Of a stretch of DNA of 64,000 nucleotides, positions 1-64,000 are shown piece by piece (within the stretch, counting starts at the first letter, position 1; the number at the start of each line of letters is the position of its first letter). The position numbers were made by a program, and so were the translations under genes. Location: positions 1 through 64,000 of the IMG/VR virus record IMGVR_UViG_3300033407_000004. The stretch is one strand, 5' to 3'. The stretch comes from a virus. Lineage: Duplodnaviria; Caudoviricetes. The notes beneath the pieces were generated by a model. It was not told the origin of the DNA, did not search any database, and saw nothing but the letters and a program-made list of their open reading frames with translations.

Positions 1-1236
1 TTCCCCTTCGTCTCTATTCCCTTGATACCAAAAACTGTCATTTGCCGTTAAGGATATCACTGAAAGACCCGTGTAGTTTGATCCAATAAATGAATTAATA
101 AATTTGATTTTTGGTTGATAGGAACCTATCAAAAAAAACTTATCAGTATTATATGCGTTCCCGGCGAGTCTAAAGTTGTCAACTACATTCATGCTTGTAT
201 TCCCCGACCCAAACTTGATGACACAGTTGTCAGCGTTAGAAATTATGTTTATATTTTCGGCCCAATTACCTTCAAACCTTGTCGAGTCCCCTTGCTCTAT
301 GTCTGCAACAATGTTGTCTAGTGTCTCAAAATCATTGTAGTTAAACGCATTATTATACCCATGACCGCGAATCATAATCGCGGGAGCAGTCATACGATAA
401 AATTTATTGAATTGTATGAGGTTCTGATTCGCCGCAGTATCGAAATAAATCCCAGTTTCCATTTTTTGATTTGACGGGTAATACCCGAACGAATTGTTCT
501 CTATAAGGCTTAGAATAAAGTATCCTTGCAGCCCGTACTTGCTAGGGCCTTCAAAGTTGCAGTCGCGAATTGCAAAATGTCCCGCGGAATTGCCGTCGGT
601 ATTAATGGCGGCAAAGGACGAAGTCGTAGAAAATCCCAAGCCAGCGAGCGTTACGTACTCACGGCTTGCGGTAAGTTTTATAATATCCGACGTGCTACTT
701 GTGAGGCGCGAACTTTTTCCGCCGCTCCCTATATATGTAATAGAACTACGCGGATTCCATTCGTTCAATATATAGTCTCCATCATGGATATAAACTGTTG
801 ATCCAGTATTTACTGCTGCCTGAGCAGATTCAAAAGCGTCGGTATCATCTCCGTCTCCAGTCCCCCACCATTCCGGCCTTGCCTCAGTCAGGCCAGTTAC
901 ATAACCCGCTCCGCACGTCGAATCAAAGACCTGTGAGTTTCCAGCAGTCATGTTGCTGATTGACATCGTATAACTGCCACATGAAATAAGTCCGCCTTGC
1001 CATGTATAAGGCACGGTCATTGTCAGCGAAGAGGTAAGCGCCTTGTCTGCATCCCCTATCAGCACACCGCCAGTGACCGCCGCTGCCGCCGCATGAGCGG
1101 CATTGAGAGAGGCATAGCCAGAGGTGAATACTGCGGTGTTTAGGCGCTTTGTTGTTACTTGAGATACCGGGAGGGTTGCCGCATGGCCCGTGCTGGCAAG
1201 CAGGGTAAACAGAATGGCGATGATGTACTTTAACAT
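1..1236 (-). CDS. Partial (runs off left edge) tailspike-like right-handed beta-helix protein with N-terminal signal peptide
   Basis: Not in ORF track; translated by hand: AGGAG RBS, ATG at 1236, MLKYIIAILFTLLASTGHAA..., tailspike-like 'PEWWGTGDGDDTDAFESAQAAVNTGSTVYIHDGDY', open to base 1. Confidence 0.75.
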   Translation of the reverse strand, partial: MLKYIIAILFTLLASTGHAATLPVSQVTTKRLNTAVFTSGYASLNAAHAAAAAVTGGVLIGDADKALTSSLTMTVPYTWQGGLISCGSYTMSISNMTAGNSQVFDSTCGAGYVTGLTEARPEWWGTGDGDDTDAFESAQAAVNTGSTVYIHDGDYILNEWNPRSSITYIGSGGKSSRLTSSTSDIIKLTASREYVTLAGLGFSTTSSFAAINTDGNSAGHFAIRDCNFEGPSKYGLQGYFILSLIENNSFGYYPSNQKMETGIYFDTAANQNLIQFNKFYRMTAPAIMIRGHGYNNAFNYNDFETLDNIVADIEQGDSTRFEGNWAENINIISNADNCVIKFGSGNTSMNVVDNFRLAGNAYNTDKFFLIGSYQPKIKFINSFIGSNYTGLSVISLTANDSFWYQGNRDEGE

Positions 1237-1245
1237 GAGGTCTCC

Positions 1246-1842
1246 TTAACAGCTTTCAATGGTAGTCAACTTCTGAATATTCCGATACCGGCGCTCTACG
1301 TCATCGGCTCTTTTCTTTCCCCACTCGGTCTGGTTGAGCTTGAAGCCAAGGATCATAACCGGGGTGACGGGCTCTTTGATCCCCTTCAGGTACTGGTAGA
1401 GTTTCCCGCCCCGGCTGAACCTCATCTGATTCTCGTAGTCGGCGATATGAACGAACGTTTCGAGCTTCGAGAAGTCAACGTTGATCTCCTCGCAGAGCTT
1501 CAGTGACCAATAGATGCAGTCGTCAAGCTGCCGTCGGTCCCATTCATCCACAATCCCCGAGTGAGCCCGGAGCTTGGTATCCATGGCCTTCATGTCTGCG
1601 TCTTGGCGCTTGAGAGCGGCGACTTCGTCGGTGGTGAAGCTCATTTCCCGAAGAGCGGAAAGAGCGTTTGCGTTGAAATTTATGTCGTACTGGCAAATTC
1701 CGAAAGACCAGCCTGAACGCCCGTTCTTCCCGTCGGGATCGGAAAACTTGTAAGCATGGCTCTCGTTTCCTGAGCACTCGTTTTCAAGGATTATGAGCCT
1801 GAACAGCTTCTGCAGTTCTTCGCAAACATGGTTGATTTTCAC
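1246..1842 (-). CDS. Putative endolysin (lysozyme-like fold suspected)
   Basis: 198 aa; 'ILENECSG...GRSGWSFGICQYD' resembles the Glu plus beta-hairpin signature of lysozyme-like muramidases; next to holin-like genes. Confidence 0.45.
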   Translation of the reverse strand: MKINHVCEELQKLFRLIILENECSGNESHAYKFSDPDGKNGRSGWSFGICQYDINFNANALSALREMSFTTDEVAALKRQDADMKAMDTKLRAHSGIVDEWDRRQLDDCIYWSLKLCEEINVDFSKLETFVHIADYENQMRFSRGGKLYQYLKGIKEPVTPVMILGFKLNQTEWGKKRADDVERRYRNIQKLTTIESC

Positions 1843-2141
1843 GGTTCAAACTCCTTTCGTCTATGCTGTATCGACTCAATTACCATGGCGAGCATTCCTT
1901 TTATCTCCGCAAATTTCGCGTCTCTCAGCTCCCCGCACGTATCGCACTTGTCCCGGTAAACCACAAGCTCCGAATGCTTCTCATGAGCGGATTCTATGCG
2001 CTTGACGGATGCGTCTATGTTTTTGATGAAATCAGCGATTTTTTGATCTTGCACAGAGACCCTTTCTCTAAGCCCAAAGAATGCAGCGAGTCCCCCTAAG
2101 AGCGCCCCAATTAAACCCGTCCCCGCCGATTCTAAGTCCAT
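1839..2141 (-). CDS. Putative holin / membrane protein
   Basis: N-terminal TM (GLIGALLGGLAAFFGL) followed by coiled coil; overlaps the putative endolysin start by 4 bp. Confidence 0.45.
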   Translation of the reverse strand: MDLESAGTGLIGALLGGLAAFFGLRERVSVQDQKIADFIKNIDASVKRIESAHEKHSELVVYRDKCDTCGELRDAKFAEIKGMLAMVIESIQHRRKEFEP

Positions 2142-2654
2142 TCACCATACCCCCTCATAGATGATTTCCATGTCTTTATAGTGTTCGATGATTTCCGCGA
2201 TATCGTCAGGGTTCTGCCCGGAAATACATGATACTGCCGGATACCCTGCCCCTCGCATGAACTCGGCTACCAGTTCGCTGCAAACTGTATCCTTCGTGCT
2301 CCGGGCGTACTTCGCGGCAAAGGGAATGATGAAAAGTGGAAGCCGCCAGAAGGGATAGATGCGCCCGATGTTGTCGGATACGGCATCCATGCCTTTCCAG
2401 AAGGCATCATTTGTCATCCCCGACCAGCGCCCGATCAACACCCTGTCGCCCTTGTAGTCGTCGATATGTCCGGCCTTGATCCTCCAAAGCGACTCAAGGG
2501 TAATGCCTTCTGTTTCGGTGATGATCCCGGCGTGAGAGTAATCAGCGTCATTGTCCTTCGACCAGAGCTTTTCAACCGCCATGATTGCACGGCCAAGAGC
2601 CATGGGATTTGTGCTAGTGAATATATCGCCTCGTTTTAGCTTGACTTTTTCCAT
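2142..2654 (-). CDS. Permuted papain-like (YiiX/YaeF, permuted NlpC/P60) amidase
   Basis: GDI near N-terminus, 'YSHAGII' His precedes 'CSELVAE' Cys. Confidence 0.75.
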   Translation of the reverse strand: MEKVKLKRGDIFTSTNPMALGRAIMAVEKLWSKDNDADYSHAGIITETEGITLESLWRIKAGHIDDYKGDRVLIGRWSGMTNDAFWKGMDAVSDNIGRIYPFWRLPLFIIPFAAKYARSTKDTVCSELVAEFMRGAGYPAVSCISGQNPDDIAEIIEHYKDMEIIYEGVW

Positions 2655-2662
2655 TTGTCCCC

Positions 2663-2860
2663 CTATATCGGCCCCTTAGCCTCTCTGCGTCCGTGAATAC
2701 CATGCACGGCCCCGCCTGAAATAAGTGAGGCTTCAAGGTACTGGATCGCCCCTTTGTACTCTGGATAGGCTTCTTCAAAAAACCGGAGAAGCGCACCGGC
2801 TACGGTGATGAGTATCCCCTGAATGGTCTTTGAAGCAAGCAGCATTCCGATATAAGACAT
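2663..2860 (-). CDS. Small membrane protein (holin-like)
   Basis: MSYIGMLLASKTIQGILITVAG..., hydrophobic helices, in lysis cluster; start reassigned to ATG 2860. Confidence 0.45.
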   Translation of the reverse strand: MSYIGMLLASKTIQGILITVAGALLRFFEEAYPEYKGAIQYLEASLISGGAVHGIHGRREAKGPI

Positions 2861-2874
2861 GTCGATCCCCTTTC

Positions 2875-3123
2875 TCACCTGCATTTAATCTCGCACATTA
2901 TCTTCTGTATCTCAAGCAACGAGTCTTCAGAGGCAATAATGCTGTCCTTTTCTTCATCGGTTAAGCCTTGCGCATTCCTTACTCTGTCATGCTCCTCAAG
3001 GTGGAAGTCCACCGCTTGCACCATGCAATCGCTCATGCAGCGAGCAGAACAGCCGGAGAGCAGGAGTATCGCCGCCAAAAAGAGTGCGTACACGCTGTAC
3101 GCCTTCAGGTCTTGCTTGTCCAT
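2875..3123 (-). CDS. Lipoprotein (possible spanin component)
   Basis: Lipobox LLLSG-C; GAGGGG RBS before ATG 3123; in lysis cluster. Confidence 0.5.
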   Translation of the reverse strand: MDKQDLKAYSVYALFLAAILLLSGCSARCMSDCMVQAVDFHLEEHDRVRNAQGLTDEEKDSIIASEDSLLEIQKIMCEIKCR

Positions 3124-3212
3124 AACCCCCTCAATTAACCGAGACGCTTCCTCCAACAATCTCCAAGCTCCCGCCTACCATCGAAAACCCACCATCAGCG
3201 GTCGGAACAGCC

Positions 3213-5753
3213 CTACCGTATATTGCTCACTGACGACGGATACCACTGAACTGACTGCGTGCTTACGTTCCCCGCAGAGTCCTTAACCGCAAACCAGAGA
3301 GTCTTGCGTCCGTAGGGGTTGCTTGTCGAGGCGCAATACTGCGCCGGTGATGTACCCCATCCCGCGTCACCTGCTACCGGAGCTTCGTCCTGGTCGATTA
3401 CCATATAGGTCATTGAGGTTGAATCGGTCGCTGTCAACGTGATAGGTGTACACCTGCCAAAACTCGCGGCGGTGTGAGATGCTACGGTGATAACCGGGGC
3501 AGAGCCGCCTGTTTCCTCAGCAAGAGTTGGGTAACAATAGGCTACTCTTGCCCCTATCTCACGCCCATTAAGTTCCACGGTGTTTGTTCCTGCCGACAAA
3601 ATAAAGATACCTGGATTTTCTTCAGGGTATTCTATTGACCCAAGACCGCGAATGGAAATATCAGCCTCACGCCATTCGTTATATCCAATGCCAAACCTAT
3701 TAAAATCCCATATTTCATCATCAGCCCCATTAACTGATACCAGCATGGAATCGTCACCAGTAGACGTGGCGTAAACACCGCAAGAGATTTTATACCCACC
3801 AGTCTCGGCAATCTCAAATGAAATAGTTGCCGAGCCCGAATTTGTGGCTGTGGTGGCAACATAGTAGTCACCGGGGGCTACCCCAGGATCATTTGTCAGG
3901 GCCATTGGATCAGCAAGTGTAAATTCATCTGCCGTGACAACTCCTGCAGGAGGGGGCGTATAGTTATTGTCAACTGTCACCGTTATCGTAGTCGAGGTGG
4001 CAAGGTTCCCTGAAGTGTCTCTTGCTACGGCTGCCAGCGTATAGGTCCCATCGGAAACAAGCAGCGTGTTCCATACTATTGAATATGGGGATACAATGTC
4101 CTCCGCCCCTTGATTTACGCCGTTTACTTTCAATTGCACACCCAACATCCCACCGGTATCTGTGGCTGACGAGGAGATCGTCACGTCGCCTGTGACTGTG
4201 GCCCCAGTGGCTGGTGAGGATATCGACACATCAGGGGGAGTCGTATCTGATGATTCTGTTTGCAATTCATATGCACCCATATCCCAGAGTGCCCGTGTGT
4301 AGCCATCCTTATCCGTAGTGAATACGGAAGAGAGATCAATGCCGCCATCCTTTGCAGGTGAAGGAGTTGAGGCGGTTAAATCAAATCCTGCTGTACTTGT
4401 GGTACTTGAAAACAAAGGGTCGCCATATCCGCCGTGAACTTCTTTTCCATTCCCCTGCACAGTTGAAAAGCTACGGCTTGTTTCCCAAATTCTGGTAGAC
4501 CACCTATAATAGTTATAATCTAATGGAGTCGCTGTATAAATATAATCAGCACCTTTGATATGCCCCCAATCTGTCCATCCTCCAGAACCGCAAGGAGAAG
4601 CGTTCGACGGCCATAATATATTATTTTTGATATAAATATTGCTATAGCCGCCCCCGCCACTTTGATTAAAGAAAATACTTTTATAGTAACCATAAAACGT
4701 ATTATTATACACGTAAAGGTTTGAAATAGTAGTACCATACGTCATCAATGACAACATTCCCGACGCGCCACAATTAGTTGACCCGCTGTCTTTAATGGGC
4801 GAGTAAAACAGGTTGTTGTATATCGTATTGTTGGTCGGTGATCTTACTGCTGGATTTTCAGTGTGAATGAATAGCAATTGGTTATTGCCATGATACGTTC
4901 CCTCAAATGTATTATTATAAATTTTGTTTTCATTCCCACTAATATGCAAGGCATCCGATGATCCCCATGCAGTGCTCCAGCCTGTGTAGAAATGATTATC
5001 ATATATATCAAAGTTGCTAAGAACTCCCGTCACAATATCTGTAGCTGCGTGGTTCTCGCTCCAACCGGGATCATGCAAATAACTATCATGAATAGAAGAT
5101 CGTCCATAGGTTGTACCCCCACTATAATTGTTAATAACGATATTCCCATCAGAGTCGTGCCCAGTATTGTAACCATTTTTATATATTTCGCAGCTTGCAA
5201 TCTCCACTCCGTCTGTATTTGCTAACAGAATGCCAGTGTAATACATATCATGAATCGTTACGTTTTGAATAATAATTTTCGCGTTGCTTCCCGTGGTAGT
5301 TCCATATATACCACGATTTGGCCTTCTCGAACCGTTGCCATAGATTGTGAAATTCTCCCGGCTGACGCCATCTATAGTAATAAAATTTCTGCCCGTAACT
5401 GTGAATGTATTTGTCCCACTCGCGGAGTTAATCGTTACGGCCCCATCGTAGCCGCCTGCCCATCCTGTTTCTGACCCGTGCTCTGATGTAGTCGCTCTTT
5501 TTATTGTGATTTGGCTTCCATTCGTCCCCGAGGAAGTGAACGTATAAGTGCCAGTATAGTCTCCTGCTGCTATATAGACAGTATCCCCTGCGCCTATCCC
5601 TGTAATATTGTTTATGTCATCCCAGGAATTCGACCAGCTTGTTCCATTGCCAGCACCGCCCCCCTTGCGAACATGATAGTTGGTTGCATTCGCATCGGTA
5701 GCAGCAATGATGATGAAAATAGCGGCTATTATGGCCAATAATGACTTTCTCAT
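3213..5753 (-). CDS. Signal-peptide-bearing beta-helix (pectin-lyase-like) protein with Ig-like domain and C-terminal beta-sandwich
   Basis: MRKSLLAIIAAIFIIIAATDANA; 'YVRKGGGAGNGTSWSNSW' start, Asn-rich parallel beta-helix repeats, 'WDMGAYE', Ig-like 'DTTPPDVSISSP...AVARDTSGNLATS'. Confidence 0.75.
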   Translation of the reverse strand: MRKSLLAIIAAIFIIIAATDANATNYHVRKGGGAGNGTSWSNSWDDINNITGIGAGDTVYIAAGDYTGTYTFTSSGTNGSQITIKRATTSEHGSETGWAGGYDGAVTINSASGTNTFTVTGRNFITIDGVSRENFTIYGNGSRRPNRGIYGTTTGSNAKIIIQNVTIHDMYYTGILLANTDGVEIASCEIYKNGYNTGHDSDGNIVINNYSGGTTYGRSSIHDSYLHDPGWSENHAATDIVTGVLSNFDIYDNHFYTGWSTAWGSSDALHISGNENKIYNNTFEGTYHGNNQLLFIHTENPAVRSPTNNTIYNNLFYSPIKDSGSTNCGASGMLSLMTYGTTISNLYVYNNTFYGYYKSIFFNQSGGGGYSNIYIKNNILWPSNASPCGSGGWTDWGHIKGADYIYTATPLDYNYYRWSTRIWETSRSFSTVQGNGKEVHGGYGDPLFSSTTSTAGFDLTASTPSPAKDGGIDLSSVFTTDKDGYTRALWDMGAYELQTESSDTTPPDVSISSPATGATVTGDVTISSSATDTGGMLGVQLKVNGVNQGAEDIVSPYSIVWNTLLVSDGTYTLAAVARDTSGNLATSTTITVTVDNNYTPPPAGVVTADEFTLADPMALTNDPGVAPGDYYVATTATNSGSATISFEIAETGGYKISCGVYATSTGDDSMLVSVNGADDEIWDFNRFGIGYNEWREADISIRGLGSIEYPEENPGIFILSAGTNTVELNGREIGARVAYCYPTLAEETGGSAPVITVASHTAASFGRCTPITLTATDSTSMTYMVIDQDEAPVAGDAGWGTSPAQYCASTSNPYGRKTLWFAVKDSAGNVSTQSVQWYPSSVSNIR

Positions 5754-5771
5754 TTATCTTTATCCTCCAAT

Positions 5772-6323
5772 TTAAGGTACAATATATACATATGCTGAGT
5801 GTTTCCGGCTTCGCAATGTCCAGGACGACCCCATGTCGGCTGGTTCATCATAATATGACGTGCCTGTATATGCTCCGCCTGAAATTGCGTCATACTTGGC
5901 GGACCAGCCCGTTCCGCTATCGTATCCTACGGCTATCCAGTAAGAGCTGCCTTGCGAAATTGTTCCAGATCCGAATGTGTTAGATTTCCAGCCAGTTGAA
6001 GCACCACTGGCAATGACAACACTACATGCCACAAGGGTGTCCGATGCTTCCCTAACACCATCTCCATCGTCAAGATATACGCAGAGCTTTCCGTTGTCGT
6101 TTTCCGAGTTATTATGGTACAAATATGCCGTTGTTAGGTTGCCAGAACAGCCTGCTGTAAAAAGAAACGACTCAGACACGCCGAGTGCCGTTCCACTTCC
6201 GCCTATCGTCTCATACCCCATATTGCAGGTAGCCGCCGCTTTCTTCTTCCCAATCAGCATTTCCTGCCCGATTGCATGGCTGCTCATTACCAGCAACAGG
6301 AGTATCGATATGATCGTCCTCAT
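5772..6323 (-). CDS. Hypothetical signal-peptide protein (beta-sandwich-like)
   Basis: MRTIISILLLLVMSSHAIG; tightly packed in operon. Confidence 0.6.
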   Translation of the reverse strand: MRTIISILLLLVMSSHAIGQEMLIGKKKAAATCNMGYETIGGSGTALGVSESFLFTAGCSGNLTTAYLYHNNSENDNGKLCVYLDDGDGVREASDTLVACSVVIASGASTGWKSNTFGSGTISQGSSYWIAVGYDSGTGWSAKYDAISGGAYTGTSYYDEPADMGSSWTLRSRKHSAYVYIVP

Positions 6324-7289
6324 TTACTGCGCCTCCGTGCCGCGGATATAAACGCTCACATTGCTTACAGTCCCGGTAACGGTCCCGAAACTTATGATGC
6401 TCCAGGTATTCGCTGCAAGTGAGGTATCGGATATCGTACCGGTTGTGTTAGTATTCCCGCAAACAATAGCCGCACTCAGTACAGAGGAGCAGGAGTCTCC
6501 ATCGCCGTTGCACTCCTGGAAATCAACGGATACACTCTCCGACGAGCCCTCGGGGTCAACGATACAGCCGATACTTGAGAGTGTGACAACCTTATCGGTC
6601 CTGAACCTCAGCACGTCGCCTGAAACCGGAGAATCGCGATGTGCATTAGTTTTCCACGGGAAGAGCACCTTCGCGACACGATTCTCAAACTCATCGCGTA
6701 CTGAGTTTTGATCCGGTACATAGGTACTTCCATTCCATGTCGTGGATGAATACGTCGCGGTTGAGACCGGCTTGAACGTGTCGGTCCCGGATGTGTAGCT
6801 GAGCAACAGAGAATGCGCCGATGGATCATAGGCGAAGTCACCCTCTGTTGTCGTCACCGCTGTCTTTATTGGTGGAATGAGATTGTCGAGAGCGTATGTT
6901 TTGTCCCACCTGGTGGCACAAATGGTTGTGTTTGTTACCGGTTCGTGCATCCATGTGCAACCGATTGGAGTTGTGGTATCTGTGATTTTCGTTGCCAACC
7001 CGGTATCGGTATACTCCGTGGTAGCCAACTTGACAGAGTTGTCCCCCTGAAACTGCGTGTAAGCAGTCGTACCATCGGCAAACTCAGTGGTGCCGGTGGT
7101 GGATGAGAGGGGGTATCCACTACCGACCCGTGCGGCTGGAAGAGTGCTTGTAGTTCCCGAGTCAATGTTTATAGTCGGCGTCTCTGCTACCGGTTGAGCG
7201 GGTGAAAGGAGAATCTGTCCCGCTCCGGCGAAGGCGTATGATGCAACCGCAATAAGTGAAATGATTATGGCTGGAATTAGTTTTTTCAC
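6324..7289 (-). CDS. Signal-peptide protein, tail-fiber/decoration-like
   Basis: MKKLIPAIIISLIAVASYAFA; Thr-rich; Cys pairs in C-terminal domain. Confidence 0.6.
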   Translation of the reverse strand: MKKLIPAIIISLIAVASYAFAGAGQILLSPAQPVAETPTINIDSGTTSTLPAARVGSGYPLSSTTGTTEFADGTTAYTQFQGDNSVKLATTEYTDTGLATKITDTTTPIGCTWMHEPVTNTTICATRWDKTYALDNLIPPIKTAVTTTEGDFAYDPSAHSLLLSYTSGTDTFKPVSTATYSSTTWNGSTYVPDQNSVRDEFENRVAKVLFPWKTNAHRDSPVSGDVLRFRTDKVVTLSSIGCIVDPEGSSESVSVDFQECNGDGDSCSSVLSAAIVCGNTNTTGTISDTSLAANTWSIISFGTVTGTVSNVSVYIRGTEAQ

Positions 7290-7299
7290 AGAACCCCCT

Positions 7300-8034
7300 T
7301 TATTGCCATGTGCCGTAAATTTTCAGATTATCAACATATAGTTCACTACTCACACCCGCTGCTTCTCCTATTCGCAAGGTCGTTAATGTCCCGGCCCAAG
7401 CTCCGAAGGCCGTTCCAGACGACGCGCAATTCGTTGTACCATTCGTTGTGTCCGCGCAGATTTCTATGTAGTAACCACCATGAGCGACTGCATCCCATTT
7501 TGCAATGACATGATACCAGGTATCAGGGGTAATCGTTTGTGTTGATGTTACCTGCGAAAGCACATCTGAAACAACCTTCATTCTGAACAATGAGGATTCA
7601 TCAATATCCATAATTACATGGTTAGTGGGGTCGTAATATGCGTGCACAATTGATGTGTAATTGTTTGACGTAACTGGGCGAACCCATACGTCTATCGTAC
7701 CTGACGAATGTTTGATAAGGTCTTCTCCTGAAATCGTAAACGCGGCATGGTCCCCTGATGTAGGAGCGTATAGGCTATAATCGCCGTCTTGAGACTGTGT
7801 CGTGGTAAGCGATGCACTACTTACAAGAGTTGCTGTAATGTCGCCATCAGAACAACCGTAGGGCACCCCGGAGCCTACGGTTAAATCCTCCATATGCCAC
7901 TCAAACAGCAAGTTTGGGACTGAAGCGCATTGGTTTAAATTGACAGCCCCACTACCACCACTCATTGAGATGGCCCCCCAGCCGATGCAAAAAGGAAGGA
8001 TTGACAACAGTGATAGGATTATCAGCTTTTTCAT
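7300..8034 (-). CDS. Signal-peptide LamG/concanavalin A-like lectin domain protein
   Basis: MKKLIILSLLSILPFCIG; 'GTIDVWVRP', 'TWYHVIAKWD', 'YVDNLKIY' are LamG-type strands. Confidence 0.7.
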   Translation of the reverse strand: MKKLIILSLLSILPFCIGWGAISMSGGSGAVNLNQCASVPNLLFEWHMEDLTVGSGVPYGCSDGDITATLVSSASLTTTQSQDGDYSLYAPTSGDHAAFTISGEDLIKHSSGTIDVWVRPVTSNNYTSIVHAYYDPTNHVIMDIDESSLFRMKVVSDVLSQVTSTQTITPDTWYHVIAKWDAVAHGGYYIEICADTTNGTTNCASSGTAFGAWAGTLTTLRIGEAAGVSSELYVDNLKIYGTWQ

Positions 8035-8037
8035 ATC

Positions 8038-8529
8038 TTATGTCCCCTGCGCCCATGTGCCGGAAACTCCGCGTCGAGTCCAACCAGCGGCCCCAGGCTC
8101 CGCTTCAAAACATATTTCATCACCCTCTGTACCCGATGAATAGATGTCCACGCCATTGCTGAACGCGGTCGCACCACTTTTCAGCCGATCATTCGCGTGA
8201 GGGTCAACCCTGCATACTCCGGCCACCGCACATTTCACACAGAAGGAAGCTCCGGGGATTACCTGTGTGGTGGTAGGAGATGAAGTCACAACCTCAGACA
8301 GTGTAAGAGTTGACGCTGAGGTGATCCAGTAGGTTCCGCCCTTGAGACCCGAGATGCTTGTTGAGTCACAGTTGGTTCCAATGGTGCAGGAGCTTGAGAC
8401 CGAGACTTGCTTGAGATAGCCGGTCAGATGAGACGTTGTGGTGAGGGTGTCGTTATAACCGGCGCCGGTGAGGATCAGCGCAGTAAGCAGCACTCCTGCG
8501 ATTGCAATGATCGATATTTTTTTATTCAT
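8038..8529 (-). CDS. Signal-peptide hypothetical virion-appendage-like protein
   Basis: MNKKISIIAIAGVLLTALILTGA; several Cys. Confidence 0.55.
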   Translation of the reverse strand: MNKKISIIAIAGVLLTALILTGAGYNDTLTTTSHLTGYLKQVSVSSSCTIGTNCDSTSISGLKGGTYWITSASTLTLSEVVTSSPTTTQVIPGASFCVKCAVAGVCRVDPHANDRLKSGATAFSNGVDIYSSGTEGDEICFEAEPGAAGWTRRGVSGTWAQGT

Positions 8530-8541
8530 TGTTTTCTCCTT

Positions 8542-11500
8542 TTATAATTTCGGCTCTACTGCGAAATGACGCAGCTTGAACGTCTGCCCGCTGGCATAGC
8601 ATTTTGCCTTGAATTGGATGGTTTTATCCGTTGAAAAATTTTCCGTCCATGCGTTATACACGACGAACGGCCCTGCAAGCCCGTCGATAAAGACCCGCGT
8701 TACTACCCATTGAGCGGTGGCAGAGCGGAATAATACCTCTGTTTCCATCCACCATCCGTCGTTGGAATCATACCCGGCCGGGATAGTGACCGCTGTTTGG
8801 CCGGATCCTAAACGAAGTTCTATGTTGAACTGGCCGCTTCCGACAAGCTGCCCGCCCGCAGTGATTCGTATGCCACGCCCGACCTGATGGTCCGCCGCCA
8901 GCAAATCGTGAGTCAACATCGTCGTTGTCGTAGCTCCATACGTGGCGTAATCCACTTCTGCCGTGCCGGTAGTGCCCGACCACATATAGCGCATTGATCC
9001 GTAATTTTCAGAAGCGTCGGCTATGTCATCCTCGATGGAGCTGACGGTCCCGGTTGTCGTGTTGTTCAGCGTATCGTAAATATTCCAGCCGAGATGAGCG
9101 CTGGAGGCATTTTCTATCGTAATGTCGTAATCCGCGTTGCCCTGCGCCGTTATTCCGTCTATCATGATGCGGGTGTTGTCGTTGGTCCCCGGCACATTAT
9201 TTTTTACGCATATCCCCGACGATCCGGTTGTCGAGCTGGTTATTCCCGTATCTGTCGAAACGCCGTTATTGTTGAAGACTCCGCCGGAAATAGTGATATC
9301 CTCGCAGCCGTTTAAAACCATCACGCCGCAGCCGTCGTTCCCGCTGGCATTTACCCCGCTCAGAGTAATGCGCGCCAGGTCAACGAGCCTGATCCCGTCC
9401 AGTGCCCCCGCGACCGAAAGCCCGGACGTATCACCTGCTGAATTGGCATTTAGAAACTGTCCGCCATTGATACTGCTGTCCGCCCAGTCTCCTGCCACCG
9501 GCACGATGTTTCCGTTCAGGTTTTCGGACCCGTAACAGCTGTTCAGCCGGTGTTTTGACCCCGAGAGGCGCCACCCGGCTTTTTTGCTGCCGATAGAAAC
9601 TGTGCTGTCAAATACAGCCCCGTCAGCGGTTACTGCTATGTTGCTGCCTCTGGTATCGGTAGATCCGAGACCGTTGTCTTTATACAAGCCGCCGATAAAA
9701 TGAATCCCGTCATTGTCGCCCGACACCGCGCTGTTATTGATATGTACGCCATGCCCATCCACATCGTGCACATACAATTGATCAAACGTGGCGTTGGTTA
9801 GCCGCAAACCATATATCCCATTGTTCGCGACACTGAGACCCGGCGCCCCGGAGTATGTCTGATTCGTTTTGTTCCCGTCTATAGCGATGTTTCGGAACGT
9901 AATGTTTGAGTTTCCATTTGTCGTGTCGGAATTAACAAACAGATTCGTATCGAGATTTGCTTTTTTCTTAAATGTCGCGCCCCACTGGGTTGGCGATTCG
10001 ATGGTGCAGTCCGAGTAATACGTGAGCGAGCCCGTGACCCAGGTGCCTAATTCCGCGATGAGCGTTGCGCCGGGGTTGGTGTCGCACTCATTGAGCCAGT
10101 TTTGTACCTCGGTCGTATATTCAACTGACCCGTCGGCCACATACCCGTCCGGCAGGTAGTCCGTAAGGTAGTATGTTTTTTTTGTGAGCTTTTTGTATCC
10201 CGATGCGGAGAGGTAGCCGGCGATGGTTGCGGTGGCGGCAGAGATGGTGACGGTGCCACCTGCTTCGGAGAGCGGGGCGCTGAATGTGTAGGTCGTGCCC
10301 GCGCCGGTCGAATCCGTGACGCAGGAGAACAGGCCGGTATTGGAATTGTAGGCGTTGACGACTTCCCCTGCTCCGCAGGTACTCGTTATTGCGGATACGG
10401 GGGTGCCCGTGAGGGCGCTGTACGGAATATTGATCAGCTGCGATCCGTCGCCATCCGGCGCAAGGTAATCCACCCCCGCAGTAAGCGCACCCTGCTTCGA
10501 GTTAAACGCATCATAGTCTTCCGCCGCCAGATACCCGTCAACGGTAGTTGACGCTCTGCTTATTGACAGTTCCGGGGTCGTTCCGCCGGAGGATGCAAGT
10601 GGTGAGGTTGCAGTTACGTCTGAAACTGTTCCTCCACTTATATTCTCATCAACATACGCCTTTGAGGCAAGCACTCTCATTGTCGTACCGGTGCCATAGG
10701 AAAATTCATCGGTATCTGTTTTCAGGTACAACTGACCAGTCCCCGTAGCGTCACTGGCAACCCCTGAAGGTGCATACAGCTCGTCAACATTCAGCGCGTT
10801 TGACCATACCAGCGCACCGTCAATTGCGAATGGCATGTATGTTCCAGAAGCGTCTGTTACAGTCAACGCTGATGCAAGTGCTGCGTCAAGGCCTACGACA
10901 CGTGCAGACGGAAGAGTGCCGGTTGTATCTGCATCAATATCAGGAGTGCAATCCCCCGTTGTGCAGGTGCCTACACTTGTGATGTCACCAGCGCCACCCG
11001 GAGTGTCGCACGACCCGTCATCCTTGAGGTAGCCAGAACATGTTCCTGATCCGAACAGTGCCACAACGTCACTTGACGCAGCGCTGCCGAGATTGTCTCC
11101 AGCACCCGCCCCGATAGAATCGGTTCCGCACGTAACGATGCCAGTCTCTAAATCAACCTCTTGGATATACTCACCGGTTGCGCATGTATAAGACGGCTTG
11201 CTGGTAACGTCTCCCCATGCAGGAGCATAGGCGATAGCTTTATACAGTGCATCGGCGGTTGCTTGGTCAAGTTTGGCATTCCATGCCGATGACGATTCTA
11301 TTTGCGCATCCGTCGCGCTACCGGAGATGTCGCTGAAAAGGGATGGAATGGTCGGCTTGTTAAGGATCTGCGAGAGCCCAGATGCTGAATCCCAATCGGC
11401 GTTTTCCGGTGCAGTGATCGTCGGCTTGCTTAACAGGTCATCATAGCTGCCTGTAGTTGCGACTGTTGCTAGTCCGGTAATGGAGTCAGTAGAAATACTG

Positions 11501-11982
11501 GTTATCGCGTCCTGCTTGGCGGTCCATGTTGATTTTTCGGTATCGGTGACGACTCTATGAGTGCTGTCGTCGGTGAGATCGGAGAGGGCATTAGGAATCG
11601 TGGGGGTGCCTGTTAATTTTGAGTATGCAAACGCGGTCAACCATGCAGGGTCTTCATAGCTTCCGGTAGTCACGACTCCATCTGTCACCGTGGCGGCATT
11701 GCCTGAAATATCAATCGCTGCCGTACCCGAGGCTATTTTGGAAGTCTGTAGGCTCCCGGTTGTTCCCGTGGAGAGGTTTACCTGACCTTCGATCGTTCCG
11801 GTAAGTTCAGAACAAACACCGTCTGCTCGCATAAATGTCGTATCATCACATGTCCCCGTCCACTGGCTGATTACGTCGGAGGAGGAAGAAAGTGAACCGC
11901 CGCCGCTTGACGCTGTAAACGCCCTCACGATTCCCGCGCAGGCCAGAATGAGAATTACCGAAAGGATTAATTTCTTGAACAT
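8542..11982 (-). CDS. Long tail fiber/tailspike: signal peptide, fiber repeats, C-terminal beta-helix
   Basis: Start reassigned to ATG 11982 (MFKKLILSVILILACAGIVRA); repeats YSKLTGTPTIP / YDDLLSKPTI / ILNKPTIP / WGDVTSKP; 'NITFRNIAIDGNK' beta-helix. Confidence 0.75.
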   Translation of the reverse strand: MFKKLILSVILILACAGIVRAFTASSGGGSLSSSSDVISQWTGTCDDTTFMRADGVCSELTGTIEGQVNLSTGTTGSLQTSKIASGTAAIDISGNAATVTDGVVTTGSYEDPAWLTAFAYSKLTGTPTIPNALSDLTDDSTHRVVTDTEKSTWTAKQDAITSISTDSITGLATVATTGSYDDLLSKPTITAPENADWDSASGLSQILNKPTIPSLFSDISGSATDAQIESSSAWNAKLDQATADALYKAIAYAPAWGDVTSKPSYTCATGEYIQEVDLETGIVTCGTDSIGAGAGDNLGSAASSDVVALFGSGTCSGYLKDDGSCDTPGGAGDITSVGTCTTGDCTPDIDADTTGTLPSARVVGLDAALASALTVTDASGTYMPFAIDGALVWSNALNVDELYAPSGVASDATGTGQLYLKTDTDEFSYGTGTTMRVLASKAYVDENISGGTVSDVTATSPLASSGGTTPELSISRASTTVDGYLAAEDYDAFNSKQGALTAGVDYLAPDGDGSQLINIPYSALTGTPVSAITSTCGAGEVVNAYNSNTGLFSCVTDSTGAGTTYTFSAPLSEAGGTVTISAATATIAGYLSASGYKKLTKKTYYLTDYLPDGYVADGSVEYTTEVQNWLNECDTNPGATLIAELGTWVTGSLTYYSDCTIESPTQWGATFKKKANLDTNLFVNSDTTNGNSNITFRNIAIDGNKTNQTYSGAPGLSVANNGIYGLRLTNATFDQLYVHDVDGHGVHINNSAVSGDNDGIHFIGGLYKDNGLGSTDTRGSNIAVTADGAVFDSTVSIGSKKAGWRLSGSKHRLNSCYGSENLNGNIVPVAGDWADSSINGGQFLNANSAGDTSGLSVAGALDGIRLVDLARITLSGVNASGNDGCGVMVLNGCEDITISGGVFNNNGVSTDTGITSSTTGSSGICVKNNVPGTNDNTRIMIDGITAQGNADYDITIENASSAHLGWNIYDTLNNTTTGTVSSIEDDIADASENYGSMRYMWSGTTGTAEVDYATYGATTTTMLTHDLLAADHQVGRGIRITAGGQLVGSGQFNIELRLGSGQTAVTIPAGYDSNDGWWMETEVLFRSATAQWVVTRVFIDGLAGPFVVYNAWTENFSTDKTIQFKAKCYASGQTFKLRHFAVEPKL

Positions 11983-13146
11983 CCCCACGGCTAAAGCCGA
12001 GGAATTCCAGATGCGATTCATATTCTAACCTCGCGTTCGAGGGCGATTCCCGCCCCGGCAATAAGCGTGTTCATGGCCGCATTGCAATCGCGGTCATGAG
12101 CGGTTCCACAAACCGTGCACGTCCATTGCCTTACCGCAAGCCCACTCAGTCCTTTGGGGCCGGATAACACCCCGCAAGATGAACAGGTCATGGTGGAAAA
12201 CCTTGAGGGAACTTCAACGAATCTCCTACCGCATTGACTGCTCTTGTAGGAAATAAACTGTCTGAGTTGCCCTGTAGCTGCCGATGATACCGATTTACCA
12301 AACTTCTTTGACATGCCCTTAAGGTTATCTTTTGAGAAACAGATCAATTCGTTTTCTGATACAAGGCGGCGAGAAAGTTTGTGATTGCGGTCCTTGCGCT
12401 GGTTCGCCATTTTCTCTTGAAGACGTGCTGTGAGCTTTTTGTCGTGGCCCCTTTGTGATTGCGCGAGACGTAACGCGCCCCCTTGAAGTTCCTTTGGATG
12501 CTCGATCTTTTCTCCGGTCGAAAGCGTAAGAAGCGTCTTAAACCCAGGGTCGATGCCAACCTGAGCGTTGCCAGTGATTGTGATTTCGTTCGGCGCTGCG
12601 TCTATAAATAAGCAAAGATGCCAACCAGAAGATCTCTTTACGATCCTGCCGCACTTGATCTTCTCGGCAGGCAATTCCTGTTTGTAAAAACGCACGGGGC
12701 CAAGTCCCGGAACGCTGATTCGGTTCTTCTTAGGTGGGCGAATCGGATCGGGGAATGGTATTGAGTTGAGTTTGTTTCTCTGTCCCTTTAGGTGCGGTTT
12801 CTTGCCGATCTTTTTGAAACATCGTTTCCATGCCGAGTGCGCATTTGATAAAATGCCCTGAATCGTATGGCTCGGAATGTCCAGCTTCTTCCCATGATCC
12901 GCAAGAATGTTTTGGAAATCCTTCGGCGTGTAATAAATCCCGTCCTTCGCGTCAAGTTCGATCTTGCGAACAGCCCAATTCCACACACCCGTTAGGTTAT
13001 TGAGCCATACCGCAAGGGTTGCTTCTTGTGCTTTGGTCAGTTTGAGTTTTAATTGTCGTTGAACCATAATGTACTTGCTCTCCTTTCGGGTAGAGAAAAA
13101 TGAACAAAAAAGTGACTAAGAAACCGCCTGCTTTAGCTGGCGGTAG
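11975..13146 (-). mobile_element. IS200/IS605-family TnpB-only element 1
   Basis: Right end GGAATTCCTCGGCTTTAGCCGTGGGGATGTTCAA (GAAT, hairpin, TCAA); left end hairpin CCGCCAGCTAAAGCAGGCGG after TGAT; no tnpA; left boundary inferred. Confidence 0.75.
12018..13067 (-). CDS. tnpB: TnpB-family RNA-guided endonuclease, divergent RuvC-II
   Basis: VGIDPG (RuvC-I), CSSCG...CTVCG Zn ribbon, HDRDCNAAMN (RuvC-III); usual ED motif reads FSKDNL. Confidence 0.85.
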   Translation of the reverse strand: MVQRQLKLKLTKAQEATLAVWLNNLTGVWNWAVRKIELDAKDGIYYTPKDFQNILADHGKKLDIPSHTIQGILSNAHSAWKRCFKKIGKKPHLKGQRNKLNSIPFPDPIRPPKKNRISVPGLGPVRFYKQELPAEKIKCGRIVKRSSGWHLCLFIDAAPNEITITGNAQVGIDPGFKTLLTLSTGEKIEHPKELQGGALRLAQSQRGHDKKLTARLQEKMANQRKDRNHKLSRRLVSENELICFSKDNLKGMSKKFGKSVSSAATGQLRQFISYKSSQCGRRFVEVPSRFSTMTCSSCGVLSGPKGLSGLAVRQWTCTVCGTAHDRDCNAAMNTLIAGAGIALEREVRI

Positions 13147-13147
13147 A

Positions 13148-13474
13148 TCACCAACATGTCCCGGTGATTGTCCCGGTCGTACTCGATCGTATCGCCTTAA
13201 ATCCGTCCACCTCTGACTTGTTGTCCAGCGTCAACGGGAAGTTGGAAGACGATAAGCTATGCCCCACGCTGCTCGTCGGCGCCGTCCCGTCCAGCCACAT
13301 TCGGACACCGGCCCCCTCGTAGGTGAGTAGGCACTTATTCGGGCTGAAACTGGAGGTAATCCACGAGGGGATGCCGACCGCCGTATCAGCCACGGTGAGC
13401 GTGAATTTGACTGCGGCCTGAGCAGTAACGGCCATGAGTGCGAGAAGCAGGGAGATGAGGATAAGCTTTTTCAT
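13148..13474 (-). CDS. Small signal-peptide hypothetical protein
   Basis: MKKLILISLLLALMAVTAQA; AAGGAG RBS. Confidence 0.65.
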   Translation of the reverse strand: MKKLILISLLLALMAVTAQAAVKFTLTVADTAVGIPSWITSSFSPNKCLLTYEGAGVRMWLDGTAPTSSVGHSLSSSNFPLTLDNKSEVDGFKAIRSSTTGTITGTCW

Positions 13475-13506
13475 TGTAGTTCTCCTTTCGGGGAGTGAAA
13501 TTGAAC

Positions 13507-13630
13507 AAAAAAAATGGCCGAAGATTAAATCTCTCCGGCCCTAATACAGGCGTAATGTTGCTCGCTATTCAGTTTTCAAACAAAAAAAGGGCCACAGATT
13601 TTTTCATTCTGCGGCCCTCGCGACAGGCGT
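13507..13630 (-). terminator. Tandem intrinsic terminators with boxA-like element (TTTGAAAACTGAATAG at 13565-13580)
   Basis: Two GC stems each followed by 7-8 T on the - strand, each preceded by ACGCCTGT. Confidence 0.7.
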
Positions 13631-13680
13631 AATACGGCTACAAATTAGCGGCAAGAGGGCTGTCTCCTTTTAGGTGACAG

Positions 13681-14958
13681 GTGAATTGCCGCATTCCGCA
13701 AAGCGGGATTAGTTCTTTGTTGACTCCTACGATAAACTATGATAAATTGTAAGCATGTTGGTCAATAAAGCATACAGCTTTCGATTGTATCCGACTCAGA
13801 GCCAAGCCGAATTGCTTGCGCAGCATTTCGGCTGCTGCCGTTTCACCTACAACCACTTTCTTCGTGAACGCATTGACTACTACGCCGCGAACAAGGGGAA
13901 AAAGAAGCAGGGTTTGACGTACCACGATACGACCAAGATTCTGACTGTCCTTAAAAATACTCCAGAGCATGTCTGGCTGAATGCCGTAAACTCTCAAGCC
14001 CTTCAACAATCCCTTCGTCGCCTCGATGTGGCGTACAACAACTTTTTTAATAAACGAGCGAAGTTCCCTAAGTTCAAAAGCAAACATGATAAGCAGTCGT
14101 TTCTGGTGCCTCAAGGATTTAAAATTGACGCTGAAAGCTGTTTTTTGCGTATCCCTAAATTTCAACCAATCAAAGCTGTCTTTCACCGCCCCATCGAAGG
14201 CGAGATGAAGAGCGTCACTATCTCTAAAACTACGACCGGGAAATACTTTGCCTCTGTCCTGTGTGAAGTCGAACAGAAAGTCAAGTCGAAGAAGACCGGC
14301 AAACAGATCGGTATTGACCTTGGCCTCAAGTCGTTTATCGTGACCTCTGCCGGCGAGACGGCAGAAGCGCCGAAGTTTCTCCGTAAGTCCGAAGACCACT
14401 TGAAGTTCTTTCAGCGTCGCCTTTCCCGCAAGGTGAAGGGAAGCGCGAACCGAAACAAGGCGCGTCACAAGGTTGCGCTGATTCATGAGAAGATTGCGAA
14501 CCAAAGAAAAGATTTTATTCACAAATTGAGTGCCCGACTGGTAAGCGAAAACCAAGCTATCTTTGCCGAGGACTTGAATGTGAAGGGCATGACGGCGAAC
14601 CACTGCATTGCGAAGTCTGTTTCCGATGCAGGGTGGTCGGAGTTTATTCGCCAACTTAAGTACAAATCTGAATGGAGCGGTACCACGTTCGGGCAGATCG
14701 ACAGATTCATTCCATCTTCCAAGCGTCACGTCACCTGCGGCTGGATAAACCAGTCGCTTACGCTGAAGGACCGGGAGTGGACCTGCCAGGGTTGCGGTGA
14801 AGTTGTTGACCGTGATTGGAATGCTGCTCAAAATATTCTCCTGTTCGGAACAATTCAAATAGCGTCGGATCGACGCGAATCAACGCTTAGTGAGAAGCGG
14901 CGTATTAAAGCCCTTCATTGACCTAAGAAGCCGCCTGCTTTAGATGGCGGTAGATCAC
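13681..14958 (+). mobile_element. IS200/IS605-family (IS1341-like) TnpB-only element 2
   Basis: Right end GAAGCCGCCTGCTTTAGATGGCGGTAGATCAC; left hairpin near 13689-13708; left boundary approximate. Confidence 0.75.
13755..14921 (+). CDS. tnpB: TnpB RNA-guided endonuclease with canonical D-E-D triad
   Basis: KAYSFRLYPTQSQ N-terminal HTH, IGIDLG, AEDLNVKGM, Zn ribbon, DRDWNAAQNI. Confidence 0.95.
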   Translation: MLVNKAYSFRLYPTQSQAELLAQHFGCCRFTYNHFLRERIDYYAANKGKKKQGLTYHDTTKILTVLKNTPEHVWLNAVNSQALQQSLRRLDVAYNNFFNKRAKFPKFKSKHDKQSFLVPQGFKIDAESCFLRIPKFQPIKAVFHRPIEGEMKSVTISKTTTGKYFASVLCEVEQKVKSKKTGKQIGIDLGLKSFIVTSAGETAEAPKFLRKSEDHLKFFQRRLSRKVKGSANRNKARHKVALIHEKIANQRKDFIHKLSARLVSENQAIFAEDLNVKGMTANHCIAKSVSDAGWSEFIRQLKYKSEWSGTTFGQIDRFIPSSKRHVTCGWINQSLTLKDREWTCQGCGEVVDRDWNAAQNILLFGTIQIASDRRESTLSEKRRIKALH

Positions 14959-15094
14959 GATATTCAGTTGTTTCAGCTTGTCAAGAGTTTATCATTTTGG
15001 GCCTTGCTTTGCAACATAAATTTCTGTATACTTGCCCCATGCGAATTCTCCCCCTTCTCCTTGTGCTGGCGGTGTGTGGGGTGTAAGAATCTCT

Positions 15095-15610
15095 TTATAG
15101 CTCTGCCTCTAGTGACAGCTTAAGCGCTTTTAATTTCACCCAATCCCAATCACATTCTTGGGCATGGGATACCAAGCCAGTGCGCATATCCAAGATAGGT
15201 GAAAAAGCTTTGTGGTTGTGTTCAGCATCTCCGTTGTACAGCGGGTCTCCAAGCAAAACTATGTGAACCGTTTCGTGGGAAACCGTATCATTGTATAGCG
15301 AATCCTCAGACACATATATTTCTCCGTTCCACATGCAGCCTTTTCTTTTCTTTTTCCCGCATATAAATTCTCCCTGCTGCATAACATGTATAGTTACTGA
15401 TTTACCATCATCGTCGTACCCATATAATCGGTTCATGCAAGATTTAGTTTCTCTTACATTGGTGTCCACTTCGGCTAATTCAACAGAACTTATTTGATAA
15501 AGCTCCGTTCCTATTATCTTAGAATCAATATTGTTAGCCCCACAGCCGTAACTTACAAAACATACCAAACATGCAAGGGATACTTTAAGCATTTTATTGA
15601 GCCACCACAA
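15095..15610 (-). CDS. Putative lipoprotein with HExxH zinc-metalloprotease motif
   Basis: Lipobox-like VSYG-C; 'VSHETVH'. Confidence 0.55.
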   Translation of the reverse strand: MWWLNKMLKVSLACLVCFVSYGCGANNIDSKIIGTELYQISSVELAEVDTNVRETKSCMNRLYGYDDDGKSVTIHVMQQGEFICGKKKRKGCMWNGEIYVSEDSLYNDTVSHETVHIVLLGDPLYNGDAEHNHKAFSPILDMRTGLVSHAQECDWDWVKLKALKLSLEAEL

Positions 15611-16883
15611 TTATCCGCCATGTTTGCGAACTGAAAGTATACCCATTCGCGTTTGCATTTGCCAGATGTATCATGACCGTATTTGTGGCCGAGACGGTAG
15701 CGTAAGCATTTACAAAATATGCCGCTAAATTATTGTGCGGAGGGGTAATTATAACATTGTCTCCAACTTGCGCACCAGTAACAGTTAAAGTGGTCTCGGC
15801 GCCGCTCCCGGCATTGATCGTACCTGGAGCCCATACCACGCTTCCGAAATAAACAGCTTTACCACTGATTTGCGTAGCAGATGTTGCAGTGGCTGAATTT
15901 CCCGTACAAGATCCAGAACTACCGGAAGCATTGCCGGTGACGTTGCCGGTCAGCGTCGCCGTAATCGTCCCCGCCGCAAAGTCCCCAGACGGATTTCTTG
16001 CGACAATTGTTTCCCCCGCATTTGACGATGCAGCATTCATCCCATCCAGTTTATCCGCATCCAGTCCTGACCCTGAGCCTGCGCCGGTTATGGTTGTTGA
16101 CGGAAGGGAGACGGGGCCGGTGAATACTGCTGTACCAGTCACATTTTGCGTCCCGCTCAATGTATTCGTACCGCTGCTGCTAATCGTCCCCGTTAGAGTC
16201 AAATACGCCGAGCTTGTGCCGCTGGTGAGCATGTCGGCGGAGAGGGCGGAGCCGGTAACTTTCATGATCGATACGTTTACATCCGTCCCGGTAGTGGCTG
16301 CGTCCAGTGATCCAGAGTCAAGGGAGACCGTGACCGTAGTCGTCCCGGAAGCGTATGCCGAAGCAGTAACGCGCCCATAGACCGCGTTCCCGGTGATCGT
16401 CGCCTTGATGCGCATACCGACAGGGTAAATGTCCGTGTAGTCGCCGGTCACGGAGAACTGCGTTGCGCTGATGTAGGTGGATAATGCGCCCGCTGCGATC
16501 CATGGGCCGGTGGTGAGGTCTTCGGGGGTTGTGAAGGGCATCGAAGAGACGTTATCGGAAGTCCATATCGCAGTGCCAGTACTACAATTGGTCTGATTGG
16601 CGGCCATCAGCTTTACCTTGACCGGGCCTGTTATCCAGATCGGCGATTCTCCCCGACTGTTCAGCGTTACAGACGTTCCGAGTGCGGTAGTCGCGGAAGC
16701 ATCCGTGTACACTGCCTTTGGAGTGCTCGAATTTACCTCGAAAAAACAGACCTTGCACCCGTTGCAAGGACGACCTGCCGAGTCGTCGAAATGGGAAATA
16801 GGGGGTGGCAGGACGCTTGCTGTTCCAAAGGCATTGCTTGCAAACAACATTGTGAGCATGAGCACTGAAGCGATTTTCTTCAT
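15594..16883 (-). CDS. Tail fiber/spike with podophage head-binding-like N-domain, preceded by signal peptide
   Basis: AAGGAG RBS, ATG 16883, MKKIASVLMLTMLFASNAFG; 'FDDSAGRP...KV...TPKAVYTD...VTLNSRGESPIW' matches the N-terminal attachment domain of podophage fibers. Confidence 0.7.
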   Translation of the reverse strand: MKKIASVLMLTMLFASNAFGTASVLPPPISHFDDSAGRPCNGCKVCFFEVNSSTPKAVYTDASATTALGTSVTLNSRGESPIWITGPVKVKLMAANQTNCSTGTAIWTSDNVSSMPFTTPEDLTTGPWIAAGALSTYISATQFSVTGDYTDIYPVGMRIKATITGNAVYGRVTASAYASGTTTVTVSLDSGSLDAATTGTDVNVSIMKVTGSALSADMLTSGTSSAYLTLTGTISSSGTNTLSGTQNVTGTAVFTGPVSLPSTTITGAGSGSGLDADKLDGMNAASSNAGETIVARNPSGDFAAGTITATLTGNVTGNASGSSGSCTGNSATATSATQISGKAVYFGSVVWAPGTINAGSGAETTLTVTGAQVGDNVIITPPHNNLAAYFVNAYATVSATNTVMIHLANANANGYTFSSQTWRIIVVAQ

Positions 16884-16902
16884 AATATTCTCCTTAATTT
16901 TA

Positions 16903-16931
16903 TTGACTTTAAATTTACCTACGAGTATACT
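16903..16931 (+). promoter_or_regulatory. sigma70-type promoter, leaderless transcript
   Basis: TTGACT-17 bp-TATACT, ATG 8 nt downstream. Confidence 0.75.
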
Positions 16932-16938
16932 TATACAC

Positions 16939-17076
16939 ATGAAGATAAAAATACTTACCCTCACGTGTCTCAGGTGCAACCACAAATGGACCCCGCGAAC
17001 TGATGATGTCCGTATCTGCCCAAAGTGCAAATCCGCGCTTTGGGATAAACCGAAGAAGGAGCCCCATGGAAAATAG
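16939..17076 (+). CDS. 45-aa Zn-ribbon protein
   Basis: MKIKILTLTCLRCNHKW...CPKCKS; directly at predicted +1. Confidence 0.6.
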   Translation: MKIKILTLTCLRCNHKWTPRTDDVRICPKCKSALWDKPKKEPHGK

Positions 17077-17845
17077 TACGGTTAAATTGTGCGAATGCGG
17101 TTGCGGTAATCCTGCGCCAATTGCCAAGGCAACGGCTAAGCGTTTTGGTTATATTAAAGGGCAGCCAATGCGCTTTATCCAAAACCACAAGAAGTGCATT
17201 GATCTTACTGGACAGCGATTTGGCCGGCTTGTAGTATTGCGACTTGTCGCCCCGAAGGCTAAAGATCGTGGCGCATATTTCCTCTGTCAATGCGACTGCG
17301 GAGTGACTAAAGTTATACAGGGCAATTCTCTTAAAACAGGGCATACTGTATCGTGCGGATGCTTTAATAATGACAATTGCGGAAAGCTTGCGCAAAATTA
17401 TCTTGCGACACATAAAGAATATGGCACTCCTATTTACAGGATTTGGAACACTATGATACAGCGATGTCGCAATGAAAAATCTACGTCCTACGAACATTAC
17501 GGCGGTCGCGGTATTACGGTCTGCGAACGCTGGCATAAGTTTGAAAACTTTCTTGCCGATATGGGGCATAGACCAACTCCAAAGCACAGCATTGACCGCA
17601 TAAACAATGATGGTAACTATGAGCCTGGAAATTGTCGTTGGGCAACACAACAAGAGCAACACAACAACAGTCGGTTTAATAAATTTATTACTTATCAAGG
17701 ACAAACAAAAACATTGGCACAGTGGTGCGCTTTTCTCGGCCTTGAATATAACATCATACAACTGCGGCTTTCTAGGCACTGGACCGTTGAGCGAGCCCTT
17801 ACCACTCCCAATATGGGAATAGGGTATCATCCTCGCCTCAAATAA
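17066..17845 (+). CDS. HNH homing endonuclease-like protein
   Basis: AAGGAG RBS; CECGCG, 'IDLTGQRFGRLVV', 'HSIDRINNDGNYEPGNCRWAT'. Confidence 0.85.
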   Translation: MENSTVKLCECGCGNPAPIAKATAKRFGYIKGQPMRFIQNHKKCIDLTGQRFGRLVVLRLVAPKAKDRGAYFLCQCDCGVTKVIQGNSLKTGHTVSCGCFNNDNCGKLAQNYLATHKEYGTPIYRIWNTMIQRCRNEKSTSYEHYGGRGITVCERWHKFENFLADMGHRPTPKHSIDRINNDGNYEPGNCRWATQQEQHNNSRFNKFITYQGQTKTLAQWCAFLGLEYNIIQLRLSRHWTVERALTTPNMGIGYHPRLK

Positions 17846-17896
17846 TACGACTGCTTGCGATCAACATGAGTGCTGCGAGTGCTGTGGCGAATCGTT

Positions 17897-20800
17897 TCAT
17901 TCTTCCTCCTCGGTGGTTAATTCGATATCATCATTTGCGTTTGCAGACTTCACGGATTCATTTAAAAATGCCATCCTCTCGGTAATCATTTCATCAATAT
18001 CCCGGATTTCAGACTTGTCGGCGTTGTCGTCAAGAAGCTCTTTGCGCAATTTCCTGAACCTCTTCACATCGCGTTCAATGTCGTTGGCCAGTCTGTAAAG
18101 CCCCGCTTCCGGGTGGGCTTCAAGGTAATCGTCAATGTCCTTACCATCTTTCAACCTGCCCTCGATCTCGTTCTGATGCTTGTTCAGAAGGATGATGTTT
18201 TCGTAAAATCTGCTTCCCTCTGCGGATTGGCTTGCAGCATTACCGTAAAGTCTTCCGAAAAGCGGGATCTTGTGGGGCGGTAGGTCCTCTCCAGAGGCAA
18301 GCACGGTTGTGCTCGTGGCGACCTTATTTAACTCCCGTCCGACTCCGCCTGTGGCTTGTCCGATGAGGTAGTCTATTTGATCCGGGGTCGGGCTTACGAC
18401 CCCCGGCTGGTACTCAGTCCCGCCGGACAGCCAATTTATGGCTCGTGAAAGCTGCTTGCTGATTTCGCTTGCGGTATCCTTGGTTCTAGTATGTCCCGGC
18501 GTCGGGTTCAAGCTGTTATAATCCGGTCTCGAAATAGGTCTCCCCGTCCAGTCCCGGTTTTCCGCCAGTGCCGCAAACGGATCCAGCACGGTCGGAGCGA
18601 TAGTCTGCATGGACAGACCCGACCCACCGATCGGATTAAATGCATCCACTACCGTGCCGGCAAATGACGTAACCTTTTTCCCTACATCCTTGCGACCAGG
18701 CAAGAGAAGTTCCGTGGCTAACCGGCCCAGATTCGGCAGCACGAGAAAGCCTTGCGGCATGGGGATTGAGATGTACTTCTTACCGCCTATGGGAATAACG
18801 AAGCTCCTCTCACGAATAAAGCCCGGCGGCTCGTCATCATCGAATCCAAATGCGGCCAGCATCAAGGCATCCATGGCGCCGAGCAGTATTCCGCCAGCGA
18901 TTATCTTTTTGCCTGCCGGTCCCTTCAGGGTTTCCACCATCCTCGCCGTACCTTGGGCGGAGGCGTTAAAGAAGGCATACAGCGACCCTGCCTGCCTCGC
19001 TATTTGACCCTTCCTGTTAAAGTTGACGGTCAGGTTCTTGGCAATGCTTGCGGCCTGCATTTTGCTCATTCCGGCGTCTATGGCGGTTTTGTAAGTGGCA
19101 AGCCTGACTGCGTTCTCGGAAACCGTATTGTAGTCGGAAAGCCAGTTCATAACGGCCCTGCCTGCCATCCTCATCTTGCCTGCCATTGCTCGCTTGATTT
19201 CTCTCTGAAGGGCTTCCCCGCGCTCCTGAGAGTTTTTGAACATATCGCGATACCCGGTCTGTCCGCCTTCAGCTTGGAATTCTTCCCAAAGCTGCGCCCA
19301 TTGAGACGTGGGAGCCTTTCCTGACCTCTTCTTTCTGATATCCGAGTAAATACCCCGCAATGCGGAGACAGTGTGTTTCAGCACGATAGGCTGCTTGCCT
19401 GCCAGCGGAGTTGCGCTGAGATTCAGCATTCCGCTTTGAACGTCGCGCATGAGGTTGATAACGCCAAAGACCGGGTTGTACTGCGTGTTGATTGAGGCAA
19501 AATACCTTGTCGCTTTAGCGGAAAGCCCGAGCAAGTGGCTGATCTCGTCGGCATCCAGATTCTTGAGGGCTGCGGCCATCCGGACGGCTCTCTCATTAGT
19601 TTCGTTGAACATGACCGAATGTTCTTCGATTATTCCGGTTTTCTTATTCGGGATCCTTGCGATGATCACGTTTTCTTTTGACTTATAGAGCGGGTCAACC
19701 ATGGAAACAACTCGCTCTTCAACGTAAGGCTTTGCTGCCTTTCTCGCCACCGATCCGGGGATAGTTTCGGCAAAATCCTGAGCGTCTTCTTTGGTCAGGA
19801 AATTCCCCTCCACTTTCGCTTTGGATACGACTTCCCACGGGTAAACGGTGGCTTCGAGAGTCTTGATCTTTGGCGGCTGGTCAACCTTCCAGAAGTCTTT
19901 GTTCGGGTTCGCAAAAGCCAACCCGACAAGAGCGGTAGATACCCGGTTCTTTTCTCCCCGGATAATCGCCTTCTCTCGTTGAGACGCTATGTTTGCCAGA
20001 ATATCCACCACGGCCCGCTTCGAGCCAGTACGCCTCTTGGAGACTGGCCCGCGAACAGAGAAGCCCTGCCCGATTCCAGGACCTCGCTCCATGTCTTCCC
20101 GGTGAAGGGGTACGTAGTATTTATACGCTGACTCCATGGCGTCAACGTCGCTCTGAGCCGTAAGCCCGTATTCGACCCATGTCTGGCGAGTTTCTTTGTT
20201 GATCGCGTCAACCTTTTTCGCAAGGGCCTCGAATGCTGCCATATTTTCAGGGGTCAGCGATGAGAGATACGCTTGCGCATCCGCTGTATCCATGCCCGAT
20301 CCACCATCCTGCATGTCCGGGTTGTCAGGGTTCCGCTTGGCAATCGTCTCGTTCGCTTCCTGAGCATGGCGGGCGTGAAGATATTCCTCAAAGTCCGCGA
20401 TGGCTATTTTGCGCTTTGCCATCTCCTGCATAAGAGGCCGGATCTCTTGTTCAAGGAAATCCGATGTTTTCTTCGCGGTCCGGCCATGGAACAGCTCTTC
20501 CTGCATGTAGACATTGAACTTGTCTGCGATTTCCCCTACCTGCTTCTTTATGGCCGCAATCACCCGTTTTGTGTCGATATGCTTATCCTGCATGGTGCGG
20601 ATAAAAGAGTCCATCTTGGAAGGCTCTTCGGTCCACGAGACGCTATTCCTAGGGTTTTCGGCATTCACGCTTGCCGCTTCCTCTTTCGCCTTAACTTCCT
20701 CCACCTTCGGCCGCACCCCCTCCGCCTTCTTCATCATCTTCGCCCTGGACGCTTCCCACCGTCTCCGTGCCTCCTCGCGGGAGATAGGCCCCTCACCGAG

Positions 20801-23800
20801 GGCGCCGGACTGACCCAGCCGCTTATTCGCATCCCTGATGGCATGGAACGCCTTGAAGATCATCCCCTTAAAGCTGCTCCATGCGTCGCCAAGGAGCCTC
20901 TTCATGCTGGTTGAGAAGACGACATAGTTCTTCGCGCCGTCGGCATAGACCTTGTGGCCGATGTCAACAAGCTTGTCGTAGGCTTCCTTGGCTACAGGTG
21001 AAAGCTTTTTGAGGTCGTTCACCAGTACGTCGATGGGGATGCCGGAGTAGAGAATGATGGATGATTTTTTGTTGAACCGTTTGCTCAACGGGATCACGTC
21101 GCCCTGGTCGTCGCGGGTGATGGGGTCGGCGGACTTTATCTGGTTGGGGTTCAGGGCAACGTATGAATCGCTCCCCTTGTCTTCCTGCTCGTTCGTGTAG
21201 ACAAACCCATCGTAGCCTTTTTTCTCAAGGATGCTGTTCAGCGCATCCCATCCCTTTTGGTCGGTTTGTTTCCACGCGGCCCATGCTCGATCTGCCTCTT
21301 TGTCGGTAATGATATTTTCTCGGCTCAAATGGCTCCTGATGCCGTCAAATGTCCATACTCCGAGATCAGGGACTCGCAGAGGATTTTTAATGTCCAAGAA
21401 CAGGCGCATTGGCTCAATCGTTTTCGGCTGTTTCTTTGCAAATGCCTTTGCTTCTATTTCTGTTTTGAATGGTCCTTGGCCTTCTCCGCTCATTGGTCCA
21501 GAGTCAGCAAATACGAGAAATTCATTTCCGTCTTTTTCAACGTCATATCCTATATTGAGTTGTCCTGATGCGCGGTCAATAGCTGCCTGCCGAGTTCCGA
21601 AGTGAGCCATGCCGCCAGACGCTTCCATGCTGAATTCGTTGAAATCGTTATCGGTCCAGTGATACACTGGCCCCACGGTATACCCCGCCCTCTTCGCCGC
21701 CTCGTCCACCATCTTCTGCGCGGTTGCGAGATCGCCGGAGGCTACGGCTTGCAAGTATTCCCGGTCCTGCTCGCGCTGGAAGGGGTTGAGGTTGGAGGTT
21801 TCCCGTGATTCCGCCACCCCCCCCCCTCTCCTGACAATCCGCTCCTCTCCCGGCGCAAGGTCGGTGCGATCGTAGGGAGTGCCCATGCGTTCGGCTTGGG
21901 TCATGTCGGCGCGGGCGGAGACGCGGCGGGCTTCTTCTTCGCCGGAACTCAGCATGTAATTTCTGTTTGTTTCCGATACAATGCTTTCCGCCATGTCTCG
22001 TATTTCACTGGCAAGATTTCTTAAGCGCGTGTTTTCTCGCGGTGTTCTTTGCGCAAAAGGCTTTTCTTTGAGTGCATCATGTTCTGTCGTGAGTGCGTCG
22101 AACTTTGCCTTTGTCTCTGAAGCATTATCAACCGATGCAGCAATACTTGAACCGCTTGCAAACCCCTCTCGCTCCTGAATGGCGTGCTGGATCTCATGAA
22201 GGATACTTGACAAGTGCTCTTTGTATGGCCGCGCTGAATTCACGGTAATTGTGTCAGTCTTGGTGTTGTAAGACGCCCCTGCCGTCATATCTTTGAATGG
22301 GTCTGGCAAGGCAACCCTGATGTTCTTTGCATCCGGGTATGCTTCGTACAGTGCGGGGTGATCTAATATTTCACTGAGATACACACTCCCCCTACTGCTG
22401 TTACTAATTTTTTCTATAATGGAATATTTTGATTTCCACTTCGCCCCTTCATCGTCAAGCTCAATCCGCTCCTGCTTATCCGCGAGGTCTGAGAACTTGC
22501 CCTGAGCTTCGGAAAAGCCTTTCGCTTTCGGACCGACGAATACCCCGCGCTCATTACTCAGTTTATCGCCCAACTCCCTGTTCGCCTTCTTCGCCGCGAA
22601 GTAGACTTTCTCCATGAGGTGCTTGAACTTATCCCACATATCCCCCAAGTGGGATTTCATCGCATTGCGGAAGTCGAAGAACTTTGTTTTCCCTGACTGC
22701 AAAACGCCTTGTCCAAGCTCAATGAGTTTGGGGAGCGCTTCCTTGGAATGAACCTGCGGGTTTCTGCCGATACGGACAGGGGATCCTGCGGCCAGTGAAT
22801 CGGTGATGGTTGAAGGTGTGGCTATGCTCGCTGCCGGCTGCTCCGTTTTCCCGCCCTGTTTTGCAGCAAACTTCGCCCTGCTGGCCTCTATGTGAGCGTC
22901 CAGTTTTTCCGGGGTGAAGTCTTGCATCCCCACCATCAGGGTGCTTTTCGTCTGCGGGTCAGTGAACAGGACGCCGGCCGGAATGCTGCCGGCCCCTTCC
23001 TGAACGCCGTTGATCGTCATGCCGCGGCTTTCAAGTTCGGTTTTGATGTTCTCAGGAACGCCTTCTGTCTTCGCCTTGCTCACTGCCAGCGTAGGAATAG
23101 ATTCCGATGCCGTGAACTCTTCTGTCGTCCCGTCCTTGATCTTTACTTTATTGCCGTCATTGGACGTAACTTTGAACGTGTCGATCTCACCCGTAGATTC
23201 ACTGCGCTTGACTACGGTATCGCCCACGCTGAGAAGGTCGGCGTCTAGGTTCTGTTCTCCGGTCAAGGCGGCCTTTACCGCCTGCTGCCTGGTCTCCGCG
23301 TCCATCGGGAGGCCGCGAAGCTTCTCGGAGTCGAGTATTTCTTGCGTCTTGGCTCGCATGGGTGATAATTCAGCGGTTCTCCTGTCAATGCCACCTGCAA
23401 CAGCCACAGAGGGCGTCTCTTGTCCGGGGATAGCGGGAGTCGCTATAGCTGCTGGTGTCTCAACAGCGGCCACGGGAGCCACGGGAGTAGTGCTTTTCTC
23501 TGGAGTTGCTACCTGCTCGATCTGTGCAAGCTCATCCTGAAGGAATTGAGCGTACTCCCTGCCCTGAGCCTGACCGTTGGCGATCCGGCTCGCCCATTCC
23601 TCGCGGCGCTTCGCCCTGCCTGCTTCGTCGGTGGCCCATGCCTGTTTCTGCTTCGCGCGGTCGGCCTCGCTCTCCTGGAGGTTCACGGCATCCATTTCGG
23701 ACTGAATGCCTCGGCTCGCATCTGCCTGCTGCGCCGCGACTTTGGCGGCTACGGGCTTGCCGGCGGCGATGTTCTTGATGTCGGCAAGGGCGTTGTTGAA

Positions 23801-25597
23801 GGTTTCTTCGGGGGTGGCTGCTTTTTCGGACTGTGCTTCCCCCGGAATCATGTAGTTGTAGCTAGCCAGAAGCTCATCTACGGACACGGGTTCGCCTCGC
23901 TCGATGCTTTTTAATGCGTTATCGCGCCAGTTCCGGGCTATGAGCGGGTTTTCGTTCACTTGGGAGATGGTTTTGGCAACCTCCCTAACCGCCTCGGCTC
24001 GGACACCTGGACTCGCATTCACTCCGTACAGCTTCTTGATAATGCCCCTTTTGTGGACGGCCCCCATACTTGTTCCGAGCAAGCTGAACAGTATTCCGGC
24101 ACCGGCCGCCGGGGCCATAGAAGCTCTCGCCTCACGCCAGGGATCAATCTCGTGAAGGTTCCCATCGTCGTCCTCTCGCTTCAGCCCCGCGCTCTTCTCA
24201 ATGCTGCCGCCCCAGGCGCTCTGTACGGTTTCCTCGGCGGTCTCCGTCAATGCAGACTTCCCGGCGCGCTTGGCTATTTCTAGAGGCGATGTCTTAAATA
24301 TTTGCCTGATTGTGTCCTTAACGGCATTCTTTGCCGCTGCATTTGCTCCAGGTAACAGTTTTGCTATTCTCGCAATGGCTAAGTTGCCAGCAAACTCAAC
24401 ACCGCCTTCTACCAACGCGGCATAGATGGCCTTATCCTTTATAAGTGCTTCTCCGTCTACCCCCTGCTTGTTCAGTTTTTCGATCAACCCCTGCTTCCTA
24501 GCGTCTTGGATTACCTGGTCGTACTTCTCGGCACCGAACACAGTACCAGCGCCAGCGGCGAAACCGATAGCTGCTCCTACCGGGCCTCCGACTGCGGTGC
24601 CAGCGGCCATGGCCGGGACACTTGCGGTTATAGACTCGGCAGCGCTCTCGAAGGCTGCCGGGATTACGCCGCGCACACCTCCAGCTTCAGCCTGTTTCGA
24701 CGGTCGCAGAAACCCTGATTTTCCCGCATCTTCCGCCCATCCAGAAACAGCGGTGAGTTTCGGAGACGATTCAGGGGTATCTCCGAGCCTGAGCGCACGG
24801 GCGCCCATTCCGACGCCTCCGACCACGCCACGGGAGATTGCCGAAGCAACATCGGTCGCGGCACCAAAAACCCCAGGTCGGTCGGCCGTTTTAGCACTCT
24901 TCGCTTCATCGTATAACCGCACATAGCTATCGTAATCATCAATAAGCCCTTTATGCCGTTCATACACTCGGCTAAACTCTGCGGCAATGTTATTTCTATT
25001 TCCTAGCAACCCGTTGAAGGCATCTACTTTTACCTTATAATCATTGTAAATGTCCTTTGGCAAGCCAGACGGATAGTTTTTTGCGGTAGAGTCGAGATCG
25101 CTTTTTATTTGAGCTAGGTTTTTATCAATTTCGTCAAGCTTTACTTTCCTTGCGAGAAGGTCGTTTTCGGAGTCTCCGATTGTTTTTTTCTTCGCATCTA
25201 AGGCAATAATATTGGGCTGCTCTTCCCATTCTCCCGTTGCGCCATGTGGAGCTTCCGCAGCCGACAGGCCGCTTATGACTTGGCTGCCAACATCCCCCGC
25301 CGCCTTGCTGATATCCGCTTCAGACAGGTTCATGCCGGCAGTGGGGGAGAACGCAGACAGGCCGGTAGGGAGTTTTGGCTGAACCGCTTCATGCGCCGGT
25401 GCCATGCCGGGGGCTACAGCATGAGACGGAACGGTATCAACCTCCATCGGAGCTTCGGGCGTCTGCTTGAACAGCGACTTGTACCACGGGGTTTTCTTCT
25501 CAACGCCTTCTACCCCTGACAAGTCAATTCCCTCTATGCCAGACAAATCAACTGCCTCGGGCTTTGATTCCTCTATTCCGGTCAAATCAACGGGCAT
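17897..25597 (-). CDS. Large polyvalent internal-virion/ejection protein (LPD23-like zincin, ART-PolyVal-like, LPD38-like C-terminus)
   Basis: 2566 aa after DNA-transfer genes; 'LHEIQHAIQEREGFASG', 'AQKMVDEAAKRAGY..VYHWT..FNEF..HFGT', 'NFNRKG..SLYAFFNASAQG'. Confidence 0.75.
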   Translation of the reverse strand: MPVDLTGIEESKPEAVDLSGIEGIDLSGVEGVEKKTPWYKSLFKQTPEAPMEVDTVPSHAVAPGMAPAHEAVQPKLPTGLSAFSPTAGMNLSEADISKAAGDVGSQVISGLSAAEAPHGATGEWEEQPNIIALDAKKKTIGDSENDLLARKVKLDEIDKNLAQIKSDLDSTAKNYPSGLPKDIYNDYKVKVDAFNGLLGNRNNIAAEFSRVYERHKGLIDDYDSYVRLYDEAKSAKTADRPGVFGAATDVASAISRGVVGGVGMGARALRLGDTPESSPKLTAVSGWAEDAGKSGFLRPSKQAEAGGVRGVIPAAFESAAESITASVPAMAAGTAVGGPVGAAIGFAAGAGTVFGAEKYDQVIQDARKQGLIEKLNKQGVDGEALIKDKAIYAALVEGGVEFAGNLAIARIAKLLPGANAAAKNAVKDTIRQIFKTSPLEIAKRAGKSALTETAEETVQSAWGGSIEKSAGLKREDDDGNLHEIDPWREARASMAPAAGAGILFSLLGTSMGAVHKRGIIKKLYGVNASPGVRAEAVREVAKTISQVNENPLIARNWRDNALKSIERGEPVSVDELLASYNYMIPGEAQSEKAATPEETFNNALADIKNIAAGKPVAAKVAAQQADASRGIQSEMDAVNLQESEADRAKQKQAWATDEAGRAKRREEWASRIANGQAQGREYAQFLQDELAQIEQVATPEKSTTPVAPVAAVETPAAIATPAIPGQETPSVAVAGGIDRRTAELSPMRAKTQEILDSEKLRGLPMDAETRQQAVKAALTGEQNLDADLLSVGDTVVKRSESTGEIDTFKVTSNDGNKVKIKDGTTEEFTASESIPTLAVSKAKTEGVPENIKTELESRGMTINGVQEGAGSIPAGVLFTDPQTKSTLMVGMQDFTPEKLDAHIEASRAKFAAKQGGKTEQPAASIATPSTITDSLAAGSPVRIGRNPQVHSKEALPKLIELGQGVLQSGKTKFFDFRNAMKSHLGDMWDKFKHLMEKVYFAAKKANRELGDKLSNERGVFVGPKAKGFSEAQGKFSDLADKQERIELDDEGAKWKSKYSIIEKISNSSRGSVYLSEILDHPALYEAYPDAKNIRVALPDPFKDMTAGASYNTKTDTITVNSARPYKEHLSSILHEIQHAIQEREGFASGSSIAASVDNASETKAKFDALTTEHDALKEKPFAQRTPRENTRLRNLASEIRDMAESIVSETNRNYMLSSGEEEARRVSARADMTQAERMGTPYDRTDLAPGEERIVRRGGGVAESRETSNLNPFQREQDREYLQAVASGDLATAQKMVDEAAKRAGYTVGPVYHWTDNDFNEFSMEASGGMAHFGTRQAAIDRASGQLNIGYDVEKDGNEFLVFADSGPMSGEGQGPFKTEIEAKAFAKKQPKTIEPMRLFLDIKNPLRVPDLGVWTFDGIRSHLSRENIITDKEADRAWAAWKQTDQKGWDALNSILEKKGYDGFVYTNEQEDKGSDSYVALNPNQIKSADPITRDDQGDVIPLSKRFNKKSSIILYSGIPIDVLVNDLKKLSPVAKEAYDKLVDIGHKVYADGAKNYVVFSTSMKRLLGDAWSSFKGMIFKAFHAIRDANKRLGQSGALGEGPISREEARRRWEASRAKMMKKAEGVRPKVEEVKAKEEAASVNAENPRNSVSWTEEPSKMDSFIRTMQDKHIDTKRVIAAIKKQVGEIADKFNVYMQEELFHGRTAKKTSDFLEQEIRPLMQEMAKRKIAIADFEEYLHARHAQEANETIAKRNPDNPDMQDGGSGMDTADAQAYLSSLTPENMAAFEALAKKVDAINKETRQTWVEYGLTAQSDVDAMESAYKYYVPLHREDMERGPGIGQGFSVRGPVSKRRTGSKRAVVDILANIASQREKAIIRGEKNRVSTALVGLAFANPNKDFWKVDQPPKIKTLEATVYPWEVVSKAKVEGNFLTKEDAQDFAETIPGSVARKAAKPYVEERVVSMVDPLYKSKENVIIARIPNKKTGIIEEHSVMFNETNERAVRMAAALKNLDADEISHLLGLSAKATRYFASINTQYNPVFGVINLMRDVQSGMLNLSATPLAGKQPIVLKHTVSALRGIYSDIRKKRSGKAPTSQWAQLWEEFQAEGGQTGYRDMFKNSQERGEALQREIKRAMAGKMRMAGRAVMNWLSDYNTVSENAVRLATYKTAIDAGMSKMQAASIAKNLTVNFNRKGQIARQAGSLYAFFNASAQGTARMVETLKGPAGKKIIAGGILLGAMDALMLAAFGFDDDEPPGFIRERSFVIPIGGKKYISIPMPQGFLVLPNLGRLATELLLPGRKDVGKKVTSFAGTVVDAFNPIGGSGLSMQTIAPTVLDPFAALAENRDWTGRPISRPDYNSLNPTPGHTRTKDTASEISKQLSRAINWLSGGTEYQPGVVSPTPDQIDYLIGQATGGVGRELNKVATSTTVLASGEDLPPHKIPLFGRLYGNAASQSAEGSRFYENIILLNKHQNEIEGRLKDGKDIDDYLEAHPEAGLYRLANDIERDVKRFRKLRKELLDDNADKSEIRDIDEMITERMAFLNESVKSANANDDIELTTEEEE

Positions 25598-26658
25598 TAT
25601 TTTATCCCCTGTTTTGCAAGAGCTGCGTAAATTTGTTCATCGGAATACTTCGCGTTGTTTTTGTTTGACCTTGCTATCTTAAAAGATGCTTCGAGTGATG
25701 CAGATTTACCGCCACTCCCCTTCTGCCCCATCACCTGCTCAAGCGCCATGTTCATGTCGATAACAACATCCCCCTTGCCCCTTACCCACTTTTTCTTGCC
25801 TACAAGCGGCTTCGCGGCCCTTATATCGGCGGCGGAAATGCTCGGGTACTTGGTTTTGTAATCTGCGAGGAAGTCCGCGATCTCCTTGTCGGTTTCGCTC
25901 GGCTTGGTTGCGCTGGTCGGTTTCCCGGCTTGTATCTTAGCCCGCCGATCCTTTCCCTTCTCCCCTTCTTTAAAGCGTCTTTCGTCGTTTACTTCTTTCT
26001 GAACCGCTCTCCGGTTGCTTGCAAGCTCTCCCGTGTACTTTCCGTACACATCGCTGCCGATGAAGGACATCATATCCTGGTGGCTGTATGAGTCGGAAGC
26101 GGATAGCCCTATTTCCTTAGCTTCCGGGTCGGAGTTTACCATAGCCATGACCTTTGACCATTCCGGCTGCATAGCCTGACTAATGGCCTGCTCTGCGGCC
26201 TGCCTCATCTCGACATCCCCGATTGTGGCCGGGTCATATCCCATCTGAGCCGCTATGTCGTCATGCAGCCGTACCATGCTTAGTGCCGGAGCCTCATACT
26301 TCTTCTGCACTTCCTTGGCTTTCTCGCGAAGAATCTTTTGCTGCTCCTTCTGGTAATCGGTGTACTGCTTCGTCAGTTCCATCCCCTTTACCGGATTAAC
26401 TTTGTTTACTTCGCCAATCAGGGCGCCCATAAACCCAGCCTGATCCATTGTCCCGTCAGGTTTGGCGTATTTCGGTGCAAGGCTCTGCGCGGTGGTCTTC
26501 ATCCACTCGCTTTCTGCCTGTTTCTTTTCAGCTTCGTCCAGGTTGAGCGCGTTTATCCGGCTTGCGCGAATGTTATTGACTGTCCCGAGACCTGCGTTGA
26601 AGTTCTGTGCGAGGTCGGGGCTTATGGTGACGGGGTCCATGAGGGAGTTGATTGCCAT
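25597..26658 (-). CDS. Putative DNA ejection protein
   Basis: Helical, Ala/Gln-rich; synteny with P22-like ejection genes. Confidence 0.5.
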   Translation of the reverse strand: MAINSLMDPVTISPDLAQNFNAGLGTVNNIRASRINALNLDEAEKKQAESEWMKTTAQSLAPKYAKPDGTMDQAGFMGALIGEVNKVNPVKGMELTKQYTDYQKEQQKILREKAKEVQKKYEAPALSMVRLHDDIAAQMGYDPATIGDVEMRQAAEQAISQAMQPEWSKVMAMVNSDPEAKEIGLSASDSYSHQDMMSFIGSDVYGKYTGELASNRRAVQKEVNDERRFKEGEKGKDRRAKIQAGKPTSATKPSETDKEIADFLADYKTKYPSISAADIRAAKPLVGKKKWVRGKGDVVIDMNMALEQVMGQKGSGGKSASLEASFKIARSNKNNAKYSDEQIYAALAKQGIK

Positions 26659-26681
26659 GCTTAACCTCCGATATTTGATAA

Positions 26682-27872
26682 TTAAGTCGTTTTAGTGGGG
26701 TACAGCGAATTGTACTTGTTGCCGGCCTTCGATCCGTAATACATCCCGGCTGCCTGTGCGCCGAGATTAAGAAGCGTATTGATCTGATTCGGGAGAAAGT
26801 TGTTTTCCATGATGCTTGCGTTCGCATCCATGCCCGCCTCGTTGGTTTTTGCGCCTGCTACGCTGTTATTGCCCTGCATCCCCACATTGGCTATGTTCCA
26901 TGCGTTATTTGTGGTGTTATCTGCCGTGCGGTTTGCGCCGGTGCCGATAGCATTGGAAACCTGAAGATTCCCGCCCATGGTAGCGTTAAGAACATCCCTC
27001 CCGCCTTGAACCTCCACGTCACCTAATTTCATAGCGTTGTTGCTCTCGTTACTCTTGACCTTCCAAATATTTTCCGACTCGGCGCCTGCAAGTCCTGAGC
27101 GAGCGGTATTGAGAGAGCCGGTGGCTCCAAGCCCCTGAGTTGAAAGGCCCATGAGACGGTTCACCATAGCACTAAATTCTTGAGATCCAGCATGTTGACC
27201 ATAATCAATAAGGTCGGTCGCCGTTTTTCCGGAAAGGAGGTTCCCATTTCCGATAGCTGATCGCTCAAGTGTTTTTTGCCCTTGCTCCAGCCTCCACAAA
27301 TACGACGGATCAGTTTCCAGCGCGTTCTTTGCCGCTTCTTCCCCGTCAAATCCCATCAGCGCGTTGATCCTAGTATTCGCCTTTTGCCCTGTCTGTATCC
27401 AGGGGGCAAGGTTTTGGTGAATATCTTCATAAGCCGCCCTGAAAATAGCATTGCTCGTATCCGCGCCTTCCTGAATGGCCTTGTTTGATACGGCAATGGC
27501 GTTTTGCGTCGCGGTTATGGCATCGGCTTTTGACTTTTCGGCGGCGGCAATGTTCGCGGCGGTCGCTTCCTTCGCGGCCTTAATACTGTCTAGGTTTGCT
27601 TTGTCTTGGGCGTCAGAGGAAATCTTAGCCGCGTCTATCATGCCCTGATAGTTTTTGTCAGCAGCGTACTGTGCGGCAGAGGTTCCAGCGGCCCCCGCCT
27701 CGCGCATAGCCTGCGCATTTTTATCTGTTGCGTCTTTTGGGATGAAGTATAGCGGTTCGGCAAGACCTCCTGTCATGAGGTCCACCCCTACCCGTGTTAT
27801 ATCTTTAGTCTCTGTATTTTCATTGAAAGTGTCCTTAGCGTTGTTCCATTCTCTTTGTAAGCTGAAGCCCAT
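26682..27872 (-). CDS. DNA transfer (pilot) protein
   Basis: 'LAPWIQTG...DPSYLWRLEQGQKTLERSAIGNGNLLSGKT..LIDYGQ' typical of podophage DNA transfer proteins. Confidence 0.75.
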   Translation of the reverse strand: MGFSLQREWNNAKDTFNENTETKDITRVGVDLMTGGLAEPLYFIPKDATDKNAQAMREAGAAGTSAAQYAADKNYQGMIDAAKISSDAQDKANLDSIKAAKEATAANIAAAEKSKADAITATQNAIAVSNKAIQEGADTSNAIFRAAYEDIHQNLAPWIQTGQKANTRINALMGFDGEEAAKNALETDPSYLWRLEQGQKTLERSAIGNGNLLSGKTATDLIDYGQHAGSQEFSAMVNRLMGLSTQGLGATGSLNTARSGLAGAESENIWKVKSNESNNAMKLGDVEVQGGRDVLNATMGGNLQVSNAIGTGANRTADNTTNNAWNIANVGMQGNNSVAGAKTNEAGMDANASIMENNFLPNQINTLLNLGAQAAGMYYGSKAGNKYNSLYPTKTT

Positions 27873-27882
27873 AACTCACCCC

Positions 27883-28167
27883 CTAGTGGACAATTTTCCT
27901 GAAATCACCAGTTCTATACTCATCCCCCACAATCAACCCAGCCGCCAGCGCCGCCGCATTGTCGGCATGTTCCGGCACCCCTTGAACATTGAACGGCTCC
28001 GAGAACGTCAGTTTGCTGTCTCGCAGGGAGAGGTAGCGGAAAAAGTTTTCCAACTTTCCGAACCATGGAAGCCAGCGTTCGTAAAGGCGATATGACTTCT
28101 CGCCGTTTTCACTTACTGCGATAGGCATTCTTGGGTCTATTTTGGGGAATTTTTCTACCGTTGCCAT
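27883..28167 (-). CDS. Small tail-associated protein (needle/plug position)
   Basis: Synteny after gp10-like gene; 'ADNAAALAAGL' fiber-like motif. Confidence 0.4.
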   Translation of the reverse strand: MATVEKFPKIDPRMPIAVSENGEKSYRLYERWLPWFGKLENFFRYLSLRDSKLTFSEPFNVQGVPEHADNAAALAAGLIVGDEYRTGDFRKIVH

Positions 28168-28175
28168 GGTTACTC

Positions 28176-29585
28176 CTATCCGATGTTCGCGTAAGCTCCA
28201 ATTATGTTACACTGAACCGAATCCGATACCGTGATTCTGAACGTCCAACCGTTCCGAGATTGACCCAACTGATGCCACTCAGCGCGGGCGCTGTACTCTC
28301 CGATTTTACCGATTGTGCGCCAGCCCATATCGATAAAGGTATGACCACCGTCTCGGGAAACCTCCAACATGCACAGCGGGTCCGACCCCTGCCCCGTCAC
28401 AAGTCCCACACCCGGCTCGAAGTCTATGTGCAGCTTGTTGATCCTAAGCGGGAGGCCGTTGCTTGTCAAATGCTGGGTCGTCCGCTGCTTGATAACCGGA
28501 TCGCCCGTATCGCTGTACGCTCCAAAACCAACCTTGTAAAGTTTTCCAGTGGTCGTATCACCCATTACATGTTCACCATTCAAAACGCAGTGATAGGCCG
28601 CCTTGAAACTGTCATACCCATAGGACCGCCACTCAGCCCACAGCCCGGTTGCCGCATCAAACACCCACGTCGCCCCGCCGGTCGGGAAGGTGAACCCGAT
28701 GAACGTATGACCCTCAAGCGTGAAGCTCCACCCGATGCAGTCTGAGATGGTGGAATACTGCCCGATCTGGTAGTCGATGGCAGGAGTAGATACTTTGGCC
28801 GGCACACCTCCTGTTGAGCGCACAATGCCGTAGAAGCCCTCTCCGTTCTGTCCCGGCCAGTACAGGGCATTGTCGGCGGCAATGGCTCCCCAGCGAGCAC
28901 CAAGGCCGATGTTATCCCGCTGCCTGGGGAGGAAAGGGAAGCCTGTAGCCCCGACGTTGGCATAGTTGTAAATCTCGTTCGTGCTGATCCCCATCAAATG
29001 CAGGTCGCTATGAATCGCCATGACCCTTACCAAGTCGTCCGGGTCGCCCTCGGCGGTCGCTACGTCCAGCCCGCTCCATGAGGTGAAATCCCTGATGCCG
29101 CTTGACTGAGCGATGCCGGAATTCAGCTTATTCGTGACTCCAAACTGGTCGATGAAGCATATACTGTCTCCCCCCAAGCACCCGCCGCCGACTGCCGCGA
29201 AGGCGGTAGAACTCAGGGTGTAACTGTAGAGCTTCGTTCCGTCAGCCATGCCGATTTGGAGGCCGTTCCATGCCAGTTCGACCGTCCCGGAATTGGTGTC
29301 CAGCGTCCCTCGCAACGTCGGCTGTCCGTCCGGGCGCACTTCCCAGAAGTTCGAGCCTTGTACCGTGTAGATATTCCCGTCTACTGAAATCTCACCCCTG
29401 ATAGGCGCGGCACCCAGGTTCACCAGCACGGACTTGAGCACGGGACGGCCCATGAGGGATAGGACGGCTTTTCCTCCTGCCCGATCGACAAGATGGCAAA
29501 GGTTGACGCATGTCTGGGCGTTCAATCCTTTGGCCGGACCTTCGTATGCAGGCCCGGCTATGGAAATTGGGATAGTCTTCCCCAT
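28176..29585 (-). CDS. P22 gp10-like packaged-DNA stabilization / tail hub protein
   Basis: 469 aa beta-propeller-like; 'ATAEGDPDDLV', 'TWVFDAATGLWAE', 'LEVSRDGGHTF..GKIGEY'. Confidence 0.8.
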   Translation of the reverse strand: MGKTIPISIAGPAYEGPAKGLNAQTCVNLCHLVDRAGGKAVLSLMGRPVLKSVLVNLGAAPIRGEISVDGNIYTVQGSNFWEVRPDGQPTLRGTLDTNSGTVELAWNGLQIGMADGTKLYSYTLSSTAFAAVGGGCLGGDSICFIDQFGVTNKLNSGIAQSSGIRDFTSWSGLDVATAEGDPDDLVRVMAIHSDLHLMGISTNEIYNYANVGATGFPFLPRQRDNIGLGARWGAIAADNALYWPGQNGEGFYGIVRSTGGVPAKVSTPAIDYQIGQYSTISDCIGWSFTLEGHTFIGFTFPTGGATWVFDAATGLWAEWRSYGYDSFKAAYHCVLNGEHVMGDTTTGKLYKVGFGAYSDTGDPVIKQRTTQHLTSNGLPLRINKLHIDFEPGVGLVTGQGSDPLCMLEVSRDGGHTFIDMGWRTIGKIGEYSARAEWHQLGQSRNGWTFRITVSDSVQCNIIGAYANIG

Positions 29586-30337
29586 CAGCTTTCAAACGGC
29601 ACATTCCAGCCGCCACCTGAAGACCCCTTGCTGAACATCGGAACGCTCATGTTTTTCCTCACCGGCTGAACATGCTTCATTTGCAGCCGAGCCCTGATCT
29701 GCTGAAGCATTGCCGCAACCACCGGCGGGACAGCCTCCCCGTGCTTCGGCGCCAACCGGATGGTCAGTTCACAGGAAAGAAGCTCTTTGTAGCCTGCTGG
29801 GAATGAAACTTCGGTCGTCAGGTCGGCAAAGCTCGTGAACGGCTTGAAACTCGCAACATGCAGCGTCAGCCCGGATATCGGCGGAGAATAGAGATAAATG
29901 CGCCCGAGAGGATACTGAGGGTCATAGTAAAGATATTCAGGATGAGAGCTTATGCCTGAACCTGATTTTTGGAAAAGAGTCCGGTACTCCTCGCGGGCCA
30001 TCGGCAGCAAGTATCTATCCTGATCGTCGGCGTCTCGCGTGAAGCAGCTCCGAGCCTCGATGCTATCCGGCCGCGTCGTGTTGAAATCCCCGTTCGCCCC
30101 GATGGTGTACGACTCCTGATCGGCGGTGAGCGCGAAGCTCTCAAGCGTGAGGTACGGGATCATCAGGCCGTCAACACTCAGGGTATCCAGCATGAAGTTT
30201 AGCGTCCGCAAGGTGTTCGTCGCCAAGTTCGCGCTCAGGGGTTGCTCAGGGTGGACTACGCCTATATTTTCGAGCGCCTCCTGACATATATCATTGGCGG
30301 TCGTGCTCTGTAGTGGGGTAAGTTCGATGGTTGACAT
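29585..30337 (-). CDS. P22 gp4-like head-to-tail adaptor
   Basis: 'TTANDICQEALENIGV', 'LNFMLDTL', 'FPAGYKELL...LTIRLAP'. Confidence 0.75.
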   Translation of the reverse strand: MSTIELTPLQSTTANDICQEALENIGVVHPEQPLSANLATNTLRTLNFMLDTLSVDGLMIPYLTLESFALTADQESYTIGANGDFNTTRPDSIEARSCFTRDADDQDRYLLPMAREEYRTLFQKSGSGISSHPEYLYYDPQYPLGRIYLYSPPISGLTLHVASFKPFTSFADLTTEVSFPAGYKELLSCELTIRLAPKHGEAVPPVVAAMLQQIRARLQMKHVQPVRKNMSVPMFSKGSSGGGWNVPFES

Positions 30338-30346
30338 GCGTTCTCC

Positions 30347-30886
30347 CTACATGCGCCCTATTACGCGCCATGTGCCCGACCTCGCGGCCCACACAAACCC
30401 CTCGGTTTGGAGGCTCAACGTCGCATCCTGCTCGAAATCGGCGTCACCGGTCAAAGCTACGGTGTATTCAGAAGTGTCGATCTTCTTGAACGCGAAAGAA
30501 TCGCTTTCGCTCACTCCTGCGATGTCCGGCATGGTGTGTGATTGGTTACCCGTGGTGCAGTCGCAATCGTAATATCCGCCTTCGGTAATCGCCGTGCTCT
30601 CGGTTAGAGTTTCGATGGAGTCCCCGCCCGTGGTGATCTGGAAATTGCGCTCCCACTCCTCCTGATACGATCCGTGGACAAACTTGGCGTCGTAGAATCC
30701 AGCGGCCAGGAAACAGCTTGCAACTCCGTTGGCGTCGGTAGTCAACGGGTTGGACAAGTCCCCTCCTGACGCGCTGCTATAGAGCGTGGCCTCGGTGTCC
30801 GTGCCGGTCTCGTAGATATAGACCGCTACCCCTTCAATGCCGGCTCCGCTGCTCTGGACAGTGAATGTCTTGACGCCGTAGGGCAT
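30347..30886 (-). CDS. Virion protein with head-binding-like N-domain (no signal peptide)
   Basis: 'VAVYIYETGT..ATLYSS...NPLTTDANG..FLAAGFYD'. Confidence 0.55.
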   Translation of the reverse strand: MPYGVKTFTVQSSGAGIEGVAVYIYETGTDTEATLYSSASGGDLSNPLTTDANGVASCFLAAGFYDAKFVHGSYQEEWERNFQITTGGDSIETLTESTAITEGGYYDCDCTTGNQSHTMPDIAGVSESDSFAFKKIDTSEYTVALTGDADFEQDATLSLQTEGFVWAARSGTWRVIGRM

Positions 30887-31243
30887 TTATTTTCCCTTTC
30901 GCCGCATAGACATGGCGATTCTGCTCTCCGTGTCCGTTTTGTCGCTGGCGTAGTCGCCGTCGCCGTCACAGGACAGAGAGGTGATCTGCAGCTCGACGGA
31001 CCGGTCCTTTTTGCCGCCAGACAGGTCATTGGATCTCACAGAGATAACTTTCGCCTTCGCCATGATCTCAACTTCCTCGTCAGGCTTGTAGCTCATGACG
31101 TGTTCGAGCTTGGCTACCTGCTCTTCGCTGAGGCTGATGCGGAGGCCGTAGGGGTACGATTCCTGCTCCATCGATGCAGGAGTAGTCATATTCATGTGTT
31201 CTTTTTTTGACTTTTTCGGGAGCATCATGCTAACCATCTTCAT
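30887..31243 (-). CDS. Capsid staple-like protein
   Basis: AGGAG RBS, MKMVSM...'YPYGLRISLSEEQVAKL'...'VELQITSL'. Confidence 0.6.
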   Translation of the reverse strand: MKMVSMMLPKKSKKEHMNMTTPASMEQESYPYGLRISLSEEQVAKLEHVMSYKPDEEVEIMAKAKVISVRSNDLSGGKKDRSVELQITSLSCDGDGDYASDKTDTESRIAMSMRRKGK

Positions 31244-31608
31244 GCGTCTTCTCCTTTCGGCTCCGGCCTGTGCCACCGTGCATCGTCGCTCATGTACCAG
31301 CCGACCGTATCCACCGTGCTTTCCCATCCTTCAGGGATGAAGTCTCCCCTGCGGAAAAGCCTCGGTTCTTCCGTCACGTGATAGCGGTAGCAGTCGGCAA
31401 CGGAGTAGACGTTTGTGGCTCCGATGTTGGGCTTTTTCGGCTGTTCCTGTGTTTCAACTGCTACTTCTCCAACCGTCTCGACAACCTCATCCGATTGATT
31501 GACGGTACTGGTTACGTCTTCCGCAACCGTTTCTGTAACCGCCGCATCGGTTTCAGCGGCCTCGATTTCTGCTTTGCTTCTTCTTCCCGGTCTTCCTGGT
31601 CCTGCCAT
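31240..31608 (-). CDS. Hypothetical head-module protein
   Basis: Packed ORF with acidic linker. Confidence 0.5.
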   Translation of the reverse strand: MAGPGRPGRRSKAEIEAAETDAAVTETVAEDVTSTVNQSDEVVETVGEVAVETQEQPKKPNIGATNVYSVADCYRYHVTEEPRLFRRGDFIPEGWESTVDTVGWYMSDDARWHRPEPKGEDA

Positions 31609-31626
31609 TTGCTTGCCCTCCCTTTA

Positions 31627-32154
31627 TTACGGCGTACACGTTGCCGCCGTGATTAATCCGTTGACGATAGTGAGGGATACGCTTGTCCCTTCACAGCTTC
31701 CCGTAAGTGCACCTGAAAACAGGTCTGCCGTTGTTCCCGTGCCGCCGCTTGAAGCCGCTAAGGCCGTGGTGAACGTCGTTGCCCCAGTAAACGTATTGTC
31801 CCCGCTCCATGCGTTCGTGCCTGACAGCGACGGCGCCGCAATGACTGTCGCCATGTTTGCCTGAGTCGTCATCCCGGCCTTATCGAGAAAAATATTGTAG
31901 GTGCCTTCCTCGATGTAGAATTCATACGTTCCTGTAGCACTTGCACTTGCCGGGCTTCCAAGCTGGATATTGCCAGCGGCATCGGAATAGATCGTTGCCG
32001 GCGTTCCGGTCCCGCTGATGAAGACTGATACGGCCGCTCCCTTCGCGGTAGCCCCATTTGAGGCCGTTCCTGAGTATTTGACGATTGCCGATTGCGCGGT
32101 AAACGCCATGGTCAAGACTGTGATCAATGCGAACAAAAAGATTTTCTTTTTCAT
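31627..32154 (-). CDS. Signal-peptide virion protein with head-binding-like domain
   Basis: MKKKIFLFALITVLTMAFTAQSA; 'VSVFISGTGTPATIYSDAAG...GTYEFYIEEGTYNI'. Confidence 0.6.
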   Translation of the reverse strand: MKKKIFLFALITVLTMAFTAQSAIVKYSGTASNGATAKGAAVSVFISGTGTPATIYSDAAGNIQLGSPASASATGTYEFYIEEGTYNIFLDKAGMTTQANMATVIAAPSLSGTNAWSGDNTFTGATTFTTALAASSGGTGTTADLFSGALTGSCEGTSVSLTIVNGLITAATCTP

Positions 32155-33344
32155 ACCTGCCCTCCTAGTTCAACGTATGCGATTGTTCCCGCTATTTTTA
32201 TTCGATTATCAAACGCCTCATCAACGGCCTTTTTCACTCCGGGCCAACTGCCGTTGTTGTAATAATCGTGAATCACCATGACTTTTCTTGTTTTTGGCAA
32301 CCATGCTTTGATATCAGCCTTGCAGCCCTCGTAAGAGTGGTCGCCGTCGATGAAAACCATGTCGGCGGTGTCTTGCACCAACTTCGCCGCATCAAGGCTC
32401 GGCATCTTCATTTTCACAAGGTTCTGGTAGTGGCCTACATTTTTATCAAACTCAGCCTCAACATCCTGCGATGCGGCCAGGTCCTTGATCGTATCGGAAC
32501 CCTTCCAGTGATCGACGGCAAATACGGTTCCCTTGCAGGATTCAAGCAATGCCTTCGTGCTCCGGCCCTTCCATGATCCGACCTCAACGACCGACTGTGA
32601 TTTTGAGGCGAGGTCTTTGAGTAGCCCCAATTCCTCCGTGCTCATCCAGCCGTCAATTCCGCCATCCTCGGCTTTGTCGGTTACGGTTACGGGCGTGCCA
32701 ATCAGCTTTTTCGCTGTCTCAAAATGATCGAGGGTAAACGTATGCTTCCCGATATGTCCCATTGAAATTGTCGGGTCAAACCAAAGTTCAAAGCCCAACT
32801 GCTTTGTGCGCCAACAAAATGCAGGATCTTCGCGGAGCATGTTAGGCTTTCCGTAGTTCAGGAAATTGAATGGCCTCCCGAGTTCTTTTTCAACTTCAGG
32901 CGTAAACGCATCCATTACTTTTCGGGATATCAGCAAAAGGCCGCAGCCGGTAGCGTCGGCCGTAAATGGTTCTTTTGGGATTTCTGTTCTGTTTTTTATG
33001 AGTCCATTGTGGGTGAAATCGTATACGAGCGGCCTGTTCGGGTAATGGCGCATCACGTAAACTCCGGACACGATGTCTTTCCCGAGTGAAGTCATGCGCT
33101 CGAATACGTTAAAATTGCAGTTGAAATTATTGTCTGAGTCCATGAAGAGCAACCAGTCTGAATCAAAGGCTTTCGCCTCATCCCAACACTGGTTTCGGGC
33201 GTCGTCTATGTAGCAGGTCTGAGGCCCGACGAGGTTAACCTTGCTCCCCGTCTGCGTAACGATCTGCATGAGCGACATGACCATTTCGGCCTTGAAATCA
33301 TCACGATTTGGCACGGCGATAGTGCATCTTTTTTCTTTTGCCAA
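32151..33344 (-). CDS. Glycosyltransferase (GT-A/GT2-like) fused to class I SAM methyltransferase (Methyltransf_24-like)
   Basis: TTG start 33344 after GAGG; 'WLLFMDSD', 'DATGCGLLLI', 'REDPAFC'; 'VVEVGSWKGRS', 'VFIDGDHSYE', 'HDY'. Confidence 0.85.
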   Translation of the reverse strand: MAKEKRCTIAVPNRDDFKAEMVMSLMQIVTQTGSKVNLVGPQTCYIDDARNQCWDEAKAFDSDWLLFMDSDNNFNCNFNVFERMTSLGKDIVSGVYVMRHYPNRPLVYDFTHNGLIKNRTEIPKEPFTADATGCGLLLISRKVMDAFTPEVEKELGRPFNFLNYGKPNMLREDPAFCWRTKQLGFELWFDPTISMGHIGKHTFTLDHFETAKKLIGTPVTVTDKAEDGGIDGWMSTEELGLLKDLASKSQSVVEVGSWKGRSTKALLESCKGTVFAVDHWKGSDTIKDLAASQDVEAEFDKNVGHYQNLVKMKMPSLDAAKLVQDTADMVFIDGDHSYEGCKADIKAWLPKTRKVMVIHDYYNNGSWPGVKKAVDEAFDNRIKIAGTIAYVELGGQV

Positions 33345-33417
33345 TGGAGTCCTCTTAAGAATGCGCCCCGGCTGCCAGGAGGATAACAGCCGGAGCGCCA
33401 AGTGTTCAGCCTAAAGT

Positions 33418-34104
33418 CTAAGCCTGTGAAGTGAGCGTCTGCGTGCTGAGAAGGATCACAACACGAGAGTTGCCGTCCGTGGCGGACGACTCCACCGTGA
33501 GGAGATCCCCGATGGCCATCTGGGGAGTTACGAGAGTCGTGGAGCTCACTGCCGCCCCCGCATCCGTCCCTTTTGCGATGGTGCTCACCGTTCCGTTGGT
33601 GTTTTTGATGAGAATATTGCCTGCCGTCGCATCCAGCGCGTAAGAGACGACTGAGACAATCGTTCCGACCACCGGGCAGCCGGTTGCGTCAATGACGTTC
33701 TGCGCTGTCGTTCCGGAGGTCTCTTTGACCAGAGTAATGACATTCCTCAGACCCGCCGGGATCGGAGACGGCCAGAGGATTTCCCAGTCGGTCTTGCCCT
33801 CGTCTGATGCGATGATAAGAGACTCCCCCGGCTGGAGGTCGATGGAGGCGCGGCCCCCGATGGTGTTCCCCGTCCCTGCGGCAACTGTTCCGACCGCCGT
33901 CGCGTGGACGTTCTCGAAGCCGAGCACCTTTTTGCTGCTCGTGGTCCCCAGAAGCGTGGAGAGCACAAACAGCGTCATGGTGTACGCGCCGTTGATGTTG
34001 ACTTTCTCGTCTGTGGCGAGAACCGTATAATTCTCCGCCTTGGTGGTGATCGCCCTGAAGTTCTGCGTCAGGTCAGCGAACATTGAAATACCTGATTTGC
34101 TCAT
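33418..34104 (-). CDS. Putative capsid decoration/cement protein
   Basis: Immediately downstream of coat gene; Thr/Ala-rich beta structure. Confidence 0.5.
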   Translation of the reverse strand: MSKSGISMFADLTQNFRAITTKAENYTVLATDEKVNINGAYTMTLFVLSTLLGTTSSKKVLGFENVHATAVGTVAAGTGNTIGGRASIDLQPGESLIIASDEGKTDWEILWPSPIPAGLRNVITLVKETSGTTAQNVIDATGCPVVGTIVSVVSYALDATAGNILIKNTNGTVSTIAKGTDAGAAVSSTTLVTPQMAIGDLLTVESSATDGNSRVVILLSTQTLTSQA

Positions 34105-34147
34105 TTTGAATATTCTCCTTTCTGGTTATTGTAAATAAATCAACTGT

Positions 34148-35392
34148 TTACCCGGTGATTCTGGCGACACAGTCACGGTACGGATCGAAGATGTTCACCC
34201 CGAACGCCATGTCCACGCGCTTGATCGTCTCGTAGTTCATGATGTCGCCGCCGGTCGAGAACGTCAGGCTGATGCCCTTGTACGAGCGTGTGATGGACTT
34301 GGTGACGCCTTCGAGGGGCGCAATCGGGACCGTCACGAGGCCGATGGAGTTCTTCCACCACGCCAGATTCTGAGCATAGGCGGTCGAGGCCGTACCGGTT
34401 GTCACCGTGACGATTGCATCATCGGGAATGCCTGTGAGATCAGCCGTGGCGCCGGTGATGTTCTTGAATGCGCCGGACGGAATGACCGGGGGATAGATGG
34501 TGACATCTCCTTCATTGCTCGACGCGGTCGCGGTGTCCTGCACGGTGAACTTGCGGAGCTGGCCCGTGCTCCTGCCAGTGACAGGGTTGACTCCGTAGAC
34601 GCCCGCAACGTTGAACGTGTCACCGCGCAAAAGCGTCGTGCCCGTCGTCCAGGTGTCAAGGTGTATGATGCTCCCAACCTGCGGGACCGGGTTGTCGGTC
34701 AGGATGTTCGAGCCCGTGCTCGTCCTGCTGCCGGTCGTGTGCGAGGTGACGTAATTGGCCTCACGCACGTCAAATCCGGCTACCGGAGCGATATTGCCGG
34801 TCTTGTACTGGTCTGACAGGGTATTTGCCGGGTTGAATACGGCCACCATGCCGTTGCCGTACTTGCGGGCCGCTGACGGGTCGATGTAGCAAACCCGGTC
34901 TTGCTTCGGTGTCTCGTAGAGGCTCAGGACTTCGCGAGCCGCCAACAGAGGATCGTTGGTCGTGATGCCCGTACCTGGAGTGCCGACGTGATTGCCGGCC
35001 TTGTAGTACAGGTCGAAGATCGCCGTCTCCACGTCCGAGATCAGGGGCGCGGTTATCGGTTTGATGTTCTCATCGGCCCAGAGATCAAGCTCTTTGGCGT
35101 TGTTGAATGTTTTCTCTTCGCCGGTGATCTTGATCGGGATGGTTGACCACCTGTCGATGGTGAACGGCGTCAGTCCGAAATTGGTACTCTGCACCGTGGA
35201 AATGACCGGGCCTGCCTGGCTCCGATACCTCGGGGGGTTCTTGATCTGGAGAGTCTTGCCGATACTCTCCTTGGTCATGGCGAACTGTGATTCATACTGG
35301 CGATTGACGTTGTTTGTAACGTCGCTGCCCTCGAACAGAAATTCGAGCATTTTATCCGCGATATATGCGGGTGTGGGTAATACGTTGGGCAT
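34148..35392 (-). CDS. Major capsid protein, P22 coat family
   Basis: 'VNRQYESQF..IGKTLQIKNPPRY', 'RVDMAFGV'; follows scaffold. Confidence 0.9.
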   Translation of the reverse strand: MPNVLPTPAYIADKMLEFLFEGSDVTNNVNRQYESQFAMTKESIGKTLQIKNPPRYRSQAGPVISTVQSTNFGLTPFTIDRWSTIPIKITGEEKTFNNAKELDLWADENIKPITAPLISDVETAIFDLYYKAGNHVGTPGTGITTNDPLLAAREVLSLYETPKQDRVCYIDPSAARKYGNGMVAVFNPANTLSDQYKTGNIAPVAGFDVREANYVTSHTTGSRTSTGSNILTDNPVPQVGSIIHLDTWTTGTTLLRGDTFNVAGVYGVNPVTGRSTGQLRKFTVQDTATASSNEGDVTIYPPVIPSGAFKNITGATADLTGIPDDAIVTVTTGTASTAYAQNLAWWKNSIGLVTVPIAPLEGVTKSITRSYKGISLTFSTGGDIMNYETIKRVDMAFGVNIFDPYRDCVARITG

Positions 35393-35412
35393 GTTATGCG
35401 TCTCCTTTCATG

Positions 35413-36492
35413 TTATGACGCTCGGGCCTTAGCCTTTCGCGCCAGTGATCGTTCAATTCTTTCTTCCGTGCTGATTTTTTCTGAGGAGTAGTATGCGTCG
35501 TCCTCAATCGGTGCTCCACCTCTTACTTCCGTGATCGGCTCCGGCGCCCCGCTCACCCTCGGGGTCTTGCCAGTGATGATGGCGTCCAACTTCCCCATTT
35601 CCAGCACTTGTGCTGCCGAGCTAGGCTCGCCATCGGGTGTCTTCAGGTTTGCGATTTTCTGGCTGATGTCCGGGTGGTCGCTCAAAAACTTCAGCGTGTC
35701 CGCCGATACAACCCCGTCGAAAATCGCGTCCCGCATAGGCTTGGTCAGCGAAAATTCACCTTTTGCCGCTCTGTCGCTGATTGCCGCCGCTGCCTCTTTC
35801 CCGTGTTTCTTGGCTACCGCATCCAGGACCGCATCACGCCGCTTCACAAGCTTGTCCGTAGCCTCCTGCTGAAGCCTTTCGGCGGTCTGCTTCTCCGTCT
35901 CTCCGCGCTGCCGCTGCGCCTCTGCCGACTGCTGCTTGGCCTTTTTGCTGTCCCGAACCTCATCGCGTTGATCCAGCCATGCCTGAAAATCCTGTTGGTA
36001 CAGCTTGGGATCTTCATAGTCCGAGATGTCAGGCATCGTCGGGATTTCGGTAGCCGTCTCGGCGACTTCAGCCTGCGCCGTCTTCTCAGCCTCTTTTTGC
36101 GTCAGGCCAATTTCCTTCAGAGCTTCCACGCGGCCCTTGAGGTAGGCGTTTTCCTCCCGGAGTTTTGCGGCTTCGGCCTCTTTCTCCTTGGCAGACCCTT
36201 TGGCCGCTGAGATTTTCTTGTTGATGCGCTCCTGAGACTTGGGGTCGAGCTTCTTGATGATCTCTTCAGCGTCCTGCTCAGGCTCATCATCTTTCGGGGC
36301 CTCTTTCTGCTCACCGGCCTGCCGCGCCGCTTCCAGGTCTTCGGCTGATAAGACCCCAGCTTCTTCGGCGGGCGTCTCCTTTGCTGCCGGTGCGGTCTGT
36401 TCCGCTGTTGTCTGTTCGTTGTTGTCTTCACTCTGCTGCCCGGCTTGTGAGTCGGCGGTTGCCGTACCGTCTGTCAATGTGTTTGCGTCCAT
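35413..36492 (-). CDS. Scaffolding protein
   Basis: Acidic low-complexity N-terminus, coiled coil, 'QVLEMGKLD..SGAPEPI', basic tail; precedes coat gene. Confidence 0.75.
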   Translation of the reverse strand: MDANTLTDGTATADSQAGQQSEDNNEQTTAEQTAPAAKETPAEEAGVLSAEDLEAARQAGEQKEAPKDDEPEQDAEEIIKKLDPKSQERINKKISAAKGSAKEKEAEAAKLREENAYLKGRVEALKEIGLTQKEAEKTAQAEVAETATEIPTMPDISDYEDPKLYQQDFQAWLDQRDEVRDSKKAKQQSAEAQRQRGETEKQTAERLQQEATDKLVKRRDAVLDAVAKKHGKEAAAAISDRAAKGEFSLTKPMRDAIFDGVVSADTLKFLSDHPDISQKIANLKTPDGEPSSAAQVLEMGKLDAIITGKTPRVSGAPEPITEVRGGAPIEDDAYYSSEKISTEERIERSLARKAKARAS

Positions 36493-36546
36493 GTGGGTCT
36501 CCTTCGTGTGTTGCCCGGATTTACCCCTCCGTGGGGAATTTTGAGC

Positions 36547-36790
36547 AAAAAAAAGAGCCTAGAAATTAATCTAGGCTCTCGATACGAGCGTTATGTTCGT
36601 GCCTTGCTTTACCCCTACAGCACCTGGTAAGCGTATAGTTTCCCCGCATATCGCGGTTCCATGGTCTTGATCCTACCGTCCGAGACGGAAGCAAGGCTAT
36701 TCAGTTTTCAGAGATCAGTGAAACAAAAAAAGGGCACCGAAATTAATCGATGCCCTTGAGACGAGCTTGGTGTGGTGCTATTCAGTTGTC
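36547..36790 (-). terminator. Two boxA-like + intrinsic terminator units upstream of scaffold/coat genes
   Basis: AACTGAATAG at 36778-36790 and 36697-36710; GGGCA..TGCCC-T7 and GAGCCTAG..CTAGGCTC-T8. Confidence 0.75.
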
Positions 36791-36848
36791 TGGAACTTCA
36801 AATGCTATTGCTTGCGCTTCGATGTCTTTACGATTGAGTATCCGAACA

Positions 36849-37181
36849 TTAATACTCCTTACCTTGGGAGATTTCTTCCCACAATCCAGGGTACTTCAAG
36901 TCAATAAATCTCTTGAGCTTGCTTGACATCTCTTTGACTGTGGCCTCCAATGATGCGCTGCTCGACTCCAGTTCATCAGCAACCGGCTTCATGGCGGCTG
37001 CGAGGTTTTCGTTGGCCTCATACATTTCAGCTTGCGCAAGTGCAAATGCTACCGCTGCTTCGCGCCGCTCATCTGCGCCAGCGGGTGTATTCCGCATAGA
37101 GGCGTACTGAAACTCTATGCGCTTGTCCTCTGCGATTATTGCGAGCTTTTTGATTTTTTCTATTTGCGCTTCGTTCATCAA
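36849..37181 (-). CDS. Hypothetical protein
   Basis: Coiled-coil ORF in co-oriented string. Confidence 0.5.
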   Translation of the reverse strand: MMNEAQIEKIKKLAIIAEDKRIEFQYASMRNTPAGADERREAAVAFALAQAEMYEANENLAAAMKPVADELESSSASLEATVKEMSSKLKRFIDLKYPGLWEEISQGKEY

Positions 37182-37190
37182 TTCACCCCA

Positions 37191-37472
37191 TCACTCCCAG
37201 ATTATATCAAACCCGCACGAACGGTTGATGCCATTTTCGTACCCGTCTGGAAAACCTGTTTTTGACAATGTAACGGTTCTGCCTTCCTTGGAAACCCCGC
37301 TTAAATCATATTCTGTTTTCAAAGGTAACAACATTTCTATGATAGGCATGGAAATGTTAAACAATTCATCTTTTTCACAAAGGAATTGCTCAATTAAATC
37401 CATCCTGTCAATCGCGGTTTCTGTTTTCTTGTAAAACATTACTCTTTCCATTATAGTCTCAATTTGACCCAT
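37191..37472 (-). CDS. Hypothetical protein
   Basis: Packed ORF. Confidence 0.4.
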   Translation of the reverse strand: MGQIETIMERVMFYKKTETAIDRMDLIEQFLCEKDELFNISMPIIEMLLPLKTEYDLSGVSKEGRTVTLSKTGFPDGYENGINRSCGFDIIWE

Positions 37473-37668
37473 GCACCGCCGTAATCATCCGGCAAGCCCT
37501 TTTATTCTTCTTCTTGGCGTCCAACTCCAAACGCCTTACCCCTGTCTCTATGTCGCCGGTGATCGTATATACATCGCAATCGCGGTTGTAGCATCGAAGA
37601 GAATATCCCCGATCTGCCTTCCCAAGCGTCTTCCCGCACAAGCAGTAAACCGGCTTCATTTCAGGCAA
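37459..37668 (-). CDS. Small Zn-finger-like protein
   Basis: CLCG...CYNRDC. Confidence 0.5.
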   Translation of the reverse strand: MPEMKPVYCLCGKTLGKADRGYSLRCYNRDCDVYTITGDIETGVRRLELDAKKKNKRACRMITAVHGSN

Positions 37669-37724
37669 CTTAGTATCTCCTTACTGTTTATCACAAATGT
37701 AGAAAAATGCAAGAGAAAAATGAA

Positions 37725-37928
37725 TTAATCGCACTTCTCTGGACCGCCCTTTGCCTTGATCTCTACCTTCGCCGGGGTCTCAACTTCTGTGAGACCTAGG
37801 TGAGCAAGGAGCCTGTTGTGTTTTTCCTTCAGTTCGGAATATGTGTTTATCAATGCTGCAATTTGCACATCATGCCGTCTGTCACGTTCGGCAATCCATT
37901 GGTCGAATTTATTGCGTGTCACAAACAT
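37725..37928 (-). CDS. Hypothetical protein
   Basis: GGAGG RBS, packed ORF. Confidence 0.5.
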   Translation of the reverse strand: MFVTRNKFDQWIAERDRRHDVQIAALINTYSELKEKHNRLLAHLGLTEVETPAKVEIKAKGGPEKCD

Positions 37929-37938
37929 AATCCCTCCA

Positions 37939-38136
37939 TTAAATCCACTCCGCCTGCTGCTGAATTTTCCACTTCAAGTCTTGTTCGTCCAACCAGAGAT
38001 CGACATTACACCCCCTGCAATGCTTCCGGTACTCTTCGAGCTTCTTGCGACTCACAGTGTATGCCAACCTGACAGGTATCCCATATTGAAGCGCCACGCT
38101 TATCTGCCATGCAGTTGCGCGAGGCGGTCGCTTCAT
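37939..38136 (-). CDS. Hypothetical protein
   Basis: Overlapping stop/start with neighbour. Confidence 0.45.
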   Translation of the reverse strand: MKRPPRATAWQISVALQYGIPVRLAYTVSRKKLEEYRKHCRGCNVDLWLDEQDLKWKIQQQAEWI

Positions 38137-38357
38137 TTGGGTGGCTCCGCTGCGATCCCGCTAGCCATTCGCCTATTCAGCCGATGCAGCACGATCTTCG
38201 CGCAATAGCCGACGCTCAGTCCTGTTTTCAGCGAGACAACTGCCGCCTGCCGCGCAAGCTCCTGTGTTGCCATGCTCATTGCGCTGTCGAGATGCTTCTT
38301 ATCCTTGGCTGCGATCATGAGTCCGGAGTCTTTTGGGATGGCGGCTAGTGTGCTCAT
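38133..38357 (-). CDS. Hypothetical protein
   Basis: Overlapping stop/start with neighbours. Confidence 0.45.
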   Translation of the reverse strand: MSTLAAIPKDSGLMIAAKDKKHLDSAMSMATQELARQAAVVSLKTGLSVGYCAKIVLHRLNRRMASGIAAEPPK

Positions 38358-38797
38358 TTAAAATCAAACGCCTCCACGCCGTTCCCGCATCCCGTAGAAT
38401 ACTTGCTGGCTATCACAACGGCCTTCCGCGCGTCGGCGCCCATTGCCAGCGCTCCCATCGCGAAATCTCTCCCGCTTCCCCATGCCATGAACGTATCCAG
38501 GACTTCGATGGCTACTGGCTGCTTCTCATAGAAGAAACACTTTCCGCTTTTAGCTACGATCAGCCGGCACCATTCGTCCTTGTCGTCTTGGAATTTCGGC
38601 CATGCTGATTTTATGGCACCATTGTGATACCATTCGGTGAGGAGGATTCCTTCTGCCAGTCCGCCAGTACAGGCGCACACGGTCATTCCGTCCACTCCAT
38701 GCTTGACCCATATCTTCTGGGCCGTCGAGATCATGTCGGCGCACACGGAACGCCGGTCGGCTGCCAGTGTTTTACCGTCCCATACGACGACGCTCAT
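38354..38797 (-). CDS. HslV/proteasome-beta-like Ntn-hydrolase
   Basis: 'SVVVWDGKTLAADRRS', 'AWGSGRDFAMGAL..GAD..KAV..A'. Confidence 0.7.
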   Translation of the reverse strand: MSVVVWDGKTLAADRRSVCADMISTAQKIWVKHGVDGMTVCACTGGLAEGILLTEWYHNGAIKSAWPKFQDDKDEWCRLIVAKSGKCFFYEKQPVAIEVLDTFMAWGSGRDFAMGALAMGADARKAVVIASKYSTGCGNGVEAFDFK

Positions 38798-39261
38798 GAT
38801 TTCCCCGCAATCCCCAATATCACCTCAACGCACTGCCTTGTGCTTGGTGTGAGGATCATGTTCCCCTTGTTCTTCTCATACCACTCCTTCGCTTCCCACT
38901 TGCCCGTAATAGCCCGTCCCGCTCCCATCCAATCGGCTACCATTTCGAGTACGGCATTGTTCGGCATTGGTATCGGTTCGGTTGTTCCACGGTCCCACGT
39001 TATCAGCCAATATTGCCAGTGGTGTTTATTCCGCTTCTGGTGATCGTTCCATGCCCGCGTGAAAGCGCGTGACTCAACGTATTGGCTTGTCCCATCTGGA
39101 GCGTAGAATGCTCGTGCGTATGGCATCCATTCTGACGGCCTGAATTTGCTCAGGTCGTGAGTAATTGCCGCCCAGATAGGAGCGCCTATCTTTATACTGG
39201 CAACTAGCACGAACCATTTATGACGAAGAACATATTTTAAATAATTCCAATGGCGTTTCAT
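38794..39261 (-). CDS. DUF5662-like HD-type protein
   Basis: 'HDLSKF', 'HQKRNKHHWQYW', 'LEMVADWMGAG'. Confidence 0.7.
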   Translation of the reverse strand: MKRHWNYLKYVLRHKWFVLVASIKIGAPIWAAITHDLSKFRPSEWMPYARAFYAPDGTSQYVESRAFTRAWNDHQKRNKHHWQYWLITWDRGTTEPIPMPNNAVLEMVADWMGAGRAITGKWEAKEWYEKNKGNMILTPSTRQCVEVILGIAGKS

Positions 39262-39409
39262 CAACAATTCCCCCACTTCCCCGCCACCCACACAAACCCG
39301 CCCCAAACAGTGATGAACTCTTCCCGCTGGATCGGAGTTCCGCACCACCAGAAATTGCTAGTGGATTCCCATCGGTCGAGGGCGCGTTGTAAATCGGCAT
39401 GGTCTCCCA

Positions 39410-39685
39410 TCAACACATCATCCCTTCTCTCAAAACGTTCCCCTCCATCAGACAGCTAGGGCAACTCCTGGTCGGCACAATCACAGGCATAGACATCATG
39501 GCCTCAATGCTCTGCTCCCCGAGAAAAAATGCCACTCGCGCTAGATTCTCAGGCGTCTTGGGAATGAACCCCATCGACTCACAGTCCAGGCACTTCATGC
39601 CAATATGCGTCTTGAGTTGCTGCGTGCATGAGGGGCAAACCTCTTCTTCCCCGCCGAACATTTCACCGCAAAGATCGCATAGCAT
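39410..39685 (-). CDS. Cys-rich hypothetical protein
   Basis: Several CxxC pairs. Confidence 0.45.
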   Translation of the reverse strand: MLCDLCGEMFGGEEEVCPSCTQQLKTHIGMKCLDCESMGFIPKTPENLARVAFFLGEQSIEAMMSMPVIVPTRSCPSCLMEGNVLREGMMC

Positions 39686-39695
39686 GATAGGCTCC

Positions 39696-40445
39696 TTATG
39701 GCTTATCGGATACCGTTACCGAAATCCCTGTCTTTTTTATTCCGACTGTCATGACAATTATGTGCCCTGCTGATGTCAGTTCAATGTGGAACATGGCAGA
39801 CATGCCGTTTATTAAAATTCGATAACAGTATTGATACGCTTTTGGCATGGCAATATCAAACGTGTCGATTACGTTTTCACTTCGCTGATGCAGATTATTG
39901 GATAGGACGCGCATTGTTGGAGTAATGTGCTGTTCAACATATCGCTCTATAGATAGTTCGGTTTCTTTCTCAAATGGCATAGTCACACTGATATATTTAC
40001 CATCACCCGTATGCTTTTGATCGTGGTGAAAGATTATGTCTTTGCCAATTTCGTCAAACAATACACCCATAGACTCACGGGCAATGTTTTGGAGTACCTC
40101 TACTGTTAAGTCTTTTTCCAGCTTTTTCGATACATGATGCGGACGATTATTATTGACAGTGCCAATTTCACGCTGTTTCTTCGCATCTGCGAATCCGCGC
40201 ATCTGGCAGATAGCCCTTGTTTTGAACGGCTCAACATCTGGGATGTTACATGCAAGATGCAATATCGTTTCATCCAGGCTCAGCGGGCCGCCATCATCAT
40301 ATAGACTTGTCATGCCTCGATTGTACGCATGTTGGTACATCTCATGATGTTTGCTGTCAATGTTGAACATTTCGCATAGAAGGCCGTGCCAGCCTACTGT
40401 TTTAACAAACTGCCAAACTTCAGCATTGGATACTTTGCATATCAT
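39696..40445 (-). CDS. Hypothetical protein
   Basis: 249 aa, coupled to the portal stop. Confidence 0.55.
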   Translation of the reverse strand: MICKVSNAEVWQFVKTVGWHGLLCEMFNIDSKHHEMYQHAYNRGMTSLYDDGGPLSLDETILHLACNIPDVEPFKTRAICQMRGFADAKKQREIGTVNNNRPHHVSKKLEKDLTVEVLQNIARESMGVLFDEIGKDIIFHHDQKHTGDGKYISVTMPFEKETELSIERYVEQHITPTMRVLSNNLHQRSENVIDTFDIAMPKAYQYCYRILINGMSAMFHIELTSAGHIIVMTVGIKKTGISVTVSDKP

Positions 40446-42685
40446 TATGCGTTCCCCACCCTCACCTTGGCAATCGCCTGCGCTGTCGTCTGCGCAAACT
40501 CCGCCATCTGCTTCTTCAGCGCGTCCAACTCGGCTCTCAGTTCATCCGTGCTCTGCCCTGTAGCTGCCGCGCCGGCACTGATTTTGGCTTCCTCAATCTC
40601 ACCCTGAGCCTTCAGCGTTTCAACTGCCGTCCGCCTGTCAATCTCGTATTTCTTCATGTCGAGGTCGGCCTGACGATTCTTGAGTACAGCGTTAAGCTTT
40701 TCAACTTCCGTCATCAACTCCTGAATTTTCTGCTCAGCTGCCTGCATGGCCGGCATGGTCTGAGCTTGTAGCTGCTGAATGGTCTGCTCAACCGCTGTCT
40801 TGATCTTCTGCTGAATCTGCGCCTGCTCGTCGCCGGTGGCAGAATCTAGCAGCCCCTCGTATTTAATGTTGATTAGGGCCTTGATTCTATTCTCTGCCTC
40901 TTCGGCATACGCGAAATCCATCGATCTGAGTGCCAAATCACCAATGATCAACCCCAACTCGGGGTTGCGGTTTGACAGGTCGGATAGGTACGCGGTCGCT
41001 TCCAGGCTGCGCGTTTTGAACGACGGCCCGGTCGTGACCTCTGTGTCAAAATCCGCCTTCCGAACGTCGTTAACCCACTCCTCGATCACGTTTCCGTCGC
41101 CGTCTGAGGTAGGTTTCGGCTGATTGATAACAACCGGCTCCTTCGGTTTCCAGTCATCCCCGATGATGCGCAACATCATTTCGTAATCGTAGACTTTTGG
41201 TATCCCGCTGCGGATGATGCGCGTCTGGTGGTCTACGGCGGCCTCGATGTTGGCAAGAATCTCATAGTGTGGGTTGCTGTCCTGCTGCGCTTTCGCCATG
41301 ATTGCGCGGCCGGACTCCTGGGGGCCTTGCTGTCCGAGCGTTGCCTCGTGGAATGAGGTGAGGTCTTTGACCAGATCGCTCCAAATATTGACCATCTGGA
41401 GAATCTGCGCGGTGTTCGCGTTGTTTTGTATCTCTGTCGGGCGCCCGCCAGGTACAGAGGCATCGTATTCGTACCACAACACTTTTTCGCCGACACGTTT
41501 TCGCCATCCCTCTGCGGCTGGGCTATTTGGTGGTATCATTTTAGGCGTCGCCATCACTTGCTGACCGGTAATGACCATCTGCGCGGCCTCCGAACTCCAG
41601 AGGTCCAGTAGCAGATTGGCGTCAAACCCTTCGTCAAAAACCCCGTGATACATTTTTCTGCCAGACTCGTCGTAGTCGTATTTCCCCTCGTATACTGCGA
41701 TAGGGATGCGGTCGAACAGGACAGGCTCCGGCCCTTGCAGTATCTCGCGGCTGTTTATGATGTAGTGGCTGATCGTGTAGATCGTGACGTTTTTGCGCTC
41801 TTTGAGGACTTGGATCTTCACGCCTGCCCGTTTTGCATCAGCCGCAATGTTTTTGTGCTCCTTGCTGCCCTTCTCGACGGCTTTTGTGAGCTTCACCCCA
41901 TTGAGCGCCAGAATCAGCACGGTGGCTTGCCGCGGCTCCACGTCGTAATAGCCCGCGATGCGGATTGTCTTGTCGCCCCACCATGCTTTCTCTGTGGCCA
42001 GCGCGTCCTTGAACCCTATCCGCTGCCCCTTTGGGAATTTCCGCTCATACTCGGCGCGGGGAAGATCCTCGATCACGAATCCCCACTTGCGGCCTCCGCG
42101 ATCAGGGACATCGGCATTCCCGTGCGGGTCGAGGATCACGCTTTCCTGCGTGCGGAAACGCCTGACGTATATCTCCTGGTCTGTGGCTAGCGCATCGGGA
42201 TAGGCATGATAGACTTCGTGATAGTCCGGGTAGCCTGCCGTGGCAACGGATTTGATCGTGTCCCTGTTGAGGTCTTGCACGCGGGAATTGGCCTCAATGC
42301 GCCTGAGAATCGATGTGCCAATACTGCCCAACTTCTTATCAGGCTTGCCACCGTCGAACCCGGTAATGCGGCCCTGGGGCATGGTCTGCATGGCCTTACC
42401 GACAAAATTGTTGCGGAATACACGACCGAAATTGTGCTCGATGCAGATTTGGCCTTCACCCTCCCGCAACTTCCGCATGTCTTCCGGCCAGTGTTTATTG
42501 TCCTCGTTGATGAATTTCCGCTTTTTTTTCATCTCCTCGATCTGAGGGCCGTAATACTCCACGCCCTCTGCATAGCGCTTCATGGCGAGGTCAATAAATG
42601 CCTGGTCGCGGGAGGTGACTTCCTCAGCGGGTGGGTCGGTTGGCGTTTCGCCAGATTCCTTTTTCAGTTCTTCTTCGGTTTGCAC
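40445..42685 (-). CDS. Portal protein, P22-like
   Basis: 746 aa after terminase; 'NLLLDLWSSE', 'ESGRAIMAKAQQ', 'FDTEVTTGPSFKTR', C-terminal coiled-coil barrel. Confidence 0.9.
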   Translation of the reverse strand: MQTEEELKKESGETPTDPPAEEVTSRDQAFIDLAMKRYAEGVEYYGPQIEEMKKKRKFINEDNKHWPEDMRKLREGEGQICIEHNFGRVFRNNFVGKAMQTMPQGRITGFDGGKPDKKLGSIGTSILRRIEANSRVQDLNRDTIKSVATAGYPDYHEVYHAYPDALATDQEIYVRRFRTQESVILDPHGNADVPDRGGRKWGFVIEDLPRAEYERKFPKGQRIGFKDALATEKAWWGDKTIRIAGYYDVEPRQATVLILALNGVKLTKAVEKGSKEHKNIAADAKRAGVKIQVLKERKNVTIYTISHYIINSREILQGPEPVLFDRIPIAVYEGKYDYDESGRKMYHGVFDEGFDANLLLDLWSSEAAQMVITGQQVMATPKMIPPNSPAAEGWRKRVGEKVLWYEYDASVPGGRPTEIQNNANTAQILQMVNIWSDLVKDLTSFHEATLGQQGPQESGRAIMAKAQQDSNPHYEILANIEAAVDHQTRIIRSGIPKVYDYEMMLRIIGDDWKPKEPVVINQPKPTSDGDGNVIEEWVNDVRKADFDTEVTTGPSFKTRSLEATAYLSDLSNRNPELGLIIGDLALRSMDFAYAEEAENRIKALINIKYEGLLDSATGDEQAQIQQKIKTAVEQTIQQLQAQTMPAMQAAEQKIQELMTEVEKLNAVLKNRQADLDMKKYEIDRRTAVETLKAQGEIEEAKISAGAAATGQSTDELRAELDALKKQMAEFAQTTAQAIAKVRVGNA

Positions 42686-42889
42686 GGGGTCTCCTGTTGC
42701 GGACTGAATAAATACGATTTATCTTTTTCGTTCCATTCTATGGAATAAGTCCCGATTTTAGGATCGCGGATAATATGTTTTTTGTTTGTAATAGGCATTA
42801 CAACCCCTCGGTGCTCGTAATAATTCAGCAAATACTGGTAGTGGCCCTGAGCGGCGAGGCCATTCATGATCATCATTCTTGCGACAATA

Positions 42890-43084
42890 TCAGCGTGATT
42901 GCTTTCCATGGCCCTTTTTTCCTGAATACTGCCGCGCCCTATCAACCATTTTCTGCATTGCCTTCTCCGGGTCTGGATCGTTGCCGAACCACACATCGGC
43001 CACCATGCCTGTCAGTTCTCGTCCAGCGTTAAGCGCCTCGTTGATGTCGGGCAATGAGGATAGGTTGTTTCGCCAATCATTCAT
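42890..43084 (-). CDS. Hypothetical protein
   Basis: Short ORF between terminase and portal. Confidence 0.35.
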   Translation of the reverse strand: MNDWRNNLSSLPDINEALNAGRELTGMVADVWFGNDPDPEKAMQKMVDRARQYSGKKGHGKQSR

Positions 43085-43237
43085 GCTTTAAATGAGCCCC
43101 CATGCCGGAACGCATCATTTTCTTTTTTGCACAAATTCACAAGCCTATCGTACTCGGGCTTGATTTTCGCCAATGCCTCATGCGGACAAATTCCCCGCTC
43201 ATGTGTATTGCTGCCGCAGTATCCGCACGTCATGCCC

Positions 43238-44608
43238 TCATCTCCTCGCAAACAGCCCGGCGCCCGTGATGTGGGGAGGGGTGACGGGACCAGTCCCGCT
43301 ACCTGCCTTGAGTTTATCGACGTACCCGACCGCAAATGTCCGAAACCCATCTGATCCGTGAGAGGTCCAATCATGCACGGGCCTGTTGTGCAGGATTTTC
43401 TTTTCCTCGTCATACTCGCTATGGTATCCATCCAGGGCGGCGATTCCACGAGCGCATTTTTCCTCATCGAACCAGCACGAGCCGAGAACATTACGCACTG
43501 CCGGGATATGCACGTTGATGATAATGTCCATGTTTTTGGCACGAGTCACAACCTGAACCGGCTTGACGCCGAGGGCTTCAGCCACTTCCTTGCGTGTTTT
43601 AGGTATCTCTCCGTTGGTCATTTCGCGCTGATCCGCATCGTGCGGCATGATGTGGCCGCCGTAAACGTAGGGCTTTCCCTTTAGGACCTTGGCGTAATGC
43701 TCCAGTCCATAGTTGGAGTTCTCGTAGTAGTCAATCATGTTGAACGATTTTCCGATAGGCTGAAAAAACCAGATTGTCATGGAGTCGTCAAGACCCAAGT
43801 CCCATGCGGTGAAAACCTCTTGCCCTGGCTGGTGAGGAACACGAGTTATGCGGCCTTCCTTGCGAGCGGCGGCCATTTGCTTGGCATAATACGCACCTTG
43901 TACCGCTGCCTCAAACGAGCAATAGAACTCTTGGTCTATCATTTCATCGCTCATGCCGGCCGCCCGTTCGGCCTCGACTATTGCCAGCGGAACAACAGGG
44001 GTTCCGTCCTCGCGCTTCGTGTCAGATACCGTCAACCGCTCGCAAAACCATTCCGGGTTTCGCTTTGCCATCTCGTAGAGCGTGTATCCGTGGTTTCGGC
44101 CACGAGGGGTATAGATAAACACGGCCCATCCGCCATTCTCTGCCAAAATAGGCCGCACGTAATCCCAGGCACGGGAGTCCTGAAGAGAATATTCAGAGAA
44201 TACGCATCCTACTGGATTTGTCCCCATTATCGAATCATAGTTATCCGATCCAACAATCTGAACAATACTTCCGTTGCAAATTACAACCTTTAATTCCGTG
44301 TCATTTTTTTTAACTATTGATTGAGGTGGGAAGTGATCTAGGAACTTAAGGCCGGTCTGGGAATCTATGCCATCCCAAATGACCATTCGCCCCTGTCGAT
44401 ATGTGGGGAAAAAATAATAGTATACGCCTTTTTTCTTTAATGCTTCCGATACTACTTTGTTAAATGCACATTTATCTTTTCCTGCTCTTCGATGATGAAC
44501 AAAAACGCCCCTCTTGAAGCGACCAGGGATAGCGCCCATAAGGTTTAATTGATACCCGCGAGGACTAAAGAGATGGGGTATGCGTATTTTTTCTTCTGCG
44601 ACGCTCAA
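43238..44608 (-). CDS. terL: Terminase large subunit
   Basis: 'HRRAGKD' Walker A, 'VFSEY' Walker B, 'AWDLG', 'HDWTSHGSDGFR'. Confidence 0.92.
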   Translation of the reverse strand: MSVAEEKIRIPHLFSPRGYQLNLMGAIPGRFKRGVFVHHRRAGKDKCAFNKVVSEALKKKGVYYYFFPTYRQGRMVIWDGIDSQTGLKFLDHFPPQSIVKKNDTELKVVICNGSIVQIVGSDNYDSIMGTNPVGCVFSEYSLQDSRAWDYVRPILAENGGWAVFIYTPRGRNHGYTLYEMAKRNPEWFCERLTVSDTKREDGTPVVPLAIVEAERAAGMSDEMIDQEFYCSFEAAVQGAYYAKQMAAARKEGRITRVPHQPGQEVFTAWDLGLDDSMTIWFFQPIGKSFNMIDYYENSNYGLEHYAKVLKGKPYVYGGHIMPHDADQREMTNGEIPKTRKEVAEALGVKPVQVVTRAKNMDIIINVHIPAVRNVLGSCWFDEEKCARGIAALDGYHSEYDEEKKILHNRPVHDWTSHGSDGFRTFAVGYVDKLKAGSGTGPVTPPHITGAGLFARR

Positions 44609-44984
44609 TTTCTTTGATCCAGTTGCAGTTTGCGCATAGCACTTGATACCCCTTTGGGAAATTGTGCTGCCTTATCCACCGATAATAGTCTGCACCCGCT
44701 GCCGTGCGCTTTCCATGAGTTGCCCTTCGCTTATTCGCCCCGTCATCGTTGACATGATCAATTTGAAGCGCCCTTATATCGCTATACCCGCACCCACCAC
44801 AACACATGGTCCCGTTGCTATAGTGAGAAATGACTTCTAATTTAAGCCGCTCTCTTTCCAGCCTATTCTGCTCAATGTCCCACTCTTTGTTCTTGATTCT
44901 CCAATCCCTAGAATACTGCCGAACCTTTTCGCGATTGTTATCGCGATACTTTCGCATATATTCTTTTGTTTCTTCATTTGTCAT
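44565..44984 (-). CDS. HNH endonuclease-like protein between terS and terL
   Basis: CCGGCG..'LQIDHVNDDG'..'VLCANCN'. Confidence 0.75.
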   Translation of the reverse strand: MTNEETKEYMRKYRDNNREKVRQYSRDWRIKNKEWDIEQNRLERERLKLEVISHYSNGTMCCGGCGYSDIRALQIDHVNDDGANKRRATHGKRTAAGADYYRWIRQHNFPKGYQVLCANCNWIKEIERRRRKNTHTPSL

Positions 44985-45558
44985 TTTTTTGAGTCACGCT
45001 CTTTGAATAGTCTATGATTTCATAGGACACATTGCCGGAGTGTTTGACTTCCTGCTTCTCTGCCGGGTAATAATCCAGGAGCTTTGATATCTCTTTCAGT
45101 GCTGCAACTTTGTCGTGTAGCCCGAACTCCATAGCGACATCAATGATTGTTTCGTCGCCTTCGCCAGTGTTGTCGGCGCGAAGTGACCTCTTTTCTTTGA
45201 GTTTGTTAATTGCGCGGGTTGACTTCGGATGATCCCGCAAAACATCTGAGAAAGGATGCACTTTAACCACGCTGCCTTCGAGGACTTCCGCGTAGTCTGC
45301 TATGTCGGAAAGCCCGATAATTGCCAACTCCTCAAGCACACGTTCTTTAGTCACTCCGATCTTCTCTTCGGCCTTTTGCTTCAACTCTTCCAAGCGGCGT
45401 CTAACCTTTACATCACTCAACAGCCGTGATACTTGAGTGTCGAGACCCCTACCGTTCTTTACGCCCGCAAATAGCGCGGCTTCACGGCCATTCATGCAGG
45501 AAAAAAACTTGACCGCAAACTTCTCTCTCTTTATGTCAGCCTTTGTCTGAGAACCCAT
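44974..45558 (-). CDS. terS: Terminase small subunit
   Basis: N-terminal HTH 'NGREAALFAG..SRLL..VKV', 'KERVLEELAIIG', 'LHDKVAAL'. Confidence 0.85.
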   Translation of the reverse strand: MGSQTKADIKREKFAVKFFSCMNGREAALFAGVKNGRGLDTQVSRLLSDVKVRRRLEELKQKAEEKIGVTKERVLEELAIIGLSDIADYAEVLEGSVVKVHPFSDVLRDHPKSTRAINKLKEKRSLRADNTGEGDETIIDVAMEFGLHDKVAALKEISKLLDYYPAEKQEVKHSGNVSYEIIDYSKSVTQKNDK

Positions 45559-45662
45559 AACTTAATCTTCCCACTTCTTTTTGTTTCCCTCGCGTCTCCC
45601 GCCCGTGGAGACTCCGCATATTTCCCTTTAAAATCGACTAAACAGCTTTTTGTGGGTTTTGG

Positions 45663-45962
45663 TTATTCTTCCCACTCAATCGTGATCGTTGCGCGTTCGG
45701 GAATAGCACAATCCCCCGTTTTCTGGCCGCGCTCCTCTTTCCACCTCAACATTCGTCCGCCATACGGAAACGGGATAACTTCCCTGTGCTTTGTACTCAC
45801 AACCGCCCAATCCTTTGCCAGCAATGTTTCGTCCCCGCTGAATGCGGCCAGAACATGCACTAACAGCGCCCCTGTGCGCTTTGTAAACGACATGGAATGA
45901 CAGCTCGGGCTCGCTATTAACTGCCCATCTTTTGCCGCTTCCCATGCCTCGATGATATTCAT
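45663..45962 (-). CDS. Hypothetical protein
   Basis: Co-oriented ORF. Confidence 0.45.
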   Translation of the reverse strand: MNIIEAWEAAKDGQLIASPSCHSMSFTKRTGALLVHVLAAFSGDETLLAKDWAVVSTKHREVIPFPYGGRMLRWKEERGQKTGDCAIPERATITIEWEE

Positions 45963-46049
45963 GCCGCGTTCCGCCTTCGATCGCTCGCATCAGCAATCGT
46001 CTGGTCCCGAAATGCCTTGTCGTGGAACAGTTTGTCAGTGAAGTCTTCC

Positions 46050-46244
46050 CTATGCGCCATGGATCCCCTCTTCCCTCAGCACGTCTGTAATCGCCCTCGG
46101 CGTCCGCCGCTCATGCCGCGCAAGCGCTTTTTCCAACCGGATGATTACGATCCTTGCGGATGCCAGCGGACCGAACGCGACCAGCACAATGCCCAGCGCG
46201 AGAGCAACGATAACCGCAGCCGCAATGTACGGGAGGTCGATCAT
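46050..46244 (-). CDS. Small membrane protein
   Basis: N-terminal hydrophobic helix. Confidence 0.45.
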   Translation of the reverse strand: MIDLPYIAAAVIVALALGIVLVAFGPLASARIVIIRLEKALARHERRTPRAITDVLREEGIHGA

Positions 46245-46388
46245 GCAGCTCGGACCTCCTCGTGCAGACGATCCAGAGCCTTGATCAACTGATCATCCGG
46301 CACCGGCACGAACCGCATAACTGCGTTCGTTATTTTCTCTACCTGATCCTGGGTCATGGCGATTCTCAAAATCAACCCTCATTCGCAC

Positions 46389-46425
46389 AAAAAAAGCGAC
46401 CCCGGAGTTGTCCCGGAGGACTCGC
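46389..46425 (-). terminator. Probable intrinsic terminator ahead of late genes
   Basis: GCGAGTCCTCCGG..CCGGGGTCGC followed by T7. Confidence 0.55.
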
Positions 46426-46481
46426 AACGGAATCGCTATATCAGACTACATTAAACACTGTTTTCATCAATAAATCCAATG

Positions 46482-46724
46482 CTATGTTGCCTTTCTTGCT
46501 TGTTTTGATTTATTTTCATCTTTCGTGTTTTTTTGTGCGGATAGCCGCACAGGGGAGCCATGTTTTTTTTCATACGGCACCACATACAGCCGAGGTCGGC
46601 CGAATAGAGTGTAATGAAAAATCTCTGGGTCGTTGAGCCCGTCGCAGTATCGTTTGACTGCCGATTTTGAACCGTGGAGATACACACAGATTTCATCCCA
46701 ACTGGTTTTTGTGCAATCACCCAT
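46482..46724 (-). CDS. Small HTH DNA-binding protein
   Basis: 'SWDEICVYLHGSKSAVKRY' resembles phage excisionase-type HTH; GGGGG RBS. Confidence 0.45.
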   Translation of the reverse strand: MGDCTKTSWDEICVYLHGSKSAVKRYCDGLNDPEIFHYTLFGRPRLYVVPYEKKHGSPVRLSAQKNTKDENKSKQARKAT

Positions 46725-46861
46725 AGACCACCCCCTTTTGACTTTTAATTGGCATCGGTCCCCCCGGTCACTCCACTACCCGCCACTCATATGTCGTCCA
46801 CCGTTCCTCCGCAACAGTCTTTTCGCCCACTTCCGGGCCGAGTGTTGAGGACGTATAGACT

Positions 46862-47434
46862 TTGTGTCCAGGAACGACGTGGATAATCGTATCCCGTGCC
46901 AGGCTCAGGGATCTGGCCGTCATTCCGCATAAGATCGAAAATGCACTCATCAACCAGAGGGCACTTGATGGCTATGTCGATGCTACTGCCATGTGTAAAG
47001 CCTCCGGGAAAGAATTCGGACATTACTACGAAAACAAGACAACAAAGGCTTTTCTTGCCGAGCTTTCTACCGTCATCGGAATTCCGATAACGCAACCTGT
47101 CTATAGAATTCAAGGCGGTAGGGCCGAACTTCAAGGCACTTGGGTTCATCCTGATGTTGCAATCAACCTTGGGCAATGGTGTTCTCCTAAATTTGCGGTT
47201 GCGGTTTCCCAATGGGTTCGTGAATGGATAACTGGAAAGTCAAAAATCGCTATTTTTCTAAATGACGTACAGCGCAAAAAAGCAAAAAAAGAGAATGAGT
47301 ATGGCGTATCAGCAACATTTTTGCCTGGCCACTTTAAGGCTTACACAGTTAAACTAAATCCGCTTGATGGAGTTTATTACTGTGACATCCGGCCCAACAT
47401 GCTTACCGACTCTTTGCTTTCCCACCACAAATGA
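46862..47434 (+). CDS. KilA-N domain protein (start uncertain)
   Basis: 'DGYVDATAMCKA', 'QGTWVHPDVAINLGQWCSPKFA'. Confidence 0.75.
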   Translation: MCPGTTWIIVSRARLRDLAVIPHKIENALINQRALDGYVDATAMCKASGKEFGHYYENKTTKAFLAELSTVIGIPITQPVYRIQGGRAELQGTWVHPDVAINLGQWCSPKFAVAVSQWVREWITGKSKIAIFLNDVQRKKAKKENEYGVSATFLPGHFKAYTVKLNPLDGVYYCDIRPNMLTDSLLSHHK

Positions 47435-47436
47435 GA

Positions 47437-47494
47437 TTCTAACAAGCAGGTCCAGACGGACGCGAACACCGCGCCGCTGACCTGCGCGTTAAAC
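47437..47494 (+). repeat. attC-like site 1 (58 bp)
   Basis: TTCTAAC-AAGCAGGTCCAG..CTGACCTGCGC-GTTAAAC; extra C in L''. Confidence 0.8.
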
Positions 47495-47495
47495 A

Positions 47496-47900
47496 CTACC
47501 AGCGTTCCGAATCATCGAATCTGACAATGAGTTCGGAGGCTAATTTATAAAGCCATTCCATCATTGCCACATGCTGCTTCCAACTGTGTTTCCCGCAAAG
47601 ATGAAGGTATCCGCCTTGCTGCTTTTTATCTCCCTCGCCTTCCTCTTCGCCAAACCATACATGACAACAGCCGTCCCACTTCATATATGCCGTGCAGTAA
47701 AGTTCCGTATCACAGGGCACATTTTCTTCGCCCCATGTAATTACTTCTTCAACCGTAACATTGATGTGCGTCTCGGATTTTTCTGTGATGGTAGCAATAA
47801 ATCCGATGTATCCGTCAGGTCCGACGAAGTGTTTAACCAGGGGATCGACTCTCTCTGGCTTATTCTCGCTCGGCGCTGGTTTTGTTTGTTCTGTGCTCAT
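47496..47900 (-). CDS. Hypothetical cassette gene A
   Basis: GAGGAG RBS and ATG 47900 lie inside attC site 2. Confidence 0.6.
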   Translation of the reverse strand: MSTEQTKPAPSENKPERVDPLVKHFVGPDGYIGFIATITEKSETHINVTVEEVITWGEENVPCDTELYCTAYMKWDGCCHVWFGEEEGEGDKKQQGGYLHLCGKHSWKQHVAMMEWLYKLASELIVRFDDSERW

Positions 47901-47934
47901 CGGTTTCTCCTCGGGGGGCATCCCCGCGTTAGCT
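47831..47934 (+). repeat. attC-like site 2 (104 bp)
   Basis: GTTTAAC-CAGGGGATCG...GCATCCCCGC-GTTAGCT. Confidence 0.7.
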
Positions 47935-48096
47935 CTTAACGTCCTTCTTCTTTCGGCGCGTTTCGGCTGATTTCTGAGCCATATCCCGCGCCTGCTCCGG
48001 TGTCAAAATACGGCGGGATTTGCTCCCGCCTTTGCTCGCCAATTCTTTTGCCGCTTTTTTGAGGCTGATTATGCCTCCGCAATGTGGGCACCTCAT
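47929..48096 (-). CDS. 55-aa basic protein with CxxC and KGG-like motif (cassette B gene 2)
   Basis: Hand-translated MRCPHCGG..SKGGSKSRRILTPEQARDMAQKSAETRRKK; TAATG coupling to upstream gene. Confidence 0.55.
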   Translation of the reverse strand: MRCPHCGGIISLKKAAKELASKGGSKSRRILTPEQARDMAQKSAETRRKKKDVKS

Positions 48097-48434
48097 TACT
48101 CGTCCTCGGCATCACGGGCAGTTTCGCGCTCAAAAATCAGGTCGCGTACCCGCTGCATAGACGATTCCGCGTCACCGTCCCAAAGCTCTGAGGACTCCTC
48201 TGCTGTAATAAGATCGTCCTCGATTGCATCCCGCTCCTCGCCAAGATACTCATAATAATCTGACCACCACTCGATAACTTGATCGGCGTCCTCGTGTCCC
48301 TCTACGTCTACCCGGCTCATCTCCCTGGAGCAATCGCCGTACATTGACGTTTCGCTGCCCGGTGCAAACTCCTGCTCCCACTCCATTACTTTTTCCGCGA
48401 AATCTTGCATCTTTTTTGTCTTATACTCGCTCAT
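48096..48434 (-). CDS. Acidic hypothetical protein (cassette B gene 1)
   Basis: GAGGAGG RBS, own promoter upstream. Confidence 0.6.
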   Translation of the reverse strand: MSEYKTKKMQDFAEKVMEWEQEFAPGSETSMYGDCSREMSRVDVEGHEDADQVIEWWSDYYEYLGEERDAIEDDLITAEESSELWDGDAESSMQRVRDLIFERETARDAEDE

Positions 48435-48487
48435 TGCCGCCTCCTCAAGATGCGGGCCTTTTGTGGTCCCGTCTTACTCTTGAGACA

Positions 48488-48516
48488 ATATTAGCATAAG
48501 CGGTTATGCTTGTCAA
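48488..48516 (-). promoter_or_regulatory. sigma70-type promoter with palindromic operator
   Basis: TTGACA-17 bp-TAATAT; AGCATAA-N4-TTATGCT palindrome fills the spacer. Confidence 0.7.
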
Positions 48517-48550
48517 GGGGTATTTGTAAAATAAATCTAAGTCAACACCG

Positions 48551-48608
48551 AGCTAACAAAACGATCCAGACGGGCGCTAAAATCGCGCCGCTGATCTGGA
48601 CGTTAGCT
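48551..48608 (+). repeat. attC-like site 3 (58 bp)
   Basis: AGCTAAC-AAAACGATCCAGACGGGCGC..GCGCCGCTGATCTGGAC-GTTAGCT. Confidence 0.85.
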
Positions 48609-49439
48609 CCTATAATCGTTCCATCTTACTGTTCTGAATACCTGCTTCGCGTTCACCCACCGGGCGAACCGGCGCTGATACTCGTTCCCCTTGTCCAGTG
48701 CCATAATGTACGGGTCGTATCCCATCGCGTCAATTACCATGACCCTGTGCATATCCTCTTCCGGGGTCGTGTGTCCGATCATCACGTACACCATGACCTT
48801 TGACACTTTCGCGGTTTTCAGGTGGCAGAGGCCGCGCAATACTTCCGCTTCATGCTCGGGGTAATCCCATGCGAAGTGAAGATACCCTTCGCGCTTCAAC
48901 TTCTTCACGGCCTGCGCCTGCTCCTCGCCTACGAGCCGAGCATCAAAGCCGTGTTCGATCACCGTCAACTTTGCGTCGGCGATCTCCGCGAACGTATCGC
49001 GCCAGTTCGGATCGGCAAACGTGTTATTGTTCATCAGCATGATCTTACTGAACCTTGGTTCGTGGAAATCCCAAATCGAATAATGCGTTTCATCGTTCCG
49101 TTGCTTCGGGACAATGCAAAAATCACACGTTCGAGGGCAAGCCTTGTACGTGTAGCCCATCGAATAATCAATCTTCGGATACAACGTATAGTCCGGCCTC
49201 ATCCGGTCCATCTCAGACGGCAATTTGCCCTCGGGATACTTCGGGCCTCCTACGAGATCCGCGACAGGATCAGGCGTACCCTGGAAGAGAACAGAGGCAT
49301 ACGTCAGGTCGGCGCTCGTCCCGGAGAACCACGGAAAATTCAGCGTCGTCTTGTCGCCCAACTTCCGATGATAGGCGCTGATTTTCATGGCCGCGAGGTT
49401 CGGCATTTTGCTATCGGGAGTATAGATATTTACGAGCAT
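48603..49439 (-). CDS. Radical SAM protein (cassette C)
   Basis: CxxxCxxC 'CPRTCDFC'; 'DSKMPNLAAMKISAYH' N-domain; in-frame upstream start at 49481 inside attC4 also possible. Confidence 0.8.
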   Translation of the reverse strand: MLVNIYTPDSKMPNLAAMKISAYHRKLGDKTTLNFPWFSGTSADLTYASVLFQGTPDPVADLVGGPKYPEGKLPSEMDRMRPDYTLYPKIDYSMGYTYKACPRTCDFCIVPKQRNDETHYSIWDFHEPRFSKIMLMNNNTFADPNWRDTFAEIADAKLTVIEHGFDARLVGEEQAQAVKKLKREGYLHFAWDYPEHEAEVLRGLCHLKTAKVSKVMVYVMIGHTTPEEDMHRVMVIDAMGYDPYIMALDKGNEYQRRFARWVNAKQVFRTVRWNDYRS

Positions 49440-49453
49440 AGTTTGTAAACCTG

Positions 49454-49510
49454 GGCTAACCAACGTATCGACGGGTCGCAAGACCCGCGCCCGTCATCCG
49501 GGCGTTATCG
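49454..49510 (+). repeat. attC-like site 4 (57 bp)
   Basis: GGCTAAC-CAACGTATCGACGGG..CCCGTCATCCGGGC-GTTATCG. Confidence 0.8.
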
Positions 49511-49867
49511 TGTCACATAGTTTAGGATTTCCATTTTTAATTTTTTTATCTTTTTATTTGTTAATATATGCTCATTGTGTTCGTCGTTGCAGTCGGCCCA
49601 TTCGAAAAAACAATATCGAGTTATCTTATTCTTATTTTTTATACACTCTTGCAATATCGGAATGCACTGTGGATAAATCTTATATCGTTTTTTTACCATT
49701 TCATATGAAATTGGTACATCTCGCTCGGCAATTTCGTTATTATCCCAACAAACATCATTTATATGATCAAGCTCGCTGCATTTTTCTTGCGCAGCCGCAG
49801 TCGAAATCAAAAAAGCGACGATAACAAAAGCGTCGAGCAAGCGCCTATATTCTTTTTTCTGTTTCAT
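49505..49867 (-). CDS. AT-rich, Cys-containing hypothetical protein with signal-like segment (cassette D)
   Basis: GGAGG RBS and ATG 49867 inside attC5; 'FVIVAFLISTAAAQ'. Confidence 0.55.
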   Translation of the reverse strand: MKQKKEYRRLLDAFVIVAFLISTAAAQEKCSELDHINDVCWDNNEIAERDVPISYEMVKKRYKIYPQCIPILQECIKNKNKITRYCFFEWADCNDEHNEHILTNKKIKKLKMEILNYVTR

Positions 49868-49908
49868 TCGGTCCTCCATTTCCGGCGTTGCTCACGCCTC
49901 CGTTATCT
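49819..49908 (+). repeat. attC-like site 5 (90 bp)
   Basis: CGATAAC-AAAAGCGTCGAGCAAGCGCC...GGCGTTGCTCACGCCTCC-GTTATCT. Confidence 0.8.
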
Positions 49909-50112
49909 AATTAACTGCAAGCGTTCAATGAGTTTCGCGTGATTTTTTACGATACCCATAAACGGCTGAACGATGTAATGCGGCTCTTGACTGCACTTGT
50001 CAGCCGCCGCAAGTAATTCTATACACAACGATTTTAATTCTTCCGTTTCTTGATACTGATTCACAATTTTGGCGCACATTCTCATCTCCTCAACCCCTCC
50101 ACGCGCTCGCAA
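49903..50112 (-). CDS. Hypothetical protein
   Basis: Stop codon coincides with attC5 R' triplet. Confidence 0.45.
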   Translation of the reverse strand: MRARGGVEEMRMCAKIVNQYQETEELKSLCIELLAAADKCSQEPHYIVQPFMGIVKNHAKLIERLQLIR

Positions 50113-50312
50113 TGAGCATGGACCTCTTCAGGCGTGTATGGATTGTCTCCCAACCTGCCGATGATGTACGGGAGCACGTGGAGTATTCCCCTCAGAGTCT
50201 TTTCGTCGGCAGTCTCCATGCCGCCATGAGATACGGCGCGGGCAATGTTGTTTTGCGCCGCGAGGAGGTAGGTTGTCGCGGTGCTATTGGTTGGGTCGGC
50301 TTCTTTACACAT
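50082..50312 (-). CDS. Hypothetical protein
   Basis: GGGAG RBS. Confidence 0.45.
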   Translation of the reverse strand: MCKEADPTNSTATTYLLAAQNNIARAVSHGGMETADEKTLRGILHVLPYIIGRLGDNPYTPEEVHAHCERVEGLRR

Positions 50313-50335
50313 GGGCTTTGCTCCCTTCGTGGTGG

Positions 50336-50761
50336 CTATTGTAATCGCCTTACTGCTTCCGTAAATGAAACTCCGTACACCTTACTTGCTACTCCGATGC
50401 TGTCGTCTTGGTATCCACATGACCAGCATTTCACATGGTTGTTTTTTATTCTCATCGACGGTCTCTTATCTACATGCTCACCGCTGATACAGGTTGCCAC
50501 TCCTCGATTGCAATCAATCAGGTTTTCTATCGGGTAATCTTTCGCTCTGGCTATCATCTCATCAGTGATTTTAAATTTGCCCGGCATCGGTTTTATCTCT
50601 TGTGTCCATTCCCTGATTAATTTTCTCGCCCTCTTTTCACTGGAGGATTGCGCCCTCCTCCATGCTTCCGCTTGCCACTGCTCTTCTTCAATCGAGACGC
50701 TGTGATTACAATACATTGGGCTGATGCGCTTCAGCCGTCTGAGTATTATCTGTTTTACCAT
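50336..50761 (-). CDS. CHC2 zinc-finger (primase ZBD) protein without TOPRIM domain
   Basis: 'CISGEHVDKRPSM...KCWSCG'. Confidence 0.75.
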   Translation of the reverse strand: MVKQIILRRLKRISPMYCNHSVSIEEEQWQAEAWRRAQSSSEKRARKLIREWTQEIKPMPGKFKITDEMIARAKDYPIENLIDCNRGVATCISGEHVDKRPSMRIKNNHVKCWSCGYQDDSIGVASKVYGVSFTEAVRRLQ

Positions 50762-52244
50762 TCCGATTGTTCCTGTTCGCGTTTTTTATGTTCAGGTATT
50801 TTATCAGTCTCAACGTTTCCTCTGACGGATAAACTGCATTTGGCCGTTCACGTGGTACTGATCCGTAAAGCTCTTTGCATTTATACCATGCCCAGCCATC
50901 CTTGAATCCTTTGCTTTGTGCATACCCCCTGAGCTCCGCATATATTTTATTCCGATCCGCCACGGGGGTTTCGACAAGTTTACCTTTCTTCTTGCTCATT
51001 TTCACAAGCTCACCGTCTGCGGTTTCGACCGTGTTTTTTTGTTTCGGCAGCTCATGACCGCACCGTGGACACTTTATGTTTTTCCTCGACAACAGTGCTG
51101 AGCATTTCGGGCAAAGAACTGGAAGACTTTCACTCTTCTTTTTTTCTTCTTTGGCAATTTCCTTTTTGTCTCTTGGTTTCCCGTCGTCCAACACTAAAGG
51201 CAGGTCGTCAGTCGGGAATCCAAGGCGACGACATGTCCCAGAGTGGTCGAGAATAGTGGCCTTCGACTTTCCTTCTATCGGTCTCAAGATACGTCCAGCC
51301 ATTTGAATATATCGAATCAGGCTCCTCGTGGGCCTAGCCAGTATCAGCACTTCACATGCCGGGAAATCCCAGCCTTCCTGAAGAATTCCGACGTTTGAAA
51401 TTATTTTTGTTTTGCCACTCGTCACCCGCGATAGAATATTACTGCGCTCTTCGTCGTCGGTATAGCAGTCGATATGCTCGGCAGATACGCCTATAGCGTT
51501 GAATTGCTCAACGATGTGCTTTGAGTGAGCGATATTTGTAGCAAAGCACACAGTCGGTTTATTCTCTGCCAGCTTCGTCCAATGTACCACGATATCGCCA
51601 ATCAGCTTTTCTTTATCAACCGCCTCACCCAGCTGCGTCTCGTTGTAGTCGCCTGCTACTATTTTCACTTTCGACAGGTCCGGCTCGCTCGGCGAGTAAA
51701 TATCGCAATCAACGAGAAAGCCCTCGTCAATCAGTTCACGTATCGTTGCCGCTGATGTGATATCTTCCCAAAGTTTTCCCCAGGTGTGTTCTTTCGACAT
51801 GCCTTTTGCAAACGGCGTAGCGGTCAGGCCAACAATAATCTTGCCCTTATAATGCTCCATGAGACGATGATACGCTTTTGATGAAGCCGTTCCGTGCGCC
51901 TCGTCAATCACCACGATATCGGCTTCAGGATATCCTCTTTTGTCTATGCTTTGAATGGAGCATACCTGAACCGGCTCATACGTCATCCTGGTATTTGATC
52001 CCTGAATTATTCCGTGGGATATCCCATCCCTTGAAATTCTGCGCGAGGTTTGATTGACAAGTTCAATTCGATTGCAGAGAAATATAATCCTCTTCGCCAT
52101 CGCTATGGCTCGCCTGATAATCTCCAGCGCGATTAATGTTTTTCCCGAGCCAGTAGGTGAATACAGTACCGCTCTTTTTTTACCGGAATAGAAAATCTCC
52201 CCTAGGGATAAAATCGCTTTTGTCTGATATGGCCTTAATTGCAT
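50706..52244 (-). CDS. SF2 DEAD/DEAH-box helicase with C-terminal Zn ribbon
   Basis: 'LRPYQ', 'PTGSGKT', 'IDEAH', 'LTATP', 'QMAGRILR', CPKC/CPRC. Confidence 0.92.
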   Translation of the reverse strand: MQLRPYQTKAILSLGEIFYSGKKRAVLYSPTGSGKTLIALEIIRRAIAMAKRIIFLCNRIELVNQTSRRISRDGISHGIIQGSNTRMTYEPVQVCSIQSIDKRGYPEADIVVIDEAHGTASSKAYHRLMEHYKGKIIVGLTATPFAKGMSKEHTWGKLWEDITSAATIRELIDEGFLVDCDIYSPSEPDLSKVKIVAGDYNETQLGEAVDKEKLIGDIVVHWTKLAENKPTVCFATNIAHSKHIVEQFNAIGVSAEHIDCYTDDEERSNILSRVTSGKTKIISNVGILQEGWDFPACEVLILARPTRSLIRYIQMAGRILRPIEGKSKATILDHSGTCRRLGFPTDDLPLVLDDGKPRDKKEIAKEEKKKSESLPVLCPKCSALLSRKNIKCPRCGHELPKQKNTVETADGELVKMSKKKGKLVETPVADRNKIYAELRGYAQSKGFKDGWAWYKCKELYGSVPRERPNAVYPSEETLRLIKYLNIKNANRNNRNGKTDNTQTAEAHQPNVL

Positions 52245-52287
52245 TGCTTGGAAACTCCCTGTTTTTCTGTATATGAATATATATTAC

Positions 52288-52743
52288 TTATCTTTTATTC
52301 TTAAAGGCGTCCTTGTCTTTGTCCTTGTCCTTGTCTTTGTCCTTGTCCTTGTCTTTGTCTTTAAGAGTATCGTTGACCACAACTAGACGACTAATTGAGG
52401 ACTCGTTGACCTCATTAAACCTAAGTCTTTGAATAATTGACAAATGCACCCTATTTGCAGGGTTTAAATGTTTGCCGTATTGGAATGCCAGGAAATCCAA
52501 AACGAACCATCTCCCGTTCTTCAGCACCTCTATTCGCGGTTTATCTGCGTTGAATTTCGATAGGGCATTATTGAGGTCAACTTGCACTCTAATTGTGGCC
52601 TCAAATATTCTTTTATTGGGCTTCCAAATTCCGGCATGGTCGCAGTCGTCAAGGATGAAAAACCAGAGAAACTTTTCCCCTGACGATAGATCGATAAACC
52701 AATCTTCTGTCCAGATTTCTGTTGCATGGAATCTCTTTGGCAT
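52288..52743 (-). CDS. Phage replication initiator-like protein (N-terminal wHTH plus DK repeat)
   Basis: 'TEIWTEDWFIDLS..EKFLWFFILDDCDHAG'; (DK)n tract; directly upstream of helicase. Confidence 0.6.
   Translation of the reverse strand: MPKRFHATEIWTEDWFIDLSSGEKFLWFFILDDCDHAGIWKPNKRIFEATIRVQVDLNNALSKFNADKPRIEVLKNGRWFVLDFLAFQYGKHLNPANRVHLSIIQRLRFNEVNESSISRLVVVNDTLKDKDKDKDKDKDKDKDKDAFKNKR
52310..52362. repeat. Hexamer tandem repeat (CYTTGT)n encoding DKDK; adjacent AT-rich tract 52265-52305
   Basis: About 9 units visible; candidate origin iterons. Confidence 0.6.
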
Positions 52744-52764
52744 GATGTCCTATCGAGCCTCAAA

Positions 52765-52864
52765 ACAAAATAACCGATCCATCCAGGAGTTTCCGAACGC
52801 AGTTTGGGGACCGCGTTCCCGCAGCTTTCGCTTTTGGGCATCCTGAATGAATCGGTTATTTTGT
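52765..52864 (-). ncRNA. Candidate structured leader/antisense RNA (24-bp closing stem)
   Basis: Arms 52765-52788 and 52841-52864; two mismatches are G-U pairs on the - strand; internal GAAA tetraloop. Confidence 0.5.
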
Positions 52865-52909
52865 TGAGATAGATTTTTCATAAGAGTCGGAAAACCCTCA
52901 AGCCTGCAC

Positions 52910-52938
52910 AGTATATTCACTCGTATTACTCATGTCAA
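52910..52938 (-). promoter_or_regulatory. Consensus-like sigma70 promoter for replication genes
   Basis: TTGACA-17 bp-TATACT. Confidence 0.8.
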
Positions 52939-53033
52939 TACAATTATCGCAAAAAAGCACAGAAAAACGCCCACACTCTCCCGTATGTGTTACGGCCTGT
53001 CGGAGTCGCAGGAGTGGTGTGAGCGCTGGCAAT

Positions 53034-53372
53034 CTACAATGCAATATATTCCCTAACGGGATGTCCGTGCGTCTTCACGCTATGCGCTGGGACAAAACGG
53101 CCAGTTCGTGTAATCAACCCATGTTTGGCTGCTGCCCTCGGGATAGATCCCCACGCCTTGTGCGTCACAGGCGGACTCTGGCACACCTCCCTGAACTCCT
53201 CGAACCGAAACGCCCGCTTGCCGGCCGCTTTCCTAGCATCGCAGAATGCGCGAAGCTCACGCAGGACGGAGGCCGTCCATCCGGGCGCCGAGTCCTCGGC
53301 ATGGTCCTGGGCGCGTGAAATTCCGATGTCGCGGAGTGCGGATCCTGATAGTTCAAACGCTATTTGGGTCAT
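53034..53372 (-). CDS. Hypothetical protein
   Basis: AGGAG RBS; 112 aa. Confidence 0.55.
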   Translation of the reverse strand: MTQIAFELSGSALRDIGISRAQDHAEDSAPGWTASVLRELRAFCDARKAAGKRAFRFEEFREVCQSPPVTHKAWGSIPRAAAKHGLITRTGRFVPAHSVKTHGHPVREYIAL

Positions 53373-53385
53373 AAAATCTCCTTAT

Positions 53386-54972
53386 TTACGACGACAATTG
53401 CAATGTATTCGCCCGCTCCGCAAACACAGGCCGGTTGATATTCTTTGAGTATGACTTCACACCCTCGAACGATTCAACAACCTGCTTCTCTTCAACCGGC
53501 ATTTCCTCGTATGTCTTTCTCCCATAATCATGAGGCAACCACTGTTTCCCCATACAGGCCGCAAGGTTGAATCGGCGTAAAATATTTTCATCGTTGAACC
53601 GTAAATGTATTGTTCCTTTTTTGTACACTGTCGCCGTGAAATATGTACTTTTTATGCTCGATGATTGGTTGCGGCTGAACGCATCATCAATGGCCTTGTT
53701 TAGTGATAAATAGCTTTCCATGCCATCGAAATAATTCATAACGAGGTCAATATCCCTGAGTTGTTCCGACGCCTTGTAATCCAGTTTCCATCCGCTATAT
53801 CCTACCCAGGGGTTCCCGTAGCTGGCGCGGACAGGGATGATTACTCGCTTTCCAACTTTGAACGCATTGTTCGTTTTCCATCCGTTGAACAGGTGTATGT
53901 TGTCGTTGTAGAGCCCGCCCGTGTAGGAATTTTCAATTGTGAACTTATCGAACACGTCAAGGACGGCCTCGGTCAATGTCTTCTCATGTCCGGCCATCAG
54001 GTTTAAAATGAACTGCCTGATATTTGCGGCCGTAAAATCCATATCGCACCGCTGATTAACTTGATGGTCGAATTCTTCACGCTTTTTTGAAGTAAGGCGT
54101 GAACTTACATCTTTGAGGTCAAGGGTCCGCATCCAAAAATCTTTGCGGATAACCTTGAGAAGGTGGTTCACCTGCACCTGCATTTTGCCCGTCATGTCTT
54201 CGGATCGCGAGCTATAGTTCTTGTCGGCCTCTTCGTTTATGCCGATATACTTTCCGATCTTGCGATAGTTGCGAAAATATCCGACGATGGTGTCTATGCC
54301 GATCTGCACCACCTGATTGTATTCGGCAACCAAATCTTCCACGGCGCGGCGGGTGGTAAGCTCGTTGTTTTCTTCAATTTCAGGGCTGATGTGGCTTGCC
54401 TTATCGTTGGCTCCGGCAAATAAATCGTTCTCAACAGCGCGTTCAATAACTATGGAGATCAGGGCGACCTCAACCCCGGTCTTTCTTTCAGCGTCAAGGA
54501 ATGCGTTAGGGATGTATTCTATGTCGGCGTTCAGTTTTGCGAGCTTGCTTGCCAGTTCTTTCCTGGTGTTCGAGTACGGGTTTTTAAGCGTCTCGGCATT
54601 GAGCAGAAAAACAATCTGCCCCCTGTAGAGAATGTCGATTGCCTTCAAAAGGTGCTTGTCGCCGTCATCAAACGGCGGATTTGCTATGATAAGGTCGAAC
54701 TTGTCGGCTCCCGCGAACGCAAGAAAGTCCGAGTCTATGACCTTTATTTTCTTCCCGCGCAATGTCGCCTGCAAATCATGGTCGATCTCAATTGCGGAGA
54801 TATCTAATCTATGGTGGTCGTACTTATGGCGGTTATTGAAATATTCAATCAAATCACCTTTACCGGCTGAAGGCTCAAGGATCTTCACGGGATTTCCATT
54901 GATCTTCCAGATCATCTTATCGGCAAGCTTTTTGGGAGTTGGATAGAATGTTTTGTTGTTCAGAAGTGACAT
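53386..54972 (-). CDS. Amino-methyltransferase (NPPF) with DUF4942-like C-terminal domain
   Basis: 'FYPTP', 'ILEPSAGKG', 'IIANPPF', 'YKKGTIHLRF'; start reassigned to ATG 54972. Confidence 0.8.
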   Translation of the reverse strand: MSLLNNKTFYPTPKKLADKMIWKINGNPVKILEPSAGKGDLIEYFNNRHKYDHHRLDISAIEIDHDLQATLRGKKIKVIDSDFLAFAGADKFDLIIANPPFDDGDKHLLKAIDILYRGQIVFLLNAETLKNPYSNTRKELASKLAKLNADIEYIPNAFLDAERKTGVEVALISIVIERAVENDLFAGANDKASHISPEIEENNELTTRRAVEDLVAEYNQVVQIGIDTIVGYFRNYRKIGKYIGINEEADKNYSSRSEDMTGKMQVQVNHLLKVIRKDFWMRTLDLKDVSSRLTSKKREEFDHQVNQRCDMDFTAANIRQFILNLMAGHEKTLTEAVLDVFDKFTIENSYTGGLYNDNIHLFNGWKTNNAFKVGKRVIIPVRASYGNPWVGYSGWKLDYKASEQLRDIDLVMNYFDGMESYLSLNKAIDDAFSRNQSSSIKSTYFTATVYKKGTIHLRFNDENILRRFNLAACMGKQWLPHDYGRKTYEEMPVEEKQVVESFEGVKSYSKNINRPVFAERANTLQLSS

Positions 54973-55126
54973 TATTTCCTCTCCACCGCCGCCGACACCA
55001 AATACCCGCACGGGTAGCACACTAGCTTGAACGCAACGGTTGTATGCTCCTCAATCGTCAAAGTCTTCCCGCACTTCCCGCAGCGGAACTTGATGTGAGT
55101 TTCGCGGTGAAGGTTGTTGGAAATCT

Positions 55127-55399
55127 TCATTTCAATGCGCTTTCTCGCCATTTCCATACAGGGAAGGAAAGTTCAATCCGATTCGCGTATCGTTCTTTTT
55201 GGATAATCCGGTCAGCGACCCGCAATGCAATTTCCTCAGATGATCTCGCCAATCCATGTTGCGGTAGGCCGCGCTTGGCGATACATGCCAGATCGCGAGC
55301 CATGAATGGTTTTTCTTGCATCCTGGCATAAATATCGTTAATCACGCTTGTTGCGATTTCCACTCCGTGAACTTTCATCCTATCTCCTTTACCACCCAA
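55127..55399 (-). CDS. Hypothetical protein
   Basis: Co-oriented packed ORF. Confidence 0.4.
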   Translation of the reverse strand: MGGKGDRMKVHGVEIATSVINDIYARMQEKPFMARDLACIAKRGLPQHGLARSSEEIALRVADRIIQKERYANRIELSFPVWKWRESALK

Positions 55400-55842
55400 G
55401 CATCTCCGTCCTTGTGCGCCGTGAATATCCCGAATGGGAACATGCCCGCGGCTACGCTCATTTTCACCCTGGCGTCATCCTCCACCAGTGGAGTGATCTT
55501 CTGACCATCCTTTGTTTTGGTCTTCTTCCCAGCCTTCGTGTCGTGTAGCTCCAGCGTCCCATCGGCCAACTGGACGAGAAAATCCATGGTCAGCCGGCAA
55601 TCATGTCCGAGTTTGACGGTTATCGCTTCAAACCAGTACCCCGCGATCTCACCGATTGCCTTCCTCGCCTCAAGGTGGGAAGCATAGGCGGACTCGGTCT
55701 TGTTCATTTCGCCCTTGACGTGAGCGTGACGGCCTCGTGCTTTGAGTTTCACGGGAGGTTGGGGCTTCGCCTCGCCTCCCCGGCATTTCGCGCAAGCGAG
55801 CTTGTTTCCGGCCCAATGGCAGCCTGTACATGAGGGGTTCAT
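55375..55842 (-). CDS. DUF1064-like PD-(D/E)xK nuclease
   Basis: 'MNKTESAY..LE', 'MDFLV...ELHDTK'. Confidence 0.65.
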   Translation of the reverse strand: MNPSCTGCHWAGNKLACAKCRGGEAKPQPPVKLKARGRHAHVKGEMNKTESAYASHLEARKAIGEIAGYWFEAITVKLGHDCRLTMDFLVQLADGTLELHDTKAGKKTKTKDGQKITPLVEDDARVKMSVAAGMFPFGIFTAHKDGDAWVVKEIG

Positions 55843-56414
55843 GCCGTTCTCCGTATTTCATCAAGAATCATCCCCTGAGTTACCGTATTCGCCGCCTCAA
55901 GCTCTGACCAACGAGCGATTATTGCCGGCCACTTGGTGTCCGGGTATGCCTCCGCGACCTCGCTCAGTCGGGACCTCCACTCCGGGAAAGCCTCAATCAG
56001 CCGCTTGCAGCGTCCGAAATCGTCGGCGTCGTGCGGTACGGCGCCATTGCTGAAAGCCCTTGCATCTCTAGTCCATCCGGTTTGTCCGAGAACTGCGAAT
56101 ATCGCCGCAGCACTCTTGCCTACATCAACCCCCAACCACCATCGGGTTTCGTCGTTATAACGGGACAAGCTGCTGATTATTACGGTTTCCCATGCCTTAA
56201 TCTCATTGACCGTCCCGATCGCCATGATAACCATCGGGAATTTACCGGAAACATTGTAGTGGTGTACGATACCGGGGCTCACGACTGAATTTTTTGGGAA
56301 TATCGGCTCGCACTCTGATAGGGCATCAGCGGGGATGCCTTGTGCCCCAGGTGCGCTGCATATCAGCCAGCCGTGAGGCCAGCGCTCGATTATGTATTGT
56401 GGACCTGTTTTCAT
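55839..56414 (-). CDS. Conserved phage hypothetical protein
   Basis: 'WWLGVDVGKSAAAI..PHDADDFGRC..L'. Confidence 0.55.
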   Translation of the reverse strand: MKTGPQYIIERWPHGWLICSAPGAQGIPADALSECEPIFPKNSVVSPGIVHHYNVSGKFPMVIMAIGTVNEIKAWETVIISSLSRYNDETRWWLGVDVGKSAAAIFAVLGQTGWTRDARAFSNGAVPHDADDFGRCKRLIEAFPEWRSRLSEVAEAYPDTKWPAIIARWSELEAANTVTQGMILDEIRRTA

Positions 56415-56839
56415 ACCAGCACCTCTTCCGCCTTCGCTTTATCTTCCAGCGCCTTTTTATACTGAGCCAATCGAGTCGTATAAATTTCCTCGAAGTCGAT
56501 CTTGATATACTGCTTCCTGGCCTCGATTTTCAATGCTTCCAGCCGTCCGGGGTGCTTCGATTCAAGCCATTCGTGAAATAGCCGCTCGTTAAGATGTGCG
56601 CTGTTATTCGCGGAAACGTGGCAAGCGCAGCACAGGCATATCAGGTTATCCAGGTCAGCGCAGACATTTGAATATTTTGACGAGACAATATGCGCTCCGT
56701 GCATTTTGTAAAAAGGCGCTTTCCGTCCGCAGCGTTCGCACTCACCCTCAAGACGCACAATTTTTTTTGCGGTCTCAATCGCCTTTTCGCGCCAATCACG
56801 CTGAGGGGTGGGCCTTGTGGGTTTCGGACATGCCACCAT
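56411..56839 (-). CDS. NinG-like / HNH-fold recombination protein
   Basis: CERCG..'HGAHIVS'..'DNLICLCCACH'. Confidence 0.7.
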   Translation of the reverse strand: MVACPKPTRPTPQRDWREKAIETAKKIVRLEGECERCGRKAPFYKMHGAHIVSSKYSNVCADLDNLICLCCACHVSANNSAHLNERLFHEWLESKHPGRLEALKIEARKQYIKIDFEEIYTTRLAQYKKALEDKAKAEEVLV

Positions 56840-56927
56840 TACGTCTTCTCCTGCATCCCTAAAATCTCTCTGCCCCTTTTGATCTTCTCAACGGTCATAT
56901 CCACTGGCATCTTGTCGCGAACTGCTT

Positions 56928-57487
56928 TTATAAAATCGTTCCATACTGGATTAAAATCTCCCATGCTGCTTGCACCACTCTTGGAACTTGCCCGTTTCCA
57001 GTGGCTTTCTCGCGGTCCAATCTATCGGCCACCCCATAAGCCATTCGCGGAAGGTCGGGTTCAGCGGGCCAAGGCCGGAACCACCTTCCAAGGCTACTGA
57101 AGTTGCAAGGCTCGGGCTCACACTCTGTCCCGTCCGCTTCCCTCGCTCCAGCTTCGCAAAGTCCGGACCGCCCTCTTCCGCTCTCGGTGTCGGCCACATT
57201 TTGAAATGCTTGTTCGGCTTCCCCCGTACCGCTGCCAGAAGATCCCCACGGCCTCCCCGGTCCCCGTCCGTTGCTCTCGGTGTCGGAAATTTCTGCGCTC
57301 GTGACCATACCGCTCTCGGCAGGGTGTCCGTCCCGTCCCTGTGCGATCCGTCCGGGGTTACACCTTCCAGGGCCATTCCCGGCATGTCCTTCCAATCCCG
57401 CGAAAGTGGTGTCGGCCATTCACGCCCCCACTCCCTGCAACTGCATTGATACCTGGGCTCTAACTCCGGCCCGGAAATCTTCAGCAC
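56928..57487 (-). pseudogene. C-terminal remnant of a C5-cytosine DNA methyltransferase (two overlapping frames)
   Basis: Frame 56928-57419 ends in motif X-like 'EPDLPRMAYGVADRLDREKATGNGQVP'; frame 56951-57487 has WPTP/FPTP repeats and 'LNPTFREWLMGWPIDWT'; no motif I/IV/VI. Confidence 0.6.
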
Positions 57488-57950
57488 AGTCGATCAGGTG
57501 CCGCAACCTCTCAACACATTGCGGGTCAAGCAGTTGTTTAGGATCGCCCGTCTCTGCGTAGAAGTCCTCGGCCTTGTTTGGAGTGTTCAGGTTCAGCGGA
57601 GCATTCGACTTCATCAGCTTTTTGAATCCACTGATCGTAGCGCCCATCACCTGTTTTTCTCCGCCGTAATTCAGGCTCACACTGCGCACCATGACCCGGT
57701 CCTTGTCATCGTCGCTCAACTCGCACATCTCAACCATGTCCTGTGCGAGGGCCTGCAATGCTTCGTGAAACTCCGGAGCGGGCTTATCGTTGCTTTTCAG
57801 CATGAAATGGTCGAAGTCGCTCCCGTTCGGCACTTCCCATTCCAAGTAAACCTTGTCTTTCCCGTCTTCACACATTGCTTTGATTTTAAGAAATCTCATA
57901 GTCCCCCTCTTACAACCCCGCAAAAAAATAATCCCCGCCGGCCGCGTCAA
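57420..57950 (-). CDS. Conserved phage hypothetical protein
   Basis: Likely start MRFLKIK after GAGGGGG RBS. Confidence 0.55.
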   Translation of the reverse strand: MTRPAGIIFLRGCKRGTMRFLKIKAMCEDGKDKVYLEWEVPNGSDFDHFMLKSNDKPAPEFHEALQALAQDMVEMCELSDDDKDRVMVRSVSLNYGGEKQVMGATISGFKKLMKSNAPLNLNTPNKAEDFYAETGDPKQLLDPQCVERLRHLIDCAEDFRAGVRAQVSMQLQGVGA

Positions 57951-58110
57951 GCACTTCCTTCCTCAACCGTGCTATTCTCATCGTCTCCCGCATGATGCAG
58001 TCGTTTGAGAAAAACTCCTTTGACGGGTTCTTGCTTCTGTCAACAATTTTCCCGCAGCCGCACTTGCACGGCCCGTCTTCACGCTTGTTGCGCGTGAACT
58101 TGGGGTTCAT
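57910..58110 (-). CDS. Small CxCxC protein
   Basis: 'CKCGCG'. Confidence 0.4.
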   Translation of the reverse strand: MNPKFTRNKREDGPCKCGCGKIVDRSKNPSKEFFSNDCIMRETMRIARLRKEVLDAAGGDYFFAGL

Positions 58111-58334
58111 AACCCCACCTGCTCAAGCGTCTCCATAAGTTCTTTGTACGCGCCGTTCAGCAGGCCGTGCATTTCCATGCGCTGCTCATCGGTCTTCGCG
58201 TCCCGCATCAATTCTGCCGCAATTCCAATACTGCCGAGCTTGTTCCTGAGCGTGTGGCTCAATACGCGCTTCATGGCAGGGCAGAGTTCTGCTAGGGTTT
58301 GCAGCGTTGCTACGTCTCTCTCATGTTCGCTCAT
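58107..58334 (-). CDS. Stand-alone HisKA(H-box)-like mini-protein
   Basis: 'LSHTLRNKLGSIGIAAELM' resembles the SHELRxPLxxIxxxxEL H-box. Confidence 0.55.
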   Translation of the reverse strand: MSEHERDVATLQTLAELCPAMKRVLSHTLRNKLGSIGIAAELMRDAKTDEQRMEMHGLLNGAYKELMETLEQVGL

Positions 58335-58660
58335 TTACCAGCCCTCCGGTACACGAACCGCCTGCCGTCCTTGTTGGTCAATATGGACCGTGTAAGCAAC
58401 CCCTTCCGGTGAATATCCAGAAGAAGCTGAGAAGCGCTCAACTCCGACATTTCACAGCGGGCTGCTATTTGCTTGGAACTCATCGGCCATTCCGCGGAGG
58501 TCCAGCCATAGACTCTCCGTTGCTGCTCGGAGAGGCCGCTTACGAGCATGGCGTCAATGGCCGGGGAAAATTCCGGGTTGGTTGCTTTCATTTTCATGAG
58601 GTTCGATGATGTGATGCTCATGTTATCCCTGCAACCCCTTTGGCTGTTCGTCTTTCTCAA
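58331..58660 (-). CDS. Winged-HTH protein
   Basis: 'LSEQQRRVY..MSSKQIAARCEMS..LLLDIHRKGLL'. Confidence 0.6.
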   Translation of the reverse strand: MRKTNSQRGCRDNMSITSSNLMKMKATNPEFSPAIDAMLVSGLSEQQRRVYGWTSAEWPMSSKQIAARCEMSELSASQLLLDIHRKGLLTRSILTNKDGRRFVYRRAGK

Positions 58661-59189
58661 TCGTTTTTTTGAACATATACCCGCCCGCAGTGTGGAAAAT
58701 TACGATCCCTTCGGGTCTCATAAATCCAGGCGCTGCCTTACTGCCGTCTCGCTTTAAAATGTGAAGCGCATTCATGGCATCAGTGGAATCAAACACGCCA
58801 CGATGAAGCACCGGTACAACTGAGCAGCAAGCTGGGCGCACAGAATCATCAGACCATCTATGCACATTGAAAAGAGAAAACCGCTTTTCTCCCTTCACGA
58901 GACCATACCCGCGCTGTATCCCGCTGCCCCACCATTCACCAAAGTGAGTTCCTGGTCCGAGCCTCATCAGTTCGTCTTTGTGCGTCAAAGCCCAAAGCAA
59001 AAACCCGTCGTTATCGCCCGTCTCAGCATTCAACCATCGCGTCCGGCTACCAACATGAAACCCGCCGTCTTCACCGATGCAGATAACTCCATTCGTCCCG
59101 TCTATTTTTTCAGTGATTACCACTTCGCGGGAAAGTCTTGCAATCTTCGGAAACGCTACAAACTCCATACACACCTCCTGAAAGTACAT
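58623..59189 (-). CDS. RNA ligase family nucleotidyltransferase
   Basis: 'EKIDGTNG' (motif I), 'FGEWWG', 'FSLF', 'PEGIVI', 'FKK'. Confidence 0.85.
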   Translation of the reverse strand: MYFQEVCMEFVAFPKIARLSREVVITEKIDGTNGVICIGEDGGFHVGSRTRWLNAETGDNDGFLLWALTHKDELMRLGPGTHFGEWWGSGIQRGYGLVKGEKRFSLFNVHRWSDDSVRPACCSVVPVLHRGVFDSTDAMNALHILKRDGSKAAPGFMRPEGIVIFHTAGGYMFKKTIEKDEQPKGLQG

Positions 59190-59201
59190 TAATTATTAGA
59201 G

Positions 59202-59477
59202 CTACCGCGCCACCATCCCCACCTCGTCGTACTCCACCCCAAGCGCCGCCGCCACTTCCGGCTTCAGCACAAGAATGTTGTCCCGGCGATCTTCGAGGAG
59301 GTGACGGACCTGCTTTACCTCGGCGTTCAGCGCGTGGGACTGGTAGGAATGGTGCACGTACATTCCGGCGGCGATGCCGATTGCGGCGCCCGCGACGGCT
59401 CCTAGCAGGTATTGTTTAAGCTCTTCCATGAGGGTCATGCGCTCGACTTTCTTTTGGTATGCAAGGTACTTATTCAT
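59202..59477 (-). CDS. Small membrane protein
   Basis: TM 'LLGAVAGAAIGIAAGMY'. Confidence 0.5.
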   Translation of the reverse strand: MNKYLAYQKKVERMTLMEELKQYLLGAVAGAAIGIAAGMYVHHSYQSHALNAEVKQVRHLLEDRRDNILVLKPEVAAALGVEYDEVGMVAR

Positions 59478-59928
59478 CGCGCCTCCTGCTTGCAAAAGTC
59501 CGCGCCGACAGAGCACGGCTGCACCATTGAGCACCCGCTCGCTTTAACGGTCATCATGCAGTGCCCATGCTTATAGTGCAGGCACTTGGGATCGGTTGGG
59601 CGCGTAAGGCCTTCCGGCTTCTTTTTCATTTAAAGGCCCCCCGCCCAGACGACATTATTGAACACCCACTGAAGCCCCTTCAGCGCGAGTGACCAGGCTC
59701 CGTATGCGAGAAGCGGAGTCGCCACCATGACAGTCAAGCATCCCCAATTGAAGTTTTTCAATTCCCCTCCTGCTTGATATCTTCAACACTGATAGTCCGC
59801 GACGACCACGCATAAGCCAATGTCTTCATCTGCGTCTTCGTGTGCTCCCATCCCTCGCTGATCGTGCATCCGTCCTGCTTGTACGGGCAGGTTGGGAGGC
59901 AAGTTGTGTGCGGGCAGGAGGTTGTCAT

Positions 59929-60123
59929 TTAGTCGTCCCCCAAACCGGAAGCGCTGTACATTCCCTTGCGAAAGCGTGAGGAGTGGATATTCCGCTCAAT
60001 GACTTCTATTATTTCTTGCTTGCAATGCTTCTTTTGTTCAGGGGTGAGGTTGTCGTAAAGGGCTTTAAGTGCATCGGGTACTTTAACGCTGATTGTCGGG
60101 CCTGTCTTTTCAGAGTCTGTCAT
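59929..60123 (-). CDS. Ribbon-helix-helix-like DNA-binding protein (CII position)
   Basis: 'TISVKVPDALKALYDNL'. Confidence 0.5.
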   Translation of the reverse strand: MTDSEKTGPTISVKVPDALKALYDNLTPEQKKHCKQEIIEVIERNIHSSRFRKGMYSASGLGDD

Positions 60124-60213
60124 AAGTTTCCCCTAGACCAATAAGTTTCTAAAGTAAACCGTTGTGTCAATAAAAAGAGCCATACCGTACAGTATGGCTT
60201 GAACCGTTGGGAA

Positions 60214-60450
60214 TTAGGCGCTTTTCCTATTCCTTGCGAATATATCCGGCCTCATGATTTCCACCGGTATCCCGCAAAGAGTTTCAATTACAATGGCGCG
60301 TGCAGGGGAGACCTGCTTTGTGCAGTTCTTGTAGTGAGATACCAGCGACAAGCTCCAGTGGGTAAGGAGCTTCTTCATTGCCTTTTCATCAATGGCCGCC
60401 TTAATGGCTTCCCGTTGCTGTCGTGTGAAATACCGTTGCGTTTGTTTCAT
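60214..60450 (-). CDS. Cro/YdaS-like transcriptional regulator
   Basis: HTH plus 'VSPARAIVIE..GIPVEIMRPDIF'; leaderless from promoter at 60457-60486. Confidence 0.75.
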   Translation of the reverse strand: MKQTQRYFTRQQREAIKAAIDEKAMKKLLTHWSLSLVSHYKNCTKQVSPARAIVIETLCGIPVEIMRPDIFARNRKSA

Positions 60451-60456
60451 GAGTTG

Positions 60457-60582
60457 ATATTATCAAAACTTGACAGAGTTTGTCAAGAAAAATAAACGTT
60501 GGCACCTCAAAAATAGTAAATAAAAAAAAGATTGCAGATTGAAAAGAAAAGCCTTGACTTTATCAGTCAACTACTTTATTAT
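60457..60582. promoter_or_regulatory. Divergent promoters, each with a 17-bp TTGAC-N7-GTCAA operator
   Basis: - strand TTGACA (60486-60481)..TGATAATAT; + strand TTGACT-17-TATTAT (60554-60582); palindromes 60470-60486 and 60554-60570. Confidence 0.75.
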
Positions 60583-60889
60583 TTGTTCGTAAGCTACAAA
60601 CGCAGCGAGTAGGCAGGAAAGAAAAACGTCCTTTTTGGCTACCATCAGACGGCTTATCCTGTAAACCTGCGAGGAATGATTGAAACGAATAGTAGCAAGT
60701 CGTACACCATCCTGAACAAGAAAGGAGACATGGAGAGTTATTTGGAGAGTTTAATTTCGGGAACCCCGGCGGTCTTGCAGGGCCGCTGGGGGATTAAAGC
60801 ATCGACGGTTCGCTTCCGTACCGGCTGATTTGATCGCAGACTACCGCAAACGGGTTTAGGGTAGTCATTGAAATGGAGGGCTTAGATTA

Positions 60890-61165
60890 ATGTCAGAAGA
60901 AAAGTTTTGGGTAGTTTGGGATTCATGCTACGCGCCTTCAAAAAAACACCTTAACTGCGAAGACGCGAAAACGGAAGCGCGAAGGCTTGCCCGGAAGCAT
61001 CCCGACAAGGCGTTTGCCGTCCTGGAAGCGGTGTTCGTTGTAAGGGCGATGGAGACCCCGCTTGAAGAGCATGAGCTAGGAAGCGAATGGAAATCAGCAC
61101 AATCAGGCGACAGGGTTTTGAAACCCAACAGCAGCAAAAACGGGGGAATGGAGAATGCGAAATGA
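60890..61165 (+). CDS. Hypothetical early protein
   Basis: GGAGG RBS; 'EDAKTEARRLARKHP'. Confidence 0.55.
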   Translation: MSEEKFWVVWDSCYAPSKKHLNCEDAKTEARRLARKHPDKAFAVLEAVFVVRAMETPLEEHELGSEWKSAQSGDRVLKPNSSKNGGMENAK

Positions 61166-61419
61166 CGATTCCCGCAACAGTCAGAGACCTCATTGACGGC
61201 ATTAAGCCCGGTGACACCCTTGTCGTCCTCGATCGCGAAGAAGCAGACGGTCAAGGCCGGCATGAATTCACCGCATACTGGAAAGACGCGGACAGACTTC
61301 GAGGGCAGTGCTTCCGTGCGGACTTGCAGGGATTTCTGGCTCGGCATGAGAAAGCAACTGTGGTGACGCAAGAAGCGCTGAAGGCAGCGTATGAGGCACG
61401 GAGAGGGGTGGCGGCATGA
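61162..61419 (+). CDS. Hypothetical early protein
   Basis: ATGA overlap with neighbours. Confidence 0.5.
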   Translation: MTIPATVRDLIDGIKPGDTLVVLDREEADGQGRHEFTAYWKDADRLRGQCFRADLQGFLARHEKATVVTQEALKAAYEARRGVAA

Positions 61420-63392
61420 AACAGATACGGCTTATTCGTTTAGAACTTCGGGATTTTCAGGGAGGATCGTTTTCGTTGGATGCGGACGGTGAGGACGTGA
61501 ACGTGTCGGGCGATAACGGAACCGGCAAAACGCGCCTCGCCTCGGCATTCTCATGGCTCCTGTTCGGGAAAGACAGCCTTGGCCGCGTTGATTTCGAGCT
61601 TAAAAATCTGGACGCCCAGGGCGAGGCCGAACACGGTCTTGAACATTCCGTCGAGGGTACGCTTTCCGTGGACGGCGAAACCGTCACTCTCAGGCGCGTC
61701 TATTCAGAATCGTGGACCAAAAAGCGCGGGTCTGCAACATCGACATTCTCCGGTCATTCAACTCAGTATTATGTTGACGGCGTACCGAAGCAGGAAAAGG
61801 ATTATAAATCGTACATTGCGGATCTCGCCGGCGACGAGTCGATATTTCGACTCCTGACAAGCCCCACGGTGGCACCTGCCCTTCACTGGCAGAAGCTCCG
61901 CGCCCTGCTTCTGGACGTATGCGGCGACATGACGGACGCCGATGTTATTGCCTCTGACGCGCAGCTTGCCCCGCTTGCAGCCATTCTCGGCAAGAAATCA
62001 ATCGACGATCACCGTAAGGTTGTGACCGCCCGGAAATCCGAAATCAACAGGGAATTGACAGCCCTGCCGGTCAGGATCGACGAGCAGCGCCGGTCCCTAC
62101 CGAACGTGACGGTACTCGACCGCGGGAAGATCACCGCAGAGATTGCCAGTCTCGAAACGTCCATCAATGCCTCAAAGCTCAAGCTCCAAGGAGTCGATAC
62201 GGGCGGTGCCATTGCGGACCTGTCTAAGAGGTTGGCCGGGGTCAATGCCGACATTCAGAAGTTGGAAAGCGGCCATTACACCGAAACGATGAAGACGGTC
62301 AACGGTTTAAATCAACAGGCTACCGAGGCCGCCGATCTGTTACGGTCTAACCGCAACCGGCTATTGTCCATTGATGGCGATACAAAAAGCCAGTTGGCGG
62401 CGATATTGTCCATCGACAAAGAGTTGTCGTCTTTGCGCGATAAATGGACTGCCGTTGATGCCGAGACGTTTCAGGACACCACCGTAGACACATGCGCGGC
62501 CTGCGGGCAGTCTTTGCCCGTGAACCGCGTCCAGGAAGCCAGAGAGAAAGCATTGGCGGCATTCAATCTTGACAAGGCTGAACGTCTTGGCCTTATCGAA
62601 CGCCGGGGCCATGATCTTGCAGAAGACAAAGAGCGTCGGCAGGGTATGGTTGACGCCTTGGGTAAAGAGCGTGAAATCGTTGGGTCGGGATTGCCGGAGA
62701 TTGCGGATAAGGTCCAGACGGTCACGGCAGAGCGCGACCTTGCTCGCAAACAGTCCGCAGACTACACGACGATCCCCGGACGCTCCGAACTTCATCTTGA
62801 GGCCGCAAGCATTCAGCGGCAGATCGAAGTTGAACGCGCCGGGCACTCTCAGGACGCCGGAAAGATACGCGAAGAAATCAGCACCTTGAGCGCTGTTCTC
62901 TTGAATGCAAAGGCCGACGCCGACAAATTCACCCGCCGCGAACAGGGCGAAAAGCGCATCGAGGAATTAAAGGAGTCGGAAAAGAAGTTGGCCGCCGAGT
63001 TCGAGAAGTTGGAAGGCGAGCTTTACCTTTGCGACCAGTTTATCAAGACAAAGGTTTCTCTCCTGAATGACCGCATCAATGGCCGGTTCGAGATTGTGCG
63101 TTTCAGGCTGTTCACGCAAAACATAAACGGCGGAATTGAACCCTCATGCGAGATCACCGTCAACGGGATACCGTACAACGGTGGGCTTAACTCGGCGGCA
63201 CGGACCAATGCAGGGCTTGATATTTGCCGCACCTTGTCGGAGCATTACGGGATACTGGCCCCTACATGGGTCGATAACGCCGAAAGCGTGAGCCACCTTG
63301 TGGACATGAAGGCACAGGTGATCCGGCTTGTAGTGAGCGAACCCGATAAAGCCCTGCGCGTGGAAATGGCGCGGCAGGCGGTAGCGGCATAG
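61416..63392 (+). CDS. SMC/SbcC-like AAA ATPase with long coiled coil
   Basis: 'GDNGTGKT' Walker A, central CAAC, 'LNSAAR', 'WVDNAES' Walker B. Confidence 0.85.
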   Translation: MKQIRLIRLELRDFQGGSFSLDADGEDVNVSGDNGTGKTRLASAFSWLLFGKDSLGRVDFELKNLDAQGEAEHGLEHSVEGTLSVDGETVTLRRVYSESWTKKRGSATSTFSGHSTQYYVDGVPKQEKDYKSYIADLAGDESIFRLLTSPTVAPALHWQKLRALLLDVCGDMTDADVIASDAQLAPLAAILGKKSIDDHRKVVTARKSEINRELTALPVRIDEQRRSLPNVTVLDRGKITAEIASLETSINASKLKLQGVDTGGAIADLSKRLAGVNADIQKLESGHYTETMKTVNGLNQQATEAADLLRSNRNRLLSIDGDTKSQLAAILSIDKELSSLRDKWTAVDAETFQDTTVDTCAACGQSLPVNRVQEAREKALAAFNLDKAERLGLIERRGHDLAEDKERRQGMVDALGKEREIVGSGLPEIADKVQTVTAERDLARKQSADYTTIPGRSELHLEAASIQRQIEVERAGHSQDAGKIREEISTLSAVLLNAKADADKFTRREQGEKRIEELKESEKKLAAEFEKLEGELYLCDQFIKTKVSLLNDRINGRFEIVRFRLFTQNINGGIEPSCEITVNGIPYNGGLNSAARTNAGLDICRTLSEHYGILAPTWVDNAESVSHLVDMKAQVIRLVVSEPDKALRVEMARQAVAA

Positions 63393-63426
63393 TAATCTAT
63401 CAATAACCCATAAAAGGAGGCTTCAC

Positions 63427-64000
63427 ATGGCACCCAACACAGCAACAGCAGAAAAGGACAAGGCATTGACGCCGACAAAGAATGCAGCGGCACCGGCGGC
63501 GGGAACGGGAACGACGCTGGCAATTCAGGCCAAGAGCATCGTCGATATTGTCGAGGCCCGCGTCCAGCAGTTCATCAAAAACGGTCAACTCGATATGCCG
63601 AAAGACTACAGCGTGGACAACGCCATGAAATCGGCGTGGCTCGTGCTCCAGAACGTCGAGGACCGTGACCACAACAAGGCGCTGGCAGTCTGCACCCGTG
63701 ACAGCGTGGCGAACGCACTGCTTGACATGGTGGTCCAAGGCTTGAACCCCGGCAAAAAGCAGGGATATTTTATCGTCTACGGAAAGCAGTTGACCTTTCA
63801 GCGGTCCTATTTCGGGGCAATGGCCGTCGCGCAGATGGTCAATCCGAAGATCGGCGAGTTCGCCTTTGCCGTGGTCTACGAGGGCGACAAGTTCAAGTAT
63901 GGTATACAGAACGGCAAAAAGATCGTAACGCTCCACGAACAGGACATTGACAGCGTGGACAAGACGAAGATAAAGGCCGCTTACTGCATCGCCCTGGACA
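63427..64000 (+). CDS. recT: RecT-family single-strand annealing protein (partial)
   Basis: Hand-translated; AAGGAGG RBS; 'CTRDSVANALLDMVVQGLNPGKKQGYFIVYGKQLTFQRSYFG'. Confidence 0.85.
   Translation, partial: MAPNTATAEKDKALTPTKNAAAPAAGTGTTLAIQAKSIVDIVEARVQQFIKNGQLDMPKDYSVDNAMKSAWLVLQNVEDRDHNKALAVCTRDSVANALLDMVVQGLNPGKKQGYFIVYGKQLTFQRSYFGAMAVAQMVNPKIGEFAFAVVYEGDKFKYGIQNGKKIVTLHEQDIDSVDKTKIKAAYCIALD

What the first reader, a model, noticed from the sequence alone, without database searches (positions are those of the whole stretch)
1..16883. Tail-appendage module built from Sec-signal-peptide, Cys-paired proteins
Seen: nine - strand genes here (1-1236, 3213, 5772, 6324, 7300, 8038, 8542, 13148, 15594), plus 31627-32154 in the head module, start with basic + hydrophobic + small-residue cleavage-type N-termini (MKKLIL..., MRKSLL..., MKKIAS...). 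Several also carry closely spaced Cys pairs (TCDDTTFMRADGVC, TCATGEY..VTC, TCGAGEV..FSC, ECNGDGDSC, SCEGT..ATC). They include clear tail-fiber/tailspike-type folds. Knowledge: tailed-phage virion proteins normally fold and assemble in the reducing cytoplasm without signal peptides. Inference: this phage may export its appendages to the periplasm for oxidative folding and add them to particles after inner-membrane rupture, or display them on the lysogen surface. Either would be an unusual morphogenesis route.
Basis: partly seen in the sequence, partly recalled or inferred. Interest (0 to 1): 0.85.

Follow-up and report, generated by a model that had tools for sequence, protein, structure and literature searches.

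The report
Phage tailspike and fibres with export signals
An uncultured P22-like phage puts ordinary bacterial secretion signals, plus extra cysteine pairs, on its tailspike and on almost every other host-recognition protein, which suggests these parts mature in the periplasm and not in the cytoplasm where tailed-phage particles are built.

Summary
In this 76-kb P22-like podovirus contig, ten genes start with a Sec-type signal: basic residues, a hydrophobic stretch, then small residues. Nine lie at 1-16883 and one at 31627-32154. Most of these starts have a strong Shine-Dalgarno site. One uniform rule flags 7 of 14 ORFs here, 3 of 66 in the rest of the genome and 19 of 927 in 79 other phage loci.

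The gene at the tailspike position (15594-16883) has a P22/Pam1/Pan3-type head-binding domain right after the predicted cleavage site. All 26-31 deposited phages with this domain lack the signal. About 21% of the nearest 149 metagenomic homologues have it. A CxxC pair in the domain's first hairpin occurs only in signal-bearing members.

The module is mixed. The 846-aa beta-helix enzyme has no head-binding domain and belongs to a family in which all 27 relatives carry the signal. It and several neighbours have low GC and look acquired. Two TnpB elements and lysis-type genes also sit here.

Export is likely. Joining the particle at lysis is inferred, not shown. No trained signal-peptide predictor was available.

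This scan has noted the same pattern on at least eight other genomes. I found no published description.

The parts
15594..16883 (-). Tailspike/fibre (429 aa). It has a 20-aa Sec-type signal (MKKIASVLMLTMLFASNAFG), a P22-type head-binding domain with PCNGCKVC, fibre repeats and a small beta tip.
   Evidence: SD-backed start. Residues 28-199 match tailspike N-termini of related podophages that start about 20 aa later. Profile hits 7eeq and 9vyg at E 1e-13. The model folds like Pan3, Pam1 and P22 head-binding domains.
31627..32154 (-). Small protein (175 aa) in the head-tail connector region. It has a signal peptide, then a head-binding-like domain, and two Cys near the C-terminus.
   Evidence: SD-backed start. 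The HMM of the tailspike N-domain matches residues 23-130 at E 1e-8. Cys at 154 and 173.
15095..15592 (-). Lipobox protein (VSYGC) with an HExxH motif and 41% GC.
   Evidence: Sequence, GC, no family hit.
13755..14921 (+). TnpB of an IS200/IS605-type element. It is an insertion, not part of the module.
   Evidence: Pfam OrfB_IS605, HTH_OrfB and Cas12f1-like_TNB.
13148..13474 (-). Small signal-peptide protein (108 aa, 2 Cys). It was originally translationally coupled to the long fibre gene.
   Evidence: Removing 11975-13146 restores the TGATG overlap.
11975..13146 (-). IS element with TnpB (12018-13067), inserted at the start codon of the long fibre gene.
   Evidence: Pfam and PHROG transposase hits. 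Junction check. Best relative is 86% identical, in a Nitrospirae MAG.
8542..11982 (-). Long fibre (1146 aa). It has a signal peptide, phage fibre repeats carrying inserted Cys pairs, and a C-terminal half with beta-helix-type repeats. The mature protein has 17 Cys.
   Evidence: The repeats are shared with phage tail fibres. The Cys pairs sit at positions that are Cys-free in signal-less fibres. The beta-helix reading rests on sequence only.
8038..8529 (-). Small Cys-rich protein (163 aa, 6 Cys) with a signal peptide or signal anchor.
   Evidence: No family hit.
7300..8034 (-). Signal-peptide protein with a concanavalin-A-like (Laminin_G_3) lectin or glucanase domain. 46% GC.
   Evidence: Pfam PF13385 at E 2.5e-8. 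GC.
6324..7289 (-). Signal-peptide protein (321 aa, 6 Cys including ECNGDGDSC) with a T/S/G-rich N-terminal half. Its fibre-like look is my reading only.
   Evidence: No family hit.
5772..6323 (-). Small signal-peptide protein (183 aa, 4 Cys).
   Evidence: No family hit.
3213..5753 (-). Secreted-type beta-helix glycan-degrading enzyme (846 aa). The signal is followed directly by the beta-helix, then a Big_7 Ig domain and further beta domains. It has no head-binding domain. 46% GC.
   Evidence: Pfam Big_7. All 27 homologues carry a signal directly before the helix, and the best are 43% identical in Patescibacteria-labelled MAGs. The model matches GH136, PL6 and pectate lyases and phage tailspike depolymerases. 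GC.
1246..3123 (-). Probable lysis cassette (inferred). It comprises a lipobox protein 2875-3123 (o-spanin candidate), a small membrane protein 2663-2884 (holin-like), 2142-2654, an N-terminal TM plus coiled coil at 1839-2141 (i-spanin candidate), and 1246-1842.
   Evidence: Sequence features only. No Pfam or PHROG hit.
1..1236 (-). Signal-peptide beta-helix protein (at least 412 aa; it runs into the contig end). It has a pectate-lyase-type N-terminal motif. 45% GC.
   Evidence: The nearest language-model clusters carry Beta_helix or Pect-lyase_RHGA_epim, which is a lead only. GC.

Best explanation
The window is the late region of a P22-like podovirus. Its host-recognition set is routed to the host Sec pathway.

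Shown: the tailspike, a second small protein with the same docking domain, a long fibre, and several lectin-like or glycan-degrading proteins each begin with a type-I signal peptide. The tailspike's mature N-terminus falls where signal-less tailspikes of relatives and of solved structures begin. Signal-bearing members of this domain family, and only they, carry a CxxC in the first hairpin. The fibre has Cys pairs placed into repeat motifs that are Cys-free elsewhere.

Inferred: the proteins are exported unfolded by Sec and cleaved by signal peptidase I. They then fold, trimerise and form disulfides in the periplasm.

Also inferred: DNA-filled particles that lack spikes meet them when the holin opens the inner membrane, just before or during lysis. 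Tailspike addition is the last step of P22 assembly and works in vitro (my knowledge). So this order of events is mechanically possible.

The beta-helix enzymes without a docking domain are more likely free periplasmic or lysis-released enzymes acquired from bacteria.
For: Signals and starts. Enrichment: 7 of 14 against 3 of 66 and 19 of 927.

Phage type: P22 portal at E 6e-79; P22-type coat, Hc3 and ejection protein.

Tailspike identity:
- Homology to tailspike N-termini that lie directly after the ejection genes and start about 20 residues later.
- Profile hits to Pam1 7eeq (E 1.4e-13) and Pan3 9vyg, whose chains start at residue 2.
- Fold hits to the Pan3, Pam1 and P22 head-binding domains.

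Recurrence of the signal:
- 31 of the 149 nearest representatives of 5078 hits.
- 3 clear cases in 80 IMG/VR loci.
- 4 of 26 in JGI metagenomes.
- 0 of 26-31 deposited phages.
- The signal state needs at least 4-11 changes on the domain tree.

CxxC: 14 of 31 signal-bearing against 0 of 118 signal-less. In the metagenome set it is 4 of 4 against 0 of 22. In L180 and L199 the CxxC is the protein's only Cys pair.

Other phages repeat the layout of ejection genes followed by signal-bearing, Cys-rich spikes: L077, L068, L055, L199 and L180.

Several of those signals have Gln straight after a small residue at the likely cleavage site. That matches the Bacteroidetes Q-rule for exported proteins (PMC10653852).

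Every large candidate receptor-binding protein in this genome carries a signal.
Against: - No experiment and no trained predictor. Export, cleavage, disulfides and the timing of assembly are all inferred.
- The CxxC association is partly one clade: 12 of the 15 cases, counting the window's own protein, sit in a 13-row group. Phylogenetically independent pairs give 2-4 in the same direction and 0 opposite, with p at least 0.125.
- An even Cys count is not significant.
- 17 of 31 signal-bearing homologues have no CxxC.
- The 846-aa enzyme and probably 1-1236 have no docking domain. They look like acquired bacterial secreted enzymes, so a large part of the block may never be on the virion.
- A small signal-less protein (30347-30886) has a weak head-binding-like motif at E 0.02. 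It could be a cytoplasmic tail part.
- The host is unknown. A diderm envelope is inferred only from spanin-like genes that have no family hit.
- Later checks of sister findings in this scan priced the particle-joins-at-lysis reading near 10%.
Confidence: 0.45

Rival explanations
1. The signal-bearing proteins are exported but are not the virion's own parts. They would be accessory enzymes and lectins that remodel or strip the host's surface glycans from the periplasm. That would give superinfection exclusion and stop progeny sticking to debris. Alternatively they are released at lysis as free depolymerases. The particle would get its receptor binder from a non-exported fraction or from a signal-less protein.
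For: The 846-aa enzyme has no docking domain. All 27 of its relatives are secreted-type proteins, the best ones in bacterial MAGs. Low GC in 3213, 7300, 1-1236, 5772 and 15095 suggests acquisition. 7300-8034 is a lectin-like domain. A sister finding read a similar cassette this way (e1-3283919). Matrishin 2023 reads signal-bearing phage genes as host-envelope modifiers (PMC10367356). L199 has a 740-aa signal-less protein after its signal-bearing spike.
Against: The protein with the canonical head-binding domain at the canonical position carries the signal. No signal-less protein of tailspike size exists in the 76-kb contig. In L180 the signal-bearing spike is the only large ORF after the ejection gene in the stretch held. 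A docking domain has no obvious use on a protein that never meets the particle.
Confidence: 0.3
2. The hydrophobic N-termini are not cleaved export signals. They would be membrane tethers or structural helices, and the spikes would be assembled onto particles on the cytoplasmic side in the usual way.
For: The model shows a helix at residues 2-15. 8038-8529 has an anchor-length core. No predictor or experiment was available.
Against: The n-h-c layout with small residues at -3/-1 is seen in nearly all ten. Homologues and solved tailspikes do without the segment. The segment has been gained or lost many times while the domain start stays fixed. Bacteroidota-type members have Gln after a small residue at the likely cleavage site, which matters only after cleavage outside the cytoplasm. 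Cysteines track the segment.
Confidence: 0.1
3. Artefact: wrong start codons or a chance run of hydrophobic N-termini.
For: In two other loci (L066, L105) my rule flagged upstream in-frame extensions that are probably not real starts.
Against: Most of the starts have a strong Shine-Dalgarno site, and no better start lies downstream. Enrichment is p 1e-4 to 1.6e-8. The same layout recurs in independent contigs.
Confidence: 0.02

Closest known systems
Podovirus tailspikes with an N-terminal head-binding domain: P22 gp9 (2vnl, 2vky, 9jg6), cyanophage Pam1 (7eeq), cyanopodophage Pan3 (9vyg, 9vyh), and the tailspikes of Pseudoalteromonas H6/1, Shewanella X14 and Xanthomonas PBR31
   Same: Same docking domain by profile and fold. 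Same place at the start of the mature protein. Same gene position after the ejection genes of a P22-like head and tail hub.
   Different: Those proteins start at the domain and have no signal peptide. They have PLxGG where this one has PCxGC.
Secreted bacterial beta-helix proteins. NCBI labels the MAG homologues 'choice-of-anchor Q' or 'fibronectin type III domain-containing'. A characterised example is Pantoea stewartii WceF, a tailspike-fold biofilm glycan enzyme (PMC7949094).
   Same: 3213-5753 shares 31-50% identity with this family, and every member has the signal directly before the helix. For WceF, one search gave only the title and the start of the abstract: a bacterial glycan enzyme with a bacteriophage tailspike-like fold. 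The paper also mentions a signal peptide, but I did not read that passage.
   Different: Here the gene sits in a phage late operon next to the lysis genes. Its substrate is unknown.
Sec-exported phage lysis proteins: SAR endolysins, the secreted endolysin of oenophage fOg44, and spanins (from my own knowledge)
   Same: These are phage late proteins that use the host Sec system and wait in the envelope until the holin fires.
   Different: They are lysis enzymes, not virion parts. No docking domain is involved.
Signal-peptide genes of Porphyromonas phages (Matrishin et al. 2023, PMC10367356)
   Same: Phage genes with signal peptides that obey the host's Q-rule. The authors take them as adapted to the host secretion system.
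   Different: That paper reports them on capsid proteins, spanins and genes of unknown function. It reads them as host-envelope modifiers and does not mention tail spikes or fibres.
Virion proteins of non-tailed phages that carry signal peptides, such as filamentous phage pIII and pVIII (from my own knowledge)
   Same: Virion proteins that are exported by Sec and assembled outside the cytoplasm.
   Different: Those phages assemble at the membrane by extrusion. This is a lytic-type tailed phage with a cytoplasmic capsid pathway.

Membership tests
P22/Pam1-type tailspike head-binding domain | Sequence-profile similarity to solved head-binding domains | tested here: met
   Profile A2 against the PDB: 7eeq_A at E 1.4e-13, 9vyg and 9vyh at E about 1e-12. 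The single sequence gives E 0.04.
P22/Pam1-type tailspike head-binding domain | Fold of the domain | tested here: met
   AF2 model residues 30-115 at pLDDT 77-92. Top Foldseek hits are 9vyg, 7eeq, 9jg6, 2vnl and 2vky at probability 1.00, TM to target 0.47-0.66.
P22/Pam1-type tailspike head-binding domain | Domain lies at the N-terminus of the (mature) tailspike, and the gene follows the ejection genes | tested here: met
   Homologue residues 7-14 align with residues 28-34 here, an offset of 20-21 that equals the signal length. PDB chains match from residue 2. The gene follows the 2566-aa internal protein, with a 1-kb + strand ORF in between.
P22/Pam1-type tailspike head-binding domain | Trimer that binds the tail hub of the particle | not tested
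   No complex prediction or experiment was run.
Sec-dependent type I signal peptide | Positively charged n-region, 7-15 residue uncharged hydrophobic core, and a c-region with small residues at -3/-1 | tested here: met
   Met for nine of ten by inspection and a simple rule. 8038-8529 has an anchor-length core.
Sec-dependent type I signal peptide | Call by a trained predictor (SignalP, DeepTMHMM) | not testable with these tools
   No such tool was on hand.
Sec-dependent type I signal peptide | Export and cleavage shown experimentally | not testable with these tools
   The contig is metagenomic and has no isolate.
Right-handed beta-helix polysaccharide-degrading enzymes (for 3213-5753) | Beta-helix fold | tested here: met
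   Model strands span residues 25-380. Foldseek hits GH136, PL6, Pel9A and phage tailspike depolymerases at E 1e-6 to 1e-4. PF13229 is recorded on homologues P0093 and P0100.
Right-handed beta-helix polysaccharide-degrading enzymes (for 3213-5753) | Catalytic residues and substrate | not tested
   TM scores are low (0.2-0.4). No active-site mapping was done.
Virion tailspike (for 3213-5753 and 1-1236) | A particle-docking or adaptor domain ahead of the beta-helix | tested here: not met
   The beta-helix starts within a few residues of the cleavage site in 3213-5753 and in all 27 relatives. The head-binding HMM finds nothing in either protein.

The most novel reading that the evidence does not exclude
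A widespread, repeatedly evolved class of tailed phages exports its tailspikes through Sec and disulfide-bonds them in the periplasm. The spikes then attach to spike-less, DNA-filled particles only when the holin opens the inner membrane. On this reading the last step of tailed-phage morphogenesis happens outside the cytoplasm, and the exported spikes may also strip the receptor from the dying cell.
Probability: 0.3. Interest if true: 0.85.

Novelty: new variant of a known kind. Interest (0 to 1): 0.68.

Why it matters
Textbook assembly of tailed phages is wholly cytoplasmic. A canonical head-binding tailspike behind a secretion signal does not fit that picture. The signal recurs in about a fifth of the nearest relatives and comes with cysteines that appear only alongside it.

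If the spikes do mature in the periplasm, several things follow:
- The order of assembly would be different from the textbook one.
- Phage fitness would depend on the host Sec and Dsb systems.
- Spike activity inside the envelope could explain superinfection exclusion.
- Anyone expressing such receptor-binding proteins or depolymerases for biotechnology would need an oxidising compartment and would have to remove the signal.

The idea can be tested directly with reporter fusions and virion mass spectrometry.

Tried and rejected
- Close relatives of the phage: none in the deposited phages. None in IMG/VR with the tailspike or the Hc3 protein as query. Only a 94% identical 2.7-kb fragment turned up in metagenomes (L135).
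I could not see the 62-91 kb contigs that hold the homologues of the 846-aa enzyme, so I cannot say whether they are phages or bacteria.
- Host: the TnpB best hit is 86% identical in a Nitrospirae MAG, and the others are about 65% across many phyla. This does not settle the host. The Patescibacteria labels on the enzyme homologues may come from binning.
- PHROGs and Pfam gave nothing for the small signal-bearing proteins or for the lysis-type genes.
- None of the small proteins has a relative in the roughly 180 viral and metagenome loci fetched, or among each other.
- Scans with P0066 and P0082 returned only fibre-repeat matches.
- Six literature searches found no paper on signal peptides on tailed-phage spikes or fibres.
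- An even Cys count as a disulfide test was not significant, so I dropped it.
- A dual-start reading (internal Met giving a signal-less isoform): I saw no Shine-Dalgarno-like motif in the bases ahead of Met9 of the tailspike (by eye). I did not pursue it.
- Complex prediction was not used. A pass would rest on likeness to solved tail complexes and would say nothing about export.

Full report
WHAT THE WINDOW IS

The window is the first 64 kb of a single 76,133-bp virus contig (one search says it is a virus record). It is a P22-like podovirus. The evidence is a P22 portal (PF16510, E 6e-79), a P22-type coat, a scaffold, Hc3 and Ad3 connector proteins, an ejection protein and a 2566-aa internal protein. 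There is no near relative among deposited phages or in IMG/VR.

Late genes run on the minus strand in this order: portal, scaffold, coat, connector, ejection proteins, then the block in question, then lysis-type genes, then one more beta-helix gene that runs into the contig end.

THE OBSERVATION

They have the three-part layout of type-I signal peptides. Seven of the ten starts have a clear Shine-Dalgarno site a few to about ten bases upstream, like the coat and scaffold genes. The other three (8034, 11982, 6323) have weaker ones.

Under one automatic rule, 7 of 14 ORFs of 100 aa or more in 1-16900 are flagged. The figure is 3 of 66 in the rest of the genome and 19 of 927 in 79 other phage loci (p 1e-4 and 1.6e-8).

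The long fibre gene starts at 11982. An IS with TnpB (11975-13146) sits exactly on its former TGATG start, and removing it restores MKLILSVIL. This confirms the sister note e1-5981727.

The quoted Cys pairs exist. The mature signal-bearing proteins hold 1.5% Cys against 0.5% in thirteen signal-less structural proteins. The three ejection proteins have no Cys in 3315 residues.

THE KEY GENE

15594-16883 lies where P22-like phages keep the tailspike. Its residues 28-199 match the N-termini of the proteins that directly follow the ejection genes in related podophages. These include the annotated tailspikes of Pseudoalteromonas H6/1 and Shewanella X14 and the unnamed protein at that position in Vibrio phage 41E34.2. 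In H6/1 and 41E34.2 the homologue begins 20-21 residues later, so it has no signal.

A profile of the nearest homologues hits the solved 'tailspike head-binding domain' of cyanophage Pam1 (7eeq, E 1.4e-13) and the Pan3 tail spike (9vyg, 9vyh). Those chains match from residue 2, which corresponds to about residue 22 here.

An AlphaFold model built on a 20-sequence alignment gives a helix for the signal and two confident beta domains at 30-115 and 128-205. Its best PDB matches are the Pan3, Pam1 and P22 head-binding domains. The predicted mature N-terminus (TASVLPPP...) falls just where ordinary tailspikes start.

An HMM of this domain also finds it behind the signal of 31627-32154 (E 1e-8). It finds it nowhere else with confidence.

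IS IT ONLY THIS PHAGE?

No. An exhaustive HMMER search with residues 1-195 found 5078 relatives. Of the best 149, 31 carry an N-terminal hydrophobic extension of the same kind, and 118 start at the domain.

- Among 80 IMG/VR loci, three are clear cases.
- Among 26 distinct N-termini from JGI metagenomes, four are.
- All 26-31 deposited phages with the domain lack it.

On a tree of the domain the signal state needs at least 11 changes, or 4-6 on well-supported branches, so it has been gained or lost repeatedly.

In L077, L068, L055, L199 and L180 the signal-bearing spike again follows the ejection or connector genes. In L077 three of the four large downstream proteins carry signals and hold 12-19 Cys each. 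Three further IMG/VR contigs found through the beta-helix enzyme (L052-L054) show runs of two to four signal-bearing ORFs just after the head genes.

CYSTEINES

Signal-less domains read G-x-P-L-x-G-G at the first hairpin. 14 of 31 signal-bearing ones read P-C-x-x-C, against 0 of 118 signal-less ones (Fisher p 1.6e-11). In the metagenome set the split is 4 of 4 against 0 of 22. In L180 and L199 this CxxC is the protein's only Cys pair.

Relatedness inflates the p value. Twelve of the fifteen cases (counting the window's own protein) sit in one 13-row clade. Independent contrasts give 2-4 pairs in the same direction and none opposite, with p at least 0.125. The direction is consistent but not yet statistically secure.

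In the long fibre, Cys pairs sit inside standard fibre motifs (the GDGTW-type and the VxSVNGxTGxVxL-type). Those positions are Cys-free in the signal-less fibres that align there. Only 8 of 119 proteins sharing these fibre repeats have a signal at all.

THE BLOCK IS MIXED

3213-5753 is a beta-helix enzyme. Its model matches GH136, PL6 and pectate lyases and phage depolymerases. It also has a Big_7 domain. The helix starts right after the signal, with no docking domain.

All 27 of its relatives have the same layout. The best are 43% identical and labelled Patescibacteria MAG proteins.

This gene, 7300-8034 (Laminin_G_3), 5772-6323, 1-1236 and the lipoprotein have 41-49% GC. The core genes and the tailspike, the long fibre, 8038, 13148 and 31627 have 54-58%. 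So part of the block looks acquired and secreted-type, and part looks native.

Two TnpB elements interrupt the region, as does a + strand ORF with an HNH-like motif that I saw by eye.

MECHANISM

Export of these proteins is the straightforward reading, and I put it near 0.7.

For the tailspike, export means it cannot meet the particle in the cytoplasm. No signal-less protein of tailspike size exists in the contig. The most economical model is therefore periplasmic folding, with disulfides, and attachment to spike-less particles once the holin opens the inner membrane. From my own knowledge, P22 heads without spikes are stable and accept purified spikes in vitro, and canonical holin lesions are large enough for capsids to pass. 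So the route is feasible.

None of this is shown here. My confidence in the whole chain is 0.45, and 0.3 for the strong general form.

The main rival, at 0.3, is that the exported pool acts on the host envelope or is released as free enzyme, while the particle uses something else. This fits the docking-domain-less enzymes well and the tailspike poorly.

KNOWN WORK

Six full-text searches found no report of signal peptides on tailed-phage spikes or fibres. [quoted passage not shown]

The nearest work in print is Matrishin et al. 2023. It reports signal peptides that obey the Bacteroidetes Q-rule on Porphyromonas phage genes of unknown function, read as host-envelope modifiers.

Several signal-bearing homologues found here also have Gln straight after a small residue at the likely cleavage site. 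That fits the Q-rule paper (PMC10653852) and points to real cleavage in Bacteroidota hosts.

This scan has already noted the same phenomenon on at least eight other genomes. Later checks there kept the observation but priced the strong reading near 10%. I take that as a caution, not as evidence.

VERDICT

- This is a new variant of a known kind: a canonical head-binding tailspike with a secretion signal and a matching cysteine signature.
- It is interesting and directly testable, but it is not unique to this window and it is not proven.

Noticed in passing
window 17897-27872 (- strand); also L055, L068, L077, L180, L199: The three ejection/internal proteins (2566, 353 and 396 aa) hold no cysteine in 3315 residues. 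The ejection-like ORFs next to signal-bearing spikes in five other contigs are also Cys-free, while the neighbouring spikes are Cys-rich.
   Followed up: partly
window 17003-17845 (+): A 280-aa + strand ORF lies between the giant internal-protein gene and the tailspike gene. It has an HNH-like motif (DRINNDGNYEPGNCRW...) seen by eye, with no Pfam or PHROG hit. It is probably a homing endonuclease. The overlapping - strand ORF 16970-17830 looks spurious.
   Followed up: partly
window 11975-13146 and 13755-14921: Two different TnpB (IS200/IS605-type) elements lie in the fibre region. The first sits on the fibre gene's start codon, and its end supplies a new start (MFKK...). Removing it restores a TGATG overlap with 13148-13474. 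The best TnpB relative is 86% identical in a Nitrospirae MAG.
   Followed up: yes
window 15095-15592 (-): A lipobox protein (VSYGC) with an HExxH motif (HETVH) and only 41% GC lies just after the tailspike gene. It may be an exclusion lipoprotein or a metallopeptidase.
   Followed up: no
window 1-3 and contig end 76131-76133: If the contig is circular, the ORF at 1-1236 would stop at once, because a TAG spans the junction. The gene would then be complete at 412 aa. There is no terminal repeat to prove circularity.
   Followed up: partly
window 32151-33401 (-): A protein lying between the coat and connector genes matches PHROG families annotated as glycosyltransferase and as DNA methyltransferase, and Pfam Methyltransf_24. 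It sits next to the signal-bearing 31627-32154. Its role is unknown.
   Followed up: no
window 49505-49867 (-): An early-region ORF of 120 aa also has a signal-like N-terminus (…FVIVAFLISTAAA|QEKC). It lies in the stretch that other first-stage notes describe as attC-like cassettes.
   Followed up: no
L135 (Ga0214471_10076572, 2742 bp): A metagenome fragment encodes residues 85-328 of the tailspike at 94% identity. It is the only close relative of this phage that I found anywhere.
   Followed up: no
L136 and L142 (Ga0196981_1000110, 83.6 kb): One metagenome contig was returned at two places about 38 kb apart (ranges 22907-43404 and 61203-81700), each with a head-binding-domain match at 44% identity. 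The copy I examined (L142) has no signal.
   Followed up: no

Follow-up and report, generated by a model that had tools for sequence, protein, structure and literature searches.

Is the region at 47437-49908 of this phage genome an integron-type cassette array, and if so, where would a recombinase that moves its cassettes come from? The window, that is, the whole stretch analyzed, comprises the first 64,000 nucleotides of the 76-kb record of an uncultured soil phage (IMGVR_UViG_3300033407_000004; Duplodnaviria, Caudoviricetes), which is linear and 89% complete, with an ORF running off its left end. A preliminary description of the window had read the region as a phage CALIN shaped by G|TT recombination. 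Our results support this central reading, as a self-built covariance model accepts the sites and cross-recognizes true attC sites, and a relative carries an array with other cargo. Taken as a whole, the region is very probably best explained as a genuine integron-type cassette array that lacks an integrase, and it is one of two in this phage. A CALIN has at least two attC sites and no integron integrase nearby, and this is what the 76-kb record contains; a complete integron, with intI, attI, and Pc adjoining the array, was not found, and the record encodes no intI.

All five sites proposed earlier (s1 to s5) were recovered in place. The assignment of the array to a nin region was wrong: it lies downstream of a helicase/primase replication module, at the far end of a leftward replication operon, between the helicase/primase and the KilA-N/terminase genes, and it is the second array that NinB (genome 66404) adjoins. 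The features are as follows (z, single-stranded DNA folding against shuffled controls; bits, covariance model score).

46862-47434, plus strand: KilA-N domain gene (PF04383, E 2e-22), which abuts s1 and forms the downstream flank of the array.
47437-47494, minus strand: attC s1, the last site in the direction of transcription (z -5.3; 61.9 bits).
47489-47928, minus strand: cassette 1, 440 bp, with the long attC s2 (47831-47934; 13.6 bits), then an ORF of 134-141 aa (47496-47921).
47929-48602, minus strand: cassette 2, 674 bp, with attC s3 (48551-48608; 54.2 bits), a promoter, and two overlapping ORFs.
48603-49504, minus strand: cassette 3, 902 bp, with attC s4 (49454-49510; 63.3 bits), then an ORF of 278-292 aa (48603-49481; likely start 49439).
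49505-49902, minus strand: cassette 4, 398 bp, with the long attC s5 (49819-49908; z -2.6; held-out site, 21.4 bits, E 0.0036) and an ORF of ~120 aa (49505-49879).
49903-50112, minus strand: backbone 69-aa ORF, whose stop TAA (49905-49903) plus C is the upstream array boundary, AGATAA|C.
50336-52244, minus strand: upstream backbone, with the helicase (50706-52244) and a primase-type zinc-ribbon protein (50336-50761).

All five sites are bounded by TAAC...GTTA and contain an unpaired spacer, and the left (plus-strand) arm of each stem carries extra bases. Folded as single-stranded DNA, four of the five were better than shuffled controls (z -5.3 for s1, -4.2, -3.3, and -2.6 for s5); s2 alone was no better than its controls (z -1.0). 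Site s2 is backed by its likeness to the long site H of the second array, which has the same arms (69/104 identical), and the s4 core recurs unchanged in site J and in sites of four other viral contigs. The bottom strand of s1 is the minus strand of the window, and its crossover would fall at G47488|T47489 on the plus strand. Across 11 aligned sites, AAC and GTT are invariant, the R helix is 97.7% paired, and 85.6% of all cells are paired, versus 26-44% with slid partners. Compensatory changes were found in 10 of 18 pairs, with a covariation score reached by 0 of 500 shuffles. In constrained folds and by direct reading, the bottom strand has a bulged G at 16-17 nt from its 3' end, in most cases accompanied by another bulge, and the spacers measure 3-6 nt; such extrahelical bases and the unpaired spacer set the polarity of an attC site. 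The box pairings between sites quoted in the preliminary description were confirmed, as was its observation that complementarity follows cassettes rather than sites: over both arrays, cassette pairs match over 5-11 nt (median 8), versus 3-8 nt (mostly 4) within sites. Counted from GTT, the values in the array at 47437-49908 are 8, 6, 8, and 10 nt, and only 4 of 212 non-cassette box pairings, examined as a control, reached at least 7 nt.

In cassette 1, the RBS, the ATG, and the first ~23 codons are inside attC s2; in cassette 4, the RBS and ATG are in the s5 loop and the stop TAA falls on the s4 crossover. Cassette 2 carries a sigma-70-like promoter (48516-48488, TTGACA-17-TAATAT) over a palindrome, and its 112-aa acidic ORF (48096-48434) overlaps a 55-aa basic ORF (47929-48096), whose stop codon doubles as the TAA in the next R box. 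The cassette 3 ORF matches phrog_9298, a 'radical SAM domain protein' (E 3e-52), and also has its stop TAA on the crossover. No closing R box was recognized beyond s1 on the KilA-N flank.

Ten further attC sites form the second array, located just past the window, which brings the total to 15; the two divergent early operons have one array each, co-oriented with the operon. The boundary arrangement seen at the 69-aa ORF recurs there at the NinB stop codon (genome 66407-66409), where the second array opens at TAA|C; it closes at a hairpin-less box, GAGTCCAA|C (genome 70055-70063), which may be attI- or attG-like. Beyond it are an 89-aa ORF and an HNH endonuclease. Elsewhere, the phage genome has a TnpB-only IS.

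The covariance model, R1, was built from the 11 short sites of the phage itself, with the four long sites held out. All four held-out sites were recovered, each on its proper strand, and R1 had no further matches in the 76-kb record at E<0.4 beyond the 15 sites, except their reverse-strand echoes. Because R1 was made from the phage sites themselves, only cross-recognition counts as independent. When R1 was applied to a 12-kb class 1 integron locus, its best two matches were attC_aadA1 (36 bits, E 4e-8) and attC_dfrA1 (17 bits), at their exact coordinates and on the strand opposite the cassette genes, which is the strand of intI1. In phage TJE1, R1 found three sites (35-37 bits), again at exact coordinates and opposite the genes. 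The R1 alignment gives the aadA1 attC the same geometry as the phage sites, including the bulged G and the spacer.

This comparison also revealed a feature absent from the preliminary description, which had read the cassettes correctly but not the reversed orientation of their genes. All the cassette ORFs of the phage, including the phrog_9298 gene and a methyltransferase-like gene, are on the strand recognized by the model, the attC bottom strand, and each hairpin therefore precedes its gene. Classically, the gene is on the attC top strand, with the attC 3' of it, which is not the arrangement found in this phage; the class 1 integron and TJE1 show the opposite polarity under the same model. 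Viral relatives of the same attC family also carry their genes (MT-A70, DUF7693) on the bottom strand. The conclusion on polarity is based on such homology-supported genes and not on a crude, noisy count of open frames into the sites of viral contigs (bottom 33/47, top 10/47). Bacterial arrays of the same attC family have the opposite polarity in two of the three examined, the third being mixed.

The earlier statement that the window lacks an integron integrase was upheld, and a search of the whole record with TIGR02249 and PF00589, to which the controls responded, gave no candidate for this or any other tyrosine recombinase. Searches of the 76-kb record for serine recombinases and Y1 transposases were also negative. 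Nearly identical attC sites were found in eight other viral contigs, and five other contigs have the same 57-nt attC, with 0-3 mismatches, and carry different cargo. One of the eight, a bona fide phage with terminase, portal, and tail genes (IMGVR_UViG_3300032173_000020, hereafter G001), has the array, an attI-like junction, and intI in a row, the intI (292 bits, cut-off 265) being ~50 nt after the junction, and it also encodes a separate phage integrase. The intI of another such viral contig, G004, scored 436 bits. In G001 and four further viral contigs, a distinct IntI clade, whose members are 61-79% identical, is encoded directly downstream of such sites.

The preliminary description had also called for a comparison with related phages, and this yielded a module-level relative, L009, whose helicase is 70% identical and whose array, at the corresponding position, has the same attC but different cargo. 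L009 came from the attC pattern scan and not from the helicase search, which led to four loci, none with sites. Such sites are missing from the phages linked to this one by RecT (44-65% identity), which precluded a comparison with an empty site at NinB. IMG/VR contains no relatives of the portal protein, and no phage closely related over the whole genome was found with which to compare cassette order. The s4 attC had no BLAST match among 50,697 deposited phage genomes. In 185,579 species genomes, the attC pattern scan picked up 25 loci, approximately as many as chance would give; the best four model scores (48-54 bits) were all in Nitrospirota MAGs, and several intI genes were found in 2 of those genomes. 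Since one of the Nitrospirota contigs bears a phage-type primase and the IntI clade of the phages shares only 33-36% identity with Nitrospirota IntI, Nitrospirota as the host is a lead only.

The probable source metagenome provided an indication of activity, with the following feature.

47492-48605, no strand: segment of 1114 bp comprising cassettes 1 and 2, apparently lacking in a minor variant.

Contig boundaries fall at 47491, 47462, 48630, and 48601, and a 55-nt contig has a depth of 3.1, versus about 12-13. Judging from the contig coordinates and from the size and mismatch count of one contig, the left part of s1 would be joined to the right part of s3 inside the shared CGTTA, at the G|TT crossover; the predicted s1 x s3 deletion agrees with the contigs in length, mismatches, and clipped letters. 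The contig depths around the deletion (12, 13.3, 3.1, and 8.9) do not sum cleanly, and replication slippage over the 5-nt microhomology would give an identical junction. The apparent minority variant, lacking exactly two cassettes, suggests that swapping is still happening. Two contigs of run X4 abut at 49905/49906, beside the s5 crossover.

We propose that each unit is a former circle, inserted by an integron-type tyrosine recombinase (IntI) that would cut the folded attC bottom strand at AA|C, equivalent to G|TT on the top strand. With the bottom strand as the coding strand, a cassette has the layout C-attC-GTT...gene...TAA, the hairpin being ahead of the gene and at times containing the RBS and start codon, and the stop codon often being placed on the next crossover. 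Since each array opens where a backbone gene ends in TAA|C, the promoterless cassettes would be read through from the early operons. The integrase would most likely act in trans, coming from the host, from a co-infecting phage carrying intI, or from the ~11% of the genome that the record lacks.

This last source corresponds to an alternative in which the phage encodes its own integron integrase and carries a complete integron like that of G001, not a host-dependent CALIN. The incomplete linear record, with an ORF off its left end, and the distinct IntI clade directly downstream of such sites in G001 and four other viral contigs leave some room for it. We consider it unlikely, as intI immediately follows the array in G001, whereas here the arrays are followed by the 89-aa ORF and HNH endonuclease and by KilA-N; moreover, intI is absent from two array-bearing phage records, one of 194 kb that is 100% complete and one of 35 kb that is 96% complete, a finding compatible with supply in trans.

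Inert relics would be another way to account for a record without an integrase: a stretch of bacterial integron acquired once by illegitimate recombination, a type of route discussed for phage CALINs by Qi et al. 2023, would now be non-recombining phage DNA. This is improbable given two arrays, each co-oriented with its own operon, and two boundaries exactly at the AA|C of backbone stop codons. The polarity opposite to that of most of the bacterial arrays examined, the different cargo at the same place in L009, and the contig pattern fitting a two-cassette variant also argue against it. Finally, the hairpins lie between genes on the transcribed strand, hence in mRNA, and could be intercistronic RNA or DNA structures such as terminators or processing sites, or else REP/MITE-like repeats moved by another enzyme, for which the TnpB-only IS might be cited. 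We regard this as very improbable: no T-run follows the hairpins, a terminator scan found none at the sites, and the record has neither a Y1 transposase nor a serine recombinase. It would also leave the cassette-wise box complementarity without explanation, and the extra bases at the attC position, with the G at its attC distance from the 3' end, and the recognition of true attC sites by R1 speak against it as well.

An array of integron cassettes without an integrase, the reading we favor, has precedents. Phage attC clusters without intI were described by Qi et al. 2023, who give no figure beyond a minimum of two sites per CALIN, report small genes of unknown function and methyltransferases as cargo, and showed that the TJE1 attC sites are recombined by IntI1. 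The present phage resembles these in having attC arrays without intI and cargo of the same kinds, and R1 recognizes the TJE1 sites, but the TJE1 genes are in the classical orientation on the attC top strand, whereas those of the present phage, with its 15 sites in two arrays, are all on the bottom strand; this reversed polarity sets it apart from TJE1. With the class 1 array dfrA1-aadA1 it shares the R''-L''-loop-L'-R' structure, the invariant AAC/GTT, the unpaired spacer, the extra bases on the 3' arm of the bottom strand, the box complementarity per cassette, and the predicted crossover at G|TT. It differs in lacking intI, attI, and Pc and in having its genes reversed relative to attC; from hairpin-first genes without Pc, we infer that expression must come from the phage operon. 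G001 has the same attC family, the same reversed polarity, and an array along the direction of transcription, but it possesses intI and a separate phage integrase, and the present phage neither. Insertion of cassettes at genomic attG sites (5'-GWT-3'), leading to SALINs and CALINs, was reported by Loot et al. (bioRxiv 10.1101/2022.09.11.507474). The phage arrays are similar in having no integrase nearby, a hairpin-less G|TT junction at one end, and a start at TAA|C (G|TTA on the other strand), although that work used E. coli, IntI1, and classical cassettes. Backbone stop codons serving as insertion points within a phage operon would by themselves set the reversed polarity.

Bacterial integrons were recently found to store anti-phage defense cassettes. 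We tentatively suggest, as a possibility of somewhat less than even likelihood, that these arrays belong to phage-adapted integrons of reversed polarity that mirror those bacterial stores. Their hairpin-first cassettes would join early operons at TAA|C stops, be moved by a phage-borne IntI clade or by the host IntI, be exchanged among unrelated phages with one attC type, and still be active in soil populations. Genes ending on the crossover suggest a route by which resident phage genes could become cassettes. The reversed polarity predicts which strand recombines, and expression from phage operons and not from Pc, and the apparent two-cassette variant offers a direct handle on activity in nature. 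If the same machinery lets phages store and exchange early accessory genes, with methyltransferases among them in this case, both sides of the arms race would use one cassette-exchange system, and cassettes could pass between phages and bacteria.

The virus record is linear, 76,133 bp long and estimated to be 89% complete (IMG/VR), the window being its first 64 kb. It is a tailed phage, with the following blocks of genes:

40.4-45.6 kb, minus strand: terminase small and large subunits, portal
Leftward early operon: helicase, primase-type zinc ribbon, DNA methyltransferase, RNA ligase
Rightward operon, from about 61 kb: SbcC-like ATPase, RecT, metallo-hydrolase, NinB
Genome 66404-70063 (L001:6404-10063), plus strand: second array, past the window, with ten attC sites and ten cassettes

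The five attC-type sites proposed for the first array (s1 to s5; window 47437-49908) were found at the positions given in the preliminary description, and a scan of the whole record revealed ten further sites of this architecture at genome 66404-69727, outside the window. As single-stranded DNA, four of the five sites of the first array fold far better than shuffles, the exception being s2 (window 47831-47934), which is identical at 69 of 104 positions to the long site H of the second array, the arms being the same. In an alignment of eleven short sites, AAC and GTT are invariant, and the common structure is 85.6% paired, versus 26-44% with slid partners, with compensatory changes in 10 of 18 pairs. 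A covariance model built from these short sites (R1) scored the four held-out long sites at 27.9, 27.5, 21.4 and 13.6 bits, each on the correct strand, and gave no score above about 12 bits outside the two arrays across the 76 kb. The bottom strand carries a bulged G 16-17 nt from its 3' end, as does attC_aadA1. In the long sites s2, s5, D and H, the loop holds the ribosome-binding site and ATG of the site's own gene. Two long sites (window 47831-47934 and L001:9139-9242) code for similar N-terminal peptides (M-S-x-E ... ENKP..VDPLV); the resemblance ends at the GTT box, and the proteins behind them are otherwise unrelated.

In a reciprocal test, R1 was run on a 12-kb class 1 integron locus of a Salmonella plasmid (intI1, dfrA1, aadA1). 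The top two matches coincide exactly with attC_aadA1 (36 bits, E 4e-8) and attC_dfrA1 (17 bits); in each case the matching strand is the one opposite the cassette genes. Tetrasphaera phage TJE1 has attC sites that IntI1 recombines (Qi et al. 2023, PMC9892861); in its genome R1 detected three sites (35-37 bits), again opposite the genes.

The proposal that box complementarity follows cassettes rather than sites held for both arrays: opening and closing boxes of a cassette match over 5-11 nt (median 8), versus mostly 4 nt within a site, and only 4 of 212 other box pairings reach 7 nt. Such complementarity is the trace expected of recombination at G|TT. In class 1 integrons and TJE1, the genes run antisense to the R1 (bottom) strand; in the studied phage, that strand is the coding one in both arms, for the phrog_9298 gene, the methyltransferase-like gene of a second-array cassette and every small ORF. 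Therefore, each cassette reads C-attC-GTT...gene...AA on the coding strand. Two features other than the bulges support this polarity: the second array opens with a hairpin directly behind the stop codon of NinB (GGTAA|C), and the box at its far end (GAGTCCAA|C, genome 70055-70063) lacks a hairpin. By direct reading, the stop codon is the TAA of TAA|C in 9 of 14 cassettes and in both upstream backbone genes.

Cassette 2 (window 47929-48550) has a sigma-70-like promoter of its own (TTGACA-17-TAATAT with TG), which lies over an 18-bp palindrome. Its overlapping ORFs encode a very acidic 112-aa protein and a basic 55-aa protein with a CxxC motif, neither of which matches Pfam or PHROG; in layout, the cassette resembles the toxin-antitoxin or regulator cassettes found in chromosomal integrons. 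Outside the arrays, a near-perfect 110-bp palindrome (window 52760-52869, ends AAAATAAC/GTTATTTT), without bulges or spacer, gets no score from the attC model; it could be a degenerate site, an origin or a cruciform with a regulatory role. A TnpB of 349 aa (OrfB_IS605 and Cas12f1-like TNB domain) is encoded in the tail-fibre region (window 12018-13067); TnpA (Y1 transposase) is absent throughout the record.

The window was said to lack an integron integrase, and this is true of the remaining record as well: the entire record held no integrase or recombinase candidate (profiles TIGR02249, PF00589, PF00239 and PF01797), and control genomes responded. Two other viral contigs carry both intI and an array with its genes on the bottom strand (MT-A70, DUF7693). 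One of them, G001 (IMGVR_UViG_3300032173_000020), encodes terminase, portal and tail proteins and is a real phage; its array is followed by a cassette end, then non-hairpin sequence and, about 50 nt on, intI (292 bits, cut-off 265). The other, G004, has intI (436 bits) 2.5 kb from the array. Four further viral contigs encode relatives of the G001 IntI (61-79% identity), with a site just upstream in two cases. In the G001 contig (L021:1-330 and L022:14960-15290), a 224-bp ORF-less cassette stands in tandem at the end and recurs at the start, where it adjoins an attI-like junction and intI; this points to a genome that is circular or permuted and to recent duplication at attI. An array but no intI is present in a 194-kb phage that has terminal repeats (100% complete).

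The array stretch is present in soil metagenomes. In the probable source run, Logan contigs end at 47491, cover 47462-48630 and begin again at 48601. One contig of 55 nt, with a depth of 3.1 (neighbours 9-13), aligns to 48584-48630, where three of its letters differ and eight are left over. A precise s1 x s3 deletion, modelled with the crossover within the shared CGTTA, would give a 55-nt unitig, 25 new 31-mers, three mismatches and eight clipped letters, and would put the breakpoints at the same positions; all of these values fit the contigs. The breakpoint 30-mers are unique in the genome, and the absent 1114 bp correspond to cassettes 1 and 2. Contig depths around the putative deletion do not sum cleanly. 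Judged by contig coordinates, length and mismatch count, the evidence for an s1 x s3 excision variant as a trace of recombination is strong but indirect. At window 49905/49906, 3 nt from the s5 crossover, two mismatch-free contigs of the 2025 soil run X4 abut exactly, without the usual overlap. At window 52308-52359, where a 151-aa ORF has its 3' end, a GTCCTTGTCTTT-type repeat shows a depth of 166 versus 12 and many loose ends in every metagenome; this jump is cross-mapping of low-complexity sequence and no feature of the array.

A site-derived pattern matched eight other viral contigs, and R1 gave 2-9 matches in each of seven contigs; within a locus these matches share a strand, except for one reverse-strand echo. 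Locus L007 matched the pattern but not R1. The same 57-nt attC, with 0-3 core mismatches, occurs twice in the studied phage, twice in L009, and once each in L011, L012, L013 and a Nitrospiraceae-binned contig, each time with different outer boxes and cargo. In L009, from a 96%-complete phage record, the array lies directly downstream of a helicase 70% identical to that of the window and carries other genes. Between two sites, L008 has a homolog (48% identity) of the methyltransferase-like gene found in a cassette of the studied phage. Of the three bacterial arrays of this attC family that were examined, the two from Cupriavidus carry their genes on the top strand, and the Nitrospirota array (L038) is mixed in the frame count. 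Just upstream of a 1041-aa phage-type primase, a MAG contig binned as Nitrospiraceae has an attC (L037:1321-1377) that shows 3 mismatches to s4; the contig belongs either to a phage or prophage with a Nitrospiraceae host or to a phage that was mis-binned.

Since CALINs in phages have already been published (Qi et al. 2023, PMC9892861), the kind of array is known. The literature searched held no account of the reversed polarity, twin arrays each following an operon, boundaries on backbone stop codons or an apparent natural excision variant. The cassette arrays of this phage are real, and their integron-type reading is right in substance.

Follow-up and report, generated by a model that had tools for sequence, protein, structure and literature searches.

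The linear viral record IMGVR_UViG_3300033407_000004 (Duplodnaviria; Caudoviricetes) is 76 kb long and 89% complete, and the window analyzed here comprises its positions 1 to 64,000 (64,000 nt). The + strand of the window carries five hairpins bounded by TAAC and GTTA at 47440-47491, 47834-47931, 48554-48605, 49457-49507 and 49822-49905, which we designate S1 to S5 (array 1). An earlier note had described five attC sites here, two of them long (104 and 90 versus 57-58 bp), with the cassette ORFs on the minus strand. The lengths agree with ours (Table 1), and all ORFs between the five sites are indeed on the minus strand.

Table 1. Features of array 1 and its flanks (window coordinates; site lengths include 3-nt flanks)
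Feature	Position	Strand	Description
kilA-N	46862..47434	+	Pfam PF04383, E 2e-22; lies ahead of S1 on the attC top strand
S1, attC-type site	47437..47494	-	58 nt; bottom-strand geometry on the minus (coding) strand
c1	47496..47900	-	134 aa; putative start ATG 47900 behind GAGGAG, in the S2 loop; first ~22 residues site-encoded
S2, long attC-type site	47831..47934	-	104 nt; loop with the putative RBS, ATG and N-terminal codons of c1
Two-gene cassette	47929..48434	-	acidic 112-aa ORF (48096-48434) with ATGA overlap to a 55-aa zinc-ribbon/basic ORF (47929-48096)
Promoter-like site	48487..48516	-	TTGACA-17-TAATAT with TG; within the two-gene cassette leader
S3, attC-type site	48551..48608	-	58 nt; radical-SAM-like gene ends with its 5′ TAA
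c3	48603..49439	-	278 aa; radical-SAM-domain phage family phrog_9298; start ATG 49439
S4, attC-type site	49454..49510	-	57 nt; 5′ TAA is the c4 stop
c4	49505..49867	-	120 aa; putative start ATG 49867 behind GGAGG, in the S5 loop
S5, long attC-type site	49819..49908	-	90 nt; first hairpin of array 1 in the coding direction
Phage backbone ORF	49903..50112	-	TAA↓C stop is the junction with array 1

Family searches returned no match for either ORF of the two-gene cassette or for c4, the N-terminus of which resembles a signal peptide by eye. The promoter-like site contains a palindrome in its spacer. At the other end of the array, kilA-N is the sole gene with classical cassette polarity.

A second array (array 2) lies beyond the window at 66.4-69.7 kb of the genome and contains 10 sites, with its genes on the plus strand and its polarity as in array 1. 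The genome total is 15 sites in two oppositely oriented arrays, and coding-strand geometry of the same kind was observed in 15/15. All 15 sites carry AAC and GTT, which are invariant in the alignment of the 11 short sites. The consensus of these short sites consists of a 4-bp R box, a 3x3 spacer, 5 bp, an invariant bulged G, 3 bp, a bulge and another 3 bp. The bulged G (alignment column 49) is located on the 3′ arm 8 nt before GTTA, the second bulge lying three pairs further in. Compensatory changes were found in 10 of the 15 consensus pairs while the mean column identity was 59%, so that the structure is conserved with little conservation of sequence, and the variable length of the loop results in sites of 48 to 98 nt. 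The features by which attC sites are recognized, namely an imperfect inverted repeat of R boxes, extrahelical bases and a conserved structure with a variable loop, are thus all present. An inverted repeat at 52764-52865, picked up in a crude scan for attC, was rejected as it has neither an unpaired spacer nor a bulge and no R1 match (see below).

The strand of the sites was assigned using R1, a covariance model built from the phage's own sites in the coding-strand orientation. The scores on these sites are circular, only matches on other records being independent, and amounted to 62.5, 54.8 and 60.5 bits for S1, S3 and S4 on the minus strand versus 20.7, 5 and 6.4 bits on the plus strand, whereas the long sites S2 (14.2 bits, E 0.01 within the region) and S5 (17.1 bits, E 0.0016 within the region) scored weakly at 14-17 bits. 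The DNA fold of S1 had a z-score of -5.1, the core of S4 is identical to that of site I in array 2, and the 3′ arm of the S5 fold contains a bulged C and a bulged G. Taken by itself, S2 folds poorly (z -1.1) and retains the bulged G; it was accepted as a real site on the basis of its box extensions (8 and 10 nt), its homologue in array 2, the long site G (30.6 bits with R1), and the relative P0121 described below.

On other records, R1 matched the aadA1 attC of R100 solely on the strand that does not encode aadA1 (31.2 bits, E 7e-6; none on the + strand) and three attC sites of phage TJE1 on the non-coding strand only, and it also found four sites in PH101 and three in MW202573. The orientation agreed with all four 'bottom strand' oligonucleotides of Qi et al., 2023 (PMC9892861), a study in which bottom strands recombined better than top strands with IntI1. 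In bottom strands, the cleaved AAC is that of R′ and the extrahelical bases are near L″ (Nivina et al., 2016; PMC5027507). The extra bases of the phage sites are on the 5′ arm of the + strand, which corresponds to the coding-strand 3′ arm, and the 8 nt between the bulged G and GTTA are equal to the distance in the aadA1 attC. As the matches of R1 to known attC sites are confined to the bottom strand, these results support the assignment of the phage coding strand as the canonical bottom strand, and accordingly that of the + strand as the top strand, which the earlier note had deduced from the extra bases.

The ORFs ending at 47929, 48603, 49505 and 49903 all stop at a TAA which is the reverse complement of TTA in GTTA, as had been pointed out before. 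Hence, the 5′ TAA of S2 is the stop codon of ORF 47929-48096, and that of S5 is the stop codon of the backbone ORF. Throughout both arrays the upstream stop is supplied by 10 of the 15 sites (binomial p about 0.009 versus 1/3); at S1, the upstream ORF ends with TAG, 5 nt ahead of TAAC.

The start codons are also connected with the sites. GAGGAG precedes ATG 47900 by 6 nt within the loop of the 104-nt site, GGAGG precedes ATG 49867 by 5 nt within that of the 90-nt site, and a Shine-Dalgarno sequence with a start codon was located in the loop of 4 sites genome-wide. Judging from the sequence, the loop-located ATGs are the putative start codons of c1 and c4; in c1 there is no other in-frame start. 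The c1 homologues are conserved in protein sequence only from about residue 27, and their N-termini are short or different except for P0121, which is 88% identical to c1 and keeps the site-encoded leader peptide. Of the three N-termini proposed to be encoded by attC, the two in the long-site loops stand as putative ones, but not the third (RPVDTLV), which would need TTG 49481 as the c3 start. The c3 homologues are 274-285 aa long, the 96%-identical one being 278 aa, and the PHROG match of the c3 frame begins at residue 23, and thus c3 starts at ATG 49439, 18 nt outside S4. The putative in-loop starts of four ORFs make sense only if each hairpin goes with the gene that follows it.

The earlier view of the sites as a start/stop module in reverse of the classical arrangement holds with regard to polarity. 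A stop inside the AAC box is itself no reversal, since the ends of classical cassette genes, too, are frequently in or beside attC; the reversal consists in the stop being in the crossover box (R′). The observation is partly confirmed, and its interpretation is supported.

Next to the structure of the sites, the box extensions reveal the boundaries of the recombined units. The GTTx opening box and the xAAC closing box of an interval are complementary over 5-11 nt, with a mean of 7.9 nt in 13 intervals. This value compares with 4.3 nt for pairing of the extensions within a hairpin, and 0 of 100,000 permutations reached it. Pairing across gene intervals is the signature of circular cassettes, and it was likewise observed in the contigs L104 and L105. 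No opening box was found before S5 and site A, the first hairpins of the two arrays. The last interval of array 2 has a 10-nt closing box, which is the best match genome-wide and is not followed by a hairpin. At the far end of array 1, beyond S1 and kilA-N, no closing box was found; no box complementary to the S1 GTT box lies nearby, and a search for the far boundary of kilA-N did not find it. The boxes at the array ends help to fix the polarity of array 2 but do not explain how array 1 ends at kilA-N. The start of either array is the TAA↓C stop of a backbone gene (the arrow marks the crossover point), and in array 1 the stop of ORF 49903-50112 would represent the primary insertion point.

The hairpins are positioned on the mRNA strand between genes, and the record has no integrase. 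Intergenic hairpins of T7 with internal loops are RNase III sites. It could therefore be argued that the phage hairpins are RNA processing sites or terminators, or else ends or targets of ssDNA recombinases of the REP/RAYT or IS200/IS605 type, rather than parts of an integron. We consider this very improbable in view of the conserved AAC/GTT boxes, of the bulged G, which is invariant and at the canonical distance, and of the matches to the R100, TJE1 and PH101 attC sites; also, no RNA element predicts pairing of box extensions across intervals. Moreover, T-runs are absent after the hairpins, no Y1 HUH transposase was found in the record (no PF01797 match), and the asymmetry of an RNA-only fold is missing, as G-T and A-C mismatches are 2 versus 2, a ratio that does not point to either strand as the folding one.

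The c3 cassette, consisting of hairpin, leader and ORF, is also present in the metagenome contigs L105 and L106. The homology between the phage and L106 extends from TAAC of the upstream hairpin, which is ~96% identical to S4, through the leader and the c3 homologue and ends exactly at the downstream TAAC. L105 has the upstream arms and the leader in common with the phage, and the four downstream hairpin bodies all diverge right after TAAC. These limits of homology among the relatives indicate that the cassette is composed of a hairpin and the following gene with the crossover at TAA↓C. The association is not absolute, since L104 encodes the 96%-identical c3 homologue behind a different upstream hairpin, with only a remnant of the opening box. 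In L105, a site-B-type hairpin is followed by unrelated sequence from 12 nt after GTTA.

The same comparison bears on whether the genes could be native to the phage, in which case gene-less hairpin cassettes with real attC sites would have landed at TAA↓C gene ends and the inverted appearance would be accidental. The radical-SAM-like gene represents a common phage family, and its homologues in six other viral contigs lack such hairpins (no R1 matches); relatives of the helicase showed neither R1 matches nor arrays, and neither group of contigs yielded synteny information. Nevertheless, pairing of the box extensions across intervals of 300-900 bp places the ORFs inside the recombined unit, the unit of hairpin, leader and ORF is found between different neighbours in L105 and L106, and start codons lie within four sites. 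Native genes are thus a very improbable explanation.

We also considered classical polarity, in which the functional top strand would be the coding one, each unit would be an ORF with its downstream hairpin, the crossover would be at G↓TT and the bulges would be misleading or the integrase unusual. The succession of an ORF, a stop in or near TAAC, a hairpin and the next ORF does look classical, although in this arrangement four ORFs would be severed from their start codons. Hairpins of one type are found in front of different genes (S4 and I; B and L105:1-53), and S2 and G are homologous including the leader peptides and yet are followed by unrelated protein bodies, which fits an exchange at the GTTA end. 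By contrast, among the four contexts of the c3 gene no downstream hairpin is common and the upstream one is, array 2 finishes with a closing box that no hairpin follows, and the gene in front of the first hairpin has no opening box ahead of it. Given in addition that R1 matches validated attC sites only in the bottom-strand orientation, we regard classical polarity as very improbable.

The 76-kb record encodes no integron integrase or any other tyrosine recombinase as far as matches to TIGR02249 and PF00589 are concerned. By the definition of Cury et al., 2016 (PMC4889954), a CALIN has two or more attC sites on the same strand, spaced <4 kb, and lacks a neighbouring intI. The arrays here, with five sites in 2.5 kb and ten in 3.4 kb and without intI, fall under this definition. 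A complete integron with intI, attI and a cassette promoter was not found; the junction at 70054-70063 of the genome has no hairpin but is not demonstrably an attI. No ORF between the 15 sites is on the top strand with attC downstream. Exact-pattern scans with two site subfamilies yielded only chance matches within coding DNA in viral contigs and 76 singletons in genome contigs, none of which was in an array; the source integron and the host were not found by these scans. Six of the 76 singletons had 3/4 stem pairs in a crude check, and the one inspected, L020, is possibly a real site.

These results indicate that the phage very probably harbors genuine integron-type cassettes in an integrase-less CALIN, with a polarity that mirrors the classical one. 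The sequences directly show how the sites are built, their polarity with respect to the strands, the limits of the cassettes and the presence of one cassette in further contigs. The coding strand would fold as the recombinogenic bottom-strand hairpin, arranged as 5′-xAAC, a short spacer, the stem, the bulged G and the second bulge on the 3′ arm, and GTTx-3′. The integrase crossover (AA↓C in R′) would fall directly behind the stop codon of the upstream gene, and from this position the upstream gene would retain TAA and the mobile unit in the coding direction would be C-hairpin-GTTA-leader-ORF-TAA. Each gene would then have its hairpin as a 5′ leader and could use the TAA conserved in the box as the stop of its cassette, and the loops of long sites could carry the RBS, ATG and the first ~15-22 codons of their own gene. 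The arrays run in the direction of local phage transcription, by which the cassettes, mostly without promoters, are presumably expressed. Recombination would probably be catalyzed by an integron integrase supplied by the host, and the primary insertion may have taken place at a GTT secondary site.

The phage sites share with classical cassettes such as aadA1 of In2 in R100 (PMC5027507) the imperfect AAC/GTT hairpin with an unpaired spacer and a variable loop, the bulged G 8 nt from GTTA with a second bulge, and the conservation of structure over sequence. Box extensions pairing across the cassette and compact, mostly promoterless single-gene units are common to both as well. They differ in that the phage ORFs are on the bottom strand with the site upstream of the gene, the crossover box (R′) coincides with the preceding stop codon, some loops encode an RBS, ATG and N-terminal peptide, and intI is absent with no demonstrable attI or Pc. 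The phage CALINs reported by Qi, Rajabal, Ghaly, Tetu and Gillings (2023; PMC9892861), the sites of which recombine with IntI1, are similarly integrase-less attC clusters with small ORFs including SAM-dependent methyltransferases. In that report, the TJE1 and PH101 arrays are called typical of bacterial arrays, and reversed polarity and in-site starts are not mentioned. According to our mapping, the coding strand is also the bottom strand in the PH101 and MW202573 CALINs, the polarity of which is not mentioned in the literature searched, whereas TJE1 has truly classical polarity, unlike this phage. The two opposed arrays with 15 sites also distinguish this phage from the arrays of that study. 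Cassette insertion at non-att GTT sites (bioRxiv 10.1101/2022.09.11.507474) offers a further parallel: the arrays here abut a backbone TAA↓C stop, which is GTTA on the other strand, as secondary-site insertion would leave. The target in our case is a phage with no integrase at hand, and this is a resemblance only.

By definition, the gene of an integron cassette comes before its attC, and strand selectivity is taken to keep promoterless genes facing Pc. With every gene on the recombined strand and the site as its leader, the same chemistry would support the opposite layout. Such a layout may suit a phage, as insertion would occur exactly at a TAA↓C gene end with the stop of that gene kept, and the cassettes would come with a stop of their own and in some cases with a ribosome-binding site and start codon as well. 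The layout is also relevant to how cassettes are made and may help host prediction, because the host would have to supply the integron integrase. In annotation, the cassette boundaries would be shifted by one hairpin. The chances appear evenly balanced that phages possess a pool of mirror-polarity cassettes of their own, which use attC as a 5′ leader and portable start/stop module and the coding (non-template) strand as the substrate, are exchanged among phages by host integrases and arose separately from the bacterial pool. If so, current integron software would pair phage cassette genes with the wrong attC. Published phage CALINs can be reread in this light: in PH101, the strand that experimentally recombined better is the coding strand.

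The linear IMG/VR virus record that contains the window is 76,133 bp long, with an estimated completeness of 89%, and the window is its first 64 kb. Five imperfect palindromes with TAAC and GTTA ends are present on the + strand between 47.4 and 49.9 kb (array 1; S1 to S5 in the table). All credible ORFs between them lie on the minus strand, as do the neighbouring phage genes. Four of the ORFs end on the TTA of GTTA, just as the earlier note had stated, its reverse complement providing TAA at 47929, 48603, 49505 and 49903; the fifth ends with TAG, 5 nt off. As single-stranded DNA, S1, S3 and S5 folded much better than their shuffled counterparts; for S4 a competing fold exists, and the fold of S2 by itself is poor.

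Hairpin sites of array 1 (window coordinates)
Site	Position	Description
S1	47440-47491	TAAC...GTTA palindrome read on +
S2	47834-47931	TAAC...GTTA palindrome read on +; long site
S3	48554-48605	TAAC...GTTA palindrome read on +
S4	49457-49507	TAAC...GTTA palindrome read on +
S5	49822-49905	TAAC...GTTA palindrome read on +; long site

Array 2 came to light when the complete record was scanned crudely for such structures and genome 60-76 kb (L002) was inspected. It comprises ten sites at genome 66404-69727 (L002 6404-9727), beyond the window, with its genes on the + strand. The TAA|C stop of a gene with weak NinB similarity marks its beginning, and its cassettes encode mostly orphan proteins and one SAM-dependent methyltransferase. 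A 10-nt AAC box at genome 70054-70063 ends the terminal interval; nothing else in the genome matches as well in this role, and the box has no hairpin behind it. The S4 core (window 49457-49507) is identical to that of site I in array 2 (genome 69674-69724), in inverted orientation and 20 kb apart, and integrase or homologous recombination on the two would invert the inter-array segment.

In both arrays, the bulged bases are located in the 3′ arm of the coding strand. In coding-strand orientation, 11 short sites share one structure (4-bp box, 3x3 spacer, 5 bp, invariant bulged G, 3 bp, second bulge, 3 bp), with compensatory changes in 10 of 15 pairs of their alignment. The bulged G lies 8 nt before GTTA, the same position as in the aadA1 attC. 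R1, a covariance model built from these 11 aligned sites and run with filters off, matched sites outside its training set: the long site G of array 2 (30.6 bits), a new site at L002 7541-7602 (26.4 bits) containing GGAGG and the ATG of the downstream ORF, and S5 (17.1 bits) and S2 (14.2 bits), both on the expected strand. We gave most weight to independent controls of R1. In plasmid R100, the aadA1 attC was matched only on the strand opposite aadA1 (31.2 bits, E 7e-6), and in phage TJE1 three attC sites were matched only on the non-coding strand. The matches also fell on the same strand as the 'bottom strand' oligonucleotides of Qi et al., 2023 (PMC9892861) in four of four cases, and those oligonucleotides recombined better with IntI1 than the top strands. 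In the bottom strand, AAC in R' is cleaved and extrahelical bases lie near L'' (Nivina et al., 2016; PMC5027507). The controls and this rule together indicate that R1 marks the bottom strand. Judged from sequence and predicted structure, the coding strand of the phage is the attC bottom strand at all 15 sites, array 2 having the same polarity as array 1. The proposal that + is the canonical top strand in array 1 was thereby borne out.

After recombination by an integrase, a cassette carries one half of its own R box at each end. We measured box pairing as the outward reach of complementarity from the AAC/GTT core. The opening and closing boxes of each interval pair over 8, 6, 8 and 10 nt in array 1 and over 8, 5, 9, 7, 9, 9, 11, 5 and 8 nt in array 2, whereas the two boxes within one hairpin pair over only 3-6 nt. 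The means are 7.9 nt across intervals and 4.3 nt within hairpins, and the observed sum was reached in none of 100,000 permutations. The same rule holds in two related metagenome contigs, L104 and L105. This signature is incompatible with any RNA-level element or simple repeat. As it is expected under both polarities, other tests were required to assign each hairpin to a gene, the bulge geometry given above being one of them.

Four ORFs begin within a hairpin loop (S2, S5, L002 7541-7602 and site G) and would stay intact only if the hairpin moves with the downstream gene. For the closing boxes of site A and S5, the hairpins that come first in the two arrays, no opening partner was found. Read on the attC top strand, the array ends show the usual layout, with the G|TT of the first cassette at a hairpin-less junction and the last attC adjoining the backbone. 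When metagenomes were scanned with c3, the radical-SAM-like protein of one cassette, homologues were found in L104 (96% amino acid identity) and in L105 and L106 (73%), all within arrays of R1 matches on the gene's own strand. Homology between the phage and L106 spans 49507 to 48601: it sets in exactly at the TAAC of the upstream hairpin, covers the hairpin, the leader and the ORF, and breaks off at the next site's TAAC, beyond which the flanks are different. In L105 the upstream hairpin arms and the leader are shared, and the downstream hairpin bodies in the four contexts differ from one another directly after TAAC. Together, these tests indicate that the mobile unit is C-hairpin-GTTA-leader-ORF-TAA, with the predicted crossover at TAA|C. 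There are two exceptions: the upstream hairpin is different in L104, where the matching opening box is reduced to a remnant, and in L105 a site-B-type hairpin precedes unrelated DNA. They indicate that hairpins are at times re-assorted.

The loops of S2 and S5 contain GAGGAG-6 nt-ATG(47900) and GGAGG-5 nt-ATG(49867), respectively, as read from the sequence. The S2-started gene (c1) has no in-frame start downstream of S2. Its homologues are conserved only from about residue 27; P0121 (88% identical) retains the S2-type site-encoded leader, VDPLV included, and the N-termini of other relatives are short or unrelated. Sites G and S2 encode similar leaders, although unrelated proteins follow them. 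In c4, S5 encodes the charged start of an N-terminus resembling, by eye, a signal peptide. The earlier note had claimed three attC-encoded N-termini: the predicted in-loop starts of c1 and c4 stand, but RPVDTLV of c3 does not. Because the homologues of c3 are 274-285 aa long (the closest 278 aa) and its PHROG match begins at residue 23, its start was placed at ATG 49439, outside S4. With this correction, the inverted cassette design is a real observation and its interpretation is essentially right.

Qi et al., 2023 (PMC9892861) reported phage CALINs, attC clusters lacking an integron-integrase, and recombination of their sites by IntI1, and described TJE1 and PH101 as having arrays typical of bacteria. 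We assessed their polarity with R1 and the records' annotation. In PH101 (NC_029094 75919-77987) four R1 matches and the genes are on the minus strand, and in MW202573 (2069-3738) three matches and the genes are on the plus strand; both CALINs are thus reversed, with the attC bottom strand coding as in this phage. In contrast, TJE1 (NC_019930 244-1519) has the classical arrangement, with R1 matches on the non-coding strand. Full-text literature searches turned up no account of cassettes in reversed polarity or of start codons lying within attC. The phage arrays are best described as integron cassettes and CALINs of mirror polarity with putative recombination sites.

No integron integrase, other tyrosine recombinase or Y1 transposase was found in the 76,133-bp record. 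Such hairpins are absent from relatives of the phage's helicase and from other phages carrying the radical-SAM-like gene, which suggests that the arrays are a recent feature of this lineage. The radical-SAM-like gene itself is drawn from the phage gene pool.

Several further features were observed. The KilA-N domain gene at 46862-47434 (+) also matches the N-terminal part of the BstA abortive-infection PHROG. It alone among the genes lies on the attC top strand and so has classical polarity; a search for its upstream cassette boundary found none. One array 1 cassette, at 47929-48516 (-), has its own promoter-like site, TTGACA-17-TAATAT, whose spacer contains a palindrome. The genes of this cassette overlap and encode a highly acidic protein of 112 aa and a zinc-ribbon/basic protein of 55 aa, neither with family matches; the two may form a self-regulated pair (DNA mimic or toxin-antitoxin-like). 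The array 2 methyltransferase gene (L002 8624-9439, genome 68624-69439) reads TAT AA|C over the crossover box and so lacks a stop there. Its frame continues through site G, in frame with its ATG, until a TGA inside site H, predicting a 271-aa fusion besides a separate 88-aa product. By eye, the MW202573 methyltransferase (supplementary Table S4 of Qi et al., 2023; PMC9892861) is similar and ends where that of the phage meets the AAC box. A 25-nt inverted repeat at 52764-52865 (92% complementary, 52 nt between arms), containing TAACCGAT/ATCGGTTA, has no spacer, bulge or R1 match. At 52309-52362, a short tandem repeat of GTCCTT/GTCTTT units gives ORF 52288-52743 a (KD)n run close to its C-terminus.
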